DNA of 64,000 nt from Rhizaria sp. SCN 62-66. Lineage: Eukaryota. The position numbers and the translations under genes are program-made. The notes under the pieces are model-generated. The model searched no databases and was not told the DNA's origin. It was given only the letters and a program-made list of their open reading frames with translations. This document shows positions 1 through 64,000 of the stretch, piece after piece (positions within the stretch are counted from its first letter, which is position 1; every line of letters begins with the position of its first letter). The stretch covers positions 186,001 to 250,000 of the forward strand of contig MEDY01000009.1 of NCBI GenBank assembly GCA_001724265.1, in the 5' to 3' direction.

Positions 1-2
1 CC

Positions 3-3000
3 TCGGCAGCCGCCGCCGCCGCCGCCGCTGCTGCTGCGAACGCAAACGGCAAGCGCGGTTCGCTCGTGCCCGCGCTGCACCTCGCCTCGGCCTCCGCCGA
101 CGCCGCCGCCTCCGAGGCCGCGGAACCCGGCGCCGCACTGGCCGCGGGCGCGGCCGCGACGCGCGCGCTACTGCTGTCACTTGAGTCGTCGGTGGTGCAC
201 GCGATGCTGCGGTCGCGCGCGCTGCGGCGCGACTGCGTGGCGGCGTGGACGCAGCGCGTGCTCGACTCGCTCGCGCTCACCGCGCAGCTGCTCGGCGACG
301 ACCCCAACGACGGGGACGTGCGCGCGCTGCGCGACCTCGCCGCGGGCGCGCTCGCCACGCTCCGGGAGGCGCTCTACACGCTGCCCAAGCACCGCGCGCT
401 GCCCGACGCCGCCGCGGACCTGGCAGGTTACCGCGCCGCCGTTGTCGCGCTCGGCCCCGCCACCGCCGGCGATGGCGACGCGCACAACACCGGCAGCGGC
501 TACGGCGCCGGCGCTGCCGCAGCTGCTGCGGCCGACGGCGACGCTGCTGTCATGAATGACAGCTCGCTGCCGCTGCTGCACTGGCCCGCGCCCGCGGCGC
601 CCGCGATGCCGCGGCTGCGCGCGCTGCTGCGCGACCTCGTCGCATACCTCGACACGCAGGCGCCCGCGCTGGCCGGCGCCGGTGAGGCCGCGCTGGCGCG
701 CGCGCTGGCCGCCGCGGCCCCGTCGCGCCAAGCGCAGGCGCGCGTGCTGTCGCTCTTCCACCTGCACCGCTACGCGCACGGCGGCGCGGTGCCGCTCGCG
801 GCCGCGGTCGCCGCGGGCGACGCCAGCAGCGCCGCCGGCTTGAGCGCGGCCGACGAGGCCGAGGGTGAGGGCGTGGTCGTGGCCGACTGGCTTGTCGCTA
901 GCATGCCCTACCACCTCCGCCTCTGCCTCGCGGCGCCGCCGATCGCGGACCGCCTGCTCGGCCTGCTGCTCGCGCAGGTCACCGCTCCCCCCGTCCCCGC
1001 CGCCGCCGCCGCCGCTGCCACTCCCGCCGCTGCGATTGGCGCGGACGGCAGCGGCAGCGGCAAGTCTGGCGCCGCGGTCTCGTGCTCGCACTGCCGCCGC
1101 GCGCCGCTGGCGGCGTCGCCGTGGCGTTGGCAGCGCCCCGACGCCGCCGCCGTCGCCGACCTCGCGCTCGACGCGCGCCTCGCGCAGGACCCGCTGTGGG
1201 GCGCAGCTGGCGCCGCCGCGGCCGCTGCCGCCGTTAACGGCTACGCGGTGTCGCCCGAGGCGCTCGCGGCGGCCGCCGACCGCGACGAGGATGGCGGCGA
1301 CGGCGACGACGTCTTCGCCGGACTTGACGCGACGACTGCGCTCGACGACTCGGTCGACGGCGGCGCGTTGCCCAGTGCGCGGTCGACGGGGATCCTATCC
1401 CCGGGCCGCTCGCGCTCGCGCGCTGGCGCCGCTGGCGGTTCGCCCGTACAGCTGGCCGCCAACGCGGCGCGCGCGACCGACGCCCGTGTCGGCGAGACCG
1501 TCGCCCGCGTGCTGCGCCAGCGCCGCGCCGCCAAGACCGCCGCGCTGAGCGCTGCCAACACTGGCAATAACAAGCACGGTGCAAGCGGTGCCGCGGCTGC
1601 TGCTGCTGCTGCCGCTGAGGCCGAGGCCGCCGCCGCCGAGGCCGCGGTGAGCGACATCGCGGCGACGGCGCGCGTGTTCGGCGTGCCGACGCCCGCGGCG
1701 GCGCTGGTGCAGTCGCTGCGGCACCCGTTCCTGGCCGTGCGCGTGCTTGTCGACCTCTTCGGCGCCGACCCCAACACGCGCGCCTCGGTGCCGCTCTGCG
1801 AGGCCGCCGATAACACGGAGGACGACGGCACCGCCGCCGCCGATGACGCCGAGGTCTCTGCCGACGAGCACGCTGTCGACGCCGCGGCTGCCGGCACTGT
1901 CGTCTCTGCCGACGGCTCCGCTGCCGCTGCTGGCGCTGACTCTGGCGCTGGTGACAAGGCGTACTCGCTGTGCGACGAATGCCACCGCCGCCGCCGCGGC
2001 CGCCAGCGACAGCGTCAGCGCGCCGCGCGTGGCGCTGCCACTGCCGACGCTGCCGCGGCGGAAGACGATTCTGGCACGCGGCTGGGCGGTGTCCCGCGCT
2101 CGACGCCACTGCACCTGGCCGCGCGCCGCGGCTGCGCGCCGCTGGTGTCGCTGCTGCTCGCGCGCGGCGCCTGGGCCGCGGTCAAGGACGGCGCGGGCCG
2201 CTCGCCCGCCGAGGCAGCCATCGCGGGCGGCCACGCGGCCGTTGCGGCGCGACTGCTGCGCGCGGGCGCCGCGGGTGGACCCGTGCTACCGCCACCGCCC
2301 ACTGCGCCCGCCACGGCCGTCGTCGCCTCCAACACTGCCGGTGCCGCTCGCTTGCTCACGGCCGCAGTCGCCGCCGAGGCGCGCGCCGCGCTGGGCACCG
2401 CTGCGGGCCGTGCGGCCGCGTCGCGCGCGCGTGACGCCGAGGGCGCGCGACAAGCGCTGGAGCGCGAGAAGCAGCGGCGCGCGCGTGGCCCGCGGTCCTC
2501 GTGGAGCGCGATGGAGCCCGGCGCAGCCGAGTACCTCGGGCTCTCCACCGGCGGTGCGGCCGGTGACGCGGGCAAGCACTCCGACGCCGAGTCTGAGTCC
2601 GAGGGCGAGTTCGAGAGCGTGCCCGCGATGCCGGAGCCCGACGAGCACCCGCACGGCCACGGCAACGCTCTCGTGCCTGTCGGGAAGCAGTCGTCTTCTG
2701 CTGCAGGCCCCACCGCGCTCACCGCGTCCGCCGGCGGGACTAGATTCTGGGCCAAGGGCGCTACCGCCAGCGGCGGTCTCCCGCGCGCGTCCGCCCGCCG
2801 CGAGCGCGACCACGCGTGGCAGCCCGCGCTGTGGCTGGGCCTCGACGCCGACGCCGACGCCGCGCTGCTGCCCGCGCGCCCCTCGGCCGCTGCGCGCCGC
2901 GACTCGACCGCCGGGCTCCCCGGCGGCGGGCCCGCGCGCGTGTCGCCCGCCGCCGCCGCCGCGGCGCTGTCAGCGGCGATCGGCGGCGACCTGGGCCTGC

Positions 3001-5033
3001 TGGCGGCCATGACCGCGCGCGCCGCCCCGCGCTCGCTGCGCGCGTCGCACCGCCGCGCCGCACTGCGCATGCTCATGTCGCTGCTTCCGGCCTCGGCGCC
3101 CGTGCACTCCACGGCTAACGCGGTCGCCGCGATCGCGCGCTACCCGCCGCAGTCGGTGTCCGCGGGGGCTCCCTCGCCCGCGCAGCAGTGGTTCCACTCG
3201 CCGCCCGCCGTCGCGCTGCTCCGCGCCGCCTCCCTTGCGCGCGCGCGCAGCGTCGTCATCCTGGCGCCCGCCGCGCTCCGCGCCGCGCGCCGCCCCCAGC
3301 CCGCGCGCGGCAGCGGCCCGCCCTCGCGCCCGCAGCCTTGGAAGTCCTCCGCCGACGCGCTCTGCGCCGCCGGTGCCGCTGCCGCGCTCGCGCTGCCGCT
3401 GGACGCCGCGGAGGTGTCTGCGCCGCTGCCGCGCCGTTGCTGCCCCTGTTGCTGCGGTGGCGGCGTCGCTGCTGCAGGCTCCCGCGGCGGCCGTGCTGTT
3501 TCCAGCGCCAACGCCAACGCTAACGGAGCTTCTAGCAAGCGTGCGTCTGGCGTTGCTGGCAGCGCAGGTTGCGCGCGCAAGCGGCAGCAGTCGCACCTAC
3601 TCAACGGCGCGCTCGACGCCGCTGCGCTGCCCACTGTCTGCGCCTGTGCCGTCAGCTGCAGCGCCGCGCAGCAGCACCAGCAAAACGGCCACCACGTCAG
3701 CAGACCGGGATCCTCGCTCGCCGTCGGCGCCGCGCGCTCCCGTCGCGGCTCGCTGACGCACTCGACGGCCGGCTCCGACGCAACGTCCACCGCGCCGCCC
3801 GCGGGCGGGCTTCGTGGACTTGCGCGCGTGCAGGCCGCCGCGGACGGGTCCTATGCGTACCAGTCCAGCGACGACGATGACGACGACGATGACCCTGACG
3901 CGGCGGCCGCCGCCGCCGCCGCCGCGCTGCCGATGTTTCCCCCGCTGCCGCCCACGGCGGCGTGGCGCGTCGACGGCGCCGGCGCCCCCGCGTTGCGCGC
4001 GGCGCTCATGTCCGCCGGCGCGGCCGACGGGCAGTGGGGCGCGCCCTGGTCGGCGCGCTGGGAGCGGCGCGCGCGCGCGGCGACGGCGGCTGCGCTGGTG
4101 CGGCTGGGCGCTACAGTCGAGGACCCCGCAGCGGGCGACGTGCATGAGCTGGCCAACGGCGGCGCGCTCGGCGGGCCCGACGGCGCCGCGCCCAAGCTCT
4201 GCGCGTGCTGCTGCTGCGCCAACGGTGGCGTCGTCGCGGCGGCCTCCGCGGCCGATGGGCTCGACTACCGCGCCGCGGCCGAGTCCGTGCGCGGGGACGC
4301 CATCGCCGCCGCACAGGCCGCGGCCGCCGGCGACGAGACCGCAGGGCTGCTGATGCTGCCGCGCGCGGCTGGCGGTGCGCGTGCGAGTCTGCCGCCCGGA
4401 CAGAAGCCAAGCGGCACGGCCGCTGTGCCGCTGTCCGCACGGTCTGAGGCGCGCCAGGTGTCGTCCATCGCGGCCGATCTCGCCGCCGCCGTCGCGCCGC
4501 CCGCTGACAGCGCCGCGGCCGCTGCGGAGGCCGCAGAGGCCGCTGCTAAGGCTGTGGCGGACAAGGCCGCGGCTGATAAGGCCGCTGCCGCGCTGGCACG
4601 TGCCGTCGCAACGGAGCGCGCAACGATTGCCGCAGCGCGCGCGTGGCTCGACAGCACGCCCGCCGCGGTCGCCGCCGCGCTCTCCGCGAGCTCGAGCAGC
4701 GCTGCTGTGGCGTCTGCGCCCACGCGCACCCCGCGCGCCGGCGGCGACGCGGCCGAGTCGTCCTCGTCAATGGCGTCGGCGGCGGTGCGGTCCGGCGTGC
4801 GCGGGCGCGCGGCGTGGCTGCGCGCTGCCGACGCGGCGCTCGCAGTAGCCTTCACCAACTCGCACGCGCCCGCGGGCATGACCGCCGGCCCCGGCGTTGG
4901 TGCAGGCGGCGCGGGCGCGGGCACGCGCGGTGCGCTCACTAGGCTCAGGCGCGCGGTGCTCGAGCTATTGGCCCCGGCACCCGACGTTGCCGCTGCAGTC
5001 GACCCCAGGCAGATCGCGCGCGGCGGCAAGTAA
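3..5033 (+). CDS. Ankyrin-repeat-containing Ala-rich protein, 5'-partial
   Basis: Frame is open from the window edge (codon at 3) to TAA 5031-5033, where GC content drops sharply. Ankyrin motifs STPLHLAARRGCAPLVSLLLARGA...GRSPAEAAIAGGHAAVAARLL at about 2100-2270. Confidence 0.8.
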   Translation, partial: SAAAAAAAAAAANANGKRGSLVPALHLASASADAAASEAAEPGAALAAGAAATRALLLSLESSVVHAMLRSRALRRDCVAAWTQRVLDSLALTAQLLGDDPNDGDVRALRDLAAGALATLREALYTLPKHRALPDAAADLAGYRAAVVALGPATAGDGDAHNTGSGYGAGAAAAAAADGDAAVMNDSSLPLLHWPAPAAPAMPRLRALLRDLVAYLDTQAPALAGAGEAALARALAAAAPSRQAQARVLSLFHLHRYAHGGAVPLAAAVAAGDASSAAGLSAADEAEGEGVVVADWLVASMPYHLRLCLAAPPIADRLLGLLLAQVTAPPVPAAAAAAATPAAAIGADGSGSGKSGAAVSCSHCRRAPLAASPWRWQRPDAAAVADLALDARLAQDPLWGAAGAAAAAAAVNGYAVSPEALAAAADRDEDGGDGDDVFAGLDATTALDDSVDGGALPSARSTGILSPGRSRSRAGAAGGSPVQLAANAARATDARVGETVARVLRQRRAAKTAALSAANTGNNKHGASGAAAAAAAAAEAEAAAAEAAVSDIAATARVFGVPTPAAALVQSLRHPFLAVRVLVDLFGADPNTRASVPLCEAADNTEDDGTAAADDAEVSADEHAVDAAAAGTVVSADGSAAAAGADSGAGDKAYSLCDECHRRRRGRQRQRQRAARGAATADAAAAEDDSGTRLGGVPRSTPLHLAARRGCAPLVSLLLARGAWAAVKDGAGRSPAEAAIAGGHAAVAARLLRAGAAGGPVLPPPPTAPATAVVASNTAGAARLLTAAVAAEARAALGTAAGRAAASRARDAEGARQALEREKQRRARGPRSSWSAMEPGAAEYLGLSTGGAAGDAGKHSDAESESEGEFESVPAMPEPDEHPHGHGNALVPVGKQSSSAAGPTALTASAGGTRFWAKGATASGGLPRASARRERDHAWQPALWLGLDADADAALLPARPSAAARRDSTAGLPGGGPARVSPAAAAAALSAAIGGDLGLLAAMTARAAPRSLRASHRRAALRMLMSLLPASAPVHSTANAVAAIARYPPQSVSAGAPSPAQQWFHSPPAVALLRAASLARARSVVILAPAALRAARRPQPARGSGPPSRPQPWKSSADALCAAGAAAALALPLDAAEVSAPLPRRCCPCCCGGGVAAAGSRGGRAVSSANANANGASSKRASGVAGSAGCARKRQQSHLLNGALDAAALPTVCACAVSCSAAQQHQQNGHHVSRPGSSLAVGAARSRRGSLTHSTAGSDATSTAPPAGGLRGLARVQAAADGSYAYQSSDDDDDDDDPDAAAAAAAAALPMFPPLPPTAAWRVDGAGAPALRAALMSAGAADGQWGAPWSARWERRARAATAAALVRLGATVEDPAAGDVHELANGGALGGPDGAAPKLCACCCCANGGVVAAASAADGLDYRAAAESVRGDAIAAAQAAAAGDETAGLLMLPRAAGGARASLPPGQKPSGTAAVPLSARSEARQVSSIAADLAAAVAPPADSAAAAAEAAEAAAKAVADKAAADKAAAALARAVATERATIAAARAWLDSTPAAVAAALSASSSSAAVASAPTRTPRAGGDAAESSSSMASAAVRSGVRGRAAWLRAADAALAVAFTNSHAPAGMTAGPGVGAGGAGAGTRGALTRLRRAVLELLAPAPDVAAAVDPRQIARGGK

Positions 5034-5935
5034 CTATCTTGATCCATTGTGAGAAAGTTGCAGTGCGTAACATAACTTCCCTTCTTTTGCTACGATGTTG
5101 GCGTAGGACGTAGCGCCAACATTTTCAGTTGATTCATTGTTTTTTTCGAACTAAATAAGAATTCCAGTAGTTTTATTTTTGTTTCAGTTTTATTTTTTTT
5201 TAGATGTAAAAAACTAACTGCGTTTTCGCCAATCTTTCGACTTTGAAAGCACGCCTGACGCATTGAGTAAAGTTAATGAATGTCGACCGATCCTTTCTTG
5301 CTTCCGACACTGACTTCTGAAGAAACTCGCCTTTGTTGTTTACATTTTATATTTTTGCCCTTTTTTTCTGACTTACCGCTGTAGTTGTCTTGGTGCTGTG
5401 TCCCTTTATATTAGCTCTATGATGTAGTTTCTCTTCATATTGCAGCTGTCTCATTTTCTACAGTCGCAACAATGCTTGCTTTATTAAGTTTGTTCTGTCC
5501 CCGCTAAATCTATCACCTCACTGTCTGTCCAAACAAGAACATGAATACTCTTCATGTGTCTTATTAATTCAACTCCATTCACACAAAAAAAATACACTTT
5601 AGTTCTCATTTTCAGTCATCACATCTTCCGATGCGAATGCTACGTTTCACGTGTATTCCCAGTGCAATGTATTTAGCAAGAATCAACACTAGATTCGGAC
5701 TTATTTTTGTATACCTACGTACGTACGTACAAAAAAATGCACATGTATGTCCAATGAAATTCGTGAAAGCAAACTCCACATCGCATCAATCATCAACGCA
5801 ACCTCACACTAACAGTCGCGTTGACATTTCATCACAAAAGATCACTTCAGTTAAAACATATAAGATCACAAACATAATCACAATTAGTAATGCCATAGTA
5901 AATCATCACGTATCATAATCTACGAGCAGGATCCT

Positions 5936-7726
5936 TCACGCCCATTGCTTCCTCCCTTCGTCCAGCTCCTCACTTTGCCCCTCTGCCTCCACAAACGCTT
6001 GTGTCGCACCCTCTGCACCCGCATGGACCTGTTGCGCATGCGCCTGTTGATGCAGCGCATTCATCTGCGACTCAATATGTGACAGTGCGCCTACATGGCC
6101 CACGCCCCCCAGCCCCAGCCCTAGCGAGCGCGTGACTGTGGCCTCTTCAACGCCCATCTCGACGCACACGTACTCCTCGTCCAAGATCTCCTCCAGCCGA
6201 CCGACGGTGCCCGCATGGATACCCTCTTTGCGCGCCAGCTCAACGGGCGTAGCGTCCTTCTCGTCTGCCGCGCCCGCCGTCTCAGGCGCCGCCGCGCAGA
6301 GCAGCTCGACGCACGCGGTGTGGCCACTCTCGGCGGCCCAGTGCAGCGGCGTCTGCCCTGAGGCCTTGCCCATGACGGTCACGCACCACGTCGACGACCG
6401 CGCGCGCGGGTCCGCGCCCGCGCTCAGCAGCAACGCCACGGCCGCGCGCTGCCCGTTGCCCGCCGCCCAGTGCAGCGCGGTAGAGTCGTTGGCGGCGCGC
6501 GCGTCGACGGGGACCCGGAACGCGGGCCCCAGTAGCAGCGCGAGCACGCCGCAGTGCCCGCCCGCTGCCGCGTGGTGCAGCGCGCCGCCCCCGCGCTCCA
6601 CGCGCGCCGCCGCGACGGCCGCGGGCGTGATCTCCGCGCGGCCCTGCGCCGTCGCCAGCAGCGCCTCGGCCTCAGCAAGCGCGCCCAACGCGCAGTGGCG
6701 GATGAAGGCGCGCAGCGCGGGCGTCAGCGGCGGCGCGGGGGCCGGCTCCGAGCGCGCCGTGGCGGCGGCGTAGTGAGCGCGCGTGAGCCGGTTCGACGCG
6801 GCCGCCAGCGCTGAGAGCGGGGCGGCGGGCGCCGCGGTCAGCGAGGCCAGCAGCGCGCGGGGCGCAACCGCGGCGGGCTGCAAGGCTGAGGATGAGGATA
6901 CTGATGATGAAATCGCAAGGCTCGTGTGAGATAAGTGAGGCAGCGACGACGACGACGACGAGGAGGACGACGACGATGATGATGATGGTGATGAGGCTGT
7001 TGCCGTCGCCTGAAGCTGCAGCTGGTTGCCATATTGCAGAAACATCTGCTGTTGCTGCTGTTGCTGTTGCTGCAGGAGGACAGCGCGGTCGCGAGCGTGC
7101 ACGCGCTCCAGGTGCGCCTGCAGCGCGCGCTTGCTCACCAGGAACCGCTGCTTGCCGCCCGCGCGCGCCTGCGACGCTGACGCCGACGCGGACGCAGCTG
7201 GCGCCGCTGCGGAGTTGGTGTTGCTGAGTGTGTCGCCGTGCAGCGCCGAGTTGGCGAGGCGCGGGAAGTAGTCGAGGTCGTCGAGCGCCGAGGACGGGAC
7301 GATGCGCGTCGCGGCCGTCGCAGCTGCAGTTGCGGCGGCGGCCACAGCGCGCGCGTGCTCGTGGGCGCTGGCCGTGAGCGCTGAGAGGGAGCCAGACGGG
7401 GGTGAAAACGACCCGACGGTTGCAGCAAAAGTCGAGTTGAACGACGAAGACGACGACGACGTTGACGCGCTCAAAGCGTTTGCAGCTGTCGCACCATGAG
7501 GGAGCGCGGGGCCGACGACGGCGTTGCTGTTGCTTGTGAAAGACGACGGAAGTGCCGAGTATGCGGTAGACTCGGGGGGCGCAAATGTGAACGTAATCTG
7601 CTTCACAGTCATGACGCCAAAAGAGAACGATCCTTGTGAAGGGCTGCCCGCCGCTGCGGTGAAGGCACGGCGGGGACTGCCGACGCCACCTGCAAGGCGG
7701 AGTGCTGCAGCGACACCACGATGCAT
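5936..7726 (-). CDS. Ankyrin-repeat protein (596 aa) with possible mitochondrial presequence
   Basis: Ankyrin repeats ALHHAAAGGH, TALHWAAGNGQ, TPLHWAAESGH. The Arg/Ala-rich, acid-free N-terminus reads MHRGVAAALRLAGG...RRAFT. Ends TGA. Confidence 0.85.
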   Translation of the reverse strand: MHRGVAAALRLAGGVGSPRRAFTAAAGSPSQGSFSFGVMTVKQITFTFAPPESTAYSALPSSFTSNSNAVVGPALPHGATAANALSASTSSSSSSFNSTFAATVGSFSPPSGSLSALTASAHEHARAVAAAATAAATAATRIVPSSALDDLDYFPRLANSALHGDTLSNTNSAAAPAASASASASQARAGGKQRFLVSKRALQAHLERVHARDRAVLLQQQQQQQQQMFLQYGNQLQLQATATASSPSSSSSSSSSSSSSSLPHLSHTSLAISSSVSSSSALQPAAVAPRALLASLTAAPAAPLSALAAASNRLTRAHYAAATARSEPAPAPPLTPALRAFIRHCALGALAEAEALLATAQGRAEITPAAVAAARVERGGGALHHAAAGGHCGVLALLLGPAFRVPVDARAANDSTALHWAAGNGQRAAVALLLSAGADPRARSSTWCVTVMGKASGQTPLHWAAESGHTACVELLCAAAPETAGAADEKDATPVELARKEGIHAGTVGRLEEILDEEYVCVEMGVEEATVTRSLGLGLGGVGHVGALSHIESQMNALHQQAHAQQVHAGAEGATQAFVEAEGQSEELDEGRKQWA

Positions 7727-8801
7727 CTACAGAAAACAAAATTTTAGAAAACAGTATATTGTTTAGCTAGGGTATCTGGGTATAATACTATTGATCTATT
7801 GACGGTTACGGTGCGAAGTTTTAGCCAATGCTTGAAGGTCGGTCTTCGAACTTCACATCTCCTGGTTCGTCCTGTGCCCTGGTCCCAAATCACTAAACAC
7901 TTATAAAACTGTACGCGCAACAATACATCGTACCAAGCCTCAACTTGTGATTCCTTACAAAAAATAACGCATTTGATTGTGCTTGGGTGATGACCATGCG
8001 CGATCAGATGTTGGTTCTGAACAACAAATATATTTTTTAACGAGGTCGCGCGGCCATGTGATCCGCTTCGAACATCATCGCTATCGTGTTAATAATCTTG
8101 GAATGCGCATACTCTCGAGGAAAACATGTTAAAATAGATACAGACGTATCATATGCAATTGGAATTGCATTGTGTCTTTTGTGTGAGTAATCTGAGTTGA
8201 TCTATGTCATGTTTCATTTCAATGTACTGTAGCTTTAAGTTCGATCTGACTAGCTGTGCTTGATGAAGATCTTACTCATTCCAACCTTGTCAGTTTGTGT
8301 GATGTCTCTCGGCAATCGCTTGGTAACTGGCTAGAATTGGTAGCTTCAAAGATTGGCATGGACATGCGCTCTTGGTGTCACAAGAGGTTCGCTTGTAACA
8401 ATCAGCACAGAGAGCAAGAGAAAAACAAATAGTAGATGGAAATGGTGCAACAACGACGGATGGTGATCCCGCGAGCTGTGCCCAAAGTGTAAAAGTGTAT
8501 TGAAAAGAAGAGTAGTAATGAGAGTGTGACTTAACAGGGCGCAAACGAACAACTTACGATGCCGCCCGTGATGATTTGCTTTGATTGGTTGATATGGGTA
8601 AAGAAAAACAAAACAAAATGTGAACAACAAAAAAGAAAGAACAAATAAAAAAACAATGCTGATCTGAACCTAGCTCTACTATTCAACAACAACAGCAACA
8701 CTAACAGCCTCAGTCAACTGACACAGTTGCTAAGAGTCTGCTTTGTACTGCTGTTGTGTGGAGCGGTCCTCACTCCGCCTGAACGCGGCCGGAACGCGCC
8801 A

Positions 8802-9710
8802 TTACGTGCCGAAGTAGCGGTCGCCGAAGTCGCCGATGCCGGGGATGATGTACTTGTCCGAGTTGAGGTTGCAGTCGATCATGGTGGTGACGACGCGGAT
8901 CTTGGGGTACTTGGTCATGAGCACCTCGACGCCCTCGGGCGCGGCGATGAGGTTGACAAAGCAGATGTCCTCCTCCTTGACGCCGCGCTCGAGCAGGACC
9001 TGGATGGCAAGCACGGCCGAGGAGCCCGAGGCGAGCATAGGATCCAGCAGAAGGATGGCCAGGTCGTTGACCTCAGGCAGCTTCGAGTAGAAGAGCTTGG
9101 CCTGCTTGGCGGGGGACGCCTCGTCGCGCTGGATGAGGATCTTGCCGATCTTGATGCCGCGGATGGTGGAGCGCAGCGCCTGCTCCATGGCCTCGCCGGC
9201 GCGCATGATCGACACGCCGATGACCTCCTTGGAGAGCTCGAGGCCGGAGAAGGCACAGCCGGTGGGCGTGGTGACCGTCTTTTCGTCGTAGGGCAGCTGG
9301 TCGAACGAGAACTCGATCAGCGAGCGCATCAGCTGGTCCGCGTAGAAGACGAAGTCGGAGCGGGACGCGTCCTTGTTGCGAATCAGCGTGTGCACGCGCA
9401 GCTAAACGGGTATCGCAGGATGAAGCAAGAGATTCAAAGGAAAAAGAGCGGTAATGAGAGGACAGAAATGTGAGGTGATGCATGTGATTATGGATCTGTT
9501 TGGTCGTGTCACAGAGACCTCCTTCATGGTATCAAAGCGGTATTTAATTGTAGTATCGTAGTTTCATCGCAACATTGCGCGATTTGTGAGCGGAATAGAG
9601 GGACGTACGTTGGCACTCGTCTCAGGGAGCACGTGCAGGTTGGGGAACTTGGCAACGAGCTTCTCGGTAAGCTCCTTGCGGGCTGCCACAGCCGCCTCGG
9701 TTGTGGACAT
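8802..9710 (-). CDS. UPRT: Uracil phosphoribosyltransferase, 2 exons (9710-9609, 9401-8802)
   Basis: Motifs HTLIRNK, GVSIMRAGEAME, IGKILIQRDE, LLLDPMLASG, YIIPGIGDFGDRYFGT. Phase-0 intron 9608-9402 (GTACGT...TTTAG) joins LPETSAN to LRVHTLIR. Ends TAA. Confidence 0.95.
9402..9608 (-). other. Spliceosomal intron (207 bp) in UPRT
   Basis: GTACGT...TTTAG; removal restores the conserved sequence. Confidence 0.9.
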
Positions 9711-10421
9711 CCTGCATAGCCACAGAAGTAGACAGGGTAGTAGCAACGAAGATGGGCGAAGTGATCAGTGTGTAAGGCAGCATATAGGTGCGGTGGGGAA
9801 GTGTCGTTTCGTAGGACGGGTGCTCGCGCGCAAAAGACGAAATACGCGTGACAAAGCCGACTTAACGAAGACAAGATTTTAAAAACATAGACATTAACAA
9901 CGTTTCATCCCAACTCTCTCTGAAAACCGATCAGTCAGAGGCTGTTTTGAGCTGCCTAATCGTCGCAAATCTCCCGCTTCTCCGGGACAAGCAGCGACAG
10001 GGCCTTCGCGTCGCTTTTCTCGGGCTGATTGACCACAAATCATTTTTGGCCCGCTGCCAGTCCAAATCATTGTTTGGTCGGACAGCTGGGTCCGTCGTCG
10101 GCAAATGCAGATTTCAAAGATGTATCTCGGCCCACTTAATTCGTTCATGCAGATTCTAAGAGTTGATACTGCTAGAAACTGATGTGCATACTACTCAGCA
10201 CTTGTTTTGAAACAATTTTATTGCGTTATACACAACATGTGGCGTGTCCAATGCAAGCTCGTTTCACTGTTGATTTGTCTCCCCATTGCAATACCCCGCT
10301 CATCTCCGCCGTCATCCGCTCTTCCCGCGTCAGCGTCCACACAACTCTTACAGATACCCCCGCACTGTCCGTAACTCCCCGTTCACAGGGCCGTTCTTTC
10401 GCGGCGGACCAGTTGCGCCCC

Positions 10422-13327
10422 ATGCGTGTCGCAGCCCTCCATCCTCCCCCACCGTCCCCACTGACCAAGCGTGATGTCAGCTGTCGTGACAGAGACGAGC
10501 TCCAGCGTGACAATGCGGGCCCGTCGGCTCGCTCTCTGCGTCCTACCCTGACTTCGGCGCTCTACTCCGTCTCAGTGACAGTCCTGCTGCTGTCGCAGCT
10601 CGCCTCCTTCACGGCCGCCGCGTCCTCTCTCTCCGGCAGCAACAACGCGTACGCCTCCTCATCCGCGGACTCCAGCTCGATGTTGGCGCTCATGGGCACC
10701 GCGCCCCGCGACGCCGCGACCTCGGACGCCGGCGAGGAGGTTGCGTACACGTTCTTCGACTACGCCTCGCTGGCAGTCAAGTTCCTCTGGAACGTCTTTT
10801 ACGTCTGCGGCGCCTTCGTGCAATACTATCCTCAGTGGCGCGCCATCCGCCGCGGCGTCGGCACGGCCTTTTCGCCGCTTGTCTGCCTTATCCTGCTCAC
10901 GGCCAATATCACACGCATCTTCTACTACGTGGGCGAGCCGTTCGACCTGGTGCTGCTGTACCAGAGCATCGTCATGGTGCTCGTGCAACTGGTCGTGCTG
11001 CAGGCCGTTTGCGAGGACAAACTGCGCCGCATCACGGCCCGCGTTCACGGCGGCACTGCGCCCGCGCCCGGCGAGAGCGAGGACAACGAGAACGAGCTTG
11101 GAATCACGACCGGCAATGAGACCGAGGCCGAGCAGTCCGAGGCTGAGTATAATTCTAACAATAACAACAGCAGCAGCTCTATTGTTCATAGCACTGATGC
11201 CACGGCAACTCACGCCGCGGACGGCGCTGACCCCACTGCTGATGCTGCCACCGGCGCTGCGACTGGCGGCGTCTCCGGCACCCGCGGCCACACGACCCCG
11301 GGCGCCTCCGCCTCGGCCGCCGCCAAGGTCGCCGTCGCGATTGCGGCCGATGACCACGAGAGCTCCTCGGACGACGGCGGCGGCGGCATCGCGGCCGGCG
11401 GCGCCAGCTACCGCGCCCCGCGCCAGCCCCGGGTCATCGGTTCCGCGGCGGCCGCGGCGGCGGCGCTGGCGGTGTCTGCGCCGCGCCTGAAGCGCAACGC
11501 TAACAACGCCAGCGGTCACGGCGACTACAGCCACGACGACAACGGCCACACGGTCTCTGTCGCTCCGGCGGCGACTGCATCTGCTGCTGCGGCGGCGGGG
11601 GCGGGCGGGCGGAGCAAGGGCGGCTACGCTGAGTACGTGGACGAAGACAACAGCCACGACGACCGCAGCCAAGGCGGCGCCAAGCCGAGCGCGGTGCGTA
11701 GCGACGGCACTTTAAGCAACAACAGCAGCAATAGAAGCCTTGCATCTGCTGGTTCTAGCTCGAGAGTGACGAGCTCCCGCGGCTCGCAGCAGCCGCAGCC
11801 GCCGCAACACGTGATGTTGCACACGCGGTACCCGTCGTCGGCGCCGTCGTTCACGCAGTCGCTCATCGCGTGCTGCTTCCGCACGCGCGCGCACCTGCGC
11901 CGCGGCTTCAACCCCACCGCGGGCGACTCGGCCTCGGACGGGGTCATCTACGTCGACGCCCCCGGCGCGCACAACAACGATCACGCCCACACCAACAACA
12001 ACAACGCGAACAGCGGCATCGACGGCAACGATGACGACAATGACAACAACACGGAGCAGCGCACGCGCACGCGTATGCTGGCCGTGAGCGCCGTGGACGA
12101 CGGCGTGACGGACCCGCACAACCGCGGGCGCTACTACGTTCGGCCGCCGCTGACCATCTTCACCGGCGGCTGGCGCGGCATCACGGTCAACTTCTGGGCC
12201 TGGGAGCTCTACTCGAGCTACCTGCTGTTTTTGGTCTGCTTCACGTTGGTGCTCACTGTCTTCTCCGTCGCGCTGATGCGGTACGTGGCCTACGTGGTTG
12301 TGCTTGGCTACATTGCGCTCATGATCGAGGCCATGCTCGGCGTGCCGCAGGCCTACAAGAACTGCATCATCGGCACTCGCGGCCTGTCCGCCTTCCTCAT
12401 CTGGTCCTGGCTGCTGGGCGACATCGTAAAGACTGCGTTCTTCATCATGCTCGACGCGCCGATGCCATTTCTCGTCTGCGGCTCCTTCCAGGTCGCCGTC
12501 GACATCTTCATCATGCTACAAATCGCACGGGTATGTCTCTTTTTTATGCATCCAGCATTAACTATTTGTATAACTGAACAACCTTTTGACGCCTCTTGTT
12601 TTAATTATGTCTGACTGGGCATCGTTCATGTTTGTTTCATGACTCACGCCCTCTTCGATCTTTTTCTGTATCGATTCATTTTTAGGACCGTTTCCCCGAG
12701 GCCGCTCGCGAGCGTGCCGCGCTGGCTGCAGCGGCCGCAAACCTCAACCGCAACCAGCAGTCGGACGACGCAGAGGGGGGCGACCGCGAGCGGGGCCCGC
12801 TGGGCCCGGACGAGCAGCCCGAGGTGCAGCTGCCGCGCACGCCCACCATCCACAGCAACGGCAGCAGTGGCGGTGCCGCGGTGGTGGGTGGCGGGATTGC
12901 GCCCCGGTCGCTGTCGCGGCACAGCAGCAACAGCGGCGTCCGGCCTCTCCCCGCTACCACGCCCGCCCACGCGGCCGCGGCTGCGGCGGGTGCGACGACG
13001 CCGTCCAAGTCGGGGCGCAGCCTCAGCCTTAGAGCGCACGGCCACATCAGCGACGAGCCTGCAGCCAAGCCTGCCAAGACCAACAGCAGCGGCAGCGGCA
13101 GCGGCAGCGGTGTCGCCGTGGAGGCGATCGACATGGACTCCGGGGACGTCGAGGAGGGTTTCGCCGCTCTGGCAACCGTGGCCGCCGTCGCCAATACGAG
13201 TTAGGCGCGGGGCACGGCCGCCGACGCTGCTGTGCACGCTGCGCACTCCACGGAGGCGATTGTCGATGCCACAGCGTCTTTGCATGATGTGGGCATTGTG
13301 AGTGGTGAAAACATCGGTGAGGTTTGA
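10422..13327 (+). CDS. PQLC1: PQ-loop membrane protein, SLC66A2/PQLC1-like; exons 10422-12530 and 12686-13327 (13204 if TAG is read as stop)
   Basis: Two PQ repeats: YYPQW...FSPLVCLILLTANITRIF...LLYQS and EAMLGVPQAYKN...WLLGDIVKTAFF...PMPFLVCGSFQVAVD. Intron 12531-12685 (GTATGT...TTTAG). In-frame TAG 13202-13204 is followed by 40 more sense codons to TGA 13325-13327. Start codon inferred. Confidence 0.85.
12531..12685 (+). other. Spliceosomal intron (155 bp) in the PQ-loop gene
   Basis: GTATGT...TTTTTTAG, AT-rich, frame preserved. Confidence 0.85.
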
Positions 13328-13813
13328 GATGAATCTTTTGATAGATGATGCAATTAGTCATTAATGTGATGTTGATCTTTTGCTTGAGACACAGTTGGGC
13401 CATGCTAAAACTACTGCAATATGAATCACACATAGAATGCAAGCACGGCACGAGTAGAAATTATGTGATTTAGTGTGTAGTGAGACTGAGGGATCGGTCA
13501 AGATTCTTGTCGTATATTATGTACTTCCTAGCTAGATGTAGCAATAAAGTATATATTAGTGTGTTATTTATCACATGTACCGTCTTCACAGCCATCGATA
13601 GTGTGAAATTGTTACGAGTGGTCACTTACACTCGTTTCGTGGCTGTCAGTTGTTAACCTGGCACCTTTCAATCTCGAAGCATTGTGAACAGTAATTGCAC
13701 TATTGCATGGTATAGTTAATGTATCATATTAAATGCGCAATGTATGACCCTATACTATTGTGGCTAACCTATTGACGATAAAAACATTGCTTCATGTCTA
13801 TTTTTAGGCGCGG

Positions 13814-15588
13814 ATGGATCCCAACGCACCAGAGCCTACCTACGGTCCTTCAACACCAGTTCCTGGATCCCAGTCTGCTCCGCTCGATCCCTCCGAGAGC
13901 AGCAACAGTAGCGCGCATCCAATTTCTATTCCCCTGCCGTCGGGCGTCAACCTGGCGAGCCAGCTGGAGGCGGAGGAGCTCGACGCGGACCTTATCTCGC
14001 TGCTCACCCAGCAGACCTCGTCCATATTCCGCTACTTCGCCCCGCAGACAGCCACGGCGTATACGCCAGAGATCGAGCTTGCGCTGCGCGCGCTTGTCTA
14101 CCGTCACTGCACCGCTGCGGGCGCCGCCACACCCGGCGCCGCGCTGCAGGGGCTAGTGCTGCGCCGCGCGGCCCACGGGCCCTCGCCACTGCAGGCGCTG
14201 TTCTCGGCGCTCGCGGCCGCGCCCACTACGATCGCGTCGCTGCTGTCCTCCGCGTCGACGCAAAACAAGCGCAAAGCAGGGTCTGTGTCCTCATTGTCAG
14301 GCTTTGCAGCGTTCGCAGCTGAAGCGCGCGCCGGCGAGGGCAGCGCAACGGGTCTCGGGTCACAGAGTCAGAACCAGGACTCTGGCCTCGGGCTCGGTCA
14401 GTCCTCGTCGTCGCATGTGGCCTCTGGCTGGGACCCTGCGCAGCTGTACGGCCCCGGCGCCGACACCTCGCCCTTTCCGGCCCTCACGACCTCCGACAGG
14501 CGCCTCTACGTCCTACTCTGCCTGCTCCTGCCCTGGGCTCTGCAACGCTGGCGACTGTTCCTGTCCTCCGCGCTCTGGGGCGCCGCGCCGCCCTCGTCGC
14601 TGCGCGCTCGCCTCTACGTGCTCACCGAGCGGCTCACACTGCTGCTGCGCGTCGCCGCCGTGGCGAACGCGTTGGTGTTCCTCCGCTCCGGCCGCTTCGT
14701 CTCGCTCGCGCACCGCGCTCTGGGCCTGCGGCTGTCATGGGCCGCGCCCAGGGCTGCCGGGCGCGCGCTCGCCTTTGACGTCCTCACACAGGTACGTGTC
14801 TGCAGTATCTCGAATCGCAATGGCAACTCTTCAATAACGAGTGTTTGACTGGATAGATCGTCTCGCTTCAAACTATTGCAACTGACTATCTCAGGCTCCG
14901 TACCTCGCTTCACGTGTGTTTTGTATCTATCTCACACATCAACCCAACACCATATCTCATCATGCTCGCTCTCTCCCATGCATTGCCTCTCTCTATACGT
15001 GTCTTGCTATCCCAGGAGCTCCTCTGGCGCGGCATGCTCGAGTGCACGATGGATCTGGCCCCAGTCGCCGTGACCGCGGGCCGCTGGCTCTGGCGCGGCA
15101 CCGTCACCGCCGCCGCCAAGCTCTGGTACGGCGTGTTTGCGCCCCCGGTCTCCGCCGGTGCAGCAACGACAACGCAGAGCAACAGCGGCGGCAAGAGCAG
15201 TGCGATTGGCTGTGCGACTGTCTCCGTTGGCTCAGGCTGGGAAGGGGACTCAGTGCCGCTAACGGGCTCTAGCGCACACAGCAACAGCTCAAGCTCGACC
15301 GACGGCACGCCGACAGCGACTGCGCCCGCGACGGTGACGGTGACTGCGGCACGCATCGCGGGCGGCGCCTGCGTCGCGTGCTCCGCCCCAGCCGCAGCGG
15401 CGCCGTATCTCGCGCTGCCCTGCCGCCACGTCTACTGCTACTACTGCCTCCGCGCGCGCAGGGTTGCCGCGGCGCGCGCGGCCGCCAGCGCCACGGGCGC
15501 GGGGGCCCAGAACGCGCCACTGGACTGTGTGCGGTGCGGCGCCGCGGTCGAGGCCGTCGCACCGGCGGTTGCTGTGCAGTTTAAGTAA
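13814..15588 (+). CDS. PEX2: Peroxin 2 (RING peroxin); exons 13814-14791 and 15016-15588
   Basis: Pex2-type motifs QLEAEELDADL, ATPGAALQGL, NALVFLRSGRFVSLAHR and spliced FDVLTQ|ELLWRG. C3HC4 RING CVAC...PCRHVYCYYC...CVRC. Intron 14792-15015 (GTACGT...CCCAG). Ends TAA. Confidence 0.88.
14792..15015 (+). other. Spliceosomal intron (224 bp) in PEX2
   Basis: GTACGT...CCCAG; removal restores the TQ|ELLW motif. Confidence 0.88.
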
Positions 15589-15838
15589 GCGGGGATATCT
15601 CGCTTAATTAGTTACATAACTCAATATTTTTAATGAATACATGTATCATACATTTGATTAATCCATAAGAGTGCATTTTTAATCGACCTCATTAAATTCC
15701 TGCTGTTGACTAATAAGGAAACATGTGCCACCACGAAAGAATCTTCAGAGGCGCGATGCGACTGCGGGCCGAAGGGAGACGAGAACGAAAGTTTCGTTTG
15801 AGTGTTTGTTGTCTATGAATCGTCTGATCGCACGAAAG

Positions 15839-17284
15839 ATGTCTCTTGCGGTTTGCCAGCTCCCGGGCCAACAGTATCTTAAATCATGCACTGCTAAGGT
15901 TGTCTCTTGCGTGCCTATCGCTGAGCCCACCGCGGCTGAGCAGTCGAACAAAAAGGCCAAGAAGCCTGCTGCTACTCCGGCTGCCGAGACCGACGCCAAC
16001 GTCGTTCTGCCCAAGTTTCACATCATCCTCTCCGAGACCGTTCTTTTCCCCGAAGGCGGCGGTCAGCCCTTCGACACCGGTGTCCTCGCCCTTGCCGGCG
16101 ATGCCGCTGCTACCCCGGAGGCCGACGGTGCGACGAACTCCTCGACAACTGTGCTCAACGTCCAGCGCGAGAACGGCGACGTGGTGCACTACACGACATC
16201 GGCGCTGCCCGTGGGCGCCGACGTCACGGTGACAGTCGACTGGGCGCGCCGCTTCGACCACATGCAGCAGCATTCTGCGCAGCACCTCATCAGCGCCGTC
16301 TTCCGCCGCGACCTGGCCGCGCCGACGAGCAGCTGGTCCATGGCCAAGTTCCCCGAGCAGAGCTACATCGACGTCGAGCTCGATCCCGCCGCGGCGACCC
16401 CGGCCGCGATCGCCGTCGCCGAGGACACGGTGAACGCGATGATCCAGGAGGGCGTGCCGCTGAGCATCCACGTCTACCCCTCGGCCGCGGCGGCCGCGGA
16501 GGCGCCCGAGTACAAGCAGGCGTGCGCCGAGGGCAAGGCCAAGGCCTTCCCGCCCGGGCTCGTCGGTCCCGCGCGCTGTGTCGAGATTGCGGGGCTCGAG
16601 TTCAACACGTGCTGCGGCACGCACGTGCCCGCGCTGTCGCACCTGGGCGCAGTCGCCATTACGCGCACCGAGCGCGCCAAGCTCGGCGGCGGCAAGGCCG
16701 GCACGCGCCTCTGGTTCGCGGCTGGCCGCCGCCTCACGCAGGGCTTTTCGGCGCTGTCTGCGGGGCAGCTGGCGATGACGAAGCTGCTGCAGGCGCCCGC
16801 CGAGGAGCACGTCGCCGCCGTCGAGCGCGTCATGGCCACGGCTCGCGCGCGCGCCACCGAGGCCGAGACACTGCGCACGCGCCTTGCGGGCATGACCGTG
16901 GCGGCCGCGCTGAGCAAGGCCAAGGCGGCGGATGAGAAGGTCGTGTTCGTGCACGAGGATGCCGAGGCCGCTGCCGACAGTAAGACGCTCGCGCTGCTGC
17001 AGTACGCCTTCCAAGCCGAGACCGCGGCCGGCGCCGGCGCGACGACCGACGCCGAGGGCCGCGTGCTCGTCGCCACGGCCGCGCTGCCCGGCCCCGGCGA
17101 CGAGGCCCACGCGGGCGCGTTCGTAGTCGCCGGCGCGGACGCCGCCGCCGTGACCAAGATCGGCGCCGCCGTGGCCACGCTACTCGAGGGTCGCGGCGGC
17201 GGCCGGCCCGGCGTGTACCAGGGCAAGGCCACGCGCATGGACAAGGTCGGCGCCGTTAAGGAGACCGTCGCCGCCGTGCTTTAA
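15839..17284 (+). CDS. AARSD1: Alanyl-tRNA editing protein (AlaX/AARSD1 family)
   Basis: TVLFPEGGGQPFD, DWARRFDHMQQHSAQHLISA (HxxxH), CCGTH (CxxxH) and C-terminal LEGRGGG...YQGK. ATG 15839, TAA 17282-17284. Confidence 0.9.
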   Translation: MSLAVCQLPGQQYLKSCTAKVVSCVPIAEPTAAEQSNKKAKKPAATPAAETDANVVLPKFHIILSETVLFPEGGGQPFDTGVLALAGDAAATPEADGATNSSTTVLNVQRENGDVVHYTTSALPVGADVTVTVDWARRFDHMQQHSAQHLISAVFRRDLAAPTSSWSMAKFPEQSYIDVELDPAAATPAAIAVAEDTVNAMIQEGVPLSIHVYPSAAAAAEAPEYKQACAEGKAKAFPPGLVGPARCVEIAGLEFNTCCGTHVPALSHLGAVAITRTERAKLGGGKAGTRLWFAAGRRLTQGFSALSAGQLAMTKLLQAPAEEHVAAVERVMATARARATEAETLRTRLAGMTVAAALSKAKAADEKVVFVHEDAEAAADSKTLALLQYAFQAETAAGAGATTDAEGRVLVATAALPGPGDEAHAGAFVVAGADAAAVTKIGAAVATLLEGRGGGRPGVYQGKATRMDKVGAVKETVAAVL

Positions 17285-17545
17285 GCGCATGTTGGGCGTT
17301 GGAAACAAGCAAAGTTGAATGGCCAGTAAGGTTACTAACTGAAATACCGAATACAAAAATGCTTTTTAGTTCAGCGAATACTGTTTTTTAATATGGATGT
17401 GTACATGTGTGTATTGTAACGGTACTCAACTACTAAATGACAAAAGTGGATACTAAAATAAACTCTCTAAAAAACCTCAACTCTCTAGGATTGGAAGCAA
17501 CATCTTTGCACCCTAAGCAACATCTTGGCGCCCTGGATACACTGC

Positions 17546-20500
17546 TTACTTGCTGGGGTCGTATTGGTGCTCAAGCTTGACCGGCTCGGCGCCCGACGGC
17601 CTGCGCAGTCGCTCGGCCTGCCCGGTCAGCGGCGCGCGATGCACGCCGTCGCGCATCAGCGCCACCACGGGGTGCGCGTGGCCCTCGCGCCCCGACTGGT
17701 CCGCGCACAGCCGGCCCTGCAGCTTGCGGCCGCGCTCGTCCCAGCCGTCGCTGTTGGTCATGATGTCAGCGCCGTAGTCGATCGGGGTCGTCACGCCCGC
17801 CGCAGGCAGCACGTGCGACAGCAGCTGCAGCATCGAGCCGCTGTGCCCGATCGGCCGCGCCTGGCGCATCACGGGCGACGCGCTGGGCAGCAGCCCGCGG
17901 CCCGCGGGCAGGCGCGGTCTGTCGGCCGCGCTCGCGTTCGCAGCGACCGCGCCGGGCACGGGAGGCGCGCCCGTGGTGACCGAGTCCGTCCGCGCCTGTC
18001 CCATCGTCAGCGGGTCGTTGGCGCGGTAGGTGCGGATCACGCGCGTGATGCCGGAGCGTCTCGACCGCGCCGGCGACTGCGCCGTCACACCGGAGGACTC
18101 GCCGTCGGCGGCGGCGGAGTCGGCGTCGCTAGTATACGAGATGACCTCGGGGCGCTGCGACATGCGGCCGATGTGGAAGGGCTCCTCCGCGATCGGCGGC
18201 GGCGGGATGATGTTCGAGCTCATCACGCGCAACGGCGCCGCAAGCGCCGCAGACAGCGCCGCCGCCACGACCGCGGGGTCGTCCGAGAGCCGGTGGCCGT
18301 ACGCGGGCACGATAGAGACGCTGGAGTCGTCCGACTGGTGGTATTGCCGCTGCTGCTGAGGGGACAGAGGCGGCGTGCCGTAGGCGTCGCCCGAAGCCGT
18401 GCTGTGCTGTGGCAGCGCGGGGACGCGCGCGGTGCGCATGGCCTCCGCGCTCTCGACGCCGAACGGGGGCGCGGCGGCGGAGCTATTGTGGTGTTGCGTC
18501 AAGTGCGACGGCACGTACTGCGCGCCGTGGCCGCTGGTGTGGCCGTGGCTGTCGGCGGACCGGCGCGCGGGCGCCATGTGCGCGTTCATCGGATGCAATC
18601 CCGAGGCCAGCGCAGCGTCCTCGGCCCAGTCGCCCGCGGCGGCGTCCGCGCGGCGCAGCGGGTGCCCGCGCGTGGTGCCAAACGTGTTGACGCGGCCGCG
18701 GTGCGCGTGCGCGGCGGCCGCGGCGGCTGTGGCGACGTAGGCCGAGCCGACGAGGTAGTCCTGCCCGTCGTAGGGGTTGGTGTGGACCGCGCCCTCGGTG
18801 TGCGCGCCGTACACCTGGCTCGTGCGGAACGGCTGAAACGCGTCGAACTCGTGGTCGTGCCCGGCCGGAGACTGGTCGCGAGGGATGCCGGACCGGCGCT
18901 GCTTCTGCTGCTGCTCATGCTGATGATCACGTTCATAGTGATCATTGTGAGCGTCATAGCGACCCTGATCGCCATATTCGTAGCCGTGATCGTTGTGGTG
19001 GTGATAGCGCTCAGCATCGGCGCTGTAGCCGTGGCCTCTCTCGTGGTGGTCGGCGTAGTCGTCGGGGGGGCCGCCGCTGTGCGCGTTGTTGTACGCGGAC
19101 TGATCGTACTGCTGATGATCATAGTGCGGATCCTCCTCGTACCCGTTGTTGTCGCCGCCGCTATGACCGTAGTCGCCGCCGTCGTGGCTGTGCGCATCGG
19201 CAGCAGCGGAGTCGCAGGCGCCGTTGTCGTCGGCGTCCTTTTGGTCAGCGTCACCGACAGCGGGAGCAGATGCAACGGTGGTGGCAAACGCAATGCTTTC
19301 AGACAGGCCATCCTGCTGTTGCTGCTGTTGCTGCTGTTGCGGCTGGCGAGTCTGACTGCCGCGCGCCGGCGTCAGCACGCGCGCGTGCTGCTGTGGCTGT
19401 CCCGGCTGCCTCTGGCCGGCGCCGGCCGCAGCAGACGCAGCGGCGGCCGCGGCAAGCGCCTGCTTGCGCGCGTCGCGCTCCGCCCGCGCCTCGCGCCGCC
19501 GCTGCTCGGCGACCACCATGGGGTGCTCCTTGACCGGCCCGGCGTGCGCATGCGCGTTGCGCATTGTCGTGGAGAAGCGTTGCTCCGCGGTCGTGGCCGC
19601 AGCGTCGCTCGGCCACTCGACGGGGCTCTGCGAATCGAAGTAAAGTCGCCTGTGCTGGTCGCACACCTGCTTCTGTTTGCGCTGGTTCGCAGTCGCCGTC
19701 AGGGCCGCTAAGTCGCCACCGGTCGCCTCCGCCTCTGCAGCCCGCTGCGCTGCCAGGGACAGCGCGCCCTCGTGGTCCATCGCGGCCTTGACCTGGACCG
19801 ACGAGGCGCGCAGTACGTCGACGCCTAGGCCCAGCACGCCCTCGCCCGCGGCCGCGGCCGCGGCGGCCACGGCCTCGGCGGCAGCGGCGCGCTCGCGCTT
19901 GGTCTTGGCCGCCGCGAAGGCCGTCGCGCCGTGGATCTTGGGCGAGTAGAACACCGGCTGGTCGCGCCCGGCGTAGTCGAGCCGCGGCGCGATGGCCGGC
20001 AGCGGCCGCCGCTGGTCGAAGCCCACCGCAGCGCGAACGCGCGGGTCCATGTTCGACGCGGGTGGTGCGTGGGGCGACGCCGCGGCGGCCGCGGCGGCGG
20101 CGCGGTGCGCGAAGAGCGTGGGCGGGCCCTTAGACAGTAGGTCCTCGACGCGACGGCGCTGCAGGGCCTCCGCGCGGTCGCCGCGGTAGGTCCGCGAGTC
20201 AATGATCAGCGGCGAGCCCAGCGGCGTCATCGCGCGCGCCGACACCGGCACCGAGCTCACGCCCGTGGTGCCAGTCGCGCCGGCGCGGGCGGACGGGTCG
20301 CGGCGGCGGCGCTGCGAGGGCATCGTCGCCGTCAGCGCGTTGTCTGTCGCGTACTGCGCTTGCCCGTCGCCGTTGTGACAGCTGAGATTGGCGTTGGTGG
20401 GCGTGCGCGGCGTGGCGTGGCGCGAGCGCTGGCGCGGGCGCGGCGTGAGCATGCCGGTGCCCGACTCGTGCAGCACCGTGTTGATGAGCGAGTAGCGGTT

Positions 20501-23500
20501 CCCCACGGCCTTGCGGTAGGCCGCCTTGCTCAGCGCGTCGCCCTGCATCGCGTCGCTGCGCGGGCCGAATGCCGCCACCGCAGTCGTCGCGGACGCGGGC
20601 GCCGCGCTGGCGTCGGCGTCGTCGAGCTGAGACGCGCCGGTGCAGTCCTCGGTGCTGAAATTGCTGTTGGCAGACGCAGCCGTGGTGTTGAGCCGCGCGC
20701 CGTCCACGGTGGCGGCGTAGCTGCCAGCGCGGTGCGCGGCGAGCGGCGTCTGCCCGGTCGCGGTGCGGTAGAAAGACAGACTTGCCGCGGCCGTGGCGGC
20801 GACGGCGGCGGGCACGTCGGGCATCGGGATGCTGTCGTTCAGGTGCGAGAACAGCCGGTGCGCGGCCCCCGCCCCCGCGGAGGCCGGCGTGGCCGGGTGC
20901 GAGGGCGCGTGGCGGGAGTGCGGCGTGCGCGGCGCGGCCGCCGAGGCGGGGTCCGCGCCGGGGCCGGAGGCGTGGTAGCGCATGTCCGCGTCCTTGTCCT
21001 CGTGCTCGGATGAGTTGCTGCCATACGACTGCTGCTGCTGATACTGCTGCTGCTGCTGTTGGTAGTAGTCGTAGTACTGCTGCTCCTGGTCGTCGTCGTT
21101 GCCGTCGCCATATTGCTGCTGCTGATACTGCTGCTGTTGTTGCTGTTGCTGCTGCTGATACTGCTGGTATTGCTGGTATTGTTCTTCGTCGTCATCATCG
21201 GGATACTGGCCTTGCTCGTTGTCGTAGTACGGCGTGCGCTGCAGCTGCTGTTGCTGCTGCTGGTGCCGCTGTTCATAGTCGCCCTCGCCGTCGCCGTCGC
21301 CGTCGGTGGTGTACTGCTGGCCTTGCTCGTCGACCTCACCGAACGGCCGCTGCGGCGCCTGCTGAGGGCCGCGGCGCCGGCCGGCGGCGCTGCCGTGGGG
21401 GCTGAAATATGGGTGCTTACGATGGTTGAAGTAGCCGTCCTCGTCGTCGAAGTCTTGGCGACTCTGATCTGGGTCCTGCTCCTGGCCGTCTGCGTGCTGT
21501 TGCTGCGCGTAATCGCCCTCGTAACCGCAGTCGTAGTCGTCGCCCTCGTCGCCGGCGTCGGCAAAGTCGTAGCCGTTGGCGGCATCGTTGGCGTCGTCGA
21601 CATTCACCACGTCATCGCCTTGACGACCGAGGCCGCCGTCGTCGATGTCATTGTACTCCTCGGTGACGCTCGTAGCAGCCGCTGCAGCCACCGCGGCCGC
21701 GAGCGCGGTAGGCGCGCCCTCCGCCCGCGCCCGCAGCGGCCCGCGCTGCTTGCAGTTGCTCTCCAGCGCAGTGCCATCGCCCGCCGTGGCAGCCGCGGCC
21801 TCAGCCCCAGCCCCAGCCTCAGCCTCGGCCTCAGCCCCGGTCCCGGGCACAGGCACGGCGTGGGAGCTGCTCGACGGGCTCTGGCTCTGGCTCGCGCTGG
21901 CGCTCACGCTGGCGCTCGCGCTAATGTCGGCCAGCGGGCTCGGCTGCGGGCTCACCGTCACCGCGTCAGCCTCCAGCTCGCTCACGGTCGGCGGCTTGAC
22001 TGTCCTCTCCTTGGCGGGCTTGACTTCGATGCCGAGCTCCTCGGGCAGGATGTCGAGCTCGGCGGCAAGCCGGATCAGGTACGACTCGCCGTCAAGGGAG
22101 TCGTCGCTCTCGTCCGCGTCTTTGGCTGCGCTCGCAGTAGAAGAGGGGCTCGCGCTCGTTTGTTGCTGTTGTTTCTGCTCGCCAGGCTCTTGTTGCTGTT
22201 GCTGCTGCTGCTGTTGCTGCTGCTGTTGCTGTTGCTGCTGCTGCTTCTCAAGCTCGGCGAGCTGCTCGGCCTTGCGTTCTCGTTCCTGCTCCTGCCGCTG
22301 CTGCTCGAGCTCCCGCTATTGCAGCTGCCGCTCGCGCTCCTGCTGGTGCTGCTGCGCCGCGCGCTTGGCAGCAACAAGGACGCTCACCTCGGCCTCGATG
22401 CGGCTGCGCTCCAGCGCCACCTCCTCGGCCGTCATGTTCAGGTCGGCGAACGCCCCACTCACGTCGCCGGTAAAGCTGGCGTTGCGGGCGTCGTTCGCGC
22501 CCGAGCCGGCGTTGAGGCTGGCGTTGAGGCTGGCGTTGATGCTGGCGGCGAGCGCGGCGGCGGGCACGGCGGCGGCGGTGCGCGGGGACTGCGCCGGCGA
22601 GGGCGCGAAGAACTCGGGTGACGGCGACGGCGACGGCTGCTTGAACTGCTCCTGTCGCATCTGCTGCTGTTGCTGTTGTTGCGGCGGCTGCTGACGATAA
22701 TCGCCACTGGTGGCGCCGCTGTGGCTCCCGGTGCGGGTCTGTGAGGCTGCGCGCGAGAGCGCGGGCGAGGCCGCGGGTGACGGGGTCGGAGGCGCGGAGG
22801 GCACCGTGAAGGGCAGCGAGGCGGCGGGAATGGCGTGGCTGCGGGCCTGGGAGGTGGCCTGAACAACGCTCGGCACAGGCTGCTGCCGCTGCTGCTGTTG
22901 CTGCTGCTGTTGCTGCTGCTGCAGTTGAGAGAGGGCCTTGGGGGAGCTGACGGCAGGACTTGCCCCCGTGTGGTGCTGATTGTTGTACCGAGGCTGAGGC
23001 TGAGGCTGAGGCTGCTGCTGTTGCTGCTGCTGTTGATGCAGCTGCTGCTGCTGCAGACGGGGATGCTGCATCAGGGCGGGCTGGGTGCGGACGCGGTCAT
23101 ACGCGGCGACTGTGGCCGGTGACGGCATCACGGCAGGAGGCGCGCGCTGGCCAGCCTGCTGCTGCTGTTGTTGCTGCTGGTGGTGACCAGGCTGATACTG
23201 CGGACGCTGACCATACTGGTAATCACCGTAGTCTTGGTCATGCCCGTTCTCATAGCCCTGCTGATACGGCGACTGCTGTTGTTGCTGCTGCTTCTGGTAA
23301 TGATGTTGTTGGCTGTGGTGGTGCTGCTGCGGCGTGTATGGCGTCGCGGGGCCCTGGGTCTGACTGTAGCCGTGGCCGGGAGCGTGGCGTTGAGGCTGCT
23401 GCTGCTGCTGCTGGAAGTATTGCTGCTGTTGAGGCTGGTGGCTGGCAGGGCTGTCGGAGTAGTAGCCTCCGTAGCCGTCATAGCCGTGGTCGTTGTCATT

Positions 23501-24043
23501 TGAGGCGGTTGCAGCTGCATAGTGATGTGGCTGATGCGGATACTGTGGTTGAGGGCCGTTATAACCATGGCTATTGTTGTTGTTGACTCTGTAGCTCTGT
23601 TCATGAGCAGGCGGCAACATCGGCCCATGCTGCTGCTGTAGGTAGTGCTCCTGTTGCTGACGCTGCTGTTGCTGCTGTTGGTAGAGTTGCTGTTGCTGCC
23701 ACTGCTGCTGGTGCTGGTCGCGCGGCGCGTGCACGGGCGCGTACCCGGCCGCGTAGTGCGGTGCGTGCTGCGCCAGTTGCCCGTGTACATGCTGCGAGCG
23801 CACAAACGCGTCGGGCGGCTGCGTGTACGCCGTCTGCACCGTCGCCGCGGGCAGCTGCGCGGCGACGCGGCGCTGCGCGGCCGGCGACGGCGCCGAGAGC
23901 AGCGCATCCAGGTGCGCGTCCAGTGGGTCGTGCTGGAACACCGCAGCCGAGCCCGGGGGCTGCGCGGGGAAGGGGCTGGGACCGGGGCCGGGTCGTGGGG
24001 CCGACTGTGGCGGCGTCTGGCGGGGGCGAGAAGCGCGGGACAT
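17546..24043 (-). CDS. Large Gln/Ala-rich low-complexity protein (about 2165 aa), function unknown, with one in-frame TAG
   Basis: ORF-track ORFs 22316-24241 and 17546-21985 share a frame and are separated only by TAG 22316-22318 inside a Q/E/R coiled coil. The 110 intervening codons have no other stop. ATG 24043 lies at the GC boundary. Ends TAA. Confidence 0.75.
22160..22245 (-). repeat. Poly-Gln (CAG/CAA) tract, one of many in 21030-23710
   Basis: (CTG/TTG)n on the + strand. Confidence 0.85.
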
Positions 24044-25975
24044 GGGCGCAGAACAAGCTCGGGCTGGGGCCTGAAAGTGGCTAGCTCGTGTTTCGTCAGT
24101 TAAAGCTTTGGTTTTAAGGAGAGTTTCGCGTGTGAGAGTTTTCTGTAGGCGTGTGCAGTGGAATGGGAGGTGAGCAAAAGGCCGGTGGGTTTCCCTTGGT
24201 GAGTGAGCTAGAAAACTAGATGTATCAAGATTCAGTGTCAACTTTACAACACTTCATCAAAATATTTAAAATATATCAATATCAGGTCATCTTAAATTTC
24301 AATTAAATGGTATGCCGACGAACATTAGAAGCAAATAAACCGATGAAACCGACTCGGGCGAAGCGACCACACAGCAACCGACACACCACCACTGTCGCGG
24401 AGAGGGACCGAAAAAACCTACTGAACTTCGAGTTCAATCCTAAATGTGTGACTTAATCATCTCAGCATCATGGAACAATTTGACCATTGTTTTAGTGCTG
24501 AATTGAAGTCATTTTTTCTAAATATAATGTTTGCCAATTGTGATATTCCGGTAATCACAGGCTGAACCGAACTAGCTTCACGAGTTTCCAAGATTTTCCC
24601 CAACACTTAAGCTTATTAAATATCGACCCCGCAACACTTTGCAATATAAAAAATATACACAATACAAATACAATTAATGAGAAAACGTAGCGGATATCAA
24701 GAATTCTCTGTTATTTCGCACACTATTCAAAACTAAGCACAGTTCTAGTGAGTGTTGGGATGGGACTAGGAGGCAAAAATGCACATTGGACGCAGTGCAG
24801 CAACTTCGCGACTGCTGTGGCATAGAACTCACAGGAACTCCGCTGCGGAGTCAATAATATAACGCACATAAATTACAGATGCAGGTAGTGTGATAATAAA
24901 CGCGACATAACATGCTGTTCGAGTCTGAGCTCTGTATCGTGCTTCAGAGGATTGTCCGCAACTGTCTAGAACTGGAGCAATGTAACCAACAACACGTTCA
25001 TAAACGCATCAAGTAGCTTGCCATCATTTTTTTGCCAGTGCGCACGCTCTTGTTCATTACATACATCGCCTGACCGTTCAGCTCACCAACGTGGCATGAT
25101 GCGCCACAACTTGTGGACGCCGAACACAAGCCATGGTTGGAAACAACCCTCGCTGGATTGGGCGTGAGATAAGTTTTAAGTTTAACACAACATTAACAAA
25201 ATGACTTTGAACAATGTCAGAAACTTGAAGTTACCAGGGTCAGTATTATTGCTGATACTCATGTTTACTATTGCTGATGCTCATGTTTACTGGGTGTATT
25301 TCATCACGCAGCCTTGCGTTACTCAATCGTTAGATTCGCATTACCTTTTAACACAGGTAGAAATGTACCTGACATCATTACAACAATTTTACTTGCAGAA
25401 AGGCACCGGGTGGGCGGATCTATATTTGGAGGTTTTGGTATCATTCGGATGTTGTGACAGTGGTGATGTGGTGCGTACACAATCGCATCGGTGATTTGAC
25501 CATGTATCCTGATACGGTGAAGACAACCCACGAAGAAGCGCAGTGCCAATAAGATAACAACTGTCCCGACAAATATCCGCGACACAAGTGAATACGCGTG
25601 TGTTGGTCGACGCGTGATTGCAGGCCTAGTTAGGCCTGCAACCACTACAAAAATGGAGACGCATACGATGAACTTGCGAGTATTACGGCCCCGCAAAAAT
25701 ATAATATACTAAACTAACTAAATTATACGACACCGCGGATATCTACTTCATGAGGTTCTATGGATTGGCATATTCACACTTTCTTCTGAAATCTGTCGCC
25801 TGAATACAAGTGCCAACTAGTTCTGAGCGTGTTTAAAAGCTACTTACGTCGAGACGATGAATCCGTTGTTACTGCTATATGACTATTGCTAAGTTGTACG
25901 ATCTTATATCCTATTTGGGTTTCTTTTTATATTTTCGCATCCGTTTCTTACAGCTCGCTAGCTCGTGCAACAGCA

Positions 25976-28900
25976 ATGAACCCCCTCTTCCCGGAGGAGG
26001 AGGGCTCGGCGTTCTCCCTGGGCGACACTGACACACTTGTCCGCGATGCTATCTCAGCTCTGCTTATGACCCCTGCTGCTCTGGGACCTGCTTCCAACCC
26101 AGCGTCGACTCAAGATATGATCGGCCCTCCACTGCCGCCTTCCGCCGCTCTTGCAACGACCTCGACCGCGACTGCGTCAGAGGCCGCGACAACGACCTCT
26201 GCGTATGCTGCTAGCACAACCAGTTCGTCCCTCGCGCCAGACATGATGCATGCAACGTCGTCGAGTATGTCCCCACCCGTGTCCGCACCCGTCGCCGTGT
26301 CTCTTTTGGCGAGCACCGCCGTCGGCAGCGCTGCCGCAGCCGCGTCGTCGTCGCAGATCTATGCAGCCAGTGCGAGCTCCAGCCTTCGCTCGGCCGGCTA
26401 CCTCAGCGGCATCAGCTCCAGCAGCAGCTCCAGCAGCGCCTCGTCGAGCGACAACGACTCGACGGACTGGTCTGACTCTGACGACGAGCTCAACCTCGCC
26501 GGCCTGCCCTCCGGCGGCCTCAAGCCGCCGCCCGCCTCGAATTCCTCCGCCATCAGTGCGGCGACCGGCGCAGCAACCCCCGCGGACCGCGCGGCGGCAT
26601 CGCTGCTGCGGCGTGAAAACCCCGGTCCGCTGCTGCGCGCGCTGGCTCCACTGTACGCCTCGCAGACGTTCCTGGGCCTGGTGGCGACGCGCGCGCAGCC
26701 GCGCGAGACGACGCAGCCGCTGGTGGACCGCACGATGGCGCTGGGCACGCGCTTCGTCTACTTCTCCCGCGAGGACGAGCGGCACACGCACACATTTGGC
26801 GCCAAGATCAACCTCTTCACGGGGTTTAACCACTTCATCTCGTTGCGTGACCCCGTTGACGCGGCCGAGGAGGAGCTCTTCATGGGCAAATCGCGGCTCC
26901 CGCGCGGCGTCGCGGCGCTGCGCCGCCACCTGGCCGAGGTTGACAACGTGCCGCTGCTGGTCTCGCTCTTCTGCGACGCCACTGCGCCGCGCGTGCGCGC
27001 CATGCTGGGGCTGTACCACGAGCAGGCCGTGGCCGTCGTCGCGCTCGCGTCGGCACTGCACCTGCGCAACGCCGCGCCCGCCGCCGAGGCCGACGTCGCC
27101 GTCGCCGTCGATCCCGAGCGCGTCGAGCCCTGCGTGCACCGGCGTTTTGCGGGCGTGCTGCATCCCACGCACGTCGCGTCGCTGCTCGCGGAGGACCCAG
27201 ACCCCAGCGACACCGAGAGCGACAGCGACAGCGACATCGACTCAGAGTCTAGTTCAGAGTCGAACGCTGCGGCTGTCGCTGACGTGAGCAGTCAAGCTGG
27301 CGCCGCTGCGAGGAGCGGGCAGAGGAGCCTCGCCGACGGTCATCTCGGGCCGAGCCAAGGTCCGGCCGGAGCCGTGGCACATCAGAGCAACAGCCACACT
27401 TACACTCACCGTCACCATGGTCCGCACAATAGTGAGGGCCGTGTCGGCGTCGCGTCCGCGCTGGGCGGACTCGAAGAGGAAGATGAAGATGTCGCCATCA
27501 ACAGTGATAGCAACGGCGACCTGTTCGCCCCGGCGGCTGAAGCGCCAGCAGTGACGTCGTCTGGCCCCAACAAACTTGCCGAGACTGGACCGCTTCTGCT
27601 CTTTGCATCAGCAATGCCTGCGGCTGTCGCGGCCGATGCGGCGCTCAGCCCGACTCTAGACCGCCCTTCACTGCCGGACGCAGAGACTGACTCCGACCAA
27701 GCGCGCGCCCGTCGTAATGCCCGTCGCAGCAAGGGCTTCTTGAGCTGCTTCCGGAGCAAGCGACGTCGGTCTGCCAATAGTAACAGGTCGTTCACGGACT
27801 CTATCATGTTTTGGCGTTCATCAAGCTCGACTGCGAATGCTTACAACAGTAATGCCGTGCATAACAGGGCTGCAAGCAGTAAGCACTACATCAAGCCAAA
27901 CGCCAGCATTTCCCAAGAAACCCACGACGTTGATGCCAACGCCGCCGTGGCTCCCGCGGCGCCGTCGCTGTCGAACGCGCCCGCGCTGCTGCCGTGGCTG
28001 GGCTTCGACGGCAACGCCACGCGCACGCTGGTCTCGCTGTCGTCGGCGCTGCGGCTGCCGGTCTTCGCGACGGCGCACGTGGCCGTAGTCGCCGCGGCCG
28101 CGCGCGTGCTGCAAGAGGGCCACCGCCAGGCCGTGTGCTTCGTCGCCTGCGCGGGCGCTGCGCTGACGGGCGTGCAGGCCGTCTCGCTCGTGGCGGGGCT
28201 GCCGGCCGTGCTGCCCGTCGGCGGCGTCGTGTATCTGCTCGCCGTGGTGCTGCCCGTGCTCGCCGCCGTTGTCATGGTGGGCGATCCGTCGGCCACGGCG
28301 CCAGTGCCGGTCACGGCCGCCGGCGGCGCTGGCGGCGCGGGAACCTTCGACGACGACGACGACGATGACGACGACGATGACGATGACGACGACTACGACG
28401 ACGATTATGCTGACGGCAAGTCTCGCAGCAGCAGCAGCAGCAGCAGTAGCAGCAGCAGTAGCAGCAGCAGTAGCAGTAGCAGTAGTAGCCGCAGCAGCCA
28501 CAGCCGCCGCGCCCGCAAGCACAAGCGCGAGTCATCCGCCAGCAGCCTCCCCGCCCTGCCCGCCGCGTCTGCAGGCATCGGCGGCGCGCGCCCAGACGGC
28601 GGCGGCAGCGCGCGCGGCAAGCCCCTCTCCTCCCGCAGCGCGGGCTCCCCGGCCGCGCTCGCGGCGGCTGCAGAGCGCCGCGCCGCGCGCCGGCAAGCGC
28701 GCCAGTGGGACAAGCGGCGCTCGCACCTGAACCGCACGGGCCGCTACACTGTGGGCGGGCTGCTCGAGGCGCCGCCACCGCGTAACGACCTGCACGAGGA
28801 GGACACGCTCAACACGCGCTCCGTGGCGCGCTACGCGGCGTGGCTCTCACTGCCGTCCGCCGTTGTCGCCTTCGTCGTCTGGATCGTGCTGCTGTTTGCG

Positions 28901-29761
28901 CTGAGCAACGCCGACGCCGTCGCCGCGCTGCCGCCGCTGGCCGCCGACGCGCTCGCGCCGTCTCTGCCCGCAGCGGCCGCGGATGAGGGCGTCGCCTACT
29001 GGCGGCTCGGCGCCACCGCCAACGACTACCTCACGCGGTTTTACCTCTACGGCCGCGGCGCCCCGCGCAGCAACCTTGCGCCCGCGGTGTCTTTGTGGAC
29101 GCAGCCCGCGGAGGTGGACGCCGCGGGCGCGCGCTGGCGCTGCGTGCGCCGCGGGACTGTCTCGGATAGCTCTGCGACCGTGCCCACGAAGGACACGGTT
29201 TGCGCTGACGAGGACATGCTGCGCCAGTCGTCCCTGGTCGCGGTTGTTGCCGCTGGGCCAGAGAGCGACCCGGTCTACGCGCGCGGCCTGTACTCGATTC
29301 AGTGGATTATGACCGTGCTGCTGACTCTGTTCCTCTGCACCGGCGCGGCCACGGCGCTGTCGCGGTCGCGCTCGCTCAAGAACGTTCCTGTCACACACCA
29401 GTCGCGGCTCTGGCTGCCCGCATCCATCGCGCTCTGCGCGGTCGCAACCGCGCTTGCGCTGGCGGGCATGGGCGGCGACTTGCTCACAGTGCGCGGCGTG
29501 CGCAACAACAGCGGCGCCGCGGAGGGCAGCGGCGACTCCGGTGTCGAGGGGCTGCAGATCAGCGCGTCGACCGGTGTTTTGCTCGCTGGTCCCGTCGTCG
29601 GCGCTGTAGTCGCCGCGGTGGGGTGGGCCATTGTGGGCACGTTTTTCATCGACTATTGGGTGAAGCGGTGGTATGCTGAGGAGTTGGCGAATAGTGCTCG
29701 GGACCGTGTGCTTGACTTCAACACGCAGCTCGGGATGCACTCGCCCGTTGGCAGGAACTAA
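25976..29761 (+). CDS. TMEM94: TMEM94 (KIAA0195)-like membrane protein, C-terminal part recognisable
   Basis: QTFLGLV...RFVYFSREDE...GFNHFISL, SRLPRGV...HLAEVDNVPLLVSLFCD and terminal LDFNTQLGMHSP resemble TMEM94 motifs as I recall them. Several hydrophobic helices. Ends TAA. Start codon uncertain. Confidence 0.82.
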   Translation: MNPLFPEEEGSAFSLGDTDTLVRDAISALLMTPAALGPASNPASTQDMIGPPLPPSAALATTSTATASEAATTTSAYAASTTSSSLAPDMMHATSSSMSPPVSAPVAVSLLASTAVGSAAAAASSSQIYAASASSSLRSAGYLSGISSSSSSSSASSSDNDSTDWSDSDDELNLAGLPSGGLKPPPASNSSAISAATGAATPADRAAASLLRRENPGPLLRALAPLYASQTFLGLVATRAQPRETTQPLVDRTMALGTRFVYFSREDERHTHTFGAKINLFTGFNHFISLRDPVDAAEEELFMGKSRLPRGVAALRRHLAEVDNVPLLVSLFCDATAPRVRAMLGLYHEQAVAVVALASALHLRNAAPAAEADVAVAVDPERVEPCVHRRFAGVLHPTHVASLLAEDPDPSDTESDSDSDIDSESSSESNAAAVADVSSQAGAAARSGQRSLADGHLGPSQGPAGAVAHQSNSHTYTHRHHGPHNSEGRVGVASALGGLEEEDEDVAINSDSNGDLFAPAAEAPAVTSSGPNKLAETGPLLLFASAMPAAVAADAALSPTLDRPSLPDAETDSDQARARRNARRSKGFLSCFRSKRRRSANSNRSFTDSIMFWRSSSSTANAYNSNAVHNRAASSKHYIKPNASISQETHDVDANAAVAPAAPSLSNAPALLPWLGFDGNATRTLVSLSSALRLPVFATAHVAVVAAAARVLQEGHRQAVCFVACAGAALTGVQAVSLVAGLPAVLPVGGVVYLLAVVLPVLAAVVMVGDPSATAPVPVTAAGGAGGAGTFDDDDDDDDDDDDDDDYDDDYADGKSRSSSSSSSSSSSSSSSSSSSSSRSSHSRRARKHKRESSASSLPALPAASAGIGGARPDGGGSARGKPLSSRSAGSPAALAAAAERRAARRQARQWDKRRSHLNRTGRYTVGGLLEAPPPRNDLHEEDTLNTRSVARYAAWLSLPSAVVAFVVWIVLLFALSNADAVAALPPLAADALAPSLPAAAADEGVAYWRLGATANDYLTRFYLYGRGAPRSNLAPAVSLWTQPAEVDAAGARWRCVRRGTVSDSSATVPTKDTVCADEDMLRQSSLVAVVAAGPESDPVYARGLYSIQWIMTVLLTLFLCTGAATALSRSRSLKNVPVTHQSRLWLPASIALCAVATALALAGMGGDLLTVRGVRNNSGAAEGSGDSGVEGLQISASTGVLLAGPVVGAVVAAVGWAIVGTFFIDYWVKRWYAEELANSARDRVLDFNTQLGMHSPVGRN
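28349..28489 (+). repeat. Coding trinucleotide repeats (GAC/GAT)n and (AGC/AGT)n: poly-Asp and poly-Ser
   Basis: Visible tandem triplets inside the TMEM94-like CDS. Confidence 0.9.
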
Positions 29762-29873
29762 GAATATGATGGAATGAATTACAAAGGTGTATTAATGGTT
29801 TAATCTAGAGTAATCAAATGTTATTTAAGCGATACATAGTCTTTTTCTTTTGCATACGTATTCTAATGCACTG

Positions 29874-32800
29874 TTAGTTCTGATCAACGTTCTCATCACA
29901 CATGAGGAGGCAGTGCAGTAACATGCTCCTTTGCTCGCGCGTCATGCGCGGCCACATCATGGCACTCATCAACGCCCAACGCCCCGAGCTCGCGGCATTC
30001 CCAGCGGCTCCATGTGCAGTCGCATTTTCGTACTCGGTGCGCAGAGACTTCCCGTCATAGCCACCAAGCCGCAGCTTCACAGCGATGGTGCGCGCACGGG
30101 TGATCTCCGACAAACGTGCTGTCGCGGCAGCGGAAACCGGTTGCAGCCAGGGCTGAAGATCGTGGTAGCGACACGCACATGCACACAGCGCAGATGCAAA
30201 CGATGCGTTGCGTGAGAGGTTGAAGCCTTCCTTATGCGTTGCCTTGCGCAACATCATCTTCGCACTTCTGATCGACGACAACAACAAGTCGTCAACCTCA
30301 CGGCCTGTTAGTAGATACTGCAGCGCTTGTGACAACGCATCACGCAGATTGCGCGGTAGCAATGCAGCACCGAGTGCGCCGACCGCAGCGTCGTTGTCCT
30401 CAACAAGAGCCTTCAAAGCAGAGACTGCAGCAACACTCGGTGGCGTGTCAGTAGGCACCATACCAGCAGCAAAAGAAGGTAACGCAGGCGGTGCAGGAAG
30501 CGCAGCATTCGCGTATGCGCCACTAGCGCGAGCAAGTGCAACAATCTCAGCACTCATTGTAGAGCGTGCAGCCGTGGCAGCCGCACGCGCACGCGACGCG
30601 GCGTGCGCTGCGTTGACGAGGGCGCGCGCTTCAGCGACACAGGCGATTGTGAGCAGCGCCCAGCGCACGAGCGCCTGCGATGCGGCGAGCGGCGACGGGA
30701 GCAGCGAGGGCGCAAGCGGCGGTGCGGCGATAGGCCCCGAGTCGGCGGCACACGTGGACGCTGTGGCAGGCAGCGCGGTGAGCAGCAGAGACGCTGGTGC
30801 AGGGGGAGCGAGCGCGAGGGCGGTGGTAGTGGAGCCGCGGAGCGAGATCAGGCTCAGGCCGGGCGTGGTGAGCGTCAGCACTCGGGTGCGCAGTGGAATG
30901 CTATCGCCATTTGAGATCGCAAACTTGGGCGTAGGCTTGGATTTAGCTTTGCTTGGGACCGCCGCTGCAGTCGAATCACCACACAGAGCGCGGCACTCAG
31001 CAGCCCACTCAGAGAGTCGCTGCCTGTAGCTCGTCAGTGCGATCGCAACATCAGCCGCGCCGACGGCATTCGCGCTGTTGATCGCGACAGTCAACGCGTC
31101 GCCAGAGGAGGTGGAGGAGGTGTTCGCAGACTGGGGAGGCAGGGCGCGCGCGACGGTGAGCGCGAGAAGAGGCAGCGCCCGGCGGCCGAGGTGATCGATC
31201 GACGCTTGCAATTGAGGGCTGAAGCTAACACGTGCGGTTGCAGCCACAGTTGTCGTGCTTTGAACAAGGGTTGTGTTGGCCAACCAGGACACCGTGCTGT
31301 CCTCAGTAGTAGCGGCACCAGATGCAGCTTCCGTCACAGATCCAGAGGAGGGGGCACATACAATGGAGTCGTCAGCATCCGCACCAGCAAGTGTGGGAAC
31401 TGCTTGCACAAAGATGACACGGCGATGCATGATCAGCTCGAAATCAGCCGATTTGTCGCCCGGGTAAAGATTCAACGGCAAATAGCCGGGGGCGGCAACA
31501 TTGAGCTCGGTCACGTGCTCCAGCGGCGGCAGCAGACACGGCGTCTTAAGCGCGATCTTCCTGAACCCCTCCGCAGTGACTTCGCCACCGCAACCCGCAC
31601 CGGGCTTGATGGAGACCGCGATGGGCAGCGACACAGGGGCGCCCGTGGCGGCATCGACCGTGCAGACCCAGCGCGTGACGGTGGCGAGCGGCAGCACGGT
31701 GCGCAGCAGCACGGGCACAGCGCCCAGCCCGCGCGGCCCGCCCCACGGCGGCAGCGCAGTCAGCAGCGCCGTCGCCATCGTCGCGCGGCACGGCAGCACG
31801 ACACCCGAGGTCGGGCAGCGCGAGAACGCCGGCCGCAGCGCCGCGCGCCCGGCGCCGAGCGTGAGCAGGCCGATCGCGGCGGCAGCGGCGCCGTGCGCGC
31901 TGTGCAGCGCCGACACGTGGTCCTCGTTGAGCTCGGCCGAGTTGCGCGGGATGGACGACGGCAGCGGGGCGTAGCGCGCGGCGCGCAGCAGCCGCATCGC
32001 GCCCGGGTCCGCCGTGCCCGAGAGCACGAGCGCGAGCGCGAGGGACGCGCTGGCGACGGCCGCGGCGAGCGTCGTCGAGTCGGCGCCGGGGCCGGACAGG
32101 CGCGCGCGGGGCAGGGGGGGCAGGTGCGTGCGCGCCCACAGCGTCAGCGCGGCGGCGTAGTAGAAGTCGTCGTTGGCGTTCATCCCCGAGTGTGCCTGCG
32201 CGGCCTGCGCGGGCAGCACGCCACGGTGCTGAGCGAGCAGGTCCGCGCGCGTCGGCACGGGCACACGGCACACCCGCGCCCACGCGAGCCAAATGGACGC
32301 GCGCGCACGGGCGTTGGCGCTCCAGAGCGAGCGCTCGTGCGAGCAGCCGGGAAGCGTGGGGAGTGACAATACGAGCGTGTTATTGTTGCCGTGTTCTGTC
32401 GCGCTCAGCTGCTCCCACTCCCACCCGAGGTCGGACTGGGCCGCCGCAGCAGGCTGCAGCTGGCGCGGCTTCAGCAGCGGTGCGCCGGACACCCAGTCGA
32501 CTGCACGCCAGTCCTTGGCGCCAGCGCCAGTGCCGCTGTGAGTCGGCGGGAACAGGCCAGAAGAGCCGATTGCACCGGACCGCGCGTACGGGGACGCAGA
32601 TGCGTTGATTGCACGCACCGCAGCAGCGGCATCAGCGGTGAGTGAAACAGGCTTCGTACTCTCACCCACAGGCCTCGCCTTTGACTCTTCGCTGTCATCA
32701 TCATCGCCGTTGTCAGATGCATCCGCATTATAAGCAGCGTTATCGGCGTCAATATCCTTGGCGTCCTGACGGCGCAGCGCCAGGAGCGCGGAGAGATAGT

Positions 32801-35800
32801 GCGCCAGGAGACGGGCTGCCTTGACGCTGCCAGTGCCGGCGTGCGTCACACCGAGCGCTAGCAGTGCGGCAGAGAGCGACTGCAAATAGAGCTGGCGCGC
32901 GGCATTTGGAGAGAAGCCGGACGACAGCGCAGAGTCAACAGACGAAAGAGTGTCCGCGCACTCAGGCGCACCAGCGAGGCCGTTGTATGACGCAGACAGA
33001 ATTGTGTAGTCGCTGCCATCGTCTTCGAAGGGCGCCGCGATCTCGACGACCGACATCGCCACTGCATCGGGGATCTGCCTGCGCACCCACCGCGCGGTGG
33101 GCTCCACCCACACGCCGGCCCCCGCTTCCTTACTATCGGCGGCAGCGGGGGCGGGTCCGGCAATAAGCGCGCGCGCGAGCACGCGGTGCCACGTCGTCGC
33201 CGCGATGCCCGCGGCCGCGGTGCGAGGGTCCACGGGTGCGCCTACCGTCGCGCGTAGCGCCAGAGCCGCGGGCGCGGGCGCAGTCGCCAGGTGCGCCAGC
33301 GTCAGCGCCAGCAGCGCGGCGGGTGCGGCCACGGTGACGTCGATGGGGGCGCTGGCGTAGGCCGCAGTGGCCGGGGAGGCGGCGCCTGTGGCGATCGCGG
33401 CAGCGGTGGCTGCGGCTGCTGCGGCGTCAGCGTCAGCGCCAGCGCCAACACCCGTGTTAGCGACAGTGTGCGCAGCAGCGTTGGCGTTAAGGCCAGTGCA
33501 CTTGAGCAGCAACGCGCGGAGACCGACTGACCAGGCACCAAGCGTGCGCTGCTGCTGCGCCTGTTGTTGTTGCTGCTTCTGCCGCTGCTTGCGCTGCTGC
33601 TGCGAACGCCCCCGCACCGACAGCGTCGCATCGGAAGCAGCGTCGGACTCGGCGTCATTGTTCGCAGCGTTGGCGCCAGCGACGTCGTCACCCAAGCCGA
33701 GCAGCACGAGCCCGAGGCCGGCGGCCGCGCTCATGGCCATGCCCTCGCGCTCGCGCTGCGAGCCTAGCATGCCGCCGAGCGACGCTGCCGCCGCTGCGGC
33801 CGCTGCGGACACGCCGCCACCGCCGCCGCTGAAGAGCACCGTTGCGCCATTGGCCGAGGCGGAGCCCAGCGGGGCGCGCGCGCCCTGCGCCGTCATGAGC
33901 CTGTGCAGGCAGAGTTCGGCGGCGGGGCCGGAGCCGCGGCCGGCGTAGAGTAGCCCCAGCGCGAAGGGGACGGCGGCGAAGAGCAGCGGGTGGCGCAGCG
34001 TGTCGAGCGCGGCACCCATGGGCAGGCGCTCGGGCGCGCGCAGGTAGATCTGGCGCGCGACGAGCCCGGAGCCGGTGCCGAAGTGCGACGCCGCCAGCGC
34101 GGTGACCGTGGCGGCCAGCGCGATGGGGTCGTTCAGCGGGGCCGCCAGCAGCAGGTCGGACGGAGTGGCGCGCAGGTGGCCGCGAGCGCCGAGGCCCAGC
34201 AGGAAGCCGGCCAGGAAGGCGGGCGACGGCGGGCGTGCGGTCACGTCGCGCATCGCCGAGGCGAAAAGCGCGAGCGAGTGGCGGTGCGCGGCGAGTGCGG
34301 CCAGGTAGCTGCGCAGCAGCACCGACGACGACGGGTGCGGTGCGAGGTTTGTCACGCGCATCGTAGTCGCGGTGGCTGAAGGCGCAGATGTAGGAGCCGT
34401 CGGGCGTGACGCGGCAGCGTCGCTGTCCACAGTATTGGCGGCAAACGAAGGTAGTAAGAGCGACGAGCGGCGACGCTGCTTGCGAGTCACTTGATCATTC
34501 GAAGACTCCGAGTTTTGAGAACTCAGCGCCTTCTGTGCAACAGCCACCGCGGCGCTCGAGTGAGCAAGCTTACTCGCCGCGGCGGCGCAGAGAGCTTCCC
34601 AGCCCGGGGCCGCCCAGTAAGAAACGGCGACGGACCAGCCCTGCAGCAGCGAGGGCACGGCGTCGACCTCACCGGCCGACACGCGCAGGTCGTCCCACTT
34701 GGTGACCTCGCCCGCACCCAGCTGCGGCGTCAGCGCCGAGAGCGCGAACCCGGGGTTCGGCAGCGCAGTCAGCCGCAGCGCGGGCGGCGCGGCCGTGCCC
34801 AGCGTGTAGGCGCCACGGCCCCAGGGCAGCGAGAGCGTGCGCAGTCCGGCCAGGATCACGCGGTCCTTAAGCGCCTTGGCCAGCGTCTCGGCGTCCGTCG
34901 CGGAGGCGCGCGGGACGGTGACCGTGGGCAGCCGTGTCGTTGATAATGAGGCCTCCACGGCCGCCGTCAGCGTCGGGCATAGGCCGTGCGCGCAAGCGCG
35001 GCGCGCGGAGAGCAGGCCCTCCAGGTCGCTCGCGGGGGGCGCGGGCGGCAGCAGCGAGCGCAGCCACAGCCCGCCGGCTGCGGCCGCCGCAGCAGGAGCA
35101 CCAGCGCCGGCGCGAGCGCTGGCGGCCGCGGCGGGCTCGAAGGCGCCGGCGAGCGTCGTGGCGGAGCCGATTGCGACGGCACCAGACGCGCCAGTAGCGG
35201 ACGATGCAGTCGCCGCCGCCGCGGAGGCGAGCGCGGAGGCAGTGGCTTGCGTACCGATGCGGTGGAAGTGCGCGGTCGCAGCGCCCTCCGCCAGCGGCGC
35301 CGAGGCCGCGTACGGGTCCGACGGGTCGGGCAGGCCGAGCATGACGGCGTCGTCGGACACCGCGGGGATGCTGATGCTGCCCGCCGCGTCGCCACTGTAG
35401 GCTGAGAGCGGCGCCGCCGTGGCGAGGAACGGCAGCGCGCGGTCGGTGCGCGCGCGGGCAAAGGCGTCGGCGTGAGCGCCCCACATGAGCGGGTCCGTGA
35501 TGGCCAGCGCGCTCCAGGCGGCTGCGTCGGCCTCGGTGGCGCCCGCGGTGGCGGCATCATCATCAGCGTCGTCGTAGCCCTCCACTTGCTCCAGAGCGTC
35601 ACTGTCGCTGTCAGATTGAGGCTCGTCAGACATGTTCCTGATGGCAACAGTCTTGACGACAACAGCGGAAGCGGAGGTAACAGCTCCGGACTTAGCCTTC
35701 ACAGCGCGGCGACGTGCGGTGCGTATGCGGGTCAAGCGAGACGCTTCCTTCTTCACAGCAGCGACTACAGTCGCAGGGATGCCGTGAGCAGCGAGTTGCT

Positions 35801-38800
35801 CAGCAGCATTCGCAAGCATTGCGGCTGCGGCCGCGCGCGCTGCAGCGCGCGCCTGCGCTGAGCACGCAGCACGGGCAGCGGCAACGGCAGCGGCGGCGGC
35901 AGGCAGCGACGAGTGACGCAGTCGGCGCATGAGGATGTAGTCGAGCCGGCCGGCCAACAGAGCAGGCTCGAACGAAGCCAACGGATCCGCACTACCCCCA
36001 GCCTGCGTAGTATTGGCTCTAGAACTGGGGCTTGCACCGGCGCAGACTGCGAGCGCAGCGGCGGCGGCGGCAGCGACCGGCGGCGGGAGCGCCCCCGCGA
36101 CGTCGGCCGCGGTCAGCCGCTCCGCGACGCACGTGGCCAGCAGCCAGCGCGCGAGCGCGGGGGCCGAGGGGACGAAGCACGTCGCCGTTGCGGGCACGGG
36201 GACAGAGATACAGACCGGTGCCGACGCCGCGGCGACCTGCGCCGTGCTCGCAGCGAGCTGAGCGGGACGCGGCGGCGACAGGGTCGGCGGGGCGATCAGA
36301 ATCGTCGGCGCGACCAGGTCGGCGAGCTCCTCGTCGGTCGGCTTGTACACAGACAGCGACGGGTCGCGGGTCAGTAGCGCGGCGGGCAGCGCGGGCAACG
36401 GCGTGCGCTTCAAGTTAAGCCGGACCGAGGGCGACGCTGTGAGCGCGAGCGAGATCGTGGGCGCGGCCGGCGCGAGTCCGGTGGGCGCAAGGCCGGAGGG
36501 AGCGTGGGGAGCTGCAGCCGAGGCGCCGAACGCGCGGCCGCCGAGGCCCGCAAAAGCGTTACCTTTGCTACTAGTCACAGTGCTCGCGTGTGCAGCAGCT
36601 GCAGCAGCGGCGGGCTGCACGGCTGCCGCGAACATCGTGTTGCCCATCGTGCGCGGCGTCATAGGTCCTGCCGCGTTGTGCGCGCCAAAGGTGAGGGACT
36701 TGCGCTTGCGCGCGCCGAACGCGTTGGCACCAGTGCGCGCGCGCGGTGATGTGAGAGTGCGCGCGCGGGGACTGCCGACCGTCGCATCGTCCGACATCGT
36801 CTGCTTCTGCGAGTTGTCAGTCCCGCTGTTCTGCCCGCCGTCGTCGTTGCGGTCGTCGTCGTCGTCGTCGCACGGCTCGTCCTCCACGCCCACGGTCACT
36901 GCGGGAAGAGACAGGCCGAAGAAATCGAGCTCGTCGCCGTCCTCGTCGTCTTCGACGGCAAGAGCAAACGCGCGTTCGTTGCGCGCGTGCTCCTGCTCAT
37001 CGTCGTCGTCGTCATCTTCCTCGTTGCCTTCCATGATCACGCTTGCGTCCGCACCCGTGACTGCACTGTCCTGCGCCGTAGCGTTGAACGCCGCAGCGGA
37101 GGCCAGCGACACCGCAAGCGGGCCCAGCGCCAGCGCGCGCGCAGCCGCGGCGCCCAGCGCGGCGGCGGCCACAGTGCCGCGCATCCCGGCGCCAGCACGC
37201 ACTGGCGACCCCAGCGCGAGCGGCGACTGCGGCGCCGGGCCGCTCGCAGTGTGTGCGGCGGGCGCGGGCGAGAAGGGCGAGGGCAGAGTGACCGTAAGCG
37301 TGACCGTGGGGCGACCGCGCACGGCTGTGGCGGCGGGAATGGGAAGCAGCTGCGGAGTCGCCGTGACGGCCGGGGACGCGGCGATCGAAGCGCTGCCCAC
37401 GGGTTGAGTCGTGCCTGCGCGGCGGCGCGCGGCCGCTGTCGGCGTCGCCACTACCGCGGGCCGCGGCGACCGCAGCATCACAACGCTGTTGTCACCCGCC
37501 TGATTCTGATTGCTGGCAGCGCAGTGCGCGTGGAAGGACGCGGCCACGGCGGCCGCGGACATCGCGGCGGCGGACGCGGCGGCGGCTGAGGCGGCGGAGG
37601 TCGGCGCCGCGCGCAGCGGTGTAGACGCGGGCAGACCAAAAGGCGAGTGGGGAACCTGGCGCGGCAGCGCGGCGGCGAACACGCCCGCGGACTGCGGCAC
37701 CGCGAGGCCGCCCGCCGCGAGGCCGGAGCCGGAGAGAGTGGAGGCGGCGCCCCCGCTGGCGCGGCGGGCAGTCTGCGCGCTGCCGCGGGCGGGCGCGGGC
37801 GTGAAGAGGAACGGCGTGCCGCCACCCACTGGGCCGCCGCTAAGGCGATGGGAGCCCTGTGCAGAGGGGCCGGCGGCTGAGGCGGGCGTGAAGCCGAAGC
37901 CGGCGCGCTGGCGCGGGGCGGGGGTGAACATGCCTCCCTGCGCCTGACCCGGTGCGTGCGAGTGCGCGAATTCAGAGGCCAATGTCGGCACCGGCCCTGC
38001 GGCGTGAGCGTGAGCGGCGGAGTGACCGTGAACAGCGAGGCGGCCATGGGCGGTCTGCTGCGGTGTGGCCGAGTGCAGGTGCGGGTGCATGAACGACGGC
38101 GACCGGGCGCCCATCGCCGCTGCGTGCATCGCGGCCGCAGTGGCGGCGGCGGCGCCGCGGTGGCCCGCCGGGGTGAGCCCGACTCGCAGCGATGGCGTCG
38201 ACAGCAGCAGGGAGCTGCGGCGACGACGGCGCAGGCTCTGCTGCTGGCGCTGGCCAAACATGGGGCTGTCAAGCGCGTCGATGCCGCTGACGCGACGGGC
38301 CGACTTCGCATGCGCAGCGACGGCGGCATCACGCGTGGCGCTGGTGCTGGCACGCGTGAGAACAGTGCAAGCGAGGGACGCGGCGCGCGCAGTGACGTGG
38401 CCGGCCCAGGTCCACTGCTCCGGCGCGACCGCATTGGCACCATTGGCAGACGCTGCTGCAGTTGCGCGCGCGGTGAGAAATGCGATGTGCAGAGTCTTAC
38501 GCGACAGCGCACAGAGAGGCGACGACACAGGAAAAACTGAGAACAGCGCCAGCCACGGATCCTGACCCTCACTGTACAGCTGAGCGACTTCTAAAGTGTT
38601 TGAAGCGAGATGACCATGAGCGGCGACTGCGGCGCGGTCTCGCGCGCGCAGCCAGTCGTTGAACGCGGCAGCATCCGCGGCAATCGCGGTAGGTGCAGGC
38701 GCGGGCACGTTGGAGCTCACAGTAAGTTCGGTCGCGGCGACCGTGCTGGCGTCCGCGGCGCTGGCAGCAGATGACGGGGCAACCGTAATCGTGAGCGCCG

Positions 38801-41800
38801 CAGTCGTCGCAGACCGGGGCGGGGCAGCGATGGTGCAGTATGACAGGATACGCGGTGGCAGCGGCGGCAGAGGCGCGAGCGGGTGCGGCACCGGCACTGG
38901 ACGGACTGGCAAGTCAGAGTCAGTTGACATAGCAATGTCCGCGAATGAGATCAAAGCGGGCATGTGCGCCTCACCAAGCACAGCACGCAAGACTGAATCA
39001 CTCTCACTCTCAGAAATAGCCTCAGCACTGCTAGATACGGCATCAACCATCGCCGTTGGCTGCGGGGCTTGAGCAGTGTACATGTTAAGCACTGCATACG
39101 TGACCGACCCGCCTTGCAGAGACTGTGAGCACGACAAACCGTGGAGCGCCCCCACGGCACTTAGGCCTGCGTCGTCTAAGTACTCGGCGCACCACCGCTC
39201 CGCCGCAGCAGCCTGCGCAGCATCCGCGCAGTTCAAGCTGTTACTGTAGCACCGTGCACTGAGGCGCAACAGCAGCGGGCGCATCTCACCGGCGAGGCCG
39301 GCGCGGCCAGCGGCCCCGGTGCCGGCGCCAGAGCCCGACGCGGGCGCCGCGGCCCCGAGCAGGCAGTCGTCGTACACGCAGTGCAGCGTCTGCAGCAACA
39401 GCGGGGACAGCGCGCGCAGTAGCGCACGGAGCAGCGGCAGCGACGCGAACGCGCGCGCTGCAGTGGCCTCAGCGAGAGCCAGGCCCGGCGCATCGGCGGC
39501 GGCGGCGGTGGCCGTGGGCTCGCTGAGTGAGAGCGATGACAGAGCGCGGGCGACCGAGGCGAGTGCGTTCGTAGTCGCGGCACGCTGAGCTGCAGCGACG
39601 CTGTTGCGCAGCGCAGCCGCGTTAGCGGGTGTCGTTTTTGCTGCGATGTGCGCGCTTGCGGTGAGCGATGGCAGAGCGCCAGAGTTGCTGGCGGTCGCGT
39701 GGCGAGCTGATGAGAGCAACGCCGACCAAGGTGACATGCCACTCATCTCAGTCGTTACCGATGCGGCTGCAAAGCTATAGCTAGACGTAGAGGTGTGCGA
39801 ATCAGTCGTCAGGTCCGTCCAATCAACTGCCCGCAAGCTAGCGTTGTTGTCACAAACATCATTGCTGAGATATGTCCACTCGCACATCACGTACGCAAGT
39901 CCGGCAATAGCTTCTTGCGGCGTGGCGAGCGCGGTTACAACGGCGGTTAAGCTCTGCGCAGTCGCATCGGCGTCGTTCAAACCGGATGCCACTGCCACAG
40001 TCAAAGCTTCGGCGAAAGCACGCGCGCGCGCAGCGGCGGCAGCGGCGGCGACTGCTGCAGTGCGTACCGCCGCGGCGAGCAGCGGGGGAAGCACTGCGTC
40101 CAGAGCGAAGCCGAGCGTGGCCGCCGAGGGGGTGGTCGCGGCGAGCGCGCTGGTGCCAATGGGGGCGAAGCGGTCGAGAGACAGCTGCAAGCACCCGACG
40201 GTGAGCACTTCTGAGCCGTCCGTCGGAGGGACGGAGACCGCGACCGTGAGCGGCCCGAGGGCGATGCCAGTGCGCGTTGACAGAGCAGGGGGGCGCACTG
40301 CGAGAACATTCAATGTTTGCAACTTGAGTTCGGTGTTGCTGTTAGCCTTGCCAACAGTGAGTGCATTGCCGGATGAAGAGGGATTGCTTGATGCAATGGG
40401 GAGCTCTGGCGACGTAAGCAGCAGCTCACACACCCTGTGCGGACCGTAATACACCCACACCCTCGTCTTGCAAGAAACACGCTCACCAACAATCTTGTTC
40501 TGCAATCCGCTGTCAGTGCTCTGATCAATAGCGTCGTCGCGGACAACGACGCCGAACCAGTGGTCGAACGGCGACGCGCCCGGCCCCGCCCCCGGCGCTA
40601 GCAGCCCGGTGGCCGCCGCGGCCGCCGCGGGGCCCTGCGCGACCGCGGGCCCCGCCAGCGCGGCGGCGGCCGCGAAGGCCGCGGGGCAGGGCAGCGGGAA
40701 CGCGCTGAGAACGCCGGTGAGCGAGAACGCAGGCAGCAGAGTCATGCCGACGCCGCCCTCGGCGCCGTCCGCGGAGTCGCGCGCGGGCGCGGCGGCAAGC
40801 TCGAGCGCGGTGAGACGCTCGAGCAGCGGCTCGTGTAAGACGACGAGGGCGGCGGACGACAGGGAGGAGCTCGCTCCAGCCGCCGCCGTCTCCGCCGCGA
40901 GGTCGCCACCGTCGCCGTCGGCCGGCGCGGCGGCTGCGGCGACCGCGGCGGCGGTGGCGGCGGTGGCGGACGCTGGGTCTGCGCCCGTGCAGAGTGCAAG
41001 GTACTCCGCGAACGTGAGCGGCTGAGGCAGAGGCAGGTCGGTGCGACCACCGGACTCGGCTGATGTTGACTCGGCGAACGCGGACGGGTTGATGCAGTAA
41101 GCCGCGACGTCTGCAAGCGTCGCCGGAGCCTTGGCGCCTGTGACAGCGGATGCGGCAGGGCTCCACAGCGGCAGCGTCAGTGCCGGGGGCGCTACAGCGA
41201 GAAAGACTGTGGGCGCAGACAGCAGCGCACAGTCACTCGCACTAAGATTGACGTCCACACTCTCACTTGTACTCGCACTTGCGCTCGCAATTGCACTGGT
41301 ACTGGCACTCACGCTGTTGTTACCAATCACAAGTTCATCATCATCGTCGCCGTCAAGATCGTCGTCGCCGAGCGTGCCGCGCCAGAGGCACACGAACTGC
41401 ACGTGCGGGCCCAGTCCGCCGCCAAACAGCCTCGCGGCGGGCTCGATCAGCGGGCCCGCGAGCGCGGCCGGCAGCGCCTCCGCGGCGGCCAGCGCAGCGT
41501 CAGCGGCGTCGGCGGCGGCGGCAGTGGCGGCGGCGGTCGTCAGCGCCAGTGATGGCACCGCGCCGTTGCCAGAACCAGCGGTCGCGGCCATGTTACTGCG
41601 CGTGTGGCTGCTGCTGCCGCCGCTGCCGGAGCCGTTCTCGTGCACTGTGGGCAGAGGGGAGCGCGGGGACCCGCCGCCCCGGTGCTGTGCGACACTGTCG
41701 TCGGCCATCGCATTCGCAGAGTGACTGGCGTGGATAACGTTCACAGCGGTTGTGTTGGTTGTGTTGGTGTGTGAGAGTGAATAATCGCCCTTGCGCGCCA

Positions 41801-43334
41801 CGCTGTTCGCGCTAGGACTCGCAAACGGCGCATTACCGCCGCGGACGACGCGACTGTGGGCCATCGTGCGTTCTGCCTCCTCAATCTCGGCGGCTGCGAC
41901 CTCGTGGGGAAGCATGGGCCAGCCGTCGCCGCCGGTCGCGGCCGCCACCGCGACCGTGCGCTCCAGAGTAGCGGTACCGGCGGCCAGGGCCGTCTCACTG
42001 CCCGTGGCAACGCCTGCAGCGCGCATGAACGTGTTGTTGCCGTCGATTCGGAGAGAGGCGTTGACGCAGCCGGTCTCGACTGCCTCCGCCACCACTGCGG
42101 TGGCGGCGGCGGCGGCAGCGGCAGCGGCAGCGGCTGCGGGAGTCACAGCGGCGTCGATCGCAGCCGACGTCGGCGGCGCCGCTGCGAGCGCCGCCCACAC
42201 CGCGTACCGCTTCCGCCTGCTGTGCACAGCGGCCGAGTCCTCCGCAGGGCGGCCCGACAGGCGGCCGTAGGCAGTGGGGGCGGCGCGCGTGTGCGTGATC
42301 ACGAGCGGCGTGTGCGCACTCGTCCACACGATGCGCTCACAGTCACCTGCAGTCGCACTCGCGCTCGAGGACGCGCTGGCATTGGAAACACTGCTGTTCT
42401 GAGCCGCATCAGTGTGAACGAACGGCGGCAGCGTGCTGTCAATAAGCGGGATCGGCTTGAGCGGATCCTCAGGTCGGGAAAGCACGAAAAAGAGCGGCTG
42501 GGTGACCGTGGGCGTCAGCGAGGCCCACGACGCGGACCAGGGCCAGTGCACGGGATGCTCCCGGTACGCCTCCTCCTCGGCCAGGGCCTCTGCCTCTGCC
42601 TCAGCGTCTTCGGCAGCATCAACGTCGGCGCCAGTGTCGTCGGTTTCAGCGCTGTCACTGCGAGGGCGGGTGCTGTGACCGTTGTCCTTGAGCAGCCTGA
42701 CCCTGTCATTGCGCCGAGCGCGGCCCCTCCGCTCAGCCTCAGCGGCCTCCACCGCGGCCGCGTCCGTGGGCATCGGCGCCAGCGGGTCACGCTCGAGCAC
42801 GAGCCCCTGCTGCAGCGGCCAGAGGCGCGCGACGGGGAAAGGCAACCGCGACGCGTGCGTCTCGCCTGAGTCGGGGCACGCAAGCACGAGCCATGTGGCC
42901 GTCACGGCCGCGATCCAGCGCGACGACAGCGGCGAAAACGCCGCCGCCGTGTCCGGGAGCGTCGGGGCCGGGGGCGCGCCAAGCATTGCCCAGGTCGCCG
43001 CGACGAAGGGCTCCTCGGTCGGCGGAGTCAGCTCGTACAGCGGCGGCGCCGAGGGTGGCGCGTCCAGCGCGCGCCATTGCACGCAGGGGCCGCAGATGAC
43101 GAGCTCCTCCATCGCGGCGTGGGGCGCGGTGGGGCTGGAGGAGGACGAGGACGCGGAGGGCGCGTAGGGGTTCGGGTGCAGGTGGTAGGGTGCGTGGACG
43201 GAGCGGGTCGTCGCCGTCTCGCGGCGCCAGAGCGCCAGCACGGAACGCGCCGTGGCTGTGTGCGCCGGGAACGGGGCTGCGTCGCCCAGGGCGCGGAGGG
43301 GCGCAAGCTCCGATAAAGAAATCGGAACCTGCAT
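29874..43334 (-). CDS. APC1: Anaphase-promoting complex subunit 1, greatly expanded (4486 aa), single ORF
   Basis: Ordered APC1 PC-repeat-region motifs: RTLSLPWGRG, AGFLLGLGARGHL, ALGLLYAG, EREGMAMSAAAGLGLVLLG, DVTVAAPAALLAL, PTARWVRRQIP, LALVLSGTADPGAMRLLR, AIGLLTLGAG, TPCLLP. Ends TAA. Confidence 0.85.
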   Translation of the reverse strand: MQVPISLSELAPLRALGDAAPFPAHTATARSVLALWRRETATTRSVHAPYHLHPNPYAPSASSSSSSPTAPHAAMEELVICGPCVQWRALDAPPSAPPLYELTPPTEEPFVAATWAMLGAPPAPTLPDTAAAFSPLSSRWIAAVTATWLVLACPDSGETHASRLPFPVARLWPLQQGLVLERDPLAPMPTDAAAVEAAEAERRGRARRNDRVRLLKDNGHSTRPRSDSAETDDTGADVDAAEDAEAEAEALAEEEAYREHPVHWPWSASWASLTPTVTQPLFFVLSRPEDPLKPIPLIDSTLPPFVHTDAAQNSSVSNASASSSASATAGDCERIVWTSAHTPLVITHTRAAPTAYGRLSGRPAEDSAAVHSRRKRYAVWAALAAAPPTSAAIDAAVTPAAAAAAAAAAAATAVVAEAVETGCVNASLRIDGNNTFMRAAGVATGSETALAAGTATLERTVAVAAATGGDGWPMLPHEVAAAEIEEAERTMAHSRVVRGGNAPFASPSANSVARKGDYSLSHTNTTNTTAVNVIHASHSANAMADDSVAQHRGGGSPRSPLPTVHENGSGSGGSSSHTRSNMAATAGSGNGAVPSLALTTAAATAAAADAADAALAAAEALPAALAGPLIEPAARLFGGGLGPHVQFVCLWRGTLGDDDLDGDDDDELVIGNNSVSASTSAIASASASTSESVDVNLSASDCALLSAPTVFLAVAPPALTLPLWSPAASAVTGAKAPATLADVAAYCINPSAFAESTSAESGGRTDLPLPQPLTFAEYLALCTGADPASATAATAAAVAAAAAPADGDGGDLAAETAAAGASSSLSSAALVVLHEPLLERLTALELAAAPARDSADGAEGGVGMTLLPAFSLTGVLSAFPLPCPAAFAAAAALAGPAVAQGPAAAAAATGLLAPGAGPGASPFDHWFGVVVRDDAIDQSTDSGLQNKIVGERVSCKTRVWVYYGPHRVCELLLTSPELPIASSNPSSSGNALTVGKANSNTELKLQTLNVLAVRPPALSTRTGIALGPLTVAVSVPPTDGSEVLTVGCLQLSLDRFAPIGTSALAATTPSAATLGFALDAVLPPLLAAAVRTAAVAAAAAAARARAFAEALTVAVASGLNDADATAQSLTAVVTALATPQEAIAGLAYVMCEWTYLSNDVCDNNASLRAVDWTDLTTDSHTSTSSYSFAAASVTTEMSGMSPWSALLSSARHATASNSGALPSLTASAHIAAKTTPANAAALRNSVAAAQRAATTNALASVARALSSLSLSEPTATAAAADAPGLALAEATAARAFASLPLLRALLRALSPLLLQTLHCVYDDCLLGAAAPASGSGAGTGAAGRAGLAGEMRPLLLRLSARCYSNSLNCADAAQAAAAERWCAEYLDDAGLSAVGALHGLSCSQSLQGGSVTYAVLNMYTAQAPQPTAMVDAVSSSAEAISESESDSVLRAVLGEAHMPALISFADIAMSTDSDLPVRPVPVPHPLAPLPPLPPRILSYCTIAAPPRSATTAALTITVAPSSAASAADASTVAATELTVSSNVPAPAPTAIAADAAAFNDWLRARDRAAVAAHGHLASNTLEVAQLYSEGQDPWLALFSVFPVSSPLCALSRKTLHIAFLTARATAAASANGANAVAPEQWTWAGHVTARAASLACTVLTRASTSATRDAAVAAHAKSARRVSGIDALDSPMFGQRQQQSLRRRRRSSLLLSTPSLRVGLTPAGHRGAAAATAAAMHAAAMGARSPSFMHPHLHSATPQQTAHGRLAVHGHSAAHAHAAGPVPTLASEFAHSHAPGQAQGGMFTPAPRQRAGFGFTPASAAGPSAQGSHRLSGGPVGGGTPFLFTPAPARGSAQTARRASGGAASTLSGSGLAAGGLAVPQSAGVFAAALPRQVPHSPFGLPASTPLRAAPTSAASAAAASAAAMSAAAVAASFHAHCAASNQNQAGDNSVVMLRSPRPAVVATPTAAARRRAGTTQPVGSASIAASPAVTATPQLLPIPAATAVRGRPTVTLTVTLPSPFSPAPAAHTASGPAPQSPLALGSPVRAGAGMRGTVAAAALGAAAARALALGPLAVSLASAAAFNATAQDSAVTGADASVIMEGNEEDDDDDDEQEHARNERAFALAVEDDEDGDELDFFGLSLPAVTVGVEDEPCDDDDDDRNDDGGQNSGTDNSQKQTMSDDATVGSPRARTLTSPRARTGANAFGARKRKSLTFGAHNAAGPMTPRTMGNTMFAAAVQPAAAAAAAHASTVTSSKGNAFAGLGGRAFGASAAAPHAPSGLAPTGLAPAAPTISLALTASPSVRLNLKRTPLPALPAALLTRDPSLSVYKPTDEELADLVAPTILIAPPTLSPPRPAQLAASTAQVAAASAPVCISVPVPATATCFVPSAPALARWLLATCVAERLTAADVAGALPPPVAAAAAAALAVCAGASPSSRANTTQAGGSADPLASFEPALLAGRLDYILMRRLRHSSLPAAAAAVAAARAACSAQARAAARAAAAAMLANAAEQLAAHGIPATVVAAVKKEASRLTRIRTARRRAVKAKSGAVTSASAVVVKTVAIRNMSDEPQSDSDSDALEQVEGYDDADDDAATAGATEADAAAWSALAITDPLMWGAHADAFARARTDRALPFLATAAPLSAYSGDAAGSISIPAVSDDAVMLGLPDPSDPYAASAPLAEGAATAHFHRIGTQATASALASAAAATASSATGASGAVAIGSATTLAGAFEPAAAASARAGAGAPAAAAAAGGLWLRSLLPPAPPASDLEGLLSARRACAHGLCPTLTAAVEASLSTTRLPTVTVPRASATDAETLAKALKDRVILAGLRTLSLPWGRGAYTLGTAAPPALRLTALPNPGFALSALTPQLGAGEVTKWDDLRVSAGEVDAVPSLLQGWSVAVSYWAAPGWEALCAAAASKLAHSSAAVAVAQKALSSQNSESSNDQVTRKQRRRSSLLLPSFAANTVDSDAAASRPTAPTSAPSATATTMRVTNLAPHPSSSVLLRSYLAALAAHRHSLALFASAMRDVTARPPSPAFLAGFLLGLGARGHLRATPSDLLLAAPLNDPIALAATVTALAASHFGTGSGLVARQIYLRAPERLPMGAALDTLRHPLLFAAVPFALGLLYAGRGSGPAAELCLHRLMTAQGARAPLGSASANGATVLFSGGGGGVSAAAAAAAASLGGMLGSQREREGMAMSAAAGLGLVLLGLGDDVAGANAANNDAESDAASDATLSVRGRSQQQRKQRQKQQQQQAQQQRTLGAWSVGLRALLLKCTGLNANAAAHTVANTGVGAGADADAAAAAATAAAIATGAASPATAAYASAPIDVTVAAPAALLALTLAHLATAPAPAALALRATVGAPVDPRTAAAGIAATTWHRVLARALIAGPAPAAADSKEAGAGVWVEPTARWVRRQIPDAVAMSVVEIAAPFEDDGSDYTILSASYNGLAGAPECADTLSSVDSALSSGFSPNAARQLYLQSLSAALLALGVTHAGTGSVKAARLLAHYLSALLALRRQDAKDIDADNAAYNADASDNGDDDDSEESKARPVGESTKPVSLTADAAAAVRAINASASPYARSGAIGSSGLFPPTHSGTGAGAKDWRAVDWVSGAPLLKPRQLQPAAAAQSDLGWEWEQLSATEHGNNNTLVLSLPTLPGCSHERSLWSANARARASIWLAWARVCRVPVPTRADLLAQHRGVLPAQAAQAHSGMNANDDFYYAAALTLWARTHLPPLPRARLSGPGADSTTLAAAVASASLALALVLSGTADPGAMRLLRAARYAPLPSSIPRNSAELNEDHVSALHSAHGAAAAAIGLLTLGAGRAALRPAFSRCPTSGVVLPCRATMATALLTALPPWGGPRGLGAVPVLLRTVLPLATVTRWVCTVDAATGAPVSLPIAVSIKPGAGCGGEVTAEGFRKIALKTPCLLPPLEHVTELNVAAPGYLPLNLYPGDKSADFELIMHRRVIFVQAVPTLAGADADDSIVCAPSSGSVTEAASGAATTEDSTVSWLANTTLVQSTTTVAATARVSFSPQLQASIDHLGRRALPLLALTVARALPPQSANTSSTSSGDALTVAINSANAVGAADVAIALTSYRQRLSEWAAECRALCGDSTAAAVPSKAKSKPTPKFAISNGDSIPLRTRVLTLTTPGLSLISLRGSTTTALALAPPAPASLLLTALPATASTCAADSGPIAAPPLAPSLLPSPLAASQALVRWALLTIACVAEARALVNAAHAASRARAAATAARSTMSAEIVALARASGAYANAALPAPPALPSFAAGMVPTDTPPSVAAVSALKALVEDNDAAVGALGAALLPRNLRDALSQALQYLLTGREVDDLLLSSIRSAKMMLRKATHKEGFNLSRNASFASALCACACRYHDLQPWLQPVSAAATARLSEITRARTIAVKLRLGGYDGKSLRTEYENATAHGAAGNAASSGRWALMSAMMWPRMTREQRSMLLHCLLMCDENVDQN

Positions 43335-44743
43335 GGTCGCAGTTGCGTTGGCTCAAAGAGAGAGTGTGATGCGTGCTCGATTGGGGAGTCTCGAGTCTGG
43401 GTGGTGGTGTCCGTGCGAGATTCAAATGAGGGACCTGCTGCGGGGAGAGTTAACGCAAGCAGATGAATTATTATTAGAGATGGATATAAAGTACACGACA
43501 ATATCATTGCATTTCAAATCTTGGTGCTATTTGACGACTCTAGTATCTTTTATTAGATATGGACGATCGCCTCTTCCAGGCTTGAGTCTCGCCTGGCTGG
43601 TTGCGGCCTGAGCGCACGTCAGAGAAAATTACGCTGTAGTTCGTATAACGAACGTCGCAAGAAATACCACTTCACTGGTGCAATTTTATGCACATTACCA
43701 TATATTATAGTTATGTGCGTTTATATCTGATAACCTGTATCTGTCTGAATCGGTCTTGGCAAGGTTCGCGCCTAGTGTGACTTTATCAACTTGGAATGCA
43801 CAGTCTTGGGCGCTGGCATGCTAAACAACGATTAAGGGATCGCCGGCGTTGTTATATATCGTTGTTTCCAATGCAACGGGTGACACGTTATGTTGTGGAC
43901 TCAATTCAGGTCTGTTATGGCGTGCTATACGCGTTTGCAGTAGTCGTGCGCTTGTGTGTGCTGGGTTCGCATGATCGTGCCGCGCATGAATATGAGCGAG
44001 CAGATTTCAGGCATAGGTACCGTACGGATATATATGCTGTATTTCTAGTCAATGCTTGCATGTGTTTTAGTATAATCCGCATTACTGTCGATTGAGCGAA
44101 CTGAAATCAAGTTATTGCTGCCAGGTCCTTCGTTGTCACAAAATTCTACGAATGAACAATTAGTGCATAATGCGCTCATAACGAATGTTAGCCGAAATCA
44201 AGGTCTGATAAGATAATCACACAACATACCGATCACGGAAATTAAGTAAATTATGAATAATTCTGACTATACGACGATACATGCCTTGAATATGAAGTGT
44301 TACAAAGTACTGACACATACTTCACAACGAGATTTCCGGCTGAAATTAAAAGGCAACATTGAGAAAACACTACTTAGTTATAAAAAAAGTATGAATCATA
44401 CTTTTTACCCAAACTCTTCCTTAAGATACTAATCTTTTAGGTTGTACTCATGATGATATTGGTAGTTGCATGATCATTGTGTATTTTTGCGAACCATGCG
44501 GCCTGACTTTTTCCGGCAGGCGGACCGACAGGCCAACTGAGCGACTCATTCACCGGGCTGCCACGCCTCATGGTCACCGTTGTATAATGTCTAGCCAATA
44601 TATATCAACCACGTATACATATATTATTTTGTGTTCTTTCTATTCCCTTTGAATCATCTTACAACCCCTCTGCTGAATACCCTCTGACTCGCCCAACGCA
44701 CCGTCTCCTGACCTGTTCTCTCTGCTAACCTCAGCCAGAGGTC

Positions 44744-45103
44744 ATGCTCCAGAAGATGAGCTCTGCGGCCGCGCGCGTGTCGCTGCGGCACATCCCCGCG
44801 GTGCAGGCCGCGCTCTTCACGCCCGTCACGGCCGCTGCGGGCTTCTCCGTCCCGCTGCCCGCGACCCTGCTGAAGCAGCCCTCGTCCCTGCTCGAGCTGG
44901 CTCTCTCCCCAGCCTCCGTCCCGCAGCCGCTGGCGATGGCGCCCGCCATCACGCTCGACGGCCCGCTCGCCACCGAGGTAGACTCGCTGGAGCTGATGAA
45001 CCGCAACAAGCGCAAGCTCAAGAAGGCCAACCACGGCGCGCGTCCCTGCAACTCGCGCGGCCGCAAGGCTCGCCGCATTCGCCGCCACTGGTACGGCGAA
45101 TAA
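44744..45103 (+). CDS. Small protein with mitochondrial-type presequence and highly basic C-terminal peptide (candidate mitoribosomal protein)
   Basis: GC-rich island with strong C/G3 codon bias. N-terminus MLQKMSSAAARVSLR, C-terminus MNRNKRKLKKANHGARPCNSRGRKARRIRR. Ends TAA. Confidence 0.7.
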   Translation: MLQKMSSAAARVSLRHIPAVQAALFTPVTAAAGFSVPLPATLLKQPSSLLELALSPASVPQPLAMAPAITLDGPLATEVDSLELMNRNKRKLKKANHGARPCNSRGRKARRIRRHWYGE

Positions 45104-45958
45104 GCGCGCTAATTGATCACTAGTGCAGCTCAATCTCGCTCTCGCATGAATGTGCGCGGAGCATATATGCCGCGCTTGTGCTGAGTTGTGTGTCCGCACA
45201 ATTTGCAGCTTATGCGGCACTGTTGCAGACCTGCGCAGTCGGGAGTCCCGTCAGACCCGTTGCCAGAGACAACGCCCGTCTACTCAGCTTCGTAACGCCG
45301 CGCGGTGCTCCAACATCTCCGCTCCTATAACTGAGAACTGGCCCGTATACACGCGGTTCTCCAAAACCCTCACCTCAATGTCTCAATAGAGCGCGCGCGC
45401 GCGATTGCCGCGCATGCGTCGCTGCGGCGTTGCCCACTCGTTCCTAGCGAGCAGTCGGGTGAAGGTATTTATTGCAGTATTTAGCCAGAACAAAGTGACA
45501 CACGTGAAACTTCACTATATGTACACGATAATACGTCTGTATATCTGTGCTATGTTTCATCATGTTGCTATTATGTTTTCGTTATAACTTCATATTCGTT
45601 TACACAGTAAAACAAACGCTTCCAAAAACCTAAAAATGACCTTAAATGGGAGATAACTCCCGCTACATACATTATTATATTCACAACACTAACCATTGTT
45701 TTTTTAAATGTGCTTATGTATTATTTGTAGTGATTTTCTATTTTATCGGTTCTTGTGCGTACAAACGCGTTTTATGTCCTAAAAAGTCGCAAGTGCAACA
45801 GTTCGTTAACGTAGCTACGTTTGCATTCCCTAGATATGAACCTGTTTTGCTCTTTCATTCGGCTCGAAGCTAATCCCCAAGTGCGTGATTTGTGTTGCAT
45901 TTGTGAGTCCGTCCTCGCACCTCAGTTCTATGGTTGTGGTTAGTTGCAGGCGTTGCGC

Positions 45959-46634
45959 TTACTTCTTGTTGCCCTTGGCAGCCTTCTTGGCAGCCTCCTT
46001 CTCGCGCTTCTCCAGCAGCCCTTTGAAGGGCATGCGCATGTCGTAGGCGTCCTCGCCGTCGGCGTAGTAGCCCTCCTCGAGCTTGGTGATCTCGTAGCCC
46101 AGCGTCTGGCTGTAGAGGTGGTAGGCAGCGATGTTGCTCTTGCGCACGTGCAGCGACACGTAGTGCGCATCGAACACCTGCTCCATCTGCGCCTGCGCGG
46201 CACGCATCAGCTTAGTCGCGATGCCGAGCTTGCGGTGGGTGCGGAGAACGGCGAGCGAGGTGATGTGGCCGTGCGGGTCCTCCTCGTCGTCGTCCTCCTC
46301 GGCCATCTTGCCCAGGACGTAGCCGACGATCTTGCCGCCGTCGTCGGCCACGTACAGCAAGTGCGGCCACGCAATGATGTGGTAGATGAAGTAGCGGAAC
46401 TGGTAGTTCTCGGGCAAACACAGCAAGTTGCAGTGCTGCATCTCGATCAGGTCCTTAATCTGTTCAGGGCCAGCAAGGAGTGGTTAAATATGCCGAGAAA
46501 GAGCGATGTAGCGGGTGAGCACGGGGAATGGGGAAAGTCGCACTTTGAAGAGGAAATACAAGGGTATAACATCCGTCAAGAGGGTGCGCAGAAATGCACT
46601 GAATACGTACTGTGGCAGGGCGAATAGAAACCAT
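45959..46634 (-). CDS. NAA10: N-alpha-acetyltransferase 10 (NatA catalytic subunit, ARD1); exons 46634-46611 and 46459-45959
   Basis: Spliced [70 protein letters not shown]. Intron 46610-46460 (GTACGT...AACAG). Ends TAA. Confidence 0.96.
46460..46610 (-). other. Spliceosomal intron (151 bp) in NAA10
   Basis: GTACGT...AACAG; removal restores the conserved N-terminus. Confidence 0.92.
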
Positions 46635-46948
46635 ATTATATGATTCTCCGATGCGGGGGCAAGGCACAAGACTTCAAACAAAAATCCGCAACATGACACT
46701 CTCGCCAAGCCAGTCCAAGTCGTAGCCGTTCTGCGACCGTCGATGAGGGAGCAATGCAAATCATATCTCAGCGAAGGCCTGCCCCACAGATTCACAGTTA
46801 TTGTATTTGTTTTGTATGTCTTTTATGCGCATTTATTTTAAAGATCTAGTCCACAAGTCGATATTTTGCTTCTTTACGCGCGCAAATCTCACCTTCGTTG
46901 AGCATCTCTGCGCTTGTATCTGCCTCCTTAGCCTGCCACATGCGCCCA

Positions 46949-47051
46949 TTACAGCCTCAACAGCGATGAGTGCAGCCGCTTGATGGCGGCCACCATGTGT
47001 GCCTGCTTATTATTGCAGAGATGCGTTGTCTTTGCCGTATCTTGTGCAGCC

Positions 47052-47122
<71 letters not shown>

Positions 47123-49192
47123 TTGTTGTTGCTGGCTGCCGCTCTGGGACGTGCCACCTGTCGTTGTCACCACCACAGACGTTGTCGCTTCCGTGAGGCC
47201 GAGCTCCTCCAGGACCGTGAGCAGCAGCCTCACGTCGCTCTTGGCCTGCGCCAGCGCTGCCCGGCCCACGGTCACCGGCTCCACGGCCGGCACCGTCACC
47301 GTGTACCGCGAGTCGCCAGGCAGCGCAGCCGCTGACAGCGAAGCCACCGGCAGTGCAGTCGCTTGCTGACTGGAGACTGTGGCTGAGGGCTGCGTTCGCG
47401 CGGGCGCTGTCTTAGCCGCAGTTGCTGTGAATCCCGGCTGCGGCGTCTCTGCAGCGCTCTGTGTCTGCGCCCACGGCTTTGCGGCAGTGACGGTCGCGTC
47501 AGGCGCGGCGCTTGGCGCGGCGCTCGCAGACCCGCTAGACTTGGGCTGGATGAGGGGAAGGAACGCCTCGGCGATCTTCTCTGCCGCCGCAGTCTTAGCC
47601 GCGTCGCTGGTGCTTGGGACACTCATACGCGAGTCTAGTGACCGCAACTTGCCAAGGACGGTCTTTTTGCCGGGGATGCGGCAGTTGGGGTAGGGCTTCG
47701 GCGGCGGAAGCGACTTCTTCGCCTTACCGCTGCAGTTGAGCGCATCGAGCCTAGTGGCTGCAGCGACTGCGGCTGCCGTTGGGGTTGCAGTAGCGGGAGA
47801 AGCGGACGCGGTCGCTGACTTCGTGGTGCCCTCAGACGTCGCACCTGCAGACTCCTTTACAGGCGCGGTCGAGGTGGACGCGGAGGCGCTCACGGTTACA
47901 CTGCGCACGATGGGAACACAAGGGCTCGCACTCTGGATCTGAATGGTCTGTGTCCCGTTGACGCCATCCCACTTGTAGCAGACAGTGTTCTCGACAGTCT
48001 TGGAACGGTACAGCTGGAGGTTGCAGCTGCTGAAGTCCACGTTCGCAAACAGCGACGCCGCTGCAGCAACGGACTTCACTCCCGTTCCCGTGGTGGACGT
48101 CAGCGGTGTCGCACCTGCAGCGACACCGGACGACCCATTTGCGCTGTGCACAGTGCTTGCTGAAGGAGCAAAGGCTGAAACTAACGGCGTGCTCACTGTA
48201 GGCTTGCTTACTGTTACTGCAGGCTTGTCGACTGTAACTGCGCTTGCTGGCACTGCAGACTTCCCTGCAACCATCGCAGTCATGCCCACAGTTATATCGA
48301 GAGGGATCACTACCTGAGCAGCTGGAGGAGGAGTCGCGGCAGGCGTTGCCTTTGTCACAACAGGCGTGCTGCTGATGCTGCCGCTTGTGCCGCTACTGTA
48401 ATTGCTCGCAACATCGGCCTGACTGGCAGATCCGTTGCGTGTTGAAGTCGCGGCCACACCGGCCGCGCTGACGGGGGCTGCCGCTGCGAGCCGGTGCTCT
48501 GCAGGCACGCAGCTAGCTAGCTTGAACGTTGTGCTATACTTGCGTTTTGCACTGCCTGTTTGCGTTGAGGAGGCTATTAGGCCCGCGACTGAGTCGGTGT
48601 TGCTTCCAGGTGTTCTCGCAACATGGTCACCTGTGATCTAGGGACAGTCCTCGTTGGCCAATGCTGTTGCCGCATGACTAGCGAGCGGGGATGCCTCTTT
48701 CAGGATGTTGCAAGCTGTGCCGATATCTACTATAGGCAGCGTACGCTGGACGGCGTTCACCGCGGCCACTGCTGGCGTCGAGGCCCTCGTCGCGAACGCA
48801 ACCTCGACGGGAGCGACTTCCTTGGTCACAACGCTCTCTAAGCTGGCAAGCCGAGTAGACCCGGTCGTGGGGAGAATCAAGAGAGGTAGGCTTAGCGGAA
48901 CAACAGTGGTTGATGCGATACAAGAGTCAGTCTTGAAGATGTTGAAGTTGCTAACCTTAGTCCGATCGATGATTGCGAAGTCGAGGTCGGACCAGTCACT
49001 GCCGGACTCGGGCAGATCGCACTCGTATTTGGCGACCGCATTGCTACACTTGCGGGCAGCCGCCGGCGAAGTAAGATCGCTGTTGTTGGAGGGAGTGAGC
49101 AGCTCGAAGTCGCAGAGCGTATCACTGGAGGCTGTGCCGGTCGGCGAAGGAGGGGACGTCCCCACTTGAAGCGTCGTCGAAGGCAACGACAT
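46949..49192 (-). CDS. Ser/Thr/Ala-rich hypothetical protein (about 747 aa) with one in-frame TAG
   Basis: ORFs 48638-49225 and 46949-48508 are in one frame, separated only by TAG 48638-48640 plus 43 sense codons. ATG 49192 lies at the edge of AT-rich sequence. Ends TAA. Confidence 0.65.
47052..47133 (-). repeat. Coding microsatellite (CAA/CAG)n(AAC)n: poly-Gln and poly-Asn
   Basis: (TTG)n(CTG)n on the + strand. Confidence 0.9.
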
Positions 49193-49534
49193 ACACGCTA
49201 TAAATAACGTGTTTAAGTAAACCAAATAAAGAGTAATATTAAGTAAATAACATTTGTTTCATATTCATTCTTATAAATGTGATCTCACGTTCAACAAAAG
49301 AAATATCATTCCGTTTCGACACACCACTGTGATGCATGCTGAAGATCGGTGCCCACAGTCACCTCCTTCAGCAACAAATTGCACCGCAGAGAATACAATT
49401 TACAAGGTGTGTATTTTAAGCAATATATAACGGTTTATAGAATAGTAATTATACATGTGATCTAAGCCACACATACCAACACAGCATCACGTATAAGTGA
49501 GCTATTCAAGGTAAGAGCGGTTGCTTCGCTCAGC

Positions 49535-50743
49535 TCAGTTCATCTTGGTGGCTGCGAGCCGCTGCTCGATCTCCGTTACCTTGTCCGCAATGCGCTGTGC
49601 CTCCGCAACCTTGGCCTGGACCGCGCGCAGCTCGTCCTCACCCGCCTTGGCCTCCTGGCCGACAGCGACGCCGCCGCGCGCCGCCGCGATCTCGGCGCCG
49701 GCCTCGGCCACGGCGGCCTCGAGCGTCGCGACCGTGGTCTCCAGCGCAGCGGCATCGCGCTCGGCCGCCTCAGCGCGCTGCTGGCACTCGGCCACGGCGG
49801 CGCGCGCAAGGCGCAGATCCTCGTCCGACTTCCACGCGTAGCCCAGCGCGTCAGCCTCGGCGGCCGCGGCGGCCGCGGCGGCGCGGTGACGGGCAGCGCG
49901 CGCCGCGGCCTCGGCCTGCGCGTGCTTCAGCGCGGGGTCGCGCGGTGACACGGCGACATAGCGCGCGGCCTCGGCCGTCTCAGCGTCAGCGGCCGCGGCG
50001 GCGGCCTCGGCGGCGGTGGCGCGCGCGCGGAGCTGCTCGCGGAGCGCGATGGTGTCGGTAAGCGCAGCGGCGTTGGCGGCGTGCTGCGGCAGCGCCAGCA
50101 GTGCCGCGCGCGCGGTGGTGAGGTGGCCGCGCAGCAGCGCGCGCAGCGTCGGCAGCAGCAGCCAGGCAAGCACGGCGGGCGAGTCGTCGGCGTGCCGGTG
50201 CGCGCAGCTGGACGCGCGCGGGCAGAAGTCGCGGCGCGACGGGCTCAGCGAGCATGGCGTCAGATCGTGCCACAGCAGCAGGCGCGGGAGGGCGGCGGCC
50301 AGCGCGGCCTGCGCGGGGGTCTTGCCGTGCGCCGCCGTCGCCGCGCTAGAGCTCGCGCTGGACGCAGAAGCAGAGCTGGCGTGCGCGCTGGAGTGGATGT
50401 GTGAGAGCAGCGAGGCGCGGAGGGTCGCGATGTCGCGGGCGTGGTCCTCGAGCTGCTTCTGCTGCAGCAGGATCAGCCGGCGTTGCTTCACCAGTTCGCG
50501 CTGCTGCTGCTCCACAAACGCGCCCAGATCGGCCTCCGACGATGACACAGGGCCGGTCGCTGTGGCGGCGGCGGCGGCGGCAGTGGGAATCACAGAAGGA
50601 GCCTGGGCGGCGGCGAGGCCGGGAGACGCGGGGGCAGAGGCGCTAGCAACGCTCGCGAAACCCCAGGACCGGGCCTCGCAGTCGTCTACAAGCTCGAACT
50701 CGGAGTCTGCGTTGTCGGGGTAGGCGCCATGAGCGCGTTGCAT
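49535..50743 (-). CDS. CCCH-type zinc finger / coiled-coil protein (about 402 aa)
   Basis: CSLSPSRRDFCPRASSCAHRH (C-x9-C-x5-C-x3-H) flanked by heptad-rich Ala/Glu/Gln segments. GC-rich island. Ends TGA. Confidence 0.7.
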   Translation of the reverse strand: MQRAHGAYPDNADSEFELVDDCEARSWGFASVASASAPASPGLAAAQAPSVIPTAAAAAATATGPVSSSEADLGAFVEQQQRELVKQRRLILLQQKQLEDHARDIATLRASLLSHIHSSAHASSASASSASSSAATAAHGKTPAQAALAAALPRLLLWHDLTPCSLSPSRRDFCPRASSCAHRHADDSPAVLAWLLLPTLRALLRGHLTTARAALLALPQHAANAAALTDTIALREQLRARATAAEAAAAAADAETAEAARYVAVSPRDPALKHAQAEAAARAARHRAAAAAAAAEADALGYAWKSDEDLRLARAAVAECQQRAEAAERDAAALETTVATLEAAVAEAGAEIAAARGGVAVGQEAKAGEDELRAVQAKVAEAQRIADKVTEIEQRLAATKMN

Positions 50744-51366
50744 CGGCTGTGAAGGGAAACAGTGAGGACGCGTCATAAGCAGTGTGACGTCAGAGGCGAT
50801 GGATACCAAGCGTGGGAGTTGAAATGTGGCGGAATATGATCGTCATTGTGAGATATAAGATGTGTGTTTGGGGCGTGGGTATGTGCCCTATATAAATTGC
50901 TCTGAAACATGCATATAACTAGTCATATCAGATGATAAAATGAAGCTTGTTCCCAAGGTCCCTGTCACGTCACCTGCAGCAAGCCAGATTAGTGGAGAAA
51001 CTGGTATTCTCATGTGTATACGACTGCACAGCGTCTTCCTTCAGAAGTAATGTAAATTGAATTATACCTAAAGGTGCACCATTTAATGTGTCGCCTATTT
51101 AACATGGGCATGGACGGAGTGTTACATGCATATTACCTGAATTCGTGTTCCCTGCCAAACCTTCAATTCGAGAGGGACAAAATTGAGTTGTGGCATGTAC
51201 ATCTTGTGTGATATTTCGAGTTAGCTTTGAAGCACAGGTTGACAGAACTCACAGCTAAAGTATGCGTTTCATTGGTATTTTTATCTATGGTCTCGGATTT
51301 ATAGAGATAACTCCTCTCTGAGGTCGGCGCAGCCTTACTGGAGCGCGCGATACCAAATCTTGACAA

Positions 51367-52092
51367 ATGCTCGGAGACCCTGACCGAGACCGCGACGTGT
51401 CGGACGAAGCGATCGATGGCCCTAGCGACATTCTGGGCAAAATCAAGGAGAAGGCGACGCGTCTTCCGCCCTTCGTAACTTATGGCGGGCTTATGGGTCT
51501 CATTGCTATCTTCTGTGTCATGACATACGTCTTCTACACCACCTTCAACAGCCTCGTCTTGTTCCTTCTTCTCATCTCGCTTCTCGTCTTCGCTGCCATC
51601 ATCTATATCAACGGCGACTGGCGCACCGCCGCGCTGGGTGCTTTCTCGTTCTATTTCATATTTGGCCTGTTCATTGCGTACCTCAACATCCGCGCCTGGC
51701 ACCGCCTCGACTCGGCACTGACGCCCGCGGCGGGCGGCGCCATCGACGAACGATGGGGCCCCACAGAGCTGGCCGCGTGGTTTGTCCTGCAGGGCATCCC
51801 GCACCTCGCCGCCAGGTTTGGTCTCTCCACGACCACGGCGCCGGGCGCACGCTTCGGTCCGCAGCCCTACTCGGGGGCCAAGCTGCTCATGCTGACCGAG
51901 CCCGAGCTGCTGCGAATGCCGCTGCTCGTGTCCGACGGCCGTGAGCGCGCTGTGATCATCGAGGGCATCCGCAAGGGCATCAAGCTGCATGAGCGCCGGC
52001 ACAAGAACGGGATCAAGGTCGACGAGTGGCTCAACGCCGCGCTGCAGGGGCCGCTGGGGCTGGGGTACGACAGGATGGCGCGGAACGGGTGA
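51367..52092 (+). CDS. Membrane protein (about 3 TM helices) with SAM-like domain
   Basis: Hydrophobic stretches at about aa 35-108, then WGPTELAAWF...YSGAKLLMLTEPELLRM...GRERAVIIEGIRK (SAM-like). Ends TGA, which overlaps a possible GTGAGA donor at 52089. Confidence 0.65.
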   Translation: MLGDPDRDRDVSDEAIDGPSDILGKIKEKATRLPPFVTYGGLMGLIAIFCVMTYVFYTTFNSLVLFLLLISLLVFAAIIYINGDWRTAALGAFSFYFIFGLFIAYLNIRAWHRLDSALTPAAGGAIDERWGPTELAAWFVLQGIPHLAARFGLSTTTAPGARFGPQPYSGAKLLMLTEPELLRMPLLVSDGRERAVIIEGIRKGIKLHERRHKNGIKVDEWLNAALQGPLGLGYDRMARNG

Positions 52093-52634
52093 GAGTGACT
52101 TGATCGAAGTCTGTCACCGCTTCTTAAGATGGTAAGTATGAGAAAAACATGGCGTCTTTGTTTGAAGTGTCGTAAGTGATCGTTTTTTTCCAGATTATTC
52201 GTGGGTCCTGCTCTACTGAACGACGTTTCAAGTCATACAAATGAGACATATTCTCATCTAAAGTAAGATCGTACTTCCAATGTGGAACCATATAAGTGAA
52301 CTTGGTTGCTGAAACTCTCTCATCATCCCTTATGAACCTTTTTCCGCTGGAAGAGATATTGCATTGCTGCTTTGTCACATCGCTGAAATGACCGTGACCT
52401 GGTGAGGCACGTTCGCCTTCAGGCATTCTCTGGATTTTGAAACCCCATATCTTAAGCCTTCATTAGGCAGCGTATTTGGCGTGTGTACAAGTCAAAACCA
52501 GATATGTACATGAATTTTTGATTTAATCCGGTGTTTTATTTCAAATAGTTTGACAAAACACTGATGCTACGGTTTTATAATACGCTGTAACTGCTCCATA
52601 TCTTAATCTCACTCAGCGTCCTCCGTAGGACGTG

Positions 52635-55139
52635 ATGAACGAGCTTCAGCTGCAGTACAAACTCTGCTCGCCTTACGTTGTCCGCTGTCTCGGTGTCATG
52701 GACACAAATGCTCTCACGGGCAAAAGCAGTGTTTCGACAGTGCTTAATGACAGTGGTGTTGGACAAAGTGACGAAAGCAACTTTTCGCTTGTGATGGACT
52801 ACATGGATGGTGGGTCACTGAACAAGCTTCTCACTCACCCTGACTACCGCACAGTGTCAAGCGAGGCGCGTGTCTGGTTAGTGCAACAGGTAGCAAACGC
52901 TGTGCATGCGCTAAGCAAGGAGAACATTGTTCACGGCGACATCAAGTCCTTCAACTTTCTTTGGGATGTTGTGGACAACAATACGCACCCAGTCGTCAAG
53001 ATCACAGACTTTGGTAACGCGAAGCTGCATGCGACGATGCAGAACATGTCTCTCTCCTCCTTCCCGCGTACGGCTCACTAACAAAAGAACACGCCCTAGT
53101 GACTGAGCATCTCCCACCAATATGTCAACTTGAGGAAGCTTAACACGTATCCCCTTGAATCATACTTCTATTCAATATTTTAATTTGCACTCGTAGATGT
53201 GCCAGACTCTGTCTCGGGCACGCTGGCATGGATGGCACCGGAGTTGCTGAGTGGACAGTCCCGTCATAACGCAAAATCGGACGTATATGCACTTGGCATG
53301 ACCTTGTACGAAATCGCCTTTGGCGTAAGGCCGTTTGAGCACTTCAGTTGCAGTGAGATCTCAGCCATGATCATCAACGGTCTGCGCCCCACCATCGATC
53401 TGAACGACTACAACGAAGAGGCGCAACCGAAGTTTTACCCTGGTACGGCACCGCCATCATCGCTGATAACACTCATCAGCGAGTGCTGGGACGCAGACCG
53501 AGACAAACGTCCCAATATTGAGGACGTCGTAAGCCGGCTACAGGCCATCCGTTGCGATGAGCGCGCTGCACGTGGCATGATGCTTAAGGTGCTTCGTCGC
53601 GATCTGAATCAGCAGTCACAACACGAACATTCACAGTCATCAACAGTATCCTCGTCTATTTCCTTTACCAGCGTTATCACAACGGACACACCCATCAATA
53701 GGCCGGCAGCGCCGCTGCAGCTTTACCAGCACAAGGACGTGAAGACTGGACCGGTACACTCGGTACAGACTGTTCCCGAACAATCGGCAGCACCCGCGCC
53801 GCCCCAGCAAAAGGTGTGGAGCCCTTTACCTGCTGGCTGTAAGCTGGACCGACGCCACATGTCGCAGCCGGTCTCTACGCATCGTGCGGATAAAGCAGAT
53901 AACCAAAAAGTGCCTGAGCGATACAGCATGGTCATGTCCCAGCCTATTGCGACGGTCAAGCCAATGCTAGCAGAGCGCGATGCGTTGGACCTGCCGCAGC
54001 GGACACCGCCCCCGTCGGACGAGGCGGATGAGCTGTTCCAAGTCGGACTCGCAATGCTGGAGACGTTACCACATGGTTCGAGCCCTCAAAGCGCGTTCGA
54101 GACCATCAGCGATGCTGCCAAGCTCGGTCATCCTGGCGCTATCTGCAAAATGGCATAGTACTACCTGCAGCCCGAATTCGGCCGCTACAGCGTTTATAAC
54201 GCTAGGAAGTGGATGAAGAGCTTGACTCTGCTTAGTGGAGAGGGCTGTTACCAGTATGGAGTATGGCTTATAGCGCGTGATATCGACTTTGATGAGGCTG
54301 AACTGTACTTACGTTGCGCAAGTTTTGCAGGGTATCGGAAAGCGGATGACACGCTTGCGGCACTGTTTACACTTCGTGTTACGCGTAGTATAATGGCGAA
54401 GCTTGGAAGTGAGCAGAACAAAGATCTAGCTAAGCGGTTGCGGCGCGGACTGATGCGCCGATGTCCGGTCGCATACTACATGTTAGCCCGTGCAGAGTTC
54501 GATGGTCTTATTGACATTAAACAAAATCGGAGCTCAGGTTTTGAGATTCTACTGGGCGCTGGAGAACCATTGGATGGCGATGAGTTTTACGGGCCTGCGG
54601 CAGCGTTCTACGCCCACTTCAAGAACTCAATGCCACATTGGAAGGCTGCTGCAGAAGCAGGAGATAAGCATTCACAATTCATGCTCGGCAACCTTCTCAT
54701 CGAAAATGGCGATTACGCAACCGGACTGCTGTGGCTCCGTGAAGCGGCCACGCGTGAGTACGATGCTGCGTTGGTTCGGCTGGCAGAGATTAGCTGCGAA
54801 GGCCTCTATGGGCAACCCCAAAGCAAGGGCGTCTCCATTCTCTACGTAAAACGCGCGTACGCAACTGGTGGTCCTGATGGAGAAGCGGAATTTGCAATGT
54901 ACTCCGTGCTCGGTACAGGTGTGAAGAAAGATCAACAGTACGGCGCGCGCAAGCTACATGAGATTGCCTCAGACTCAAAAAATAGCAGGGCAATGTACAA
55001 CTTGGCTGTGTGCCATTTAAATGGATGGGGTGTCAGGCGCGATGTTAGTGCCGCCAAGTTTTGGTTGACTCGGATTCGAGACTATCCGAAGGCGTCACGT
55101 CTTTTATGCGACCTATGTTGCTCTAAAACTACCACATGA
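52635..55139 (+). CDS. TKL-type protein kinase fused to Sel1-like repeats; intron 53068-53196; in-frame TAG 54156-54158; 5' end unresolved
   Basis: LVMDYMDGGSL, HGDIKSFN, KITDFG, GTLAWMAPE, KSDVYALGM, CW...KRP. Phase-1 intron GTACGG...CGTAG restores the frame. Sel1-like repeats AAKLGHPGA, AAEAGDKHSQFMLG, AMYNLAVCHLNGWGVRRD. Ends TGA. Confidence 0.8.
53068..53196 (+). other. Spliceosomal intron (129 bp) in the kinase gene
   Basis: GTACGG...CGTAG, phase 1, joins the DFG exon to the APE exon. Confidence 0.88.
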
Positions 55140-55344
55140 GGCGAGAATTAGTTCGGGGAAGACTTGATGGTTATGCAAGATTGTTGAGTTGAGGTATGGA
55201 CAAGGAACTGTATTGAGTGTACATACGAAATATACGAAGAAACACTCCTACACTTAAGATAAATCACATGTATATAAGCAAGGTATACGTATAGCAGAGA
55301 AAATAAACTCAATTTTAAACGACCAGATCATGGCATAATTCGGA

Positions 55345-58300
55345 TCACTGCTGTTGCACGCCGCGATGCACCGCCTGCGGCCGCATCAACGGCCTCTACA
55401 TGGCCCCGGCGCGGTTCTGGTCAGCGCCCTCCCACACCACGGGCGGGCCCCCCGGCGCCGTGTCGCGCGGAAATGGCGTGAAGAGGTAGCCCAGCAGCTC
55501 AGTCAGCACCGCGGGGTCCGCCAGCGGGTTGCCGTCGAAGGCGGCGCGTAGCGGGGAGTGTGCGCCGAGCCGCGGATGAAGCCCGTGTGCGAGCGCGGCC
55601 ATGGCCAGCTCGGCGTCGCGCAGCTCGTTGGTCTTGAGCGTCACGTCGATCACGGTCAGTGGGACCGTCGTCGCGTCCTTGGTGACGTACTGCCTCGGTT
55701 GCTGCGACTGGTGCGGATGCTGCTGCTCTAGGCTCGGAAACGACAGAGGCGCGGGAACGCGGACGGAGGTAATCCACGCGTTGCGGAGCAGTGGTGGGAG
55801 ATCGACCGACGCGCGCGCGGACTGCGGGTCGAACGGCGTCAAGGGCACCGACGCATGCACAAAATCAAACTCGAGGAGGCTCGTGTTGCGCATGACCGCA
55901 CGCGTGAGGGCCAGAATGCCGGCCTCGCGCAGGTGCGAGCGCGTGAGGTCAATGCGCCGGAGCCGCGTGCGCTCGATGGCGGGGGCGAGGATGTGGACGA
56001 CGGAGCGCTCGGAGAGGTGCGTGCGCGAGACAGAGAGACTCGTCAAGAAATCGCTTAAAACGAGCGAGGCGAGCGCCTGCATACCGGCGGAGTCGAGGCG
56101 AGAGGCATCTAAAGAGAGCGTGCGGAGGTTGGTGGCGCAAACAAGAGACTCTGCGACGAAGTTGAACGAAGTGCCGGTCAAGCCGCACTTGGAAAGGTTC
56201 AGCCGTGCCAGCGGGATCGTGGGACGCCGGGAATATGCGAGGTGGAGCGCCGCACCAAGAGCGGGACCGAGCTTGGGATTCATGGATAAGTCGAGCGACA
56301 GCAGGGACGAGGTATGCAAAAGCAAACTTGTCAGCGCAAGACTCGCCTGAAAATCGACGAATCACAAAAATTAAGCGAGGATGTGGAAAAGATAAGAAAA
56401 TTGAGTTAGGACAACGTGTCAAAATACAGTTCAGGATTATAGTAGAACATTTAAAATAGCGTATAATAAAACCTTGTCAAGTTTCATACCTCTTCGGTGA
56501 TCCCGTTATCCGCTAAATGCAGAACCTTGATCGAGTCACCCATCTCCACTGCCCTCATTATAACGGCAGCGCTGAGCCCTTCAAGTTCATTCTCGTTAAG
56601 GTTAAGCTCCGTGAGTCCGCGGTTCCGGGCAAGCCCGGGCGCGAGCCCTCGTGCCGCGCGCGCAGTGATGTTCATCTGACCCATGTCGAGCCTGCGCAGC
56701 GCCGCGTTGACCGTGAGCGCGTCACCTAGCACGCGACCCGCGTCAGCGGTCATGGCGTTGCGGCACATGACGAGCTCCTGCAGCGCGTTGTTGCAGCCTA
56801 AAGAGCGCATCAGAGCGAGCATGCCGCGGGAGAGGATCTTGCACGAGATGATGTTGAGGTGCTGCAGCGATGATGAGGCCGACGGGTCAGAAAGGAAACC
56901 GGCCAGCGCGACGGCGCCAGCGTCGCCCAGGGGGTTCGAGCTCAGATTCAGCGACCGAAGCGCGGCGAGCGCCGCGGGCGCGGAGGGCGTGATGGCAACA
57001 AGCGGGGACAGTAGCCACGCAGGCGGAGTCGAGAGCTCGTACGGGTATTGATACTTGGACTTGTTCTGTGTCTTACCATTCGCACCGCTGCCAAGTCCGT
57101 TCTCATGAGCATCAATCGCGTTGCCATAAGCAACTGCATGGCCGCCCGCATTATGACCATGGCCCAGGTCAGCAGTGTCGTCGCCCTCACTGGCGTCGAG
57201 AGAAAAGTAGTCGTCTTGTTTCTTGACCCGGGCGTTCGCCGCCGCTGCAGCCGCAGCCAGTCCCCCTGCGCCACCCGCGCCCGCGGCCGTCGCCGCACCA
57301 GCAGCAGCAGCGGCGGCCTCAGCAGCCTCGCGGCGCTCGCGGCGCTGGTTGGCGAGCACCTGCGCCCACGTCTCGCGGCACCGCAGCCTGAGGCGCGCGG
57401 TCGCGGACACTGCGTCCGCGGCGGCCGAGGTCGACAGCGGTAGCCGCTCGGCCGAGAGGAACATGGGGGGGTGAGGCGCGAGCGCGGAGCAAAGCGCATC
57501 GTTCGCGCTCGTGTTGATCACCAGAGGGCTCGCGGCGCCGTGCGCGCCGTGCGCAGGCGCCGAGCACAGCGAACCGGTGCAGTCGGTGGGCGCGTGCGCG
57601 TGCGACGCCGTGCCTGCGGCGGCGGCGGTCGCGGCGGCGGAGGCCGCGGGGTGCGCCGGTCTGTAGCGGTGCGTGCGCGTGAGACTGGCCGGCGCGGGCG
57701 TGAGCGGAAACAGAAATGACTGGGAGAGGCCGTGCAGATAGTCGGCAAGCAAGGGCTCGGCAGCGGCAGCAATGGCAGAGTCATCGCGGCTTCCGTCAAC
57801 GCTGAACACGGAGTTGGGAGCTTTGCTGCCATCAAAGTCGAAGCCCTCATCGTCAATGTCAGAGTTATTATCGCCGTCGTCGTCGTCGCCGCAGTCGCTG
57901 TTACAGCAGCTGCAGAAGCCTTCCTGGTCACAGTCGTCATCGCCGCAGTCAGTCTCGTCGGCGTCCGCGCTCTCGGCCTCCCCGTGGTCGCCGCGGCCGC
58001 AGAGCGCGGAGGACGTCGCTTCGTCGGCGCCGAGCTCGTCCCAGTGCCACGCCAGCTCCTCGTCGTCCTCCTCGCGCTCGCACTCCCACCTCGGCAGCCA
58101 CAGCGGCGCGCCCCCGCTGTCATGCTTGCCCGTTACAACAGCCGTGCTCGCGGGAACCGTCGAGATCGCCCGCATGCGCGCGGTAAGGGACAGCGGCTGC
58201 GCGTCGAACCAACCCGCGTTGGCGCCCATGCGCAGCGGCGGCAGCACGAGCCCGTCCGCGGTGTCCGCGTCGGCGACGTCGTTGTGCGTGTCACCCACAG

Positions 58301-61300
58301 CGGAGTCGCGGCAGTAGCGGATGTGATTCGCGTGCGCCTGTTCGTGAATCAGGGTCGTAGTTCCTGAACCGCTGCTAGCGCTACCGCTTACTGTCGTGGA
58401 AACGCCGGAGCCCGTGCCGAGGATCGCGTCACTAACGCGCTTGCCTAGCCGGCAGCCGCACGGGCACGAGCACTCGACGGGCGTCGCACAGCTCGCGGCG
58501 CTGGCGCCGCTTGCCGAGGGCGCCGCCGCGGCGCCGCCCGTAGCGCGGTGGCAGGGCAGCGCGAGTGGGCACTGGCAGAGCCCCGTGCCCCAGCCCAGCG
58601 CGCCCGCCGTGACAGGCGGCAGGAGCATCTCCTCTTGCGGGTCCCCGTTGGGCGACACCGACGCCACCAGCCGCAGCGCGCGTGCGAGGACAGTCGCCGC
58701 GGCCGCGGTCGCCGCGTCGGCCGCCGCGCTGGCCGCAACCGCCTCGACAGCAGCGGCGGTCGCGGCAGCGGAACGCTCCGCAAGCGCGGCCGACGTCGCC
58801 GGCGTCGAGGCCGCGGCGGCAGCGTCCGCAAGCAGCGAGGGGAAGCGCTCCACGGCGTTGGCGACCTGCGCAGGCAGGTACGCGAGCGGCGCGGCGGGAT
58901 CCAGCGGCCCATAGTAGGCCACAGCGGGCGTGGCGTCCGCGACCAAAGTCGGCGCGGGCACCAGCGCCGGTGGCAGCACCAGCGGGCCCGCCTCGGCCCC
59001 AGTCGCGGCGCCCAGCGCGGCGGCGGCGGCGGCGGCGGCAGCAGCAGGGCTGCCGGCGGCGTCGGCGGCGTTGTCGGGCGCAGACAATGCGGTCAGTCCG
59101 AGCACGGCCGCGGCGGCCGCGGCGCCAGCCTCGGCGGAGCGGAGCGCGGCGACGCGCGCCAGCAGCGCGGGCCACGTCGAGGCCGACGTGTGGTAGACCG
59201 TCGACGCGTTGTTGCGCGGCACGGTGACCGCGGATGACGTCCACCACAGCGCGCCGGCGCCCGCGTCGGCCCCGGCCGCCACCGCGGCAATGGTGCTCTC
59301 CGCTGCAGTGGGCGGGGTCACGGGGCCGGACGGATAGTTGGTGCGCACAGGCGGGGCCAGCGCGGCCGCCACCGTGCTGTGGTTGGTCATCGCGGCCGCG
59401 AACGCGGCATCGTCGTCCGCGGACGCCGCGTCCTTGCTCCTGCCGCGCGAGCCGGCGGTCGCACCGGCGGAGCCGCGGGACGTGCCCTGGCCCGCGGGCT
59501 TGGTGGCGGCGTCGCTGAGCGATCCGGGCAGCGAGGGCAGCGCGGCCGCGACGAGCCCCTCTACGCGCGCGGGCAGCGGCAGCGACGAGGCGTGCTTGAC
59601 CAGCGCCTCGAGCACCGAGTCCACGTTGGCCTCGAACAGCACCAGCGGCGATGCAGCCATCGACGACAGCGCAGAGGGCGGCGCGCGCGTGCGCGCGGGG
59701 TTGCTGTGCGGCGCGGTAAGTGTGTGCGCGAGCGACGTCAGCGAGCTGTCGGACGGCAACGGCGCGGAGGCGAAGGCGGCCGCGGCGGCGACGGCGGCGG
59801 CGTACACGGCCACGCCCCACTGCCGCTCGATGCTCGGCGCGTCCGTCGGCGGCAGCCCCAGCGCGGCGGCCGCGGCGGCCGTGGACGCGACGGCCGCGGC
59901 CAGCGCGTTGGCGGCGGCGGCCTTGGCAGTCGATAGCGCAAGCGCCACGGCCTGCGAGCTGAAGCCGACCGAGGGCACGTAGCCGCCGGGGCGCACGTTC
60001 AAGGCCTCGACCACGGCGCGCGCCACCATCGATGCGCCGCGGGGCACGACCAGCGCGGCGCCGTGGCCGCCACCACTGCCCACGGTCACGAAGGCGTCCG
60101 ACGGCAGCACGGGGATGTGGCTGTGGCGCGCAGTCACGGACTCGCTCTGAATTGGAAAGGAAAAGTAGCAAGAAAAGATTAGAGAATTTAGCATAGTGAG
60201 AGTTTTAGAAATAGTGGCGTCATGACATAAAAACAAACTATTCAACGAAATAGTGATAAAAACGAGAGTTGGATCTCATAAGAACGTACCCCGTAGCCGG
60301 AGCGGTCGAACTGGCGGGCCGCCACGGGGTCAGCGCGCGCGGGCACGAGCGGCTCGCTCTGCACAGCCGGCAGCCGCTCCGCGCGCACCACAAGCGCGGT
60401 GGTGGCGAGCAGCGGCGCGAAGTACTCCGAGTGCGCGCTCTTCTTCTCGGCCGTCGCCGCGGCCTTGGTGCTGGCCGTGACGGGGTGCGGAAACGGGTAG
60501 TAGCACGGCACGAACGCCGGCAGCGGCAGCGGCAGCGGCAGCGCCACGGGCGCCGGGTACGCCGACAGCGGGAACGACGTCAACGGCCACAGCCGCGGCT
60601 GCAGCGCGCCCAGCGGCCGCGCATTGAAGAATGTCAGCGCAAGGGTGCTGGTCGGCACCAGCGGCAGCGGCACGGCGGCCACAGCGCGGGAGCTGGCAGC
60701 CGCGACGGCGCGCAGCGAAGCCAGCAGGCCCACGACCGGGCTGCGCTCGGCGGCCGTCAGCGCAAAACCCGAGGCGTTACGCGCGGTCGTGACAGCTGCT
60801 GATGTGGCCGGCGCAGAGGCTGCACCAGCAGCCGCAACTGCGGCAACGCAGTCTGCGCAGTCGAGCGAGACCGGCAGCGCACCGCCGCCGTTGGAGTGGT
60901 GCGAGAGAGCGGCAAATTGCAGAGTGCGCTCGGCGTCGGCGTGCGCGGCGGCCAGGACGAGCCACGCCGCGCGGTCGCGCGTGACGCTCATCGGCGGCAC
61001 GGCGGGAAAGTGCGCGCGCGGCAGGCCTGCGGCGCCGCTGAAACCAGCGCACACGGGGAATACGGGCTGCGCCTGAGAGAGGCGCAGCGCGGCGTGCGCG
61101 ACGCACGTGCCGCCGCTTGCAGTCGCGGTCATAGTCGCAGTTGCGTTCTGGTTGCGGGGACTGTTAGCGTTGGCGAGCGCAGCGGCGAGCGCCGGGTTGG
61201 TCGGCAGCGTGCGCGCCCAGTCGTGGTCAACGGCGCCGGCGTGCGCGGACGCGGCGGCTGCCAGCGCCGGGGCCAGCGAGGCCACTGCAGGGCCCGCACT

Positions 61301-64000
61301 CGCTGTGTTGGGACTGTGACTATTGTAGCTGTAACTGTGGCCGTGGCCGTGGCTCGACGGCGACTGCGCGGGCGAGGACATGCGGGTCAGCAGGTGCGAC
61401 AAGTGCGCGCGGGAAGTCAGGTACGCGTGCTGCGCCGCGACGGTCCCAGTGTGCGTCCCTAACGCAGTCGCGGCAGACGTTGCACTGAATGCAGCGCCTG
61501 CACTGTAGGGCGACGGGAGGAACAGAGGCAGTGTGTCGTCCCCGAGCGTCGCTGTCGACTCCAGCGACGAAGCGAGAGCCTGGGGCGAGGCCGGAAGCAC
61601 GACGCCTGCGGCAGCGCACGCCGCAGCCAAAGCGGCAGCGTCATCGTCGCCAGCAGCCTCGCGGCGCAGCGCGAGAGCCGTGTACTGCAGGCTCTTGAGC
61701 GCGTCCATCTCGACCGCGCGCGCGCGCGACGAAAGCCACGCCGCGACGGCCGACAGCAGCGGGGACTCCCCCGCCGCGCCCGCGGCCGCGGCGCCGCGCA
61801 GCCAGAGCGCGCCGCTGGCCGCGCCGCCACAGTAGCCGCGGTGGCCCGGCACGCCCAGCGTCGAGGGCAGCCCCGCGGCCACGGCGGCCACGGCCGCGGT
61901 CGCCGCGGCGGCCACGCGCCCGCCGGGCCCCGCGTGCGCCTGCGCGAGCGCCGTGGCGGCCGCCGCGGTGGCGTGGTGGCGCCGCGACAGCAGCGCGTAG
62001 TCGTGCGAGCGGTTGCGCGGCGCCGCCAGCACGCGCGGCGCAAAGCCCACGGCGCCGCGCGCGGGCTGGCCGGCGTAGCGCGCGAGCGTGGGCAGCAACG
62101 CGGCCAGCGCGGCGGCGTCGATCCGGTTTGACGCGATCCCCAGGTGCGACACGCCGGGTGACGCGCGCACGAGTGTTGCCACCGCAGGCGCGTGCGCGGC
62201 GCGCAAAGAGTTGGATGTCAGGTGCAGCGACTGCACGGCCGTCGTGCGCGTCGCCGTGACCGCCGCGAGTAGCAGCAGGTGCGCGGACGTCGCGGGCACG
62301 GCCGTAGCAAGCGCACGCGCGGCTGCGGCCTCGGCAGCGACGGCGCTGTCGGTCGGCGACGCGGGCACGCCGAGCAGCTGCGGCAGGAAAGCTGGCAGCG
62401 GCTGCGGCGCGGCGAGGTGCGGCGCGTAGGGCCGCGGCAGCAGATGCGGCCCCATGGGCTCAACCGGGTAGCCATAGTGCTGCGCGGGCGGGTCCGACTG
62501 CACGACACACACGGATGCGGAGTCGACTGTGTCCGCGCCGTCGCCTGTACCGCTGCTCTTGCTGTTGTTCTTACTCCCGGCCGCGAGCAACGGCGCGCCG
62601 CGAGCGTCAGCAAAGAGCGCGTACGGCACGCAGCGCGGGTACGCGTGGTTGTAGGCGTTGAAGTGCCGCCAGAACCGGCGGTTGGACGCGGCCATGTACA
62701 GCACAGTCCACAGCGCGGCGGGCGACAGCGCGGCGGGCGAGGACGCGCCGTCAGTGCCGACGCCGATACCGCGGACCGACAGGCCGAGCGCGGCCGCGGC
62801 GGCAGCGGTCGCCGAGGCAGCCGCAGACGCCGCCGCAGTGGCTGCAGACGTCGACGCAGCGTGCGTCAGAGCATTCGCATGCAAATGCGTGTGCACATGC
62901 GACTGCAGGTGAGGCGGCAGCATCGCCGCGGCAAGCGCGTGGAGGTCGGGCACAACCGCCGGCAGCGACAGCGGGCGCGGCACGGTGATCAACGACGGCG
63001 CGATGCACGCCCAGAGCAGACGGGACAACGTGGCGGCAGCAGTGACGGTGACTGTAGAATGTGAAGAAGACGACGACGATGACGATCCAGACGAAGAAAC
63101 AACTGCTGAGGAGGATGCTGGGAACATGTGTCCATACGAAGCAGCGGCGGCGGCCACGGTCGCGGCGGCGGCGTCGGCGGCGTTGCTGCCTCTATTCGCC
63201 GCGGCCGTCAGCAATGCAAACGCGGCGGGTGACAGCGGGGGCAGAGCGGCAAGCAGCAGAGCAAGCAGCGGCGTGTGCAGCGCCAGCGGCGTCGGCACCG
63301 AGACGAAGGAAAACACGTGCGCAGGCTTAACCATCGTCACGCCGCCGTTCGCGGACACATTCGTCGCGACCGCGGCAGTCGACGTCGCAGCAGCGGCCGC
63401 GCTCGCACCATTCGCACCGGGCGCGCCCGCGTTAAAGGCGACGAACGCGTTCGCGGGCGCCGGCAGCGCGACGCGTACAGTCTGCGGCTCGGCGGTGACG
63501 GCGGCGCGCACGGCCGCGGTCGCGGGGGGACGCTGCGCGGTAAAACACGCAAACAGCGGGGCAGGGGAACGCGCGGCCGCGGGCGCGTAGGCCGTGTCCA
63601 CGCGCAGCGCCTCCATCATCGCAGTGGCCGCGGCGGCGCTCAGGGGACGCGTGCCTGTGATCACACGCGACGCGTCCGCGGCGGCGGCCGCCGCAGCGGC
63701 GGGCGCAAGCGCGGGCGCGGGGCCGAGCGGAGGCATAACCGGCAGGGCTTGACCCGCGGCAGTGACGGCCGGCAGCAGCGCACGAGGCCCCAGCGCGATG
63801 AGATTGCTAATATTGTTATCATTCGCAATGTTGCTGCCATTCGAATTAGCACTGCCATTGCTGTGGATGTTACTGTGGTTCGTAAGAGGGCTGGCGGTGC
63901 CGTGCGGGCGTGGCGTGGTCAGGTCGGCACCAGCGGCGGTGAGTACCGTGGCCAGCGGCGGCAGCGGAACGCCGTCGCAGGGCCCTGAGAGCGCGGCGAG
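55345..64000 (-). CDS. Large RNI-like leucine-rich-repeat protein, 5'-partial; exons 64000-60290, 60146-56490, 56346-55345 (55396 if TAG is read as stop)
   Basis: LRRs LRSLNLSSNPLGDAGAVALA, LTELNLNENEL, LSLDLSMNPKLG, LARLNLSKCGL. Two phase-0 introns, 60289-60147 and 56489-56347, join three ORFs. Frame is open to the window edge. TAG 55396-55398 is followed by 16 sense codons to TGA. Confidence 0.8.
56347..56489 (-). other. Spliceosomal intron (143 bp) in the LRR gene
   Basis: GTATGA...TTTTCAG, phase 0. Confidence 0.85.
60147..60289 (-). other. Spliceosomal intron (143 bp) in the LRR gene
   Basis: GTACGT...TTCAG, phase 0. Confidence 0.85.

Follow-up and report, generated by a model that had tools for sequence, protein, structure and literature searches.

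The accounts drawn on here describe reassignment of UAG without UAA in only a handful of eukaryotes, namely the sainouroid rhizarian exLh, Iotanema spirale (Fornicata) and some phyllopharyngean ciliates (PMC5304391, PMC11687900). In exLh, 384 in-frame UAG codons are reported across 71 genes, leucine corresponds to 95% of the UAGs that fall on hyperconserved columns, and the terminators comprise 56 UAA and 15 UGA (PMC5304391). Glutamine is given as the UAG residue in Iotanema spirale, Hartmannula sinica and Trochilia petrani (PMC5304391, PMC11687900), where UAG makes up 18.5-31.8% of the glutamine codons and occurs in 78-84% of genes, the published UAG reassignments as summarized there ranging from 78 to 91% of genes (PMC11687900). 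Leucine is the UAG residue described for three Tara Oceans phyllopharyngean ciliate genomes, two of which carry a leucine tRNA(CUA). The known UAG-only codes all use the codon abundantly and therefore show the end state, not the capture of a stop codon.

The DNA analysed here is a single 64-kb stretch (the window), for which UAG had been proposed as a sense codon, likely glutamine, with UAA and UGA remaining as stops. As in the three glutamine codes, TAG occurs in frame, TAA and TGA terminate, and glutamine is plausible, because the closest homologue carries it at the one alignable column; as in exLh and the Tara Oceans ciliates, UAG would be separated from UAA in meaning, and UAA dominates termination. 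However, TAG use (three to five in about 17,600 codons) lies far below that of the published UAG reassignments (PMC5304391, PMC11687900), and beside 563 CAG and 142 CAA codons it is unlike the share of UAG in the glutamine codes. The lineage differs from Iotanema, Hartmannula and Trochilia as well, since a UPRT tree places the window organism in a clade of metagenome sequences. In contrast to exLh, no homologue of the five has leucine at the one column that could be tested (54156). Unlike in the two Tara Oceans ciliates, a scan for tRNA(CUA) returned none within the 64-kb window (ARAGORN; Rfam, 0 matches), the only ARAGORN call being a doubtful 101-nt tRNA-Pro(CGG) inside an ORF. From these 64 kb, we give slightly better than even chances to the reading that UAGs inside mRNAs specify an amino acid and that UAA, mainly, and UGA terminate. 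What speaks for the original prediction are three internal TAGs that read as coding and the lack of TAG among 13 unambiguous terminators; what weakens it is that TAG is very rare, that two of the five sites may be plain stops and that one variable column speaks to the residue. The TAGs, their reading frames and the ORFs that they join are as follows.

13202..13204, plus strand: TAG close to where exon 2 of the PQ-loop gene g4 ends; it is the terminator or else a sense codon, after which 40 codons run to TGA 13325-13327 (splice junction, coding score).
17546..24253, minus strand: reading frame of g7, made up of two ORFs that the TAG links, with TAA as terminator (ORF map).
22316..22318, minus strand: in-frame TAG in a Q/E/R-rich stretch of the 2235-codon low-complexity gene g7 (frame, GC3, coding score).
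17546-22315 and 22316-24253, minus strand: ORF pair joined by TAG 22318 (exact in-frame fusion).
46949..49192, minus strand: g12 reading frame, first ATG to TAA (ORF map).
48638..48640, minus strand: in-frame TAG in the 747-codon Ser/Thr/Ala-rich gene g12 (frame, coding score, strain contigs).
46949-48637 and 48638-49258, minus strand: ORF pair joined by TAG 48640 (exact in-frame fusion).
53199..55139, plus strand: last exon of g14, with kinase C-lobe, linker, Sel1-like repeat domain and TGA end (Pfam, acceptor, Foldseek).
54156..54158, plus strand: in-frame TAG of the kinase gene g14, within its Sel1-like repeat domain (codon read, homologues, model, second strain).
53184-54158 and 54159-55139, plus strand: ORF pair joined by TAG 54156 (exact in-frame fusion).
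55396..55398, minus strand: TAG at the end of the final exon of g15, the large LRR gene, either the terminator or followed by 16 codons and TGA 55345-55347 (flank scoring).

All five TAGs were recovered in the frame and on the strand originally assigned to them (13202+, 22318-, 48640-, 54156+, 55398-), as were the bases that follow them (G, C, A, T, A), which form no common downstream context. The predicted merging of stop-to-stop ORFs is exact and in frame at 22318, 48640 and 54156, and no fusion occurs at 13202 and 55398, both of which lie at gene ends. Coding sequence was likewise claimed to continue past every TAG; this holds for the three internal sites, where long frames are interrupted, holds for a coding-like but short tail at 13202, and appears not to hold at 55398, where the tail is UTR-like. 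The first ATG past the internal TAGs is reached at codon 445 (22318), 119 (48640) and 19 (54156), and frame scoring found the stretches before it to be coding in the TAG frame only. For the 444 codons after TAG 22318 the score is +113 in frame, versus -163 and -594 in the other frames, with GC3 at 0.80 in the 20 codons preceding the TAG and 0.85 in the 20 following; for the 118 codons after TAG 48640 it is -0.6 versus -98.8 and -74.9. That the downstream ORFs are separate genes was rejected, because they lack an ATG for 444 and 118 codons and these stretches are coding in that very frame. At 22318 and 48640 the support is frame continuity; at 54156, homologues can be aligned. The genes g7 and g12 are low-complexity orphans in which no Pfam family was matched.

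Site 54156 is the strongest of the five cases. The last exon of g14 follows a splice acceptor (...CTCGTAG, 53196-53198) and, searched whole against Pfam, matches Pkinase (E 4e-15) and Sel1 (E 3.2e-10); the same kinase and Sel1-like architecture is encoded by P0135/P0274 in one unbroken ORF. The TAG column is read through in all five homologues that cover it, with glutamine in the closest one, P0129, arginine in P0122 and P0135, and methionine in P0238 and P0264. Identity to P0129 is 14/28 in the 30 columns before the TAG and 20/39 in the 45 columns after it. An AlphaFold2 model of the C-terminal part of g14, built from an eight-row alignment (pLDDT 92.0, pTM 0.87), predicts a single helical-repeat domain over residues 9-376, in which the TAG is residue 55 within helix 47-56 (block pLDDT 93), and the best Foldseek matches of this model are Sel1 repeat proteins and SEL1L (E 1e-9 to 1e-8). 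Pfam alone recognised no repeat right at the TAG; from the whole-exon Pfam match, the model and the Foldseek matches together, the C-terminal part is assigned as a Sel1-like repeat (SLR) domain, predicted to form a helical-hairpin repeat solenoid. TAG 54156 interrupts a conserved domain, confidently folded in the model, that homologues read through. The gene belongs to a multi-copy family, and a close member, P0129/P0273, present as two variants whose contigs measure 32 and 56 kb, likewise breaks off at an in-frame stop inside the same conserved domain. Run-on past a GTAYG donor was considered as the source of that stop and was rejected, as it cannot yield it.

Errors of assembly or sequencing are another way to explain the TAGs, as the window comes from a metagenome assembly, but this is hardly credible. 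Two other studies carry the same letters: the contigs of run X2 are identical to the window, with record 8 covering TAG 55398, and in run X4, from a third study, record 14 keeps TAG 54156 despite 14 differences in 2762 nt (about 0.5% divergence), every one of which falls at another position. No difference is listed at TAG 48640 in the X4 contigs, and X4 and X5 contigs span the nearby position 48632 (a synonymous T>G). In DNA of other public runs the TAGs are confirmed at 48640, 54156 and 55398, the three sites at which contigs were compared. Among the contigs of RNA libraries that were listed, none bridges a TAG.

Spliceosomal introns, which the original prediction did not weigh, are present in this organism; six clear ones are AT-rich and 66-230 nt long, with GTAYG donors and, in several cases, T-rich acceptors. 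TAG is frequent as the last three letters of introns here. It is very improbable, in our view, that the TAGs never meet the ribosome because of unusual short in-frame introns or RNA editing. Besides the frequency of TAG endings, such introns would find a possible acceptor in TAG 22318, for a GTGAGT lying 144 nt before it (147 nt, divisible by three) or a GTGAGC (72 nt); however, these candidate stretches are rich in GC (GC3 0.8-1.0), unlike the six AT-rich introns, and the 60 codons leading up to the TAG reach a score of +26.1. No GTAYG donor lies in the 600 nt before TAG 13202, 22318 or 54156. Nothing appears to be removed at 54156, because homologues align with the residues that flank the TAG on either side, and an intron around TAG 48640 was rejected, as its single candidate is 107 nt long and would shift the frame. 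The three internal TAGs are real and lie in coding sequence, apparently not in introns, at gene boundaries or in assembly errors.

The main rival to a sense reading is that the standard code applies, with the three internal TAGs having arisen lately by nonsense mutation in dispensable genes that evolve fast, either as young pseudogenes or as truncating alleles that are tolerated, and with 13202 and 55398 as ordinary terminators. We judge it unlikely, though by no means negligible. As with ordinary premature stops, be they nonsense alleles or unitary pseudogenes, single TAGs stand in open frames of non-essential-looking genes (two low-complexity orphans and one member of a multi-copy family, all loss-tolerant types), and TAG is the commonest nonsense product here. 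About 65% of random single-base nonsense mutations in these coding sequences give TAG, so that three random ones would all be TAG with P = 0.27 and the 'TAG only' pattern is weak evidence for reassignment. The glutamine of the closest homologue at 54156 also fits a nonsense allele, CAG to TAG being a single transition. In-frame TAG (3, at most 5, in 17,624 codons) falls well short of every synonymous codon counted, at least six times below the rarest of them (TTA 31, CTA 57, TAT 70, GAA 83, CAA 142). Strain differences downstream of the TAGs, 3 synonymous and 6 non-synonymous, likewise lean towards nonsense alleles, but they do not differ significantly from the 9 and 5 seen elsewhere in coding sequence (Fisher P = 0.21); the sequence downstream of the TAGs is not clearly constrained. 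Unlike ordinary premature stops, however, three of the 15 neighbouring genes are each struck exactly once, without frameshift, TAA, TGA or other second lesion in 1589 (g7), 562 (g12) and 326 (g14) downstream codons, and the TAGs are common to strains 0.5% apart. Nonsense alleles would also sit poorly with a domain that, past 54156, keeps the family's conserved positions and is predicted to fold with a pLDDT of 92, or with a second family member on other contigs, two variants of which carry an in-frame stop of their own.

As originally noted, comparable internal TAA or TGA codons are absent, with none in frame across the 17,624 codons (23 coding segments, 15 genes), and the unambiguous terminators (n = 13) are 10 TAA, 3 TGA and no TAG. 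If TAG stops were merely uncommon (10%), finding none in 13 would have P = 0.25, and the terminator counts are not decisive. Two further genes, g4 and g15, either have TAG as their terminator or run on for 40 and 16 codons, respectively, to a TGA; counted as stops, these TAGs would amount to 2 of 15 terminators, an unremarkable proportion under the standard code. In g4, an intron at 12531-12685 (GTATGT...TTTTTAG, phase 0) leads into exon 2, and the 40 codons after TAG 13202 have an in-frame log-likelihood ratio of +10.9, the remaining two frames giving -17.7 and -34.0; the in-frame value exceeds all 13 control 3' flanks (-41.1 to +6.8) and speaks against the standard-code rival. In g15, the 16 codons after TAG 55398 score -4.5, inside the control range (-11.3 to +2.1), and this UTR-like tail is what a standard terminator would leave. 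Both TAGs could be plain terminators. No TAG was found in the conserved genes UPRT, PEX2, GNAT and AlaX-like of the window, and eRF1 is not among the genes encoded there. The identity of PEX2 was confirmed (Pex2_Pex12, E 1.9e-23); the large ORF called 'APC1', put earlier at 4486 codons and here at 4492, is indeed free of in-frame TAG, but its label is unsupported, as it matched no Pfam family at E<=10 and no PDB sequence at E<=0.01.

The gene-end sites also bear on the idea that TAG is still a stop and is read through at particular sites only, by programmed readthrough or by position-dependent termination in which internal TAGs are sense and those near the 3' end are stops. CARYYA is the tobacco-mosaic-type readthrough motif. 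It is absent at these sites, the downstream context is not shared, and a separate signal would be needed in each of three unrelated genes. For some ciliates, termination that depends on position has been described (PMC4967479), and it would accommodate internal TAGs within coding sequence together with gene-end TAGs that may terminate, as the tail of 55398 suggests; yet codons of this kind are abundant in the dual-meaning codes that have been described, whereas TAG is very rare here. We regard site-specific readthrough as improbable.

If UAG is a sense codon inside genes, the change would be either a UAG-only stop-to-sense reassignment or an efficient genome-wide suppression of UAG, and the three internal TAGs, kept in independent assemblies where contigs were compared, would have to be translated through to yield the encoded protein. 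The decoder may be a tRNA with anticodon CUA that inserts the residue or, alternatively, a near-cognate tRNA-Gln(CUG) could read the codon while recognition of UAG by eRF1 is weakened. Glutamine would be the most likely residue inserted, being weakly favoured by the single variable column (Q, R, R, M, M). The very low TAG use would imply that the change is recent or decoding inefficient, and TAG would for that reason survive only in weakly biased, fast-evolving genes. We tentatively speculate, at somewhat less than even chances, that in an uncultured lineage of eukaryotes, deep-branching and common in wastewater reactors, a UAG-only change from stop to sense, probably to glutamine, is in its early phase; gene ends would already be rid of UAG, with UAA in its place, and the codon would be translated but so poorly tolerated that it is left only in a few weakly biased, fast-evolving genes.

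If this is true, a further unrelated lineage would combine UAA-dominated termination with trace in-frame UAG, a rare intermediate that amounts to a snapshot of codon capture, and the order of events (loss of UAG as a stop, gain of tRNA(CUA), change in eRF1) would become testable. Gene callers using the standard code split genes of this organism; g14, for example, stands in the database as two proteins, P0123 and P0121.

All five in-frame TAG codons of the original prediction were recovered by direct reading, together with the differing following bases (G, C, A, T, A) that it had reported:

13202 (+): end of exon 2 of the PQ-loop gene, next base G
22318 (-): inside a low-complexity gene of 2235 codons, next base C
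48640 (-): inside a Ser/Thr/Ala-rich gene, next base A
54156 (+): inside a kinase gene with a Sel1-like repeat domain, next base T
55398 (-): end of the last exon of the large LRR gene, next base A

The TAGs at 22318, 48640 and 54156 join long ORFs in frame, as had been claimed, and the reported absence of comparable internal TAA or TGA codons was confirmed, none being found in frame in the 17,624 codons of 23 coding segments. TAG use in these codons is as sparse as had been stated (TAG 3 to 5, TTA 31, CTA 57, TAT 70, GAA 83, CAA 142). The further claim of coding-like sequence past all five TAGs held at the three internal sites and for the tail after 13202, where the 40 codons preceding a TGA score +10.9 in frame (log-likelihood ratio for coding) versus -17.7 and -34.0 in the other frames, above all 13 control 3' flanks. 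It failed at 55398, where the 16 codons before the next TGA appear UTR-like (-4.5; controls -11.3 to +2.1). Both 13202 and 55398 lie at gene ends, and either can be read as terminator or as sense codon. Thirteen unambiguous terminators comprise 10 TAA, 3 TGA and no TAG, so that UAA is strongly preferred although the exons of this 64-kb window are GC-rich (GC3 about 0.8; introns and spacers are AT-rich); if TAG stops were merely rare (10%), finding none in 13 has P = 0.25. When stops with coding-like sequence on both sides were sought by flank score, most hits were antisense frames of real genes, and the scan had no discriminating power. The notion of UAG as a sense codon beside UAA and UGA stops draws support from the three internal TAGs in coding frames; 13202 and 55398 fit either reading, and the extreme rarity of TAG speaks against a settled reassignment.

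We regard 54156 as the decisive site. An exhaustive HMMER search with 451 residues around it (the TAG being residue 125) gave three kinds of match, with eight proteins at E<=1e-30. P0123 ends at this TAG and P0121 begins at the first Met after it, these two being the window's own database pieces. Five homologues cross the TAG column, carrying Q (P0129), R (P0122 and P0135) or M (P0238 and P0264), and the window and P0129 share 14/28 residues before the TAG and 20/39 after it. In P0135 and P0274, kinase C-lobe, linker and Sel1-like domain form one unbroken ORF of 601 and 619 residues, respectively. AlphaFold2 with an 8-row alignment (pLDDT 92.0, pTM 0.87) predicts a single helical-repeat domain over residues 9-376, in which the TAG would fall inside helix 47-56 and a stop would leave two and a half of 21 helices; Foldseek matches this model best to Sel1 repeat proteins and to SEL1L, at E 1e-9. 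The Sel1-like placement rests on the exhaustive search and the alignment-based model. Pfam gave no family at E<=10 for 140 residues around the site, a repeat HMM built from five downstream repeats scored there no higher than 96 to 272 of 500 shuffles, and single-sequence AlphaFold reached a pLDDT of 48.6. Word-based protein searches returned no match among 5387 candidates for residues 230-480 of the kinase, and nothing beyond the window's own two pieces for residues 40-215 of the 451-residue query. The exact 36-mer spanning 54156 had no match in viral or genome contigs, and a tighter family alignment yielded 285 pattern matches in genome contigs and 55 in viral contigs, none of which was confirmed.

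Neither of the proteins at 22318 and 48640 has a Pfam family, so the case at these sites rests on the reading frame. Q/E/R-rich, coiled-coil-like text runs unbroken across the TAG at 22318, with a GC3 of 0.80 before and 0.85 after. A separate gene downstream of either TAG was considered and rejected: instead of an ATG, 444 and 118 intervening codons follow, respectively, and these favour the same frame (+113 in frame versus -163 and -594 at 22318; -0.6 versus -98.8 and -74.9 at 48640), so that neither downstream ORF is a gene of its own.

Spliceosomal introns matter for the TAG question, because many introns here end in TAG. Six clear ones, of which the LRR gene contains two and the PQ-loop, PEX2, UPRT and kinase genes one each, are AT-rich and 66-230 nt long, with donors GTACGT (three times), GTATGT, GTATGA and GTACGG, and with YAG acceptors, several preceded by a T-rich stretch. 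The 600 nt preceding each of 13202, 22318 and 54156 contain no GTAYG donor, and splicing from the donor close to 48640 would remove 107 nt and shift the frame. In-frame introns of 147 nt (GTGAGT) or 72 nt (GTGAGC) ending at 22318 were rejected, because they lack a GTAYG donor and would cover a coding-like stretch (GC3 0.8-1.0, coding score +26.1), unlike the real introns. Cryptic splicing, or editing, is a very improbable account of the TAGs. Elsewhere, a GTGAGT at 13307 and a TTTTTAG acceptor at 13801-13807, just 5' of the PEX2 start, delimit 501 nt whose removal would on paper join the PQ-loop tail to PEX2 in the same frame; this is probably a coincidence, since all six clear introns have GTAYG donors, which GTGAGT is not.

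Contigs from four public sequencing runs were aligned to 45500-57000, which covers 48640, 54156 and 55398. Those of X2, from another study, are identical among the matches listed, and record 8 spans 55398. Record 14 of X4, from a third study, covers 52627-55388 with 14 differences, none of them at 54156-54158. Contigs of X4 and X5 span 48632, where a synonymous change lies two codons past the TAG; among the differences listed for them, none falls at 48638-48640. From this agreement, the TAGs in this region are real and common to strains about 0.5% apart, and because contigs from other studies (X2, X4) retain them, a sequencing or assembly error is scarcely conceivable. Two runs labelled as RNA, X5 and X9, have contigs over parts of the Ser/Thr/Ala-rich and kinase genes; among the matches listed, none of their contigs bridges a TAG or has a joint over one, and they are neutral on splicing and expression.

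The three internal TAGs are hardly attributable to a gene boundary, an ordinary intron or an assembly error, and the remaining choice is between translation of UAG, by reassignment or efficient suppression, and three young nonsense lesions. We lean slightly towards UAG being translated in this organism, because 3 of 15 neighbouring genes are hit by exactly one lesion each, with no frameshift and no TAA or TGA, because the TAGs are kept between strains with the downstream domain intact, and because the codons that follow 13202 resemble coding sequence. These points also weigh against young nonsense alleles, which we hold to be unlikely but a serious contender: TAG is extremely rare, the affected genes are of a loss-tolerant kind, and about 65% of random nonsense mutations would give TAG under the window's codon usage, so that three of three has P = 0.27. 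Strain differences past the TAGs (3 synonymous to 6 non-synonymous, versus 9 to 5 elsewhere; P = 0.21) point the same way, albeit too few for a selection test. Site-specific or position-dependent readthrough is considered improbable.

A settled reassignment is nonetheless doubted, because TAG is rare, the genes are loss-tolerant and no tRNA(CUA) lies within the 64-kb window (none by ARAGORN; Rfam 0 matches). TAG use here is extremely rare compared with UAG-reassigned ciliates, in which 78-91% of genes contain UAG (PMC11687900, section 10), and compared with exLh, for which PMC5304391 (section 6) gives 384 UAG in 71 genes. UAG-only reassignment is already known from these sources. The titles and abstracts found in the literature contain no report of it in a wastewater lineage of this sort; if real, the present case would be a new, unrelated member of the UAG-only codes, unusual for its sparse TAG use. 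Gln had been favoured as the inserted residue, with Leu as a possibility. Gln is weakly favoured, because of the Q in the closest homologue, the Q-rich context at 22318 and CAG being the commonest one-step neighbour. Leu has no support from the one testable column (54156), although it may still be the residue.

Kinases with the Sel1-like C-terminal domain (P0122-P0129 and P0271-P0274) lie on metagenome eukaryote contigs of 32-397 kb, and most ORFs of the nearest family members are broken inside the domain despite these long contigs. A single gene is represented by the variants P0129 and P0273, on contigs of 32 and 56 kb; both terminate within the conserved domain (...YEYALWLMSC and ...YEYALWLMSR), where other members go on with E, Q, G or D. 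Since a YGT or YGY codon followed immediately by a stop cannot come from run-on into a GTAYG donor, these ends mark another in-frame stop among the family members; read from proteins, it offers a lead but no evidence that the codon is TAG. P0272 and P0126 begin with Met residues that lie inside the domain, and P0126 and P0274 may be neighbours, as both have a longest contig of 74,829.

Sequence near-identical to the window occurs in 12 public runs from 7 metagenome studies (bioreactor, wastewater, activated sludge and fuel cell), which marks it as part of an uncultured eukaryote. Its 15 recognised genes include the following, the PEX2 of the original prediction among them:

9567-9764 and 8802-9401 (-): UPRT, E 2.4e-66
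PEX2, E 1.9e-23
PQ-loop protein, with a phase 0 intron at 12531-12685 (GTATGT...TTTTTAG)
AlaX-like protein, GNAT acetyltransferase and two ankyrin proteins
LRR giant
membrane kinase with C-terminal Sel1-like domain

An intron (GTACGT...CGTTTAG) divides the UPRT gene, whose upstream exon encodes an N-terminal extension ahead of the conserved domain. The UPRT C-terminus ...DRYFGT, followed by TAA, agrees with that of the Toxoplasma gondii uracil phosphoribosyltransferase chains 1upf/1bd3. In the UPRT tree the window falls inside a 16-row clade of metagenome sequences (support 100/100; nearest relative 85-86% identical), and none of the 26 named rows, which are from Amoebozoa, Fungi, Trypanosoma and two bacteria, groups with it. 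With the AlaX-like protein as metagenome scan query, all 80 kept loci were at <=35% identity, with no close relative. The label APC1 for the uninterrupted 4492-codon ORF at 29874-43352 (-) found no backing, as neither Pfam (E<=10) nor the PDB (E<=0.01) gave a match. Inside this ORF, ARAGORN called a 101-nt tRNA-Pro(CGG) at 31744-31844 (-), which is probably false, because Rfam at gathering score finds no tRNA there.

Two local features of the contig alignments were also observed. At 49850-50600, the GC-rich part of the gene at 49535-50842 (-), X2 contigs reach a summed depth of up to 233; short-sided joints number in the dozens, and there are many loose ends of GCGGCC-type repeats. This suggests that low-complexity GC-rich sequence of other organisms cross-matches here, and not that the region is rearranged. 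At 52624-52627, just 5' of the kinase exon acceptor, two X4 contigs lose their match, one continuing with 130 unlike letters and the other carrying 224 unlike letters before it, and the X4 strain may have an insertion or replacement in the kinase-gene intron.

Follow-up and report, generated by a model that had tools for sequence, protein, structure and literature searches.

An in-frame TAG in a long minus-strand gene

The DNA stretch analysed here (64 kb, hereafter the window) is nuclear DNA of a eukaryote that is uncultured, rich in GC and equipped with introns. On its minus strand a TAG at positions 22316–22318 interrupts a long open frame, and the question raised by this locus is whether the codon ends a gene or is read as an amino acid inside one. 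The frame, 24253..17546, comprises 2,235 codons with TAG 22318..22316 as its single stop. It is preceded by a TGA just above 24253, reaches the TAG after 645 codons and continues for 1,589 codons without a stop until TAA 17548..17546, in line with the initial annotation, which had counted about 1590. From ATG 24043 to TAA 17546, the coding sequence (17546..24043, hereafter the main gene) has 2,165 codons, of which the TAG is number 576, with no frameshifts and no stops other than this one. Its product is a low-complexity orphan protein rich in Q, A, S, D and Y, in which no Pfam family was found. Around the TAG the minus strand reads GAG CGG CAG CTG CAA TAG CGG GAG CTC GAG CAG CAG, translated as ERQLQ*RELEQQRQEQERERK, exactly as annotated, and an internal-repeat search of the window found no second copy of this context.

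Calculated from base composition alone (71% GC), the chance of 1,589 consecutive codons free of stops is about 10^-12.5, and that of 445 such codons, the distance to the next ATG after the TAG, is about 10^-3.5. The GC content at codon positions 1, 2 and 3 is 0.74, 0.48 and 0.75 before the TAG and 0.74, 0.53 and 0.87 after it. Counted in windows of 60 codons, GC3 stays between 0.63 and 0.98 from codon 60 onwards, on both sides of the site. Two other approaches were set aside. A log-odds scan of all stop codons by codon usage could not tell sense frames from antisense ones in DNA so rich in GC and low in complexity; it gave the main site a bad score and was dropped. A GC3-phase segmentation, in which genes were defined without reference to stops, left out the low-complexity DNA near 22316 and was not used.

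The split produced by standard gene callers, which cut the main gene at TAG 22316 on 4 contigs (P0281 on 3, P0002 on 1) and leave a separate upstream ORF, is the one that would be expected if a first gene stopped at the TAG and a second started further downstream in the same frame. Such a pair of genes is very improbable. The 445 codons after the TAG contain no ATG while their GC3 stays at 0.70–0.92 throughout, and with the first ATG so far away the downstream protein is beyond the reach of an ordinary restart. Furthermore, all real gene boundaries in the window are marked by an AT-rich spacer, which TAG 22316 lacks, and it would be a coincidence for both parts to share a frame.

Strain differences, transcripts and introns at the site

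Contigs from other strains differed from the main gene at 21 positions, 16 of which are synonymous and at codon position 3. Nineteen of the 21 differences fall downstream of the TAG, where 16 of 19 are synonymous third-position changes (binomial, 7e-6). The part of the gene downstream of TAG 22316 is under purifying selection, and on either side of the codon the sequence is coding in this frame and subject to selection. An RNA contig with an in-frame deletion of 12 nt at 22508 is also consistent with a coding region.

The TAG at 22316–22318 is present in the DNA. A DNA contig of run X2, which may be the window's own source, covers 22256–22871 with 0 differences and the same TAG, and no run differed at these three letters in the assembled contigs; the support at 22318, a position that the initial annotation had singled out for checking, comes from these contigs. 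The main gene has 228 CAG codons, and a C-to-T transition from CAG to TAG would be its likeliest nonsense change; in addition, a low-complexity orphan protein might tolerate truncation. In that case the codon could be a nonsense allele or the lesion of a pseudogene, or it could stem from faulty assembly or sequencing of the contig, but we consider this highly unlikely given the identical TAG in a DNA contig of another run (X2), the gene calls that break there on 4 contigs, the strong synonymous excess downstream and the lack of frameshifts or further stops over 2,165 codons. A second gene of the same 64 kb also carries a TAG in a conserved domain, on 4–5 contigs, and two to four independent TAG-only lesions in about 16 genes would be exceptional.

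Continuity of RNA across the site was likewise put forward in the initial annotation as a check. PolyA-RNA contigs of X5 flank the TAG on both sides; among those listed, none bridges 22316–22318, and one ends exactly at 22319. There are also parts of the main gene with no RNA contig, and this RNA pattern weighs neither way on the reading of the TAG. RNA depth figures were mixed with the CAG repeats of other organisms and were left out of the evidence.

The annotation had further stated that no intron-like sequence was present. Two in-frame GT...AG stretches do end at the TAG, within 22316..22462 of the minus strand: one of 72 nt starting at 22387 (GAG/GTGAGC) and one of 147 nt starting at 22462 (GAC/GTGAGT). 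Both have lengths divisible by 3, so that either one, as a short GC-rich intron, could remove the TAG without a change of frame, and real introns here often finish in TAG, as do the UPRT intron, the kinase intron and an intron ending at 52628. Neither candidate, however, looks like a real intron. Their GC content is 0.68–0.69, their 5' site GTGAG and the pyrimidine share of their last 25 nt 0.36, whereas the five verified introns of the window are 129–207 nt long, with GC of 0.31–0.44, a 5' site of GTA[CT]G and 0.64–0.84 pyrimidines in the last 25 nt. The reference introns include one on the minus strand that joins two LRR open frames (56347..56489, 143 nt, GTATGA...TTTTCAG, GC 0.31), that of the UPRT gene (9402..9608, minus strand, 207 nt, GTACGT...GTTTAG, GC 0.44), whose terminal TAG is a splice acceptor and no codon, another at 60147..60289 (minus strand, 143 nt, GTACGT...ATTCAG, GC 0.33) and that of a PQ-loop gene (12531..12685, plus strand, 155 nt, GTATGT...TTTTAG, GC 0.36). 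Both candidate 5' sites are retained unspliced in the X5 polyA-RNA contig 22319–22673, and codon periodicity runs unbroken through 22316–22462. The other in-frame TAGs of the window have no upstream in-frame GTA[CT]G donor, and that of the kinase gene is within a conserved block. An intron at TAG 22316 is unlikely, and removal of the codon by splicing at either of these sites is very improbable.

Other in-frame TAGs and gene ends in the window

The second gene with an in-frame TAG is a kinase–Sel1 gene on the plus strand (Pfam Pkinase and Sel1), whose last two exons, 52629–53067 and 53197–55139, are separated by an intron read by eye at 53068–53196, and which ends in TGA. Its TAG, at 54156..54158, lies within a conserved helical block with the pattern AAxLGHPxAxRxxA-x-xxxxPExGxY..AxKxMKxL. 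The block was first taken for a Sel1 repeat; Pfam makes no Sel1 call there, and it is better described as adjoining the Sel1 repeats. In an AlphaFold model, the codon falls in helix 46–56, between two helices, with a pLDDT of about 70.

All five aligned homologues that cover the TAG column (P0133, P0135, P0142, P0240 and P0239) are unbroken at this position, a conserved-column test that comprises one site in one gene. Their residues there are Q, R, R, M and M, the Q being that of P0142, which is nearest in sequence (45% identity in A2). In P0135, the kinase and Sel1 parts are joined in a single protein, from the kinase C-lobe to the C-terminus. The BLASTP alignments over this segment are weak (E 0.005–0.17); a word-based search with the tail of the gene gave just 8 distant Sel1 proteins, and the homologues surfaced only in a full HMMER search. 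The organism's own gene calls part exactly at TAG 54156, in P0132 (4 contigs) and P0131 (5 contigs); its proteins are found on contigs as long as 319,831 nt. A further homologue, P0138, ends in HQDAIR, 4 residues before the TAG column, on 6 contigs with lengths up to 126,856 nt, a break which hints that relatives may share the trait.

Two more TAGs are candidates. One, at 48638..48640 on the minus strand, is in an S/T/A-rich gene (about 49198..46949) that ends in TAA, with 206 open codons before it and 562 after, the frame continuing into GC-rich sequence. The other, at 55396–55398, also on the minus strand, comes shortly before the LRR gene ends, where 16 more GC-rich codons lead to TGA 55345–55347 and then to AT-rich DNA; it is either a sense codon or the sole TAG terminator in the window. 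In 16,780 codons from 16 gene pieces, TAG occurred in frame 4 times and TAA and TGA 0 times, the two zeros being partly circular because the same codons had delimited the frames. The pieces contain 542 CAG and 142 CAA codons against these 4 TAGs, and TAG usage is far under the level of a fully neutral synonymous codon.

Eleven gene ends were clear, and they used TAA (7) or TGA (4) and never TAG. One of the TGA ends is valid on condition that translation passes TAG 55396, and four ORF ends located in introns were excluded from the count. If TAG terminated 15–30% of genes, 0 of 11 would be expected with P = 0.02–0.17, for what is a small sample. We also inspected 20.6 kb of DNA from a relative, L003, whose UPRT is 72% identical. 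By eye, all 6 of its clear gene ends are TAA, and no in-frame TAG was seen in its clear genes, although 20.6 kb is too little to judge its code.

The rarity of in-frame TAG, 4 of 16,780 codons, could also be expected of a dual or leaky codon that is still a stop and is read through at some sites or inefficiently, either depending on context, as in Condylostoma and Blastocrithidia, or by programmed readthrough, so that the long downstream part of the main gene would come from only some translations. TAG 55396, just 16 codons before the TGA at its gene end, could then be a true terminator. This explanation is unlikely. Purifying selection on 1,589 downstream codons suits a minor readthrough product poorly, the base 3' of the four TAGs varies (C, T, A and A) and forms no common readthrough context, and TAG is absent from the 11 clear gene ends.

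Since TAGs stand amid working genes and apparently end none, TAG is probably read as an amino acid in this genome. The most likely code has TAG as a sense codon and TAA and TGA as stops, which is the type of NCBI table 15, and we regard it as probable that TAG 22316 is an ordinary, if rare, sense codon within one gene of 2,165 codons, and not the end of one gene followed by a new start.

Residue, lineage and genetic code

The initial annotation had gone further and suggested glutamine for TAG. Its view that the codon is translated agrees with the coding continuity, the selection, the column at 54156 and the 0 of 11 TAG ends; the residue is less certain, as the evidence by homology is one column with Q, R, R, M and M. 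The surroundings of TAG 22316, made up of Q, E and R, would suit E, K, L or R as well as Q. The residue in a related strain or species had been suggested as a guide. For the main gene, a comparison of the C-terminal part with metagenome contigs found no relatives, and the sole match in a protein search with residues 800–1589 was the gene itself; because the protein has no relatives in the databases searched, no residue can be read at TAG 22316 by homology. Glutamine is the commonest outcome of stop-to-sense changes. For this reason, and because of the CAG-to-TAG transitions open to a CAG-rich genome and the Q in the closest kinase–Sel1 homologue (one site in one sequence, P0142 at 54156), it is favoured here, and TAG = glutamine is plausible.

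In the proposed mechanism, UAG would be read by a tRNA with anticodon CUA or by a near-cognate tRNA, glutamine would be the residue inserted, and eRF1 would have lost efficient recognition of UAG. No tRNA(CUA) was found in the 64-kb window by ARAGORN or Rfam; the sole ARAGORN call was a 101-nt tRNA-Pro(cgg) within a 4,486-codon ORF, and Rfam gave no match. Among the window ORFs scanned with Pfam, none matched the eRF1 family.

The organism occurs in wastewater and bioreactor metagenomes. In a UPRT tree, the sequence from the window falls in a clade made up of 17 environmental sequences, whose long stem has full support. Of the 27 rows outside this clade 26 are named, no named member falls within it, and the tree gives no placement. 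The best named UPRT matches are from Amoebozoa (55–59% identity), and an amoebozoan identity was considered and dropped, as the tree does not place the clade. Ciliate genomes are AT-rich, whereas the GC content of the window is 44–79% in 2-kb windows. A literature search, which did not extend to supplementary files, returned no report that UAG had been reassigned in Amoebozoa or in a eukaryote from wastewater.

Some nuclear codes in which UAG alone has changed are described in the literature. In Iotanema spirale (Fornicata), UAG is Gln and UAA and UGA are stops (Panek et al. 2017, PMC5304391). As described there, the similarity lies in the change of UAG alone, in UAA as main terminator (7 of 11 here) and in the proposal of Gln in both, while this anaerobic metamonad makes wide use of UAG, unlike the GC-rich genome studied here with its 4 TAGs in 16,780 codons. 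None of our results suggests a relationship between the two organisms. According to the same paper (PMC5304391), the rhizarian exLh (Sainouroidea) uses UAG for Leu and stops at UAA (56) and UGA (15), so that it shares the UAG-only reassignment and a UAA:UGA ratio similar to the 7:4 observed here. It differs in having 384 in-frame UAGs in 71 genes, where TAG is rare in the window, and no Leu appears in the column at TAG 54156. Sainouroids are faeces-associated protists, by a title in the reference list of that paper, and the organism of the window lives in wastewater.

Phyllopharyngean ciliates read UAG as Leu or Gln and prefer UAA as stop (McGowan et al. 2024, PMC11687900). They too combine a UAG-only change with the retention of UAA, by independent reassignments recognised in metagenome-derived genomes, and suppressor tRNA genes were found in 2 of 3 of the genomes with UAG = Leu. 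According to PMC6394959, Amoebophrya sp. ex Karlodinium veneficum is a non-ciliate eukaryote in which in-frame stops are read as amino acids. It uses all three stop codons as sense, in contrast to the window, where only TAG is affected and 0 TAA and 0 TGA are in frame.

Standard gene callers cut the genes of this organism at every TAG, and the databases already hold the halves separately, as P0132 and P0131 for the kinase–Sel1 gene and as P0281 and P0002 for the main gene beyond its TAG. In metagenome catalogues, the annotation of this organism and of related ones would for this reason be systematically wrong. Before 2017 no nuclear code with UAG as sense and UAA as stop was known, and few lineages with such a code have been documented (PMC5304391, PMC11687900). 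Tentatively, and at somewhat less than even confidence, we suggest that the window records an early-stage, UAG-only stop-to-sense reassignment of new and independent origin in a so far unnamed wastewater lineage. UAG would then have gone from gene ends and yet, in this GC-rich genome, account for only about 0.02% of the sense codons, as might be expected of codon capture in progress. If this is true, a GC-rich, unplaced eukaryote adds an independent origin of the code with UAG as sense and UAA as stop, and the extreme rarity of its TAG codons could show reassignment at an early, low-usage stage.

Reading frame across TAG 22316–22318

The initial annotation had placed an in-frame TAG at positions 22318..22316 of the minus strand, and this was confirmed, the translation reading ERQLQ*RELEQQ. 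Between 24253 and the TAA at 17546 the TAG is the only stop in the frame; 645 codons precede it and 1,589 open codons follow, in agreement with the approximately 1590 that had been claimed. Translation probably starts at the ATG at 24043, so that the TAG is codon 576 of 2,165. The protein is of low complexity and rich in Q, A, S, D, and Y; no Pfam family was found in it, and no relative in the databases searched. The composition does not break at the TAG, as had also been stated: from codon 60 onward, GC3 is 0.63–0.98 in each 60-codon window until the frame ends. On the plus strand of this DNA, the long frames peak in GC at codon position 1, which is the mark of antisense frames in this window.

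Contigs of other strains differ from the window at 21 positions within the gene, and 16 of the 21 are synonymous differences at codon position 3 (binomial 7e-5). Downstream of the TAG lie 19 of these differences, 16 of them synonymous (binomial 7e-6); the three adjacent ones at 21405–21407 may be one event. In addition, a polyA-RNA contig of sequencing run X5 (22319–22673) lacks 12 nt of the window at 22508, a deletion that keeps the frame. On these results, the gene past the TAG is protein-coding and under purifying selection, which is evidence against a dead gene. A contig of X2, a DNA run from which the window itself may or may not derive, spans 22256–22871 with 0 differences, TAG included, and no other letter was found at 22316–22318 in the contigs of any run. 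That the TAG is a nonsense allele or an error is thus very unlikely, given the selection acting downstream.

Transcripts and candidate introns at the site

PolyA-RNA contigs flank the TAG on both sides, and none among the matches listed bridges it. The X5 contig stops exactly at 22319, the last base upstream of the TAG; a branch of the assembly graph at 22318, low depth, or chance could account for this end. The downstream part of the gene is stored as a separate gene call on four contigs (protein P0281 on three, P0002 on one), the split that a stop at the TAG produces. The nearest ATG past the TAG is 445 codons downstream. We regard as highly improbable that two genes are divided at this position.

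The claim that the site contains no intron-like sequence stood only in part: two GT..AG stretches, both in frame, have their 3' end at the TAG, but neither resembles the real introns. These candidates, of 72 nt (GAG/GTGAGC) and 147 nt (GAC/GTGAGT), were compared with five introns of the window delimited by eye from conserved protein sequence and frame continuity. The real introns are 129–207 nt long, have a GC content of 0.31–0.44 (0.68–0.69 in the candidates), begin with GTA[CT]G (GTGAG in the candidates), and have a pyrimidine share of 0.64–0.84 in their last 25 nt (0.36 in the candidates). Moreover, both candidate donor sites are unspliced in the polyA-RNA contig 22319–22673, from a library that can contain DNA. 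Because of these atypical features and the unspliced contig, both candidates were rejected, and removal of the TAG as a GC-rich intron is very unlikely.

Other TAGs and terminator usage

A gene for a protein kinase with Sel1 repeats has a second in-frame TAG (54156–54158, plus strand), preceded by 324 open codons and followed by 326. Homologs were found by a full HMMER search with a query (P0001) translated with TAG as Q. Five of them (P0133, P0135, P0142, P0239, and P0240) cross the TAG column in the alignment, inside the conserved block AAxLGHPxAxRxxA-x-xxxxPExGxY....AxKxMKxL, and P0135 (601 aa) is a single protein from the kinase C-lobe to the C-terminus. The gene calls of the window organism are cut exactly at this TAG: P0132, on four contigs, ends there with ...CKMA, and P0131, on five contigs, begins at the next Met. 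Another homolog, P0138 (328 aa, 35% identical; on six contigs, up to 126,856 nt), ends with ...MGHQDAIR, 4 residues short of the TAG column within the same block, where a relative or paralog could have an in-frame stop or an intron. In an AlphaFold model (mean pLDDT 67), the TAG residue falls within a predicted helix (46–56, pLDDT about 70) flanked by helices 31–42 and 64–79, in a segment on which Pfam did not call Sel1. No open frame was found to carry the N-terminal half of the kinase domain (52100–52628, plus strand). Upstream of the exon that begins at 52629, the DNA is AT-rich and offers several GTAAG...CAG candidates, so that the gene probably starts with small 5' exons.

Two further TAGs are candidates, identified from sequence. 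The third (48638–48640) lies in an S/T/A-rich gene, after 206 open codons and ahead of 562 more. The fourth (55396–55398) is close to the end of an LRR gene; past it the DNA stays GC-rich for 16 more codons to a TGA and then turns AT-rich. Three minus-strand frames (64000..60242, 60275..56484, and 56361..55345), linked by two introns, each of 143 nt and with a GTA[CT]G donor, are probably this one LRR gene of >2,700 codons, running off the window.

In 16,780 codons from 16 gene pieces there are 4 in-frame TAG, 542 CAG, and 142 CAA codons; TAA and TGA number 0, zeros that are partly circular, as the frames are delimited by them. We inspected 19 stop sites, comprising 3 in-frame TAGs (22318, 48640, and 54156), the ambiguous TAG at 55398, 11 clear gene ends, and 4 ORF ends dropped for lying in AT-rich introns (PQ-loop, Pex2, and two in the LRR gene). 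Of the clear ends, TAA supplies 7 (the 1,676-codon gene, uracil phosphoribosyltransferase (UPRT), Aarsd1, the gene with TAG 22316, the 1,292-codon gene, the 4,486-codon gene, and the S/T/A-rich gene), TGA 4 (ankyrin, the 435-codon gene, kinase-Sel1, and LRR), and TAG 0. This predominance of TAA occurs despite a coding GC of 60–80%. Supposing that TAG normally terminates 15–30% of genes, the probability of 0 TAG in 11 ends is 0.02–0.17. In a 20.6-kb locus of a relative, whose UPRT is 72% identical to that of the window, no in-frame TAG was seen in the clear genes, and 6/6 clear ends are TAA. TAG is probably a sense codon in the window organism; a dual or leaky meaning, the likeliest of the rival readings, is unlikely.

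Residue, organism, and probable code variant

Only the kinase-Sel1 site, among the TAGs of the window, can be aligned with homologs. In this one column, P0142 (45% identity in the alignment, 14/16 residues identical immediately upstream of the TAG) has Q, and the other four have R, R, M, and M. The proposal that TAG means Gln holds in part: a sense reading is favored and Gln fits P0142, but one column does not settle the residue, and the Q/E/R surroundings of the TAG at 22316 do not tell one residue from another. In the literature, UAG changes lead most often to glutamine, which neutral CAG-to-TAG transitions would also preserve. That TAG encodes glutamine is plausible but unproven.

Pfam identifies eukaryote-type genes in the window (ankyrin, PQ-loop, Pex2/Pex12, an Aarsd1-like editing protein, a protein kinase with Sel1 repeats, and LRR proteins), and long open frames reach 4,492 codons besides AT-rich spacers and short AT-rich introns. 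The stretch 20000–24400 is matched in bioreactor, wastewater, and activated-sludge runs of eight studies, one a polyA metatranscriptome. From this gene content, the introns, and this occurrence, the window is a metagenome-derived part of a eukaryote nuclear genome. Its GC is 44–79% per 2-kb window, and composition is uneven along the contig: some genes at 51000–56000 and 43400–46900 are far less GC-rich than their neighbors, and GC3 is 0.52–0.61 in the kinase-Sel1 gene versus 0.8–0.9 elsewhere. The uninterrupted 4,486-codon gene (29874–43334, minus strand) has no Pfam family; ARAGORN called a 101-nt tRNA-Pro(cgg) inside it (31744–31844), probably falsely, given its length and position. The window also holds the conserved UPRT gene (8802–9608, minus strand; one 207-nt intron), with copies elsewhere in metagenomes at 99–100% and 86% identity. 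A maximum-likelihood tree of 44 rows puts its protein in a clade of 17 environmental sequences (support 100/100, long stem), and all 26 named rows (Amoebozoa, Fungi, one trypanosome, and two labeled bacteria) fall outside this clade.

No report of a code with UAG as sense and UAA and UGA as stops in a wastewater eukaryote or Amoebozoa was found in the literature searched. UAG is Gln in Iotanema spirale, with UAA/UGA stops, and Leu in the rhizarian exLh, with 56 UAA and 15 UGA terminators (PMC5304391), while in phyllopharyngean ciliates it is Leu or Gln and UAA is the preferred stop (PMC11687900). The window resembles these systems in that only TAG appears to be affected and in having TAA as the main terminator, and is unlike them in its GC-rich genome, unplaced lineage, and very low TAG usage. 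With TAG as a sense codon, the window organism would add a new case to a known, rare class of code variant.

Follow-up and report, generated by a model that had tools for sequence, protein, structure and literature searches.

Gene content of the window

The window, by which we mean the whole stretch of DNA analysed (64 kb), is a eukaryotic nuclear region where coding blocks of 60-78% GC, with a GC3 of 0.68-0.95, are set apart by spacers of 33-47% GC. Among its genes are a Pex2/Pex12 gene in two exons (13814-14848 and 14914-15588, with the RING finger in the second), genes for a PQ-loop protein, ankyrin and LRR proteins, a UPRTase, a GNAT acetyltransferase and an Aarsd1-like protein, and an ORF of 4486 codons that matches APC1 weakly. 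The gene studied here encodes part of a protein kinase followed by a Sel1-like region and is split by an in-frame TAG; its parts are listed in Table 1 together with four further in-frame TAGs of the window. The GC3 of this gene (0.50-0.63) lies below that of every other gene in the window, and no paralogue of it was found within the window by tblastn.

Table 1. Parts of the kinase/Sel1 gene and in-frame TAGs of the window
Feature	Position	Strand	Remarks
Kinase exon, alpha-C helix to activation-loop start	52629..53067	+	Pkinase profile 46-153 of 263; HGD and DFG motifs; N-lobe absent upstream
Putative intron, 129 nt, GTACGG...TAG, phase 1, AT-rich	53068..53196	+	In-frame TAA at 53079-81; splice sites inferred
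Exon part 1: kinase C-lobe, low-complexity linker, first three solenoid helices	53197..54155	+	Pkinase profile 156-259; AF2 helices 5-19, 28-39, 43-49
In-frame TAG of the kinase/Sel1 gene	54156..54158	+	Aligns ungapped to Q, R, R in relatives
Exon part 2: remaining 18 Sel1-like helices	54159..55136	+	Open for 326 codons; Pfam Sel1 49.3 bits; AF2, Foldseek
TGA, likely true gene terminator	55137..55139	+	Next 150 nt AT-rich, GC 0.38; another stop 3 codons on
In-frame TAG in a 2235-codon frame (645 + 1589)	22316..22318	-	Inside the single GC-rich block 17535-24169
In-frame TAG in a 769-codon frame (206 + 562)	48638..48640	-	Inside the single GC-rich block 46914-49177; next ATG 119 codons on
In-frame TAG of the neighbouring LRR-like gene, 16 codons before TGA 55345-47	55396..55398	-	Following 48 nt GC 0.71, GC3 0.88
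In-frame TAG in the last exon of the PQ-loop gene, 40 codons before TGA	13202..13204	+	Following 48 nt GC 0.79, GC3 0.81

A kinase C-lobe with its N-lobe missing

The kinase exon shares 57-60% identity with the relatives P0167 and P0168. The homology begins at VMNELQ, upstream of which lie a stop and then AT-rich sequence with stops in all three frames. Beyond the putative intron the Pfam kinase profile is matched again from position 156 on, and the ORFs of the relatives break at the same point, those of P0163 and P0016 starting there and those of P0167 and P0168 ending there. The two exons together match the kinase C-lobe (PF00069 / PF07714, positions 46-153 and 156-259), with HGDIKSFN, DFG and MAPE readable, and a low-complexity, disordered linker of about 180 residues separates the C-lobe from the Sel1-like region.

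The N-lobe, with its Gly-rich loop and beta-3 lysine, corresponds to positions 1-45 of the Pkinase profile, which are unmatched in the window gene. In P0168 a Gly-loop and a VALK motif are contiguous with the kinase part that the window copy keeps, and a search of the whole 64-kb window with residues 1-53 of this relative gave no match (best E 1.6). A GHGxFSxV string resembling the Gly-loop of P0168 was noticed on the opposite strand, in a minus-strand ORF at 52124-52426, and was rejected as unproven: a local score as high as its 30 came up in 126 of 5000 shuffles, a second frame scored 28, BLASTP gave E values of 2 or worse, and Pfam gave no match. Whatever the TAG stands for, the window copy, being without the ATP-binding lobe, may have no catalytic activity or be in decay, which raises a separate question: does such a copy serve as a pseudokinase scaffold, or is the gene dying?

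The in-frame TAG and its relatives

The TAG at 54156 is the single in-frame stop between 53199 and the TGA at 55137-55139, with 319 codons upstream and 326 codons downstream in the same frame, and the translation reads AAKLGHPGAICKMA up to the TAG and YYLQPEFGRYSVYNARKWMK after it. The stop and the peptide around it are those given in the earlier note, and the ORF list and translation also agree with its statement that the next ORF continues the frame: 53199..54158 (319 aa) and 54213..55139 (308 aa) share one frame, the ATG at 54213 standing 19 codons past the TAG. The open frame after the TAG exceeds chance, since its 326 codons contain no stop while 2000 shuffles had 16 on average and never zero, and since 11 and 24 stops occur in the two alternative frames of this stretch. 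Exact products of the two ORFs are present in the protein collection as P0011 (319 aa) on 4 contigs and P0012 (308 aa) on 5, contigs that are not necessarily independent, so the split is not confined to one assembly. A joined product across the TAG (355-1131 aa) was found neither among the 5.8 billion clusters of the collection nor among its representatives.

The family to which the gene belongs was recovered by an exhaustive search of the representatives; a word-indexed search with the Sel1 part gave only relatives of 24-35% identity. P0163 (619 aa) runs unbroken from the intron boundary through the entire exon to the C-terminus, and P0161 (378 aa) and P0164 (139 aa) likewise span the position of the TAG. 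In tblastn each of these proteins gave one same-frame match running through the TAG (residues 4-599 of P0163, 2-363 of P0161 and 1-139 of P0164). The earlier note had proposed an alignment with paralogous kinase-Sel1 genes as a check; that with these relatives is ungapped: the column opposite the TAG holds Q in P0025/P0164, R in P0013/P0161 and R in P0015/P0163. Because the relatives align without a gap on both sides, there is no intron at this position and the TAG replaces a sense codon one for one; on these alignments, the TAG is exonic. Exon part 2 shares 41-47% identity with P0161 and P0162. The ORFs of some relatives are fragmented too, P0016 stopping three residues before the TAG column and P0162 resuming 19 residues later, each of the two being recorded on a contig of equal length. 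When the relatives' protein query was run against prokaryote genome contigs, 49 pattern matches were returned, none of which was confirmed.

A predicted Sel1-like solenoid through the TAG

The earlier note had placed the TAG within a Sel1 repeat. The Pfam Sel1 profile (PF08238, cut-off 30.7 bits) recognises the part after the TAG with 49.3 bits and the read-through protein with 41.6 bits, the strong recognition being limited to the last repeat, so that the proposed profile check succeeds on the read-through protein and fails at the TAG itself, where a 77-residue piece spanning the site matched 0 families at E<=10. The uninterrupted relative P0164, which covers the same stretch in 139 aa, also matched 0 families. 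Therefore, although the Sel1 profile does not span the TAG, a result that the note had named as speaking against its reading, the miss is a matter of sensitivity. An alignment across the TAG to the first repeat of human SEL1L scored 6.4 bits, which is not significant alone, and a sequence search of the PDB gave SEL1L with E 5e-14.

The residues from 54006 onward were modelled with AlphaFold (AF2), with the TAG entered as X and a family alignment of 10 rows. The model has 21 helices with a pLDDT of 89.9 and a pTM of 0.85, and the X, at residue 51, comes just past the third of them (helix 43-49), 18 lying beyond it. In the PDB, the 11 best Foldseek matches are all Sel1 or SEL1L proteins (E 5e-10 to 3e-8). 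In the predicted structure an alpha/alpha Sel1-like solenoid is continuous through the TAG site. The placing of the TAG within the Sel1 pattern is based on the fold model, on reading of the repeats by eye and on the weak SEL1L alignment. The consequence drawn in the earlier note, that a true stop would orphan the remaining repeats, agrees with the model, in which only 3 of the 21 helices would stay with the kinase part.

Other in-frame TAGs in the window

The 64-kb window was screened for pairs of long ORFs that are joined when one stop is read as sense. Five in-frame TAGs in five genes were retained, those at 22316, 48638 and 54156 being strongly supported and those at 13202 and 55396 suggestive. 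The TAGs at 22316 and 48638 lie deep inside single GC-rich blocks that were delimited by a segmentation based on composition only. The first of them sits in a Q/E-rich segment (ERERQLQ-TAG-RELEQQRQ) with no AT-rich spacer; the next in-frame ATG comes 445 codons further on, the stretch between has a coding pattern (GC1 0.77, GC2 0.40, GC3 0.81), and the ORF after the TAG is recorded on 3 contigs. In the genes with the TAGs at 13202 and 55396 the AT-rich spacer starts only past the downstream TGA.

The composition of the sequence behind the stops points the same way. Over the 48 nt past the terminal TAA or TGA the GC content was 0.23-0.58 in 18 of 19 cases, the exception (0.69) being the TAA at 8802, exactly where the UPRTase profile ends. 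Over the 48 nt past the five TAGs it was 0.79 (13202), 0.69 (22316), 0.71 (55396) and 0.52 and 0.54 for the other two, with a GC3 of 0.81-0.88 after 13202, 22316 and 55396. Pfam gave no match at the other four TAGs (13202, 22316, 48638 and 55396), where the sequence is of low complexity. Reading TAA as sense gave no comparable join of real genes in the window, and one join across a TGA (10182..12614 with 12639..13301) was rejected, its second part showing a non-coding GC pattern. The implication of the earlier note that 54156 is no ordinary gene end is in agreement with these data, as relatives align through the site and four other genes of the window are alike.

Stop-codon usage

Gene ends were counted from a gene-by-gene table, an automatic count of the best frame per GC block having been dropped as noisy because of antisense shadows and edge stops. 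The 18 gene ends that could be defined comprise 10 TAA and 8 TGA codons and not one TAG, a count that treats 13202 and 55396 as internal. If, as we assume, TAG normally made up a fifth of the terminators, the probability of 0 in 18 would be 0.8^18 = 0.018. The TGA at 14846 was left out since the Pex gene continues into the RING-finger exon. Two apparent TAG-ended ORFs, 45944..46627 and the opposite-strand partner of 55396..56325, were discarded as antisense shadows of real genes because their GC1 is lower than their GC2. In frame, TAG occurs 5 times in 17,675 annotated codons (0.28 per 1000); off frame, TAG was counted 114 times and TAA 117 times.

The window was also searched for components of a changed decoding system. 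ARAGORN found no tRNA with anticodon CUA in the window (one doubtful tRNA-Pro was reported), Rfam gave 0 matches over the whole window, and no eRF1 gene lies within the 64 kb.

UAG as a probable sense codon

Since the TAG at 54156 is exonic, several in-frame TAGs lie in other genes and no gene of the window ends in TAG, UAG is probably a sense codon in this organism; we consider it likely that it is decoded as an amino acid and that UAA and UGA alone terminate. The inference covers 64 kb, 5 codons and 18 gene ends. The earlier note was right about the anatomy of the TAG, which it treated as a property of a single gene; the evidence points instead to the decoding of the organism. The ribosomes would insert an amino acid at UAG, and 53197-55136 would then form one continuous exon. 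The encoded product would carry a TKL-type kinase C-lobe that a disordered linker joins to about 21 helices of Sel1-like solenoid; the solenoid is presumably a module that binds proteins and so targets the kinase or regulates it.

Our guess for the amino acid is glutamine, since CAG is one transition away from TAG, one relative has Q at the column, and there is precedent for this assignment. TAG is very rare and none of the five stands at a conserved position: the column alignment comprises one alignable site, 54156, where the relatives have Q, R and R. The usage of about 0.3 UAG per 1000 codons falls mostly in disordered or fast-evolving regions of the proteins.

Two cautions apply. The TAGs at 13202 and 55396 could be true terminators with an unusually GC-rich start of the 3' UTR, in which case TAG would end 2/18 genes and the argument from the absence of TAG ends would fall. 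The sole TAG whose exonic status is proved by homology lies in the best pseudogene candidate of the window.

If UAG is sense, all standard-code gene models of this organism are cut at every UAG, and the protein collection already contains such halves (P0011 and P0012, and P0171). For the gene itself, the split gene would become one kinase and solenoid protein.

Alternative explanations

Several other explanations for the TAG at 54156 were considered. A nonsense substitution (e.g., CAG to TAG) in a decaying, 5'-truncated copy of the multi-copy kinase/Sel1 family, with the other TAGs explained separately, is the main rival; it seems to us rather unlikely, and it is the explanation to which the defects of the copy, taken alone, lend favour. 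The kinase N-lobe is missing (residues 1-53 of P0168 being unmatched in the window), the GC3, at 0.50-0.63, falls short of the 0.68-0.95 of the other genes, and the ORFs of relatives are themselves fragmented. In Tajima relative-rate tests the window copy had a modest excess of unique changes in two comparisons (43 vs 25, p=0.029; 31 vs 15, p=0.018) but not a significant one against P0017 (19 vs 14, p=0.38), and three control comparisons among the relatives were balanced. In a leave-one-out count the window copy kept 58 of 77 family-conserved columns, compared with 58 of 68 for P0161 and 58 of 63 for P0162.

The earlier note had held that other disablements would speak for a pseudogene. One was found, the missing N-lobe, but there is no frameshift and no second stop in 794 codons (145 plus two split-codon bases, 319 and 326), whereas an inactivation followed by a drift of GC3 from about 0.8 to 0.5 would be expected to leave many stops and indels. 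No signature of RIP-like mutation was seen, the (CA+TG)/(AC+GT) index of 1.22 being similar to that of neighbouring genes, and a search around the gene for flanking repeats or a mobile element gave only three short repeats at chance level. A pseudogene at 54156 would also explain neither the TAGs at 22316 and 48638 nor why no gene ends in TAG. The sites could be explained one by one, by decay of the gene at 54156, by in-frame introns of coding-like sequence at 22316 and 48638, and by UTRs that start GC-rich at 13202 and 55396; within 64 kb this is possible but less economical than a sense UAG.

It is very unlikely that the TAG is lost before translation, whether spliced out with an in-frame intron or altered by U-to-C mRNA editing. 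All three introns inferred in the window end in TAG (52626-28, 53194-96 and 12683-85), and the eye can pick out GT...TAG spans that keep the frame at 22316 (72 nt) and 48638 (93 nt). These spans are coding-like, unlike the inferred introns, which are AT-rich with stops; the 72-nt span has the periodicity of coding sequence (GC2 8/23, GC3 19/23). Around 54156 the relatives match residue for residue, with nothing spliced, and we know of no nuclear U-to-C editing on such a scale.

Programmed readthrough specific to this gene, UAG being a normal stop that is leaky at 54156 through local signals, would account for a frame kept for 326 codons past the stop, but we give it little credence. CARYYA is a readthrough context, and the six bases past the stop, TACTAC, do not fit it; the fold of the 120 nt from the TAG has a z of -0.52, 62 of 200 shuffles being at least as good; and the five TAGs share no common context, the following bases being G, C, A, T and A. 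That a sense codon was misread in sequencing or assembly, for which a single base change would suffice, is hardly credible in view of the exact split products on 4 and 5 contigs, the lack of a joined product in the collection and the four more TAGs of the same kind in the window.

Comparison with known systems

The predicted solenoid resembles solved SLR solenoids from Oxalobacter formigenes (6ok3), human SEL1L (8ket/9og0), Legionella LceB (8sxq) and LpnE (6deh), E. coli c5321 (4bwr) and Helicobacter HcpC (1ouv). All are all-alpha solenoids of two-helix repeats (Foldseek E 5e-10 to 6e-6, probability 1.00); the TM-scores are 0.25-0.49, low values being expected since superhelices differ in curvature, the identity is 12-22%, and none of the solved structures is fused to a kinase. 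The combination with a kinase is found in proteins of the early-diverging fungi Actinomortierella ambigua (KAG0253371.1 and KAF9976048.1) and A. wolfii (KAG0243606.1), in which Pfam recognises an N-terminal kinase of the Tyr/Ser-Thr type followed by Sel1 repeats, with an identity to the window family of 30-33% over the matched stretches. In the fungal proteins 10-12 canonical Sel1 repeats are present (307-427 bits), against one repeat recognised by Pfam and a long degenerate solenoid in the window family; the window copy further differs in its 180-residue disordered linker and its missing N-lobe. A high degree of expansion of kinase and Sel1-like families is described for Rhizophagus (PMC8647823).

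A nuclear code in which UAG alone has passed from stop to sense is NCBI table 15. Panek et al. 2017 (PMC5304391) describe two UAG-only codes, with UAG read as Gln in Iotanema spirale and as Leu in the rhizarian exLh; outside the ciliates, these are the only two lineages for which that paper reports such a reassignment. Their argument is of the same type as ours, with 71 and 119 gene ends, none of them UAG (PMC5304391). Among ciliates, a UAG stop-to-sense code is reported for phyllopharyngeans (PMC11687900). In the literature we found no GC-rich non-ciliate with a UAG-only reassignment beyond the cases of PMC5304391, although one may be in print.

As in the published account of Iotanema and exLh, UAG occurs in frame in several genes of the window and never as a terminator, with UAA and UGA terminating. 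The window differs in its smaller sample (18 ends, 5 codons, 64 kb) and in being known from DNA alone. It differs also in usage: UAG is given as about 8% of the Gln codons in Iotanema, whereas the window has 5 UAG against 705 CAG and CAA codons. Moreover, its genome is GC-rich, unlike those of ciliates. The chances seem to us evenly balanced that a GC-rich, intron-poor, non-ciliate eukaryote has here reassigned UAG alone, at an early, low-usage stage and independently of Iotanema, exLh and the ciliates. If true, a GC-rich case of very low usage would be informative about the way in which stop codons are captured, and about whether release-factor specificity has to change before usage rises.

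Gene ends and ORF annotation

The UPRTase gene ends at a true TAA (8802-8804, minus strand), where the UPRTase profile finishes, and this codon is the sole exception to the AT-rich spacer found immediately after terminal TAA and TGA codons, the 48 nt past it having an unusually high GC content of 0.69. The two ORFs with peroxin matches are probably two exons of a single gene, and the TGA at 14846 would consequently be intronic and not a terminator.

The three long antisense ORFs of the plus strand, identifiable by the exchange of GC1 and GC2 relative to the genes opposite them, would be listed by standard ORF callers. If the APC1 assignment of the 4486-codon ORF is true, low-complexity inserts have enlarged this gene greatly. 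Within this ORF, ARAGORN called a tRNA-Pro (cgg) of 101 nt at 31744-31844 (minus strand), where Rfam at the gathering score found no tRNA; the ARAGORN call is probably false.

Coordinates and characteristics of the ORFs considered
Feature	Position	Strand	Remark
ORF antisense to UPRTase gene	8727-9473	+	Long; GC1/GC2 swapped versus true frame
Pex2/Pex12 N-terminal region and C3HC4 RING finger	13814-14848 and 14914-15588	+	Separate ORFs, one strand, gap of about 65 nt
Single ORF of 4486 codons	29874-43334	-	Only weak APC1 and proteasome/cyclosome repeat matches (E 0.04-0.1)
ORF antisense to GNAT acetyltransferase gene	45944-46627	+	Long; GC1/GC2 swapped versus true frame
AT-rich ORF of 100 codons	52124-52426	-	Directly upstream of truncated kinase, opposite strand
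ORF antisense to LRR protein gene	55601-56350	+	Long; GC1/GC2 swapped versus true frame

TAG-bearing genes and their relatives

Within the TAG-bearing genes, extended homopolymer runs of Gln (at least 18) and Asn (10), encoded mostly by CAG/CAA and AAC/AAT, lie in the stretches 46952-47100 and 22180-22260 (minus strand). P0171, the post-TAG product of one such gene (17549-21985, minus strand), is identical at 1469 of 1471 residues to P0172, found on another contig (8,068 nt). The P0172 record is an allele or comes from a closely related strain, indicating that population data on TAG sites may exist.

Upstream of the truncated kinase, the AT-rich ORF contains GHGHFSDV, which resembles GHGGFSRV, the Gly-loop of the relative P0168. 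This match is not significant, its score being reached in 126 of 5000 shuffles, but the place where the ORF lies hints at a remnant of the N-lobe that has been rearranged.

Another relative of the kinase-Sel1 gene is split into two ORFs, P0016 (328 aa) and P0162 (316 aa; longest contig 126,856 for both), with the break falling in the repeat that carries the window's TAG: the last residue of P0016 is three positions short of the TAG column, and P0162 restarts 19 residues on. P0164 and P0019 also end abruptly within conserved sequence, and if the stops in P0016, P0164 and P0019 are TAG, they would constitute additional in-frame UAGs.
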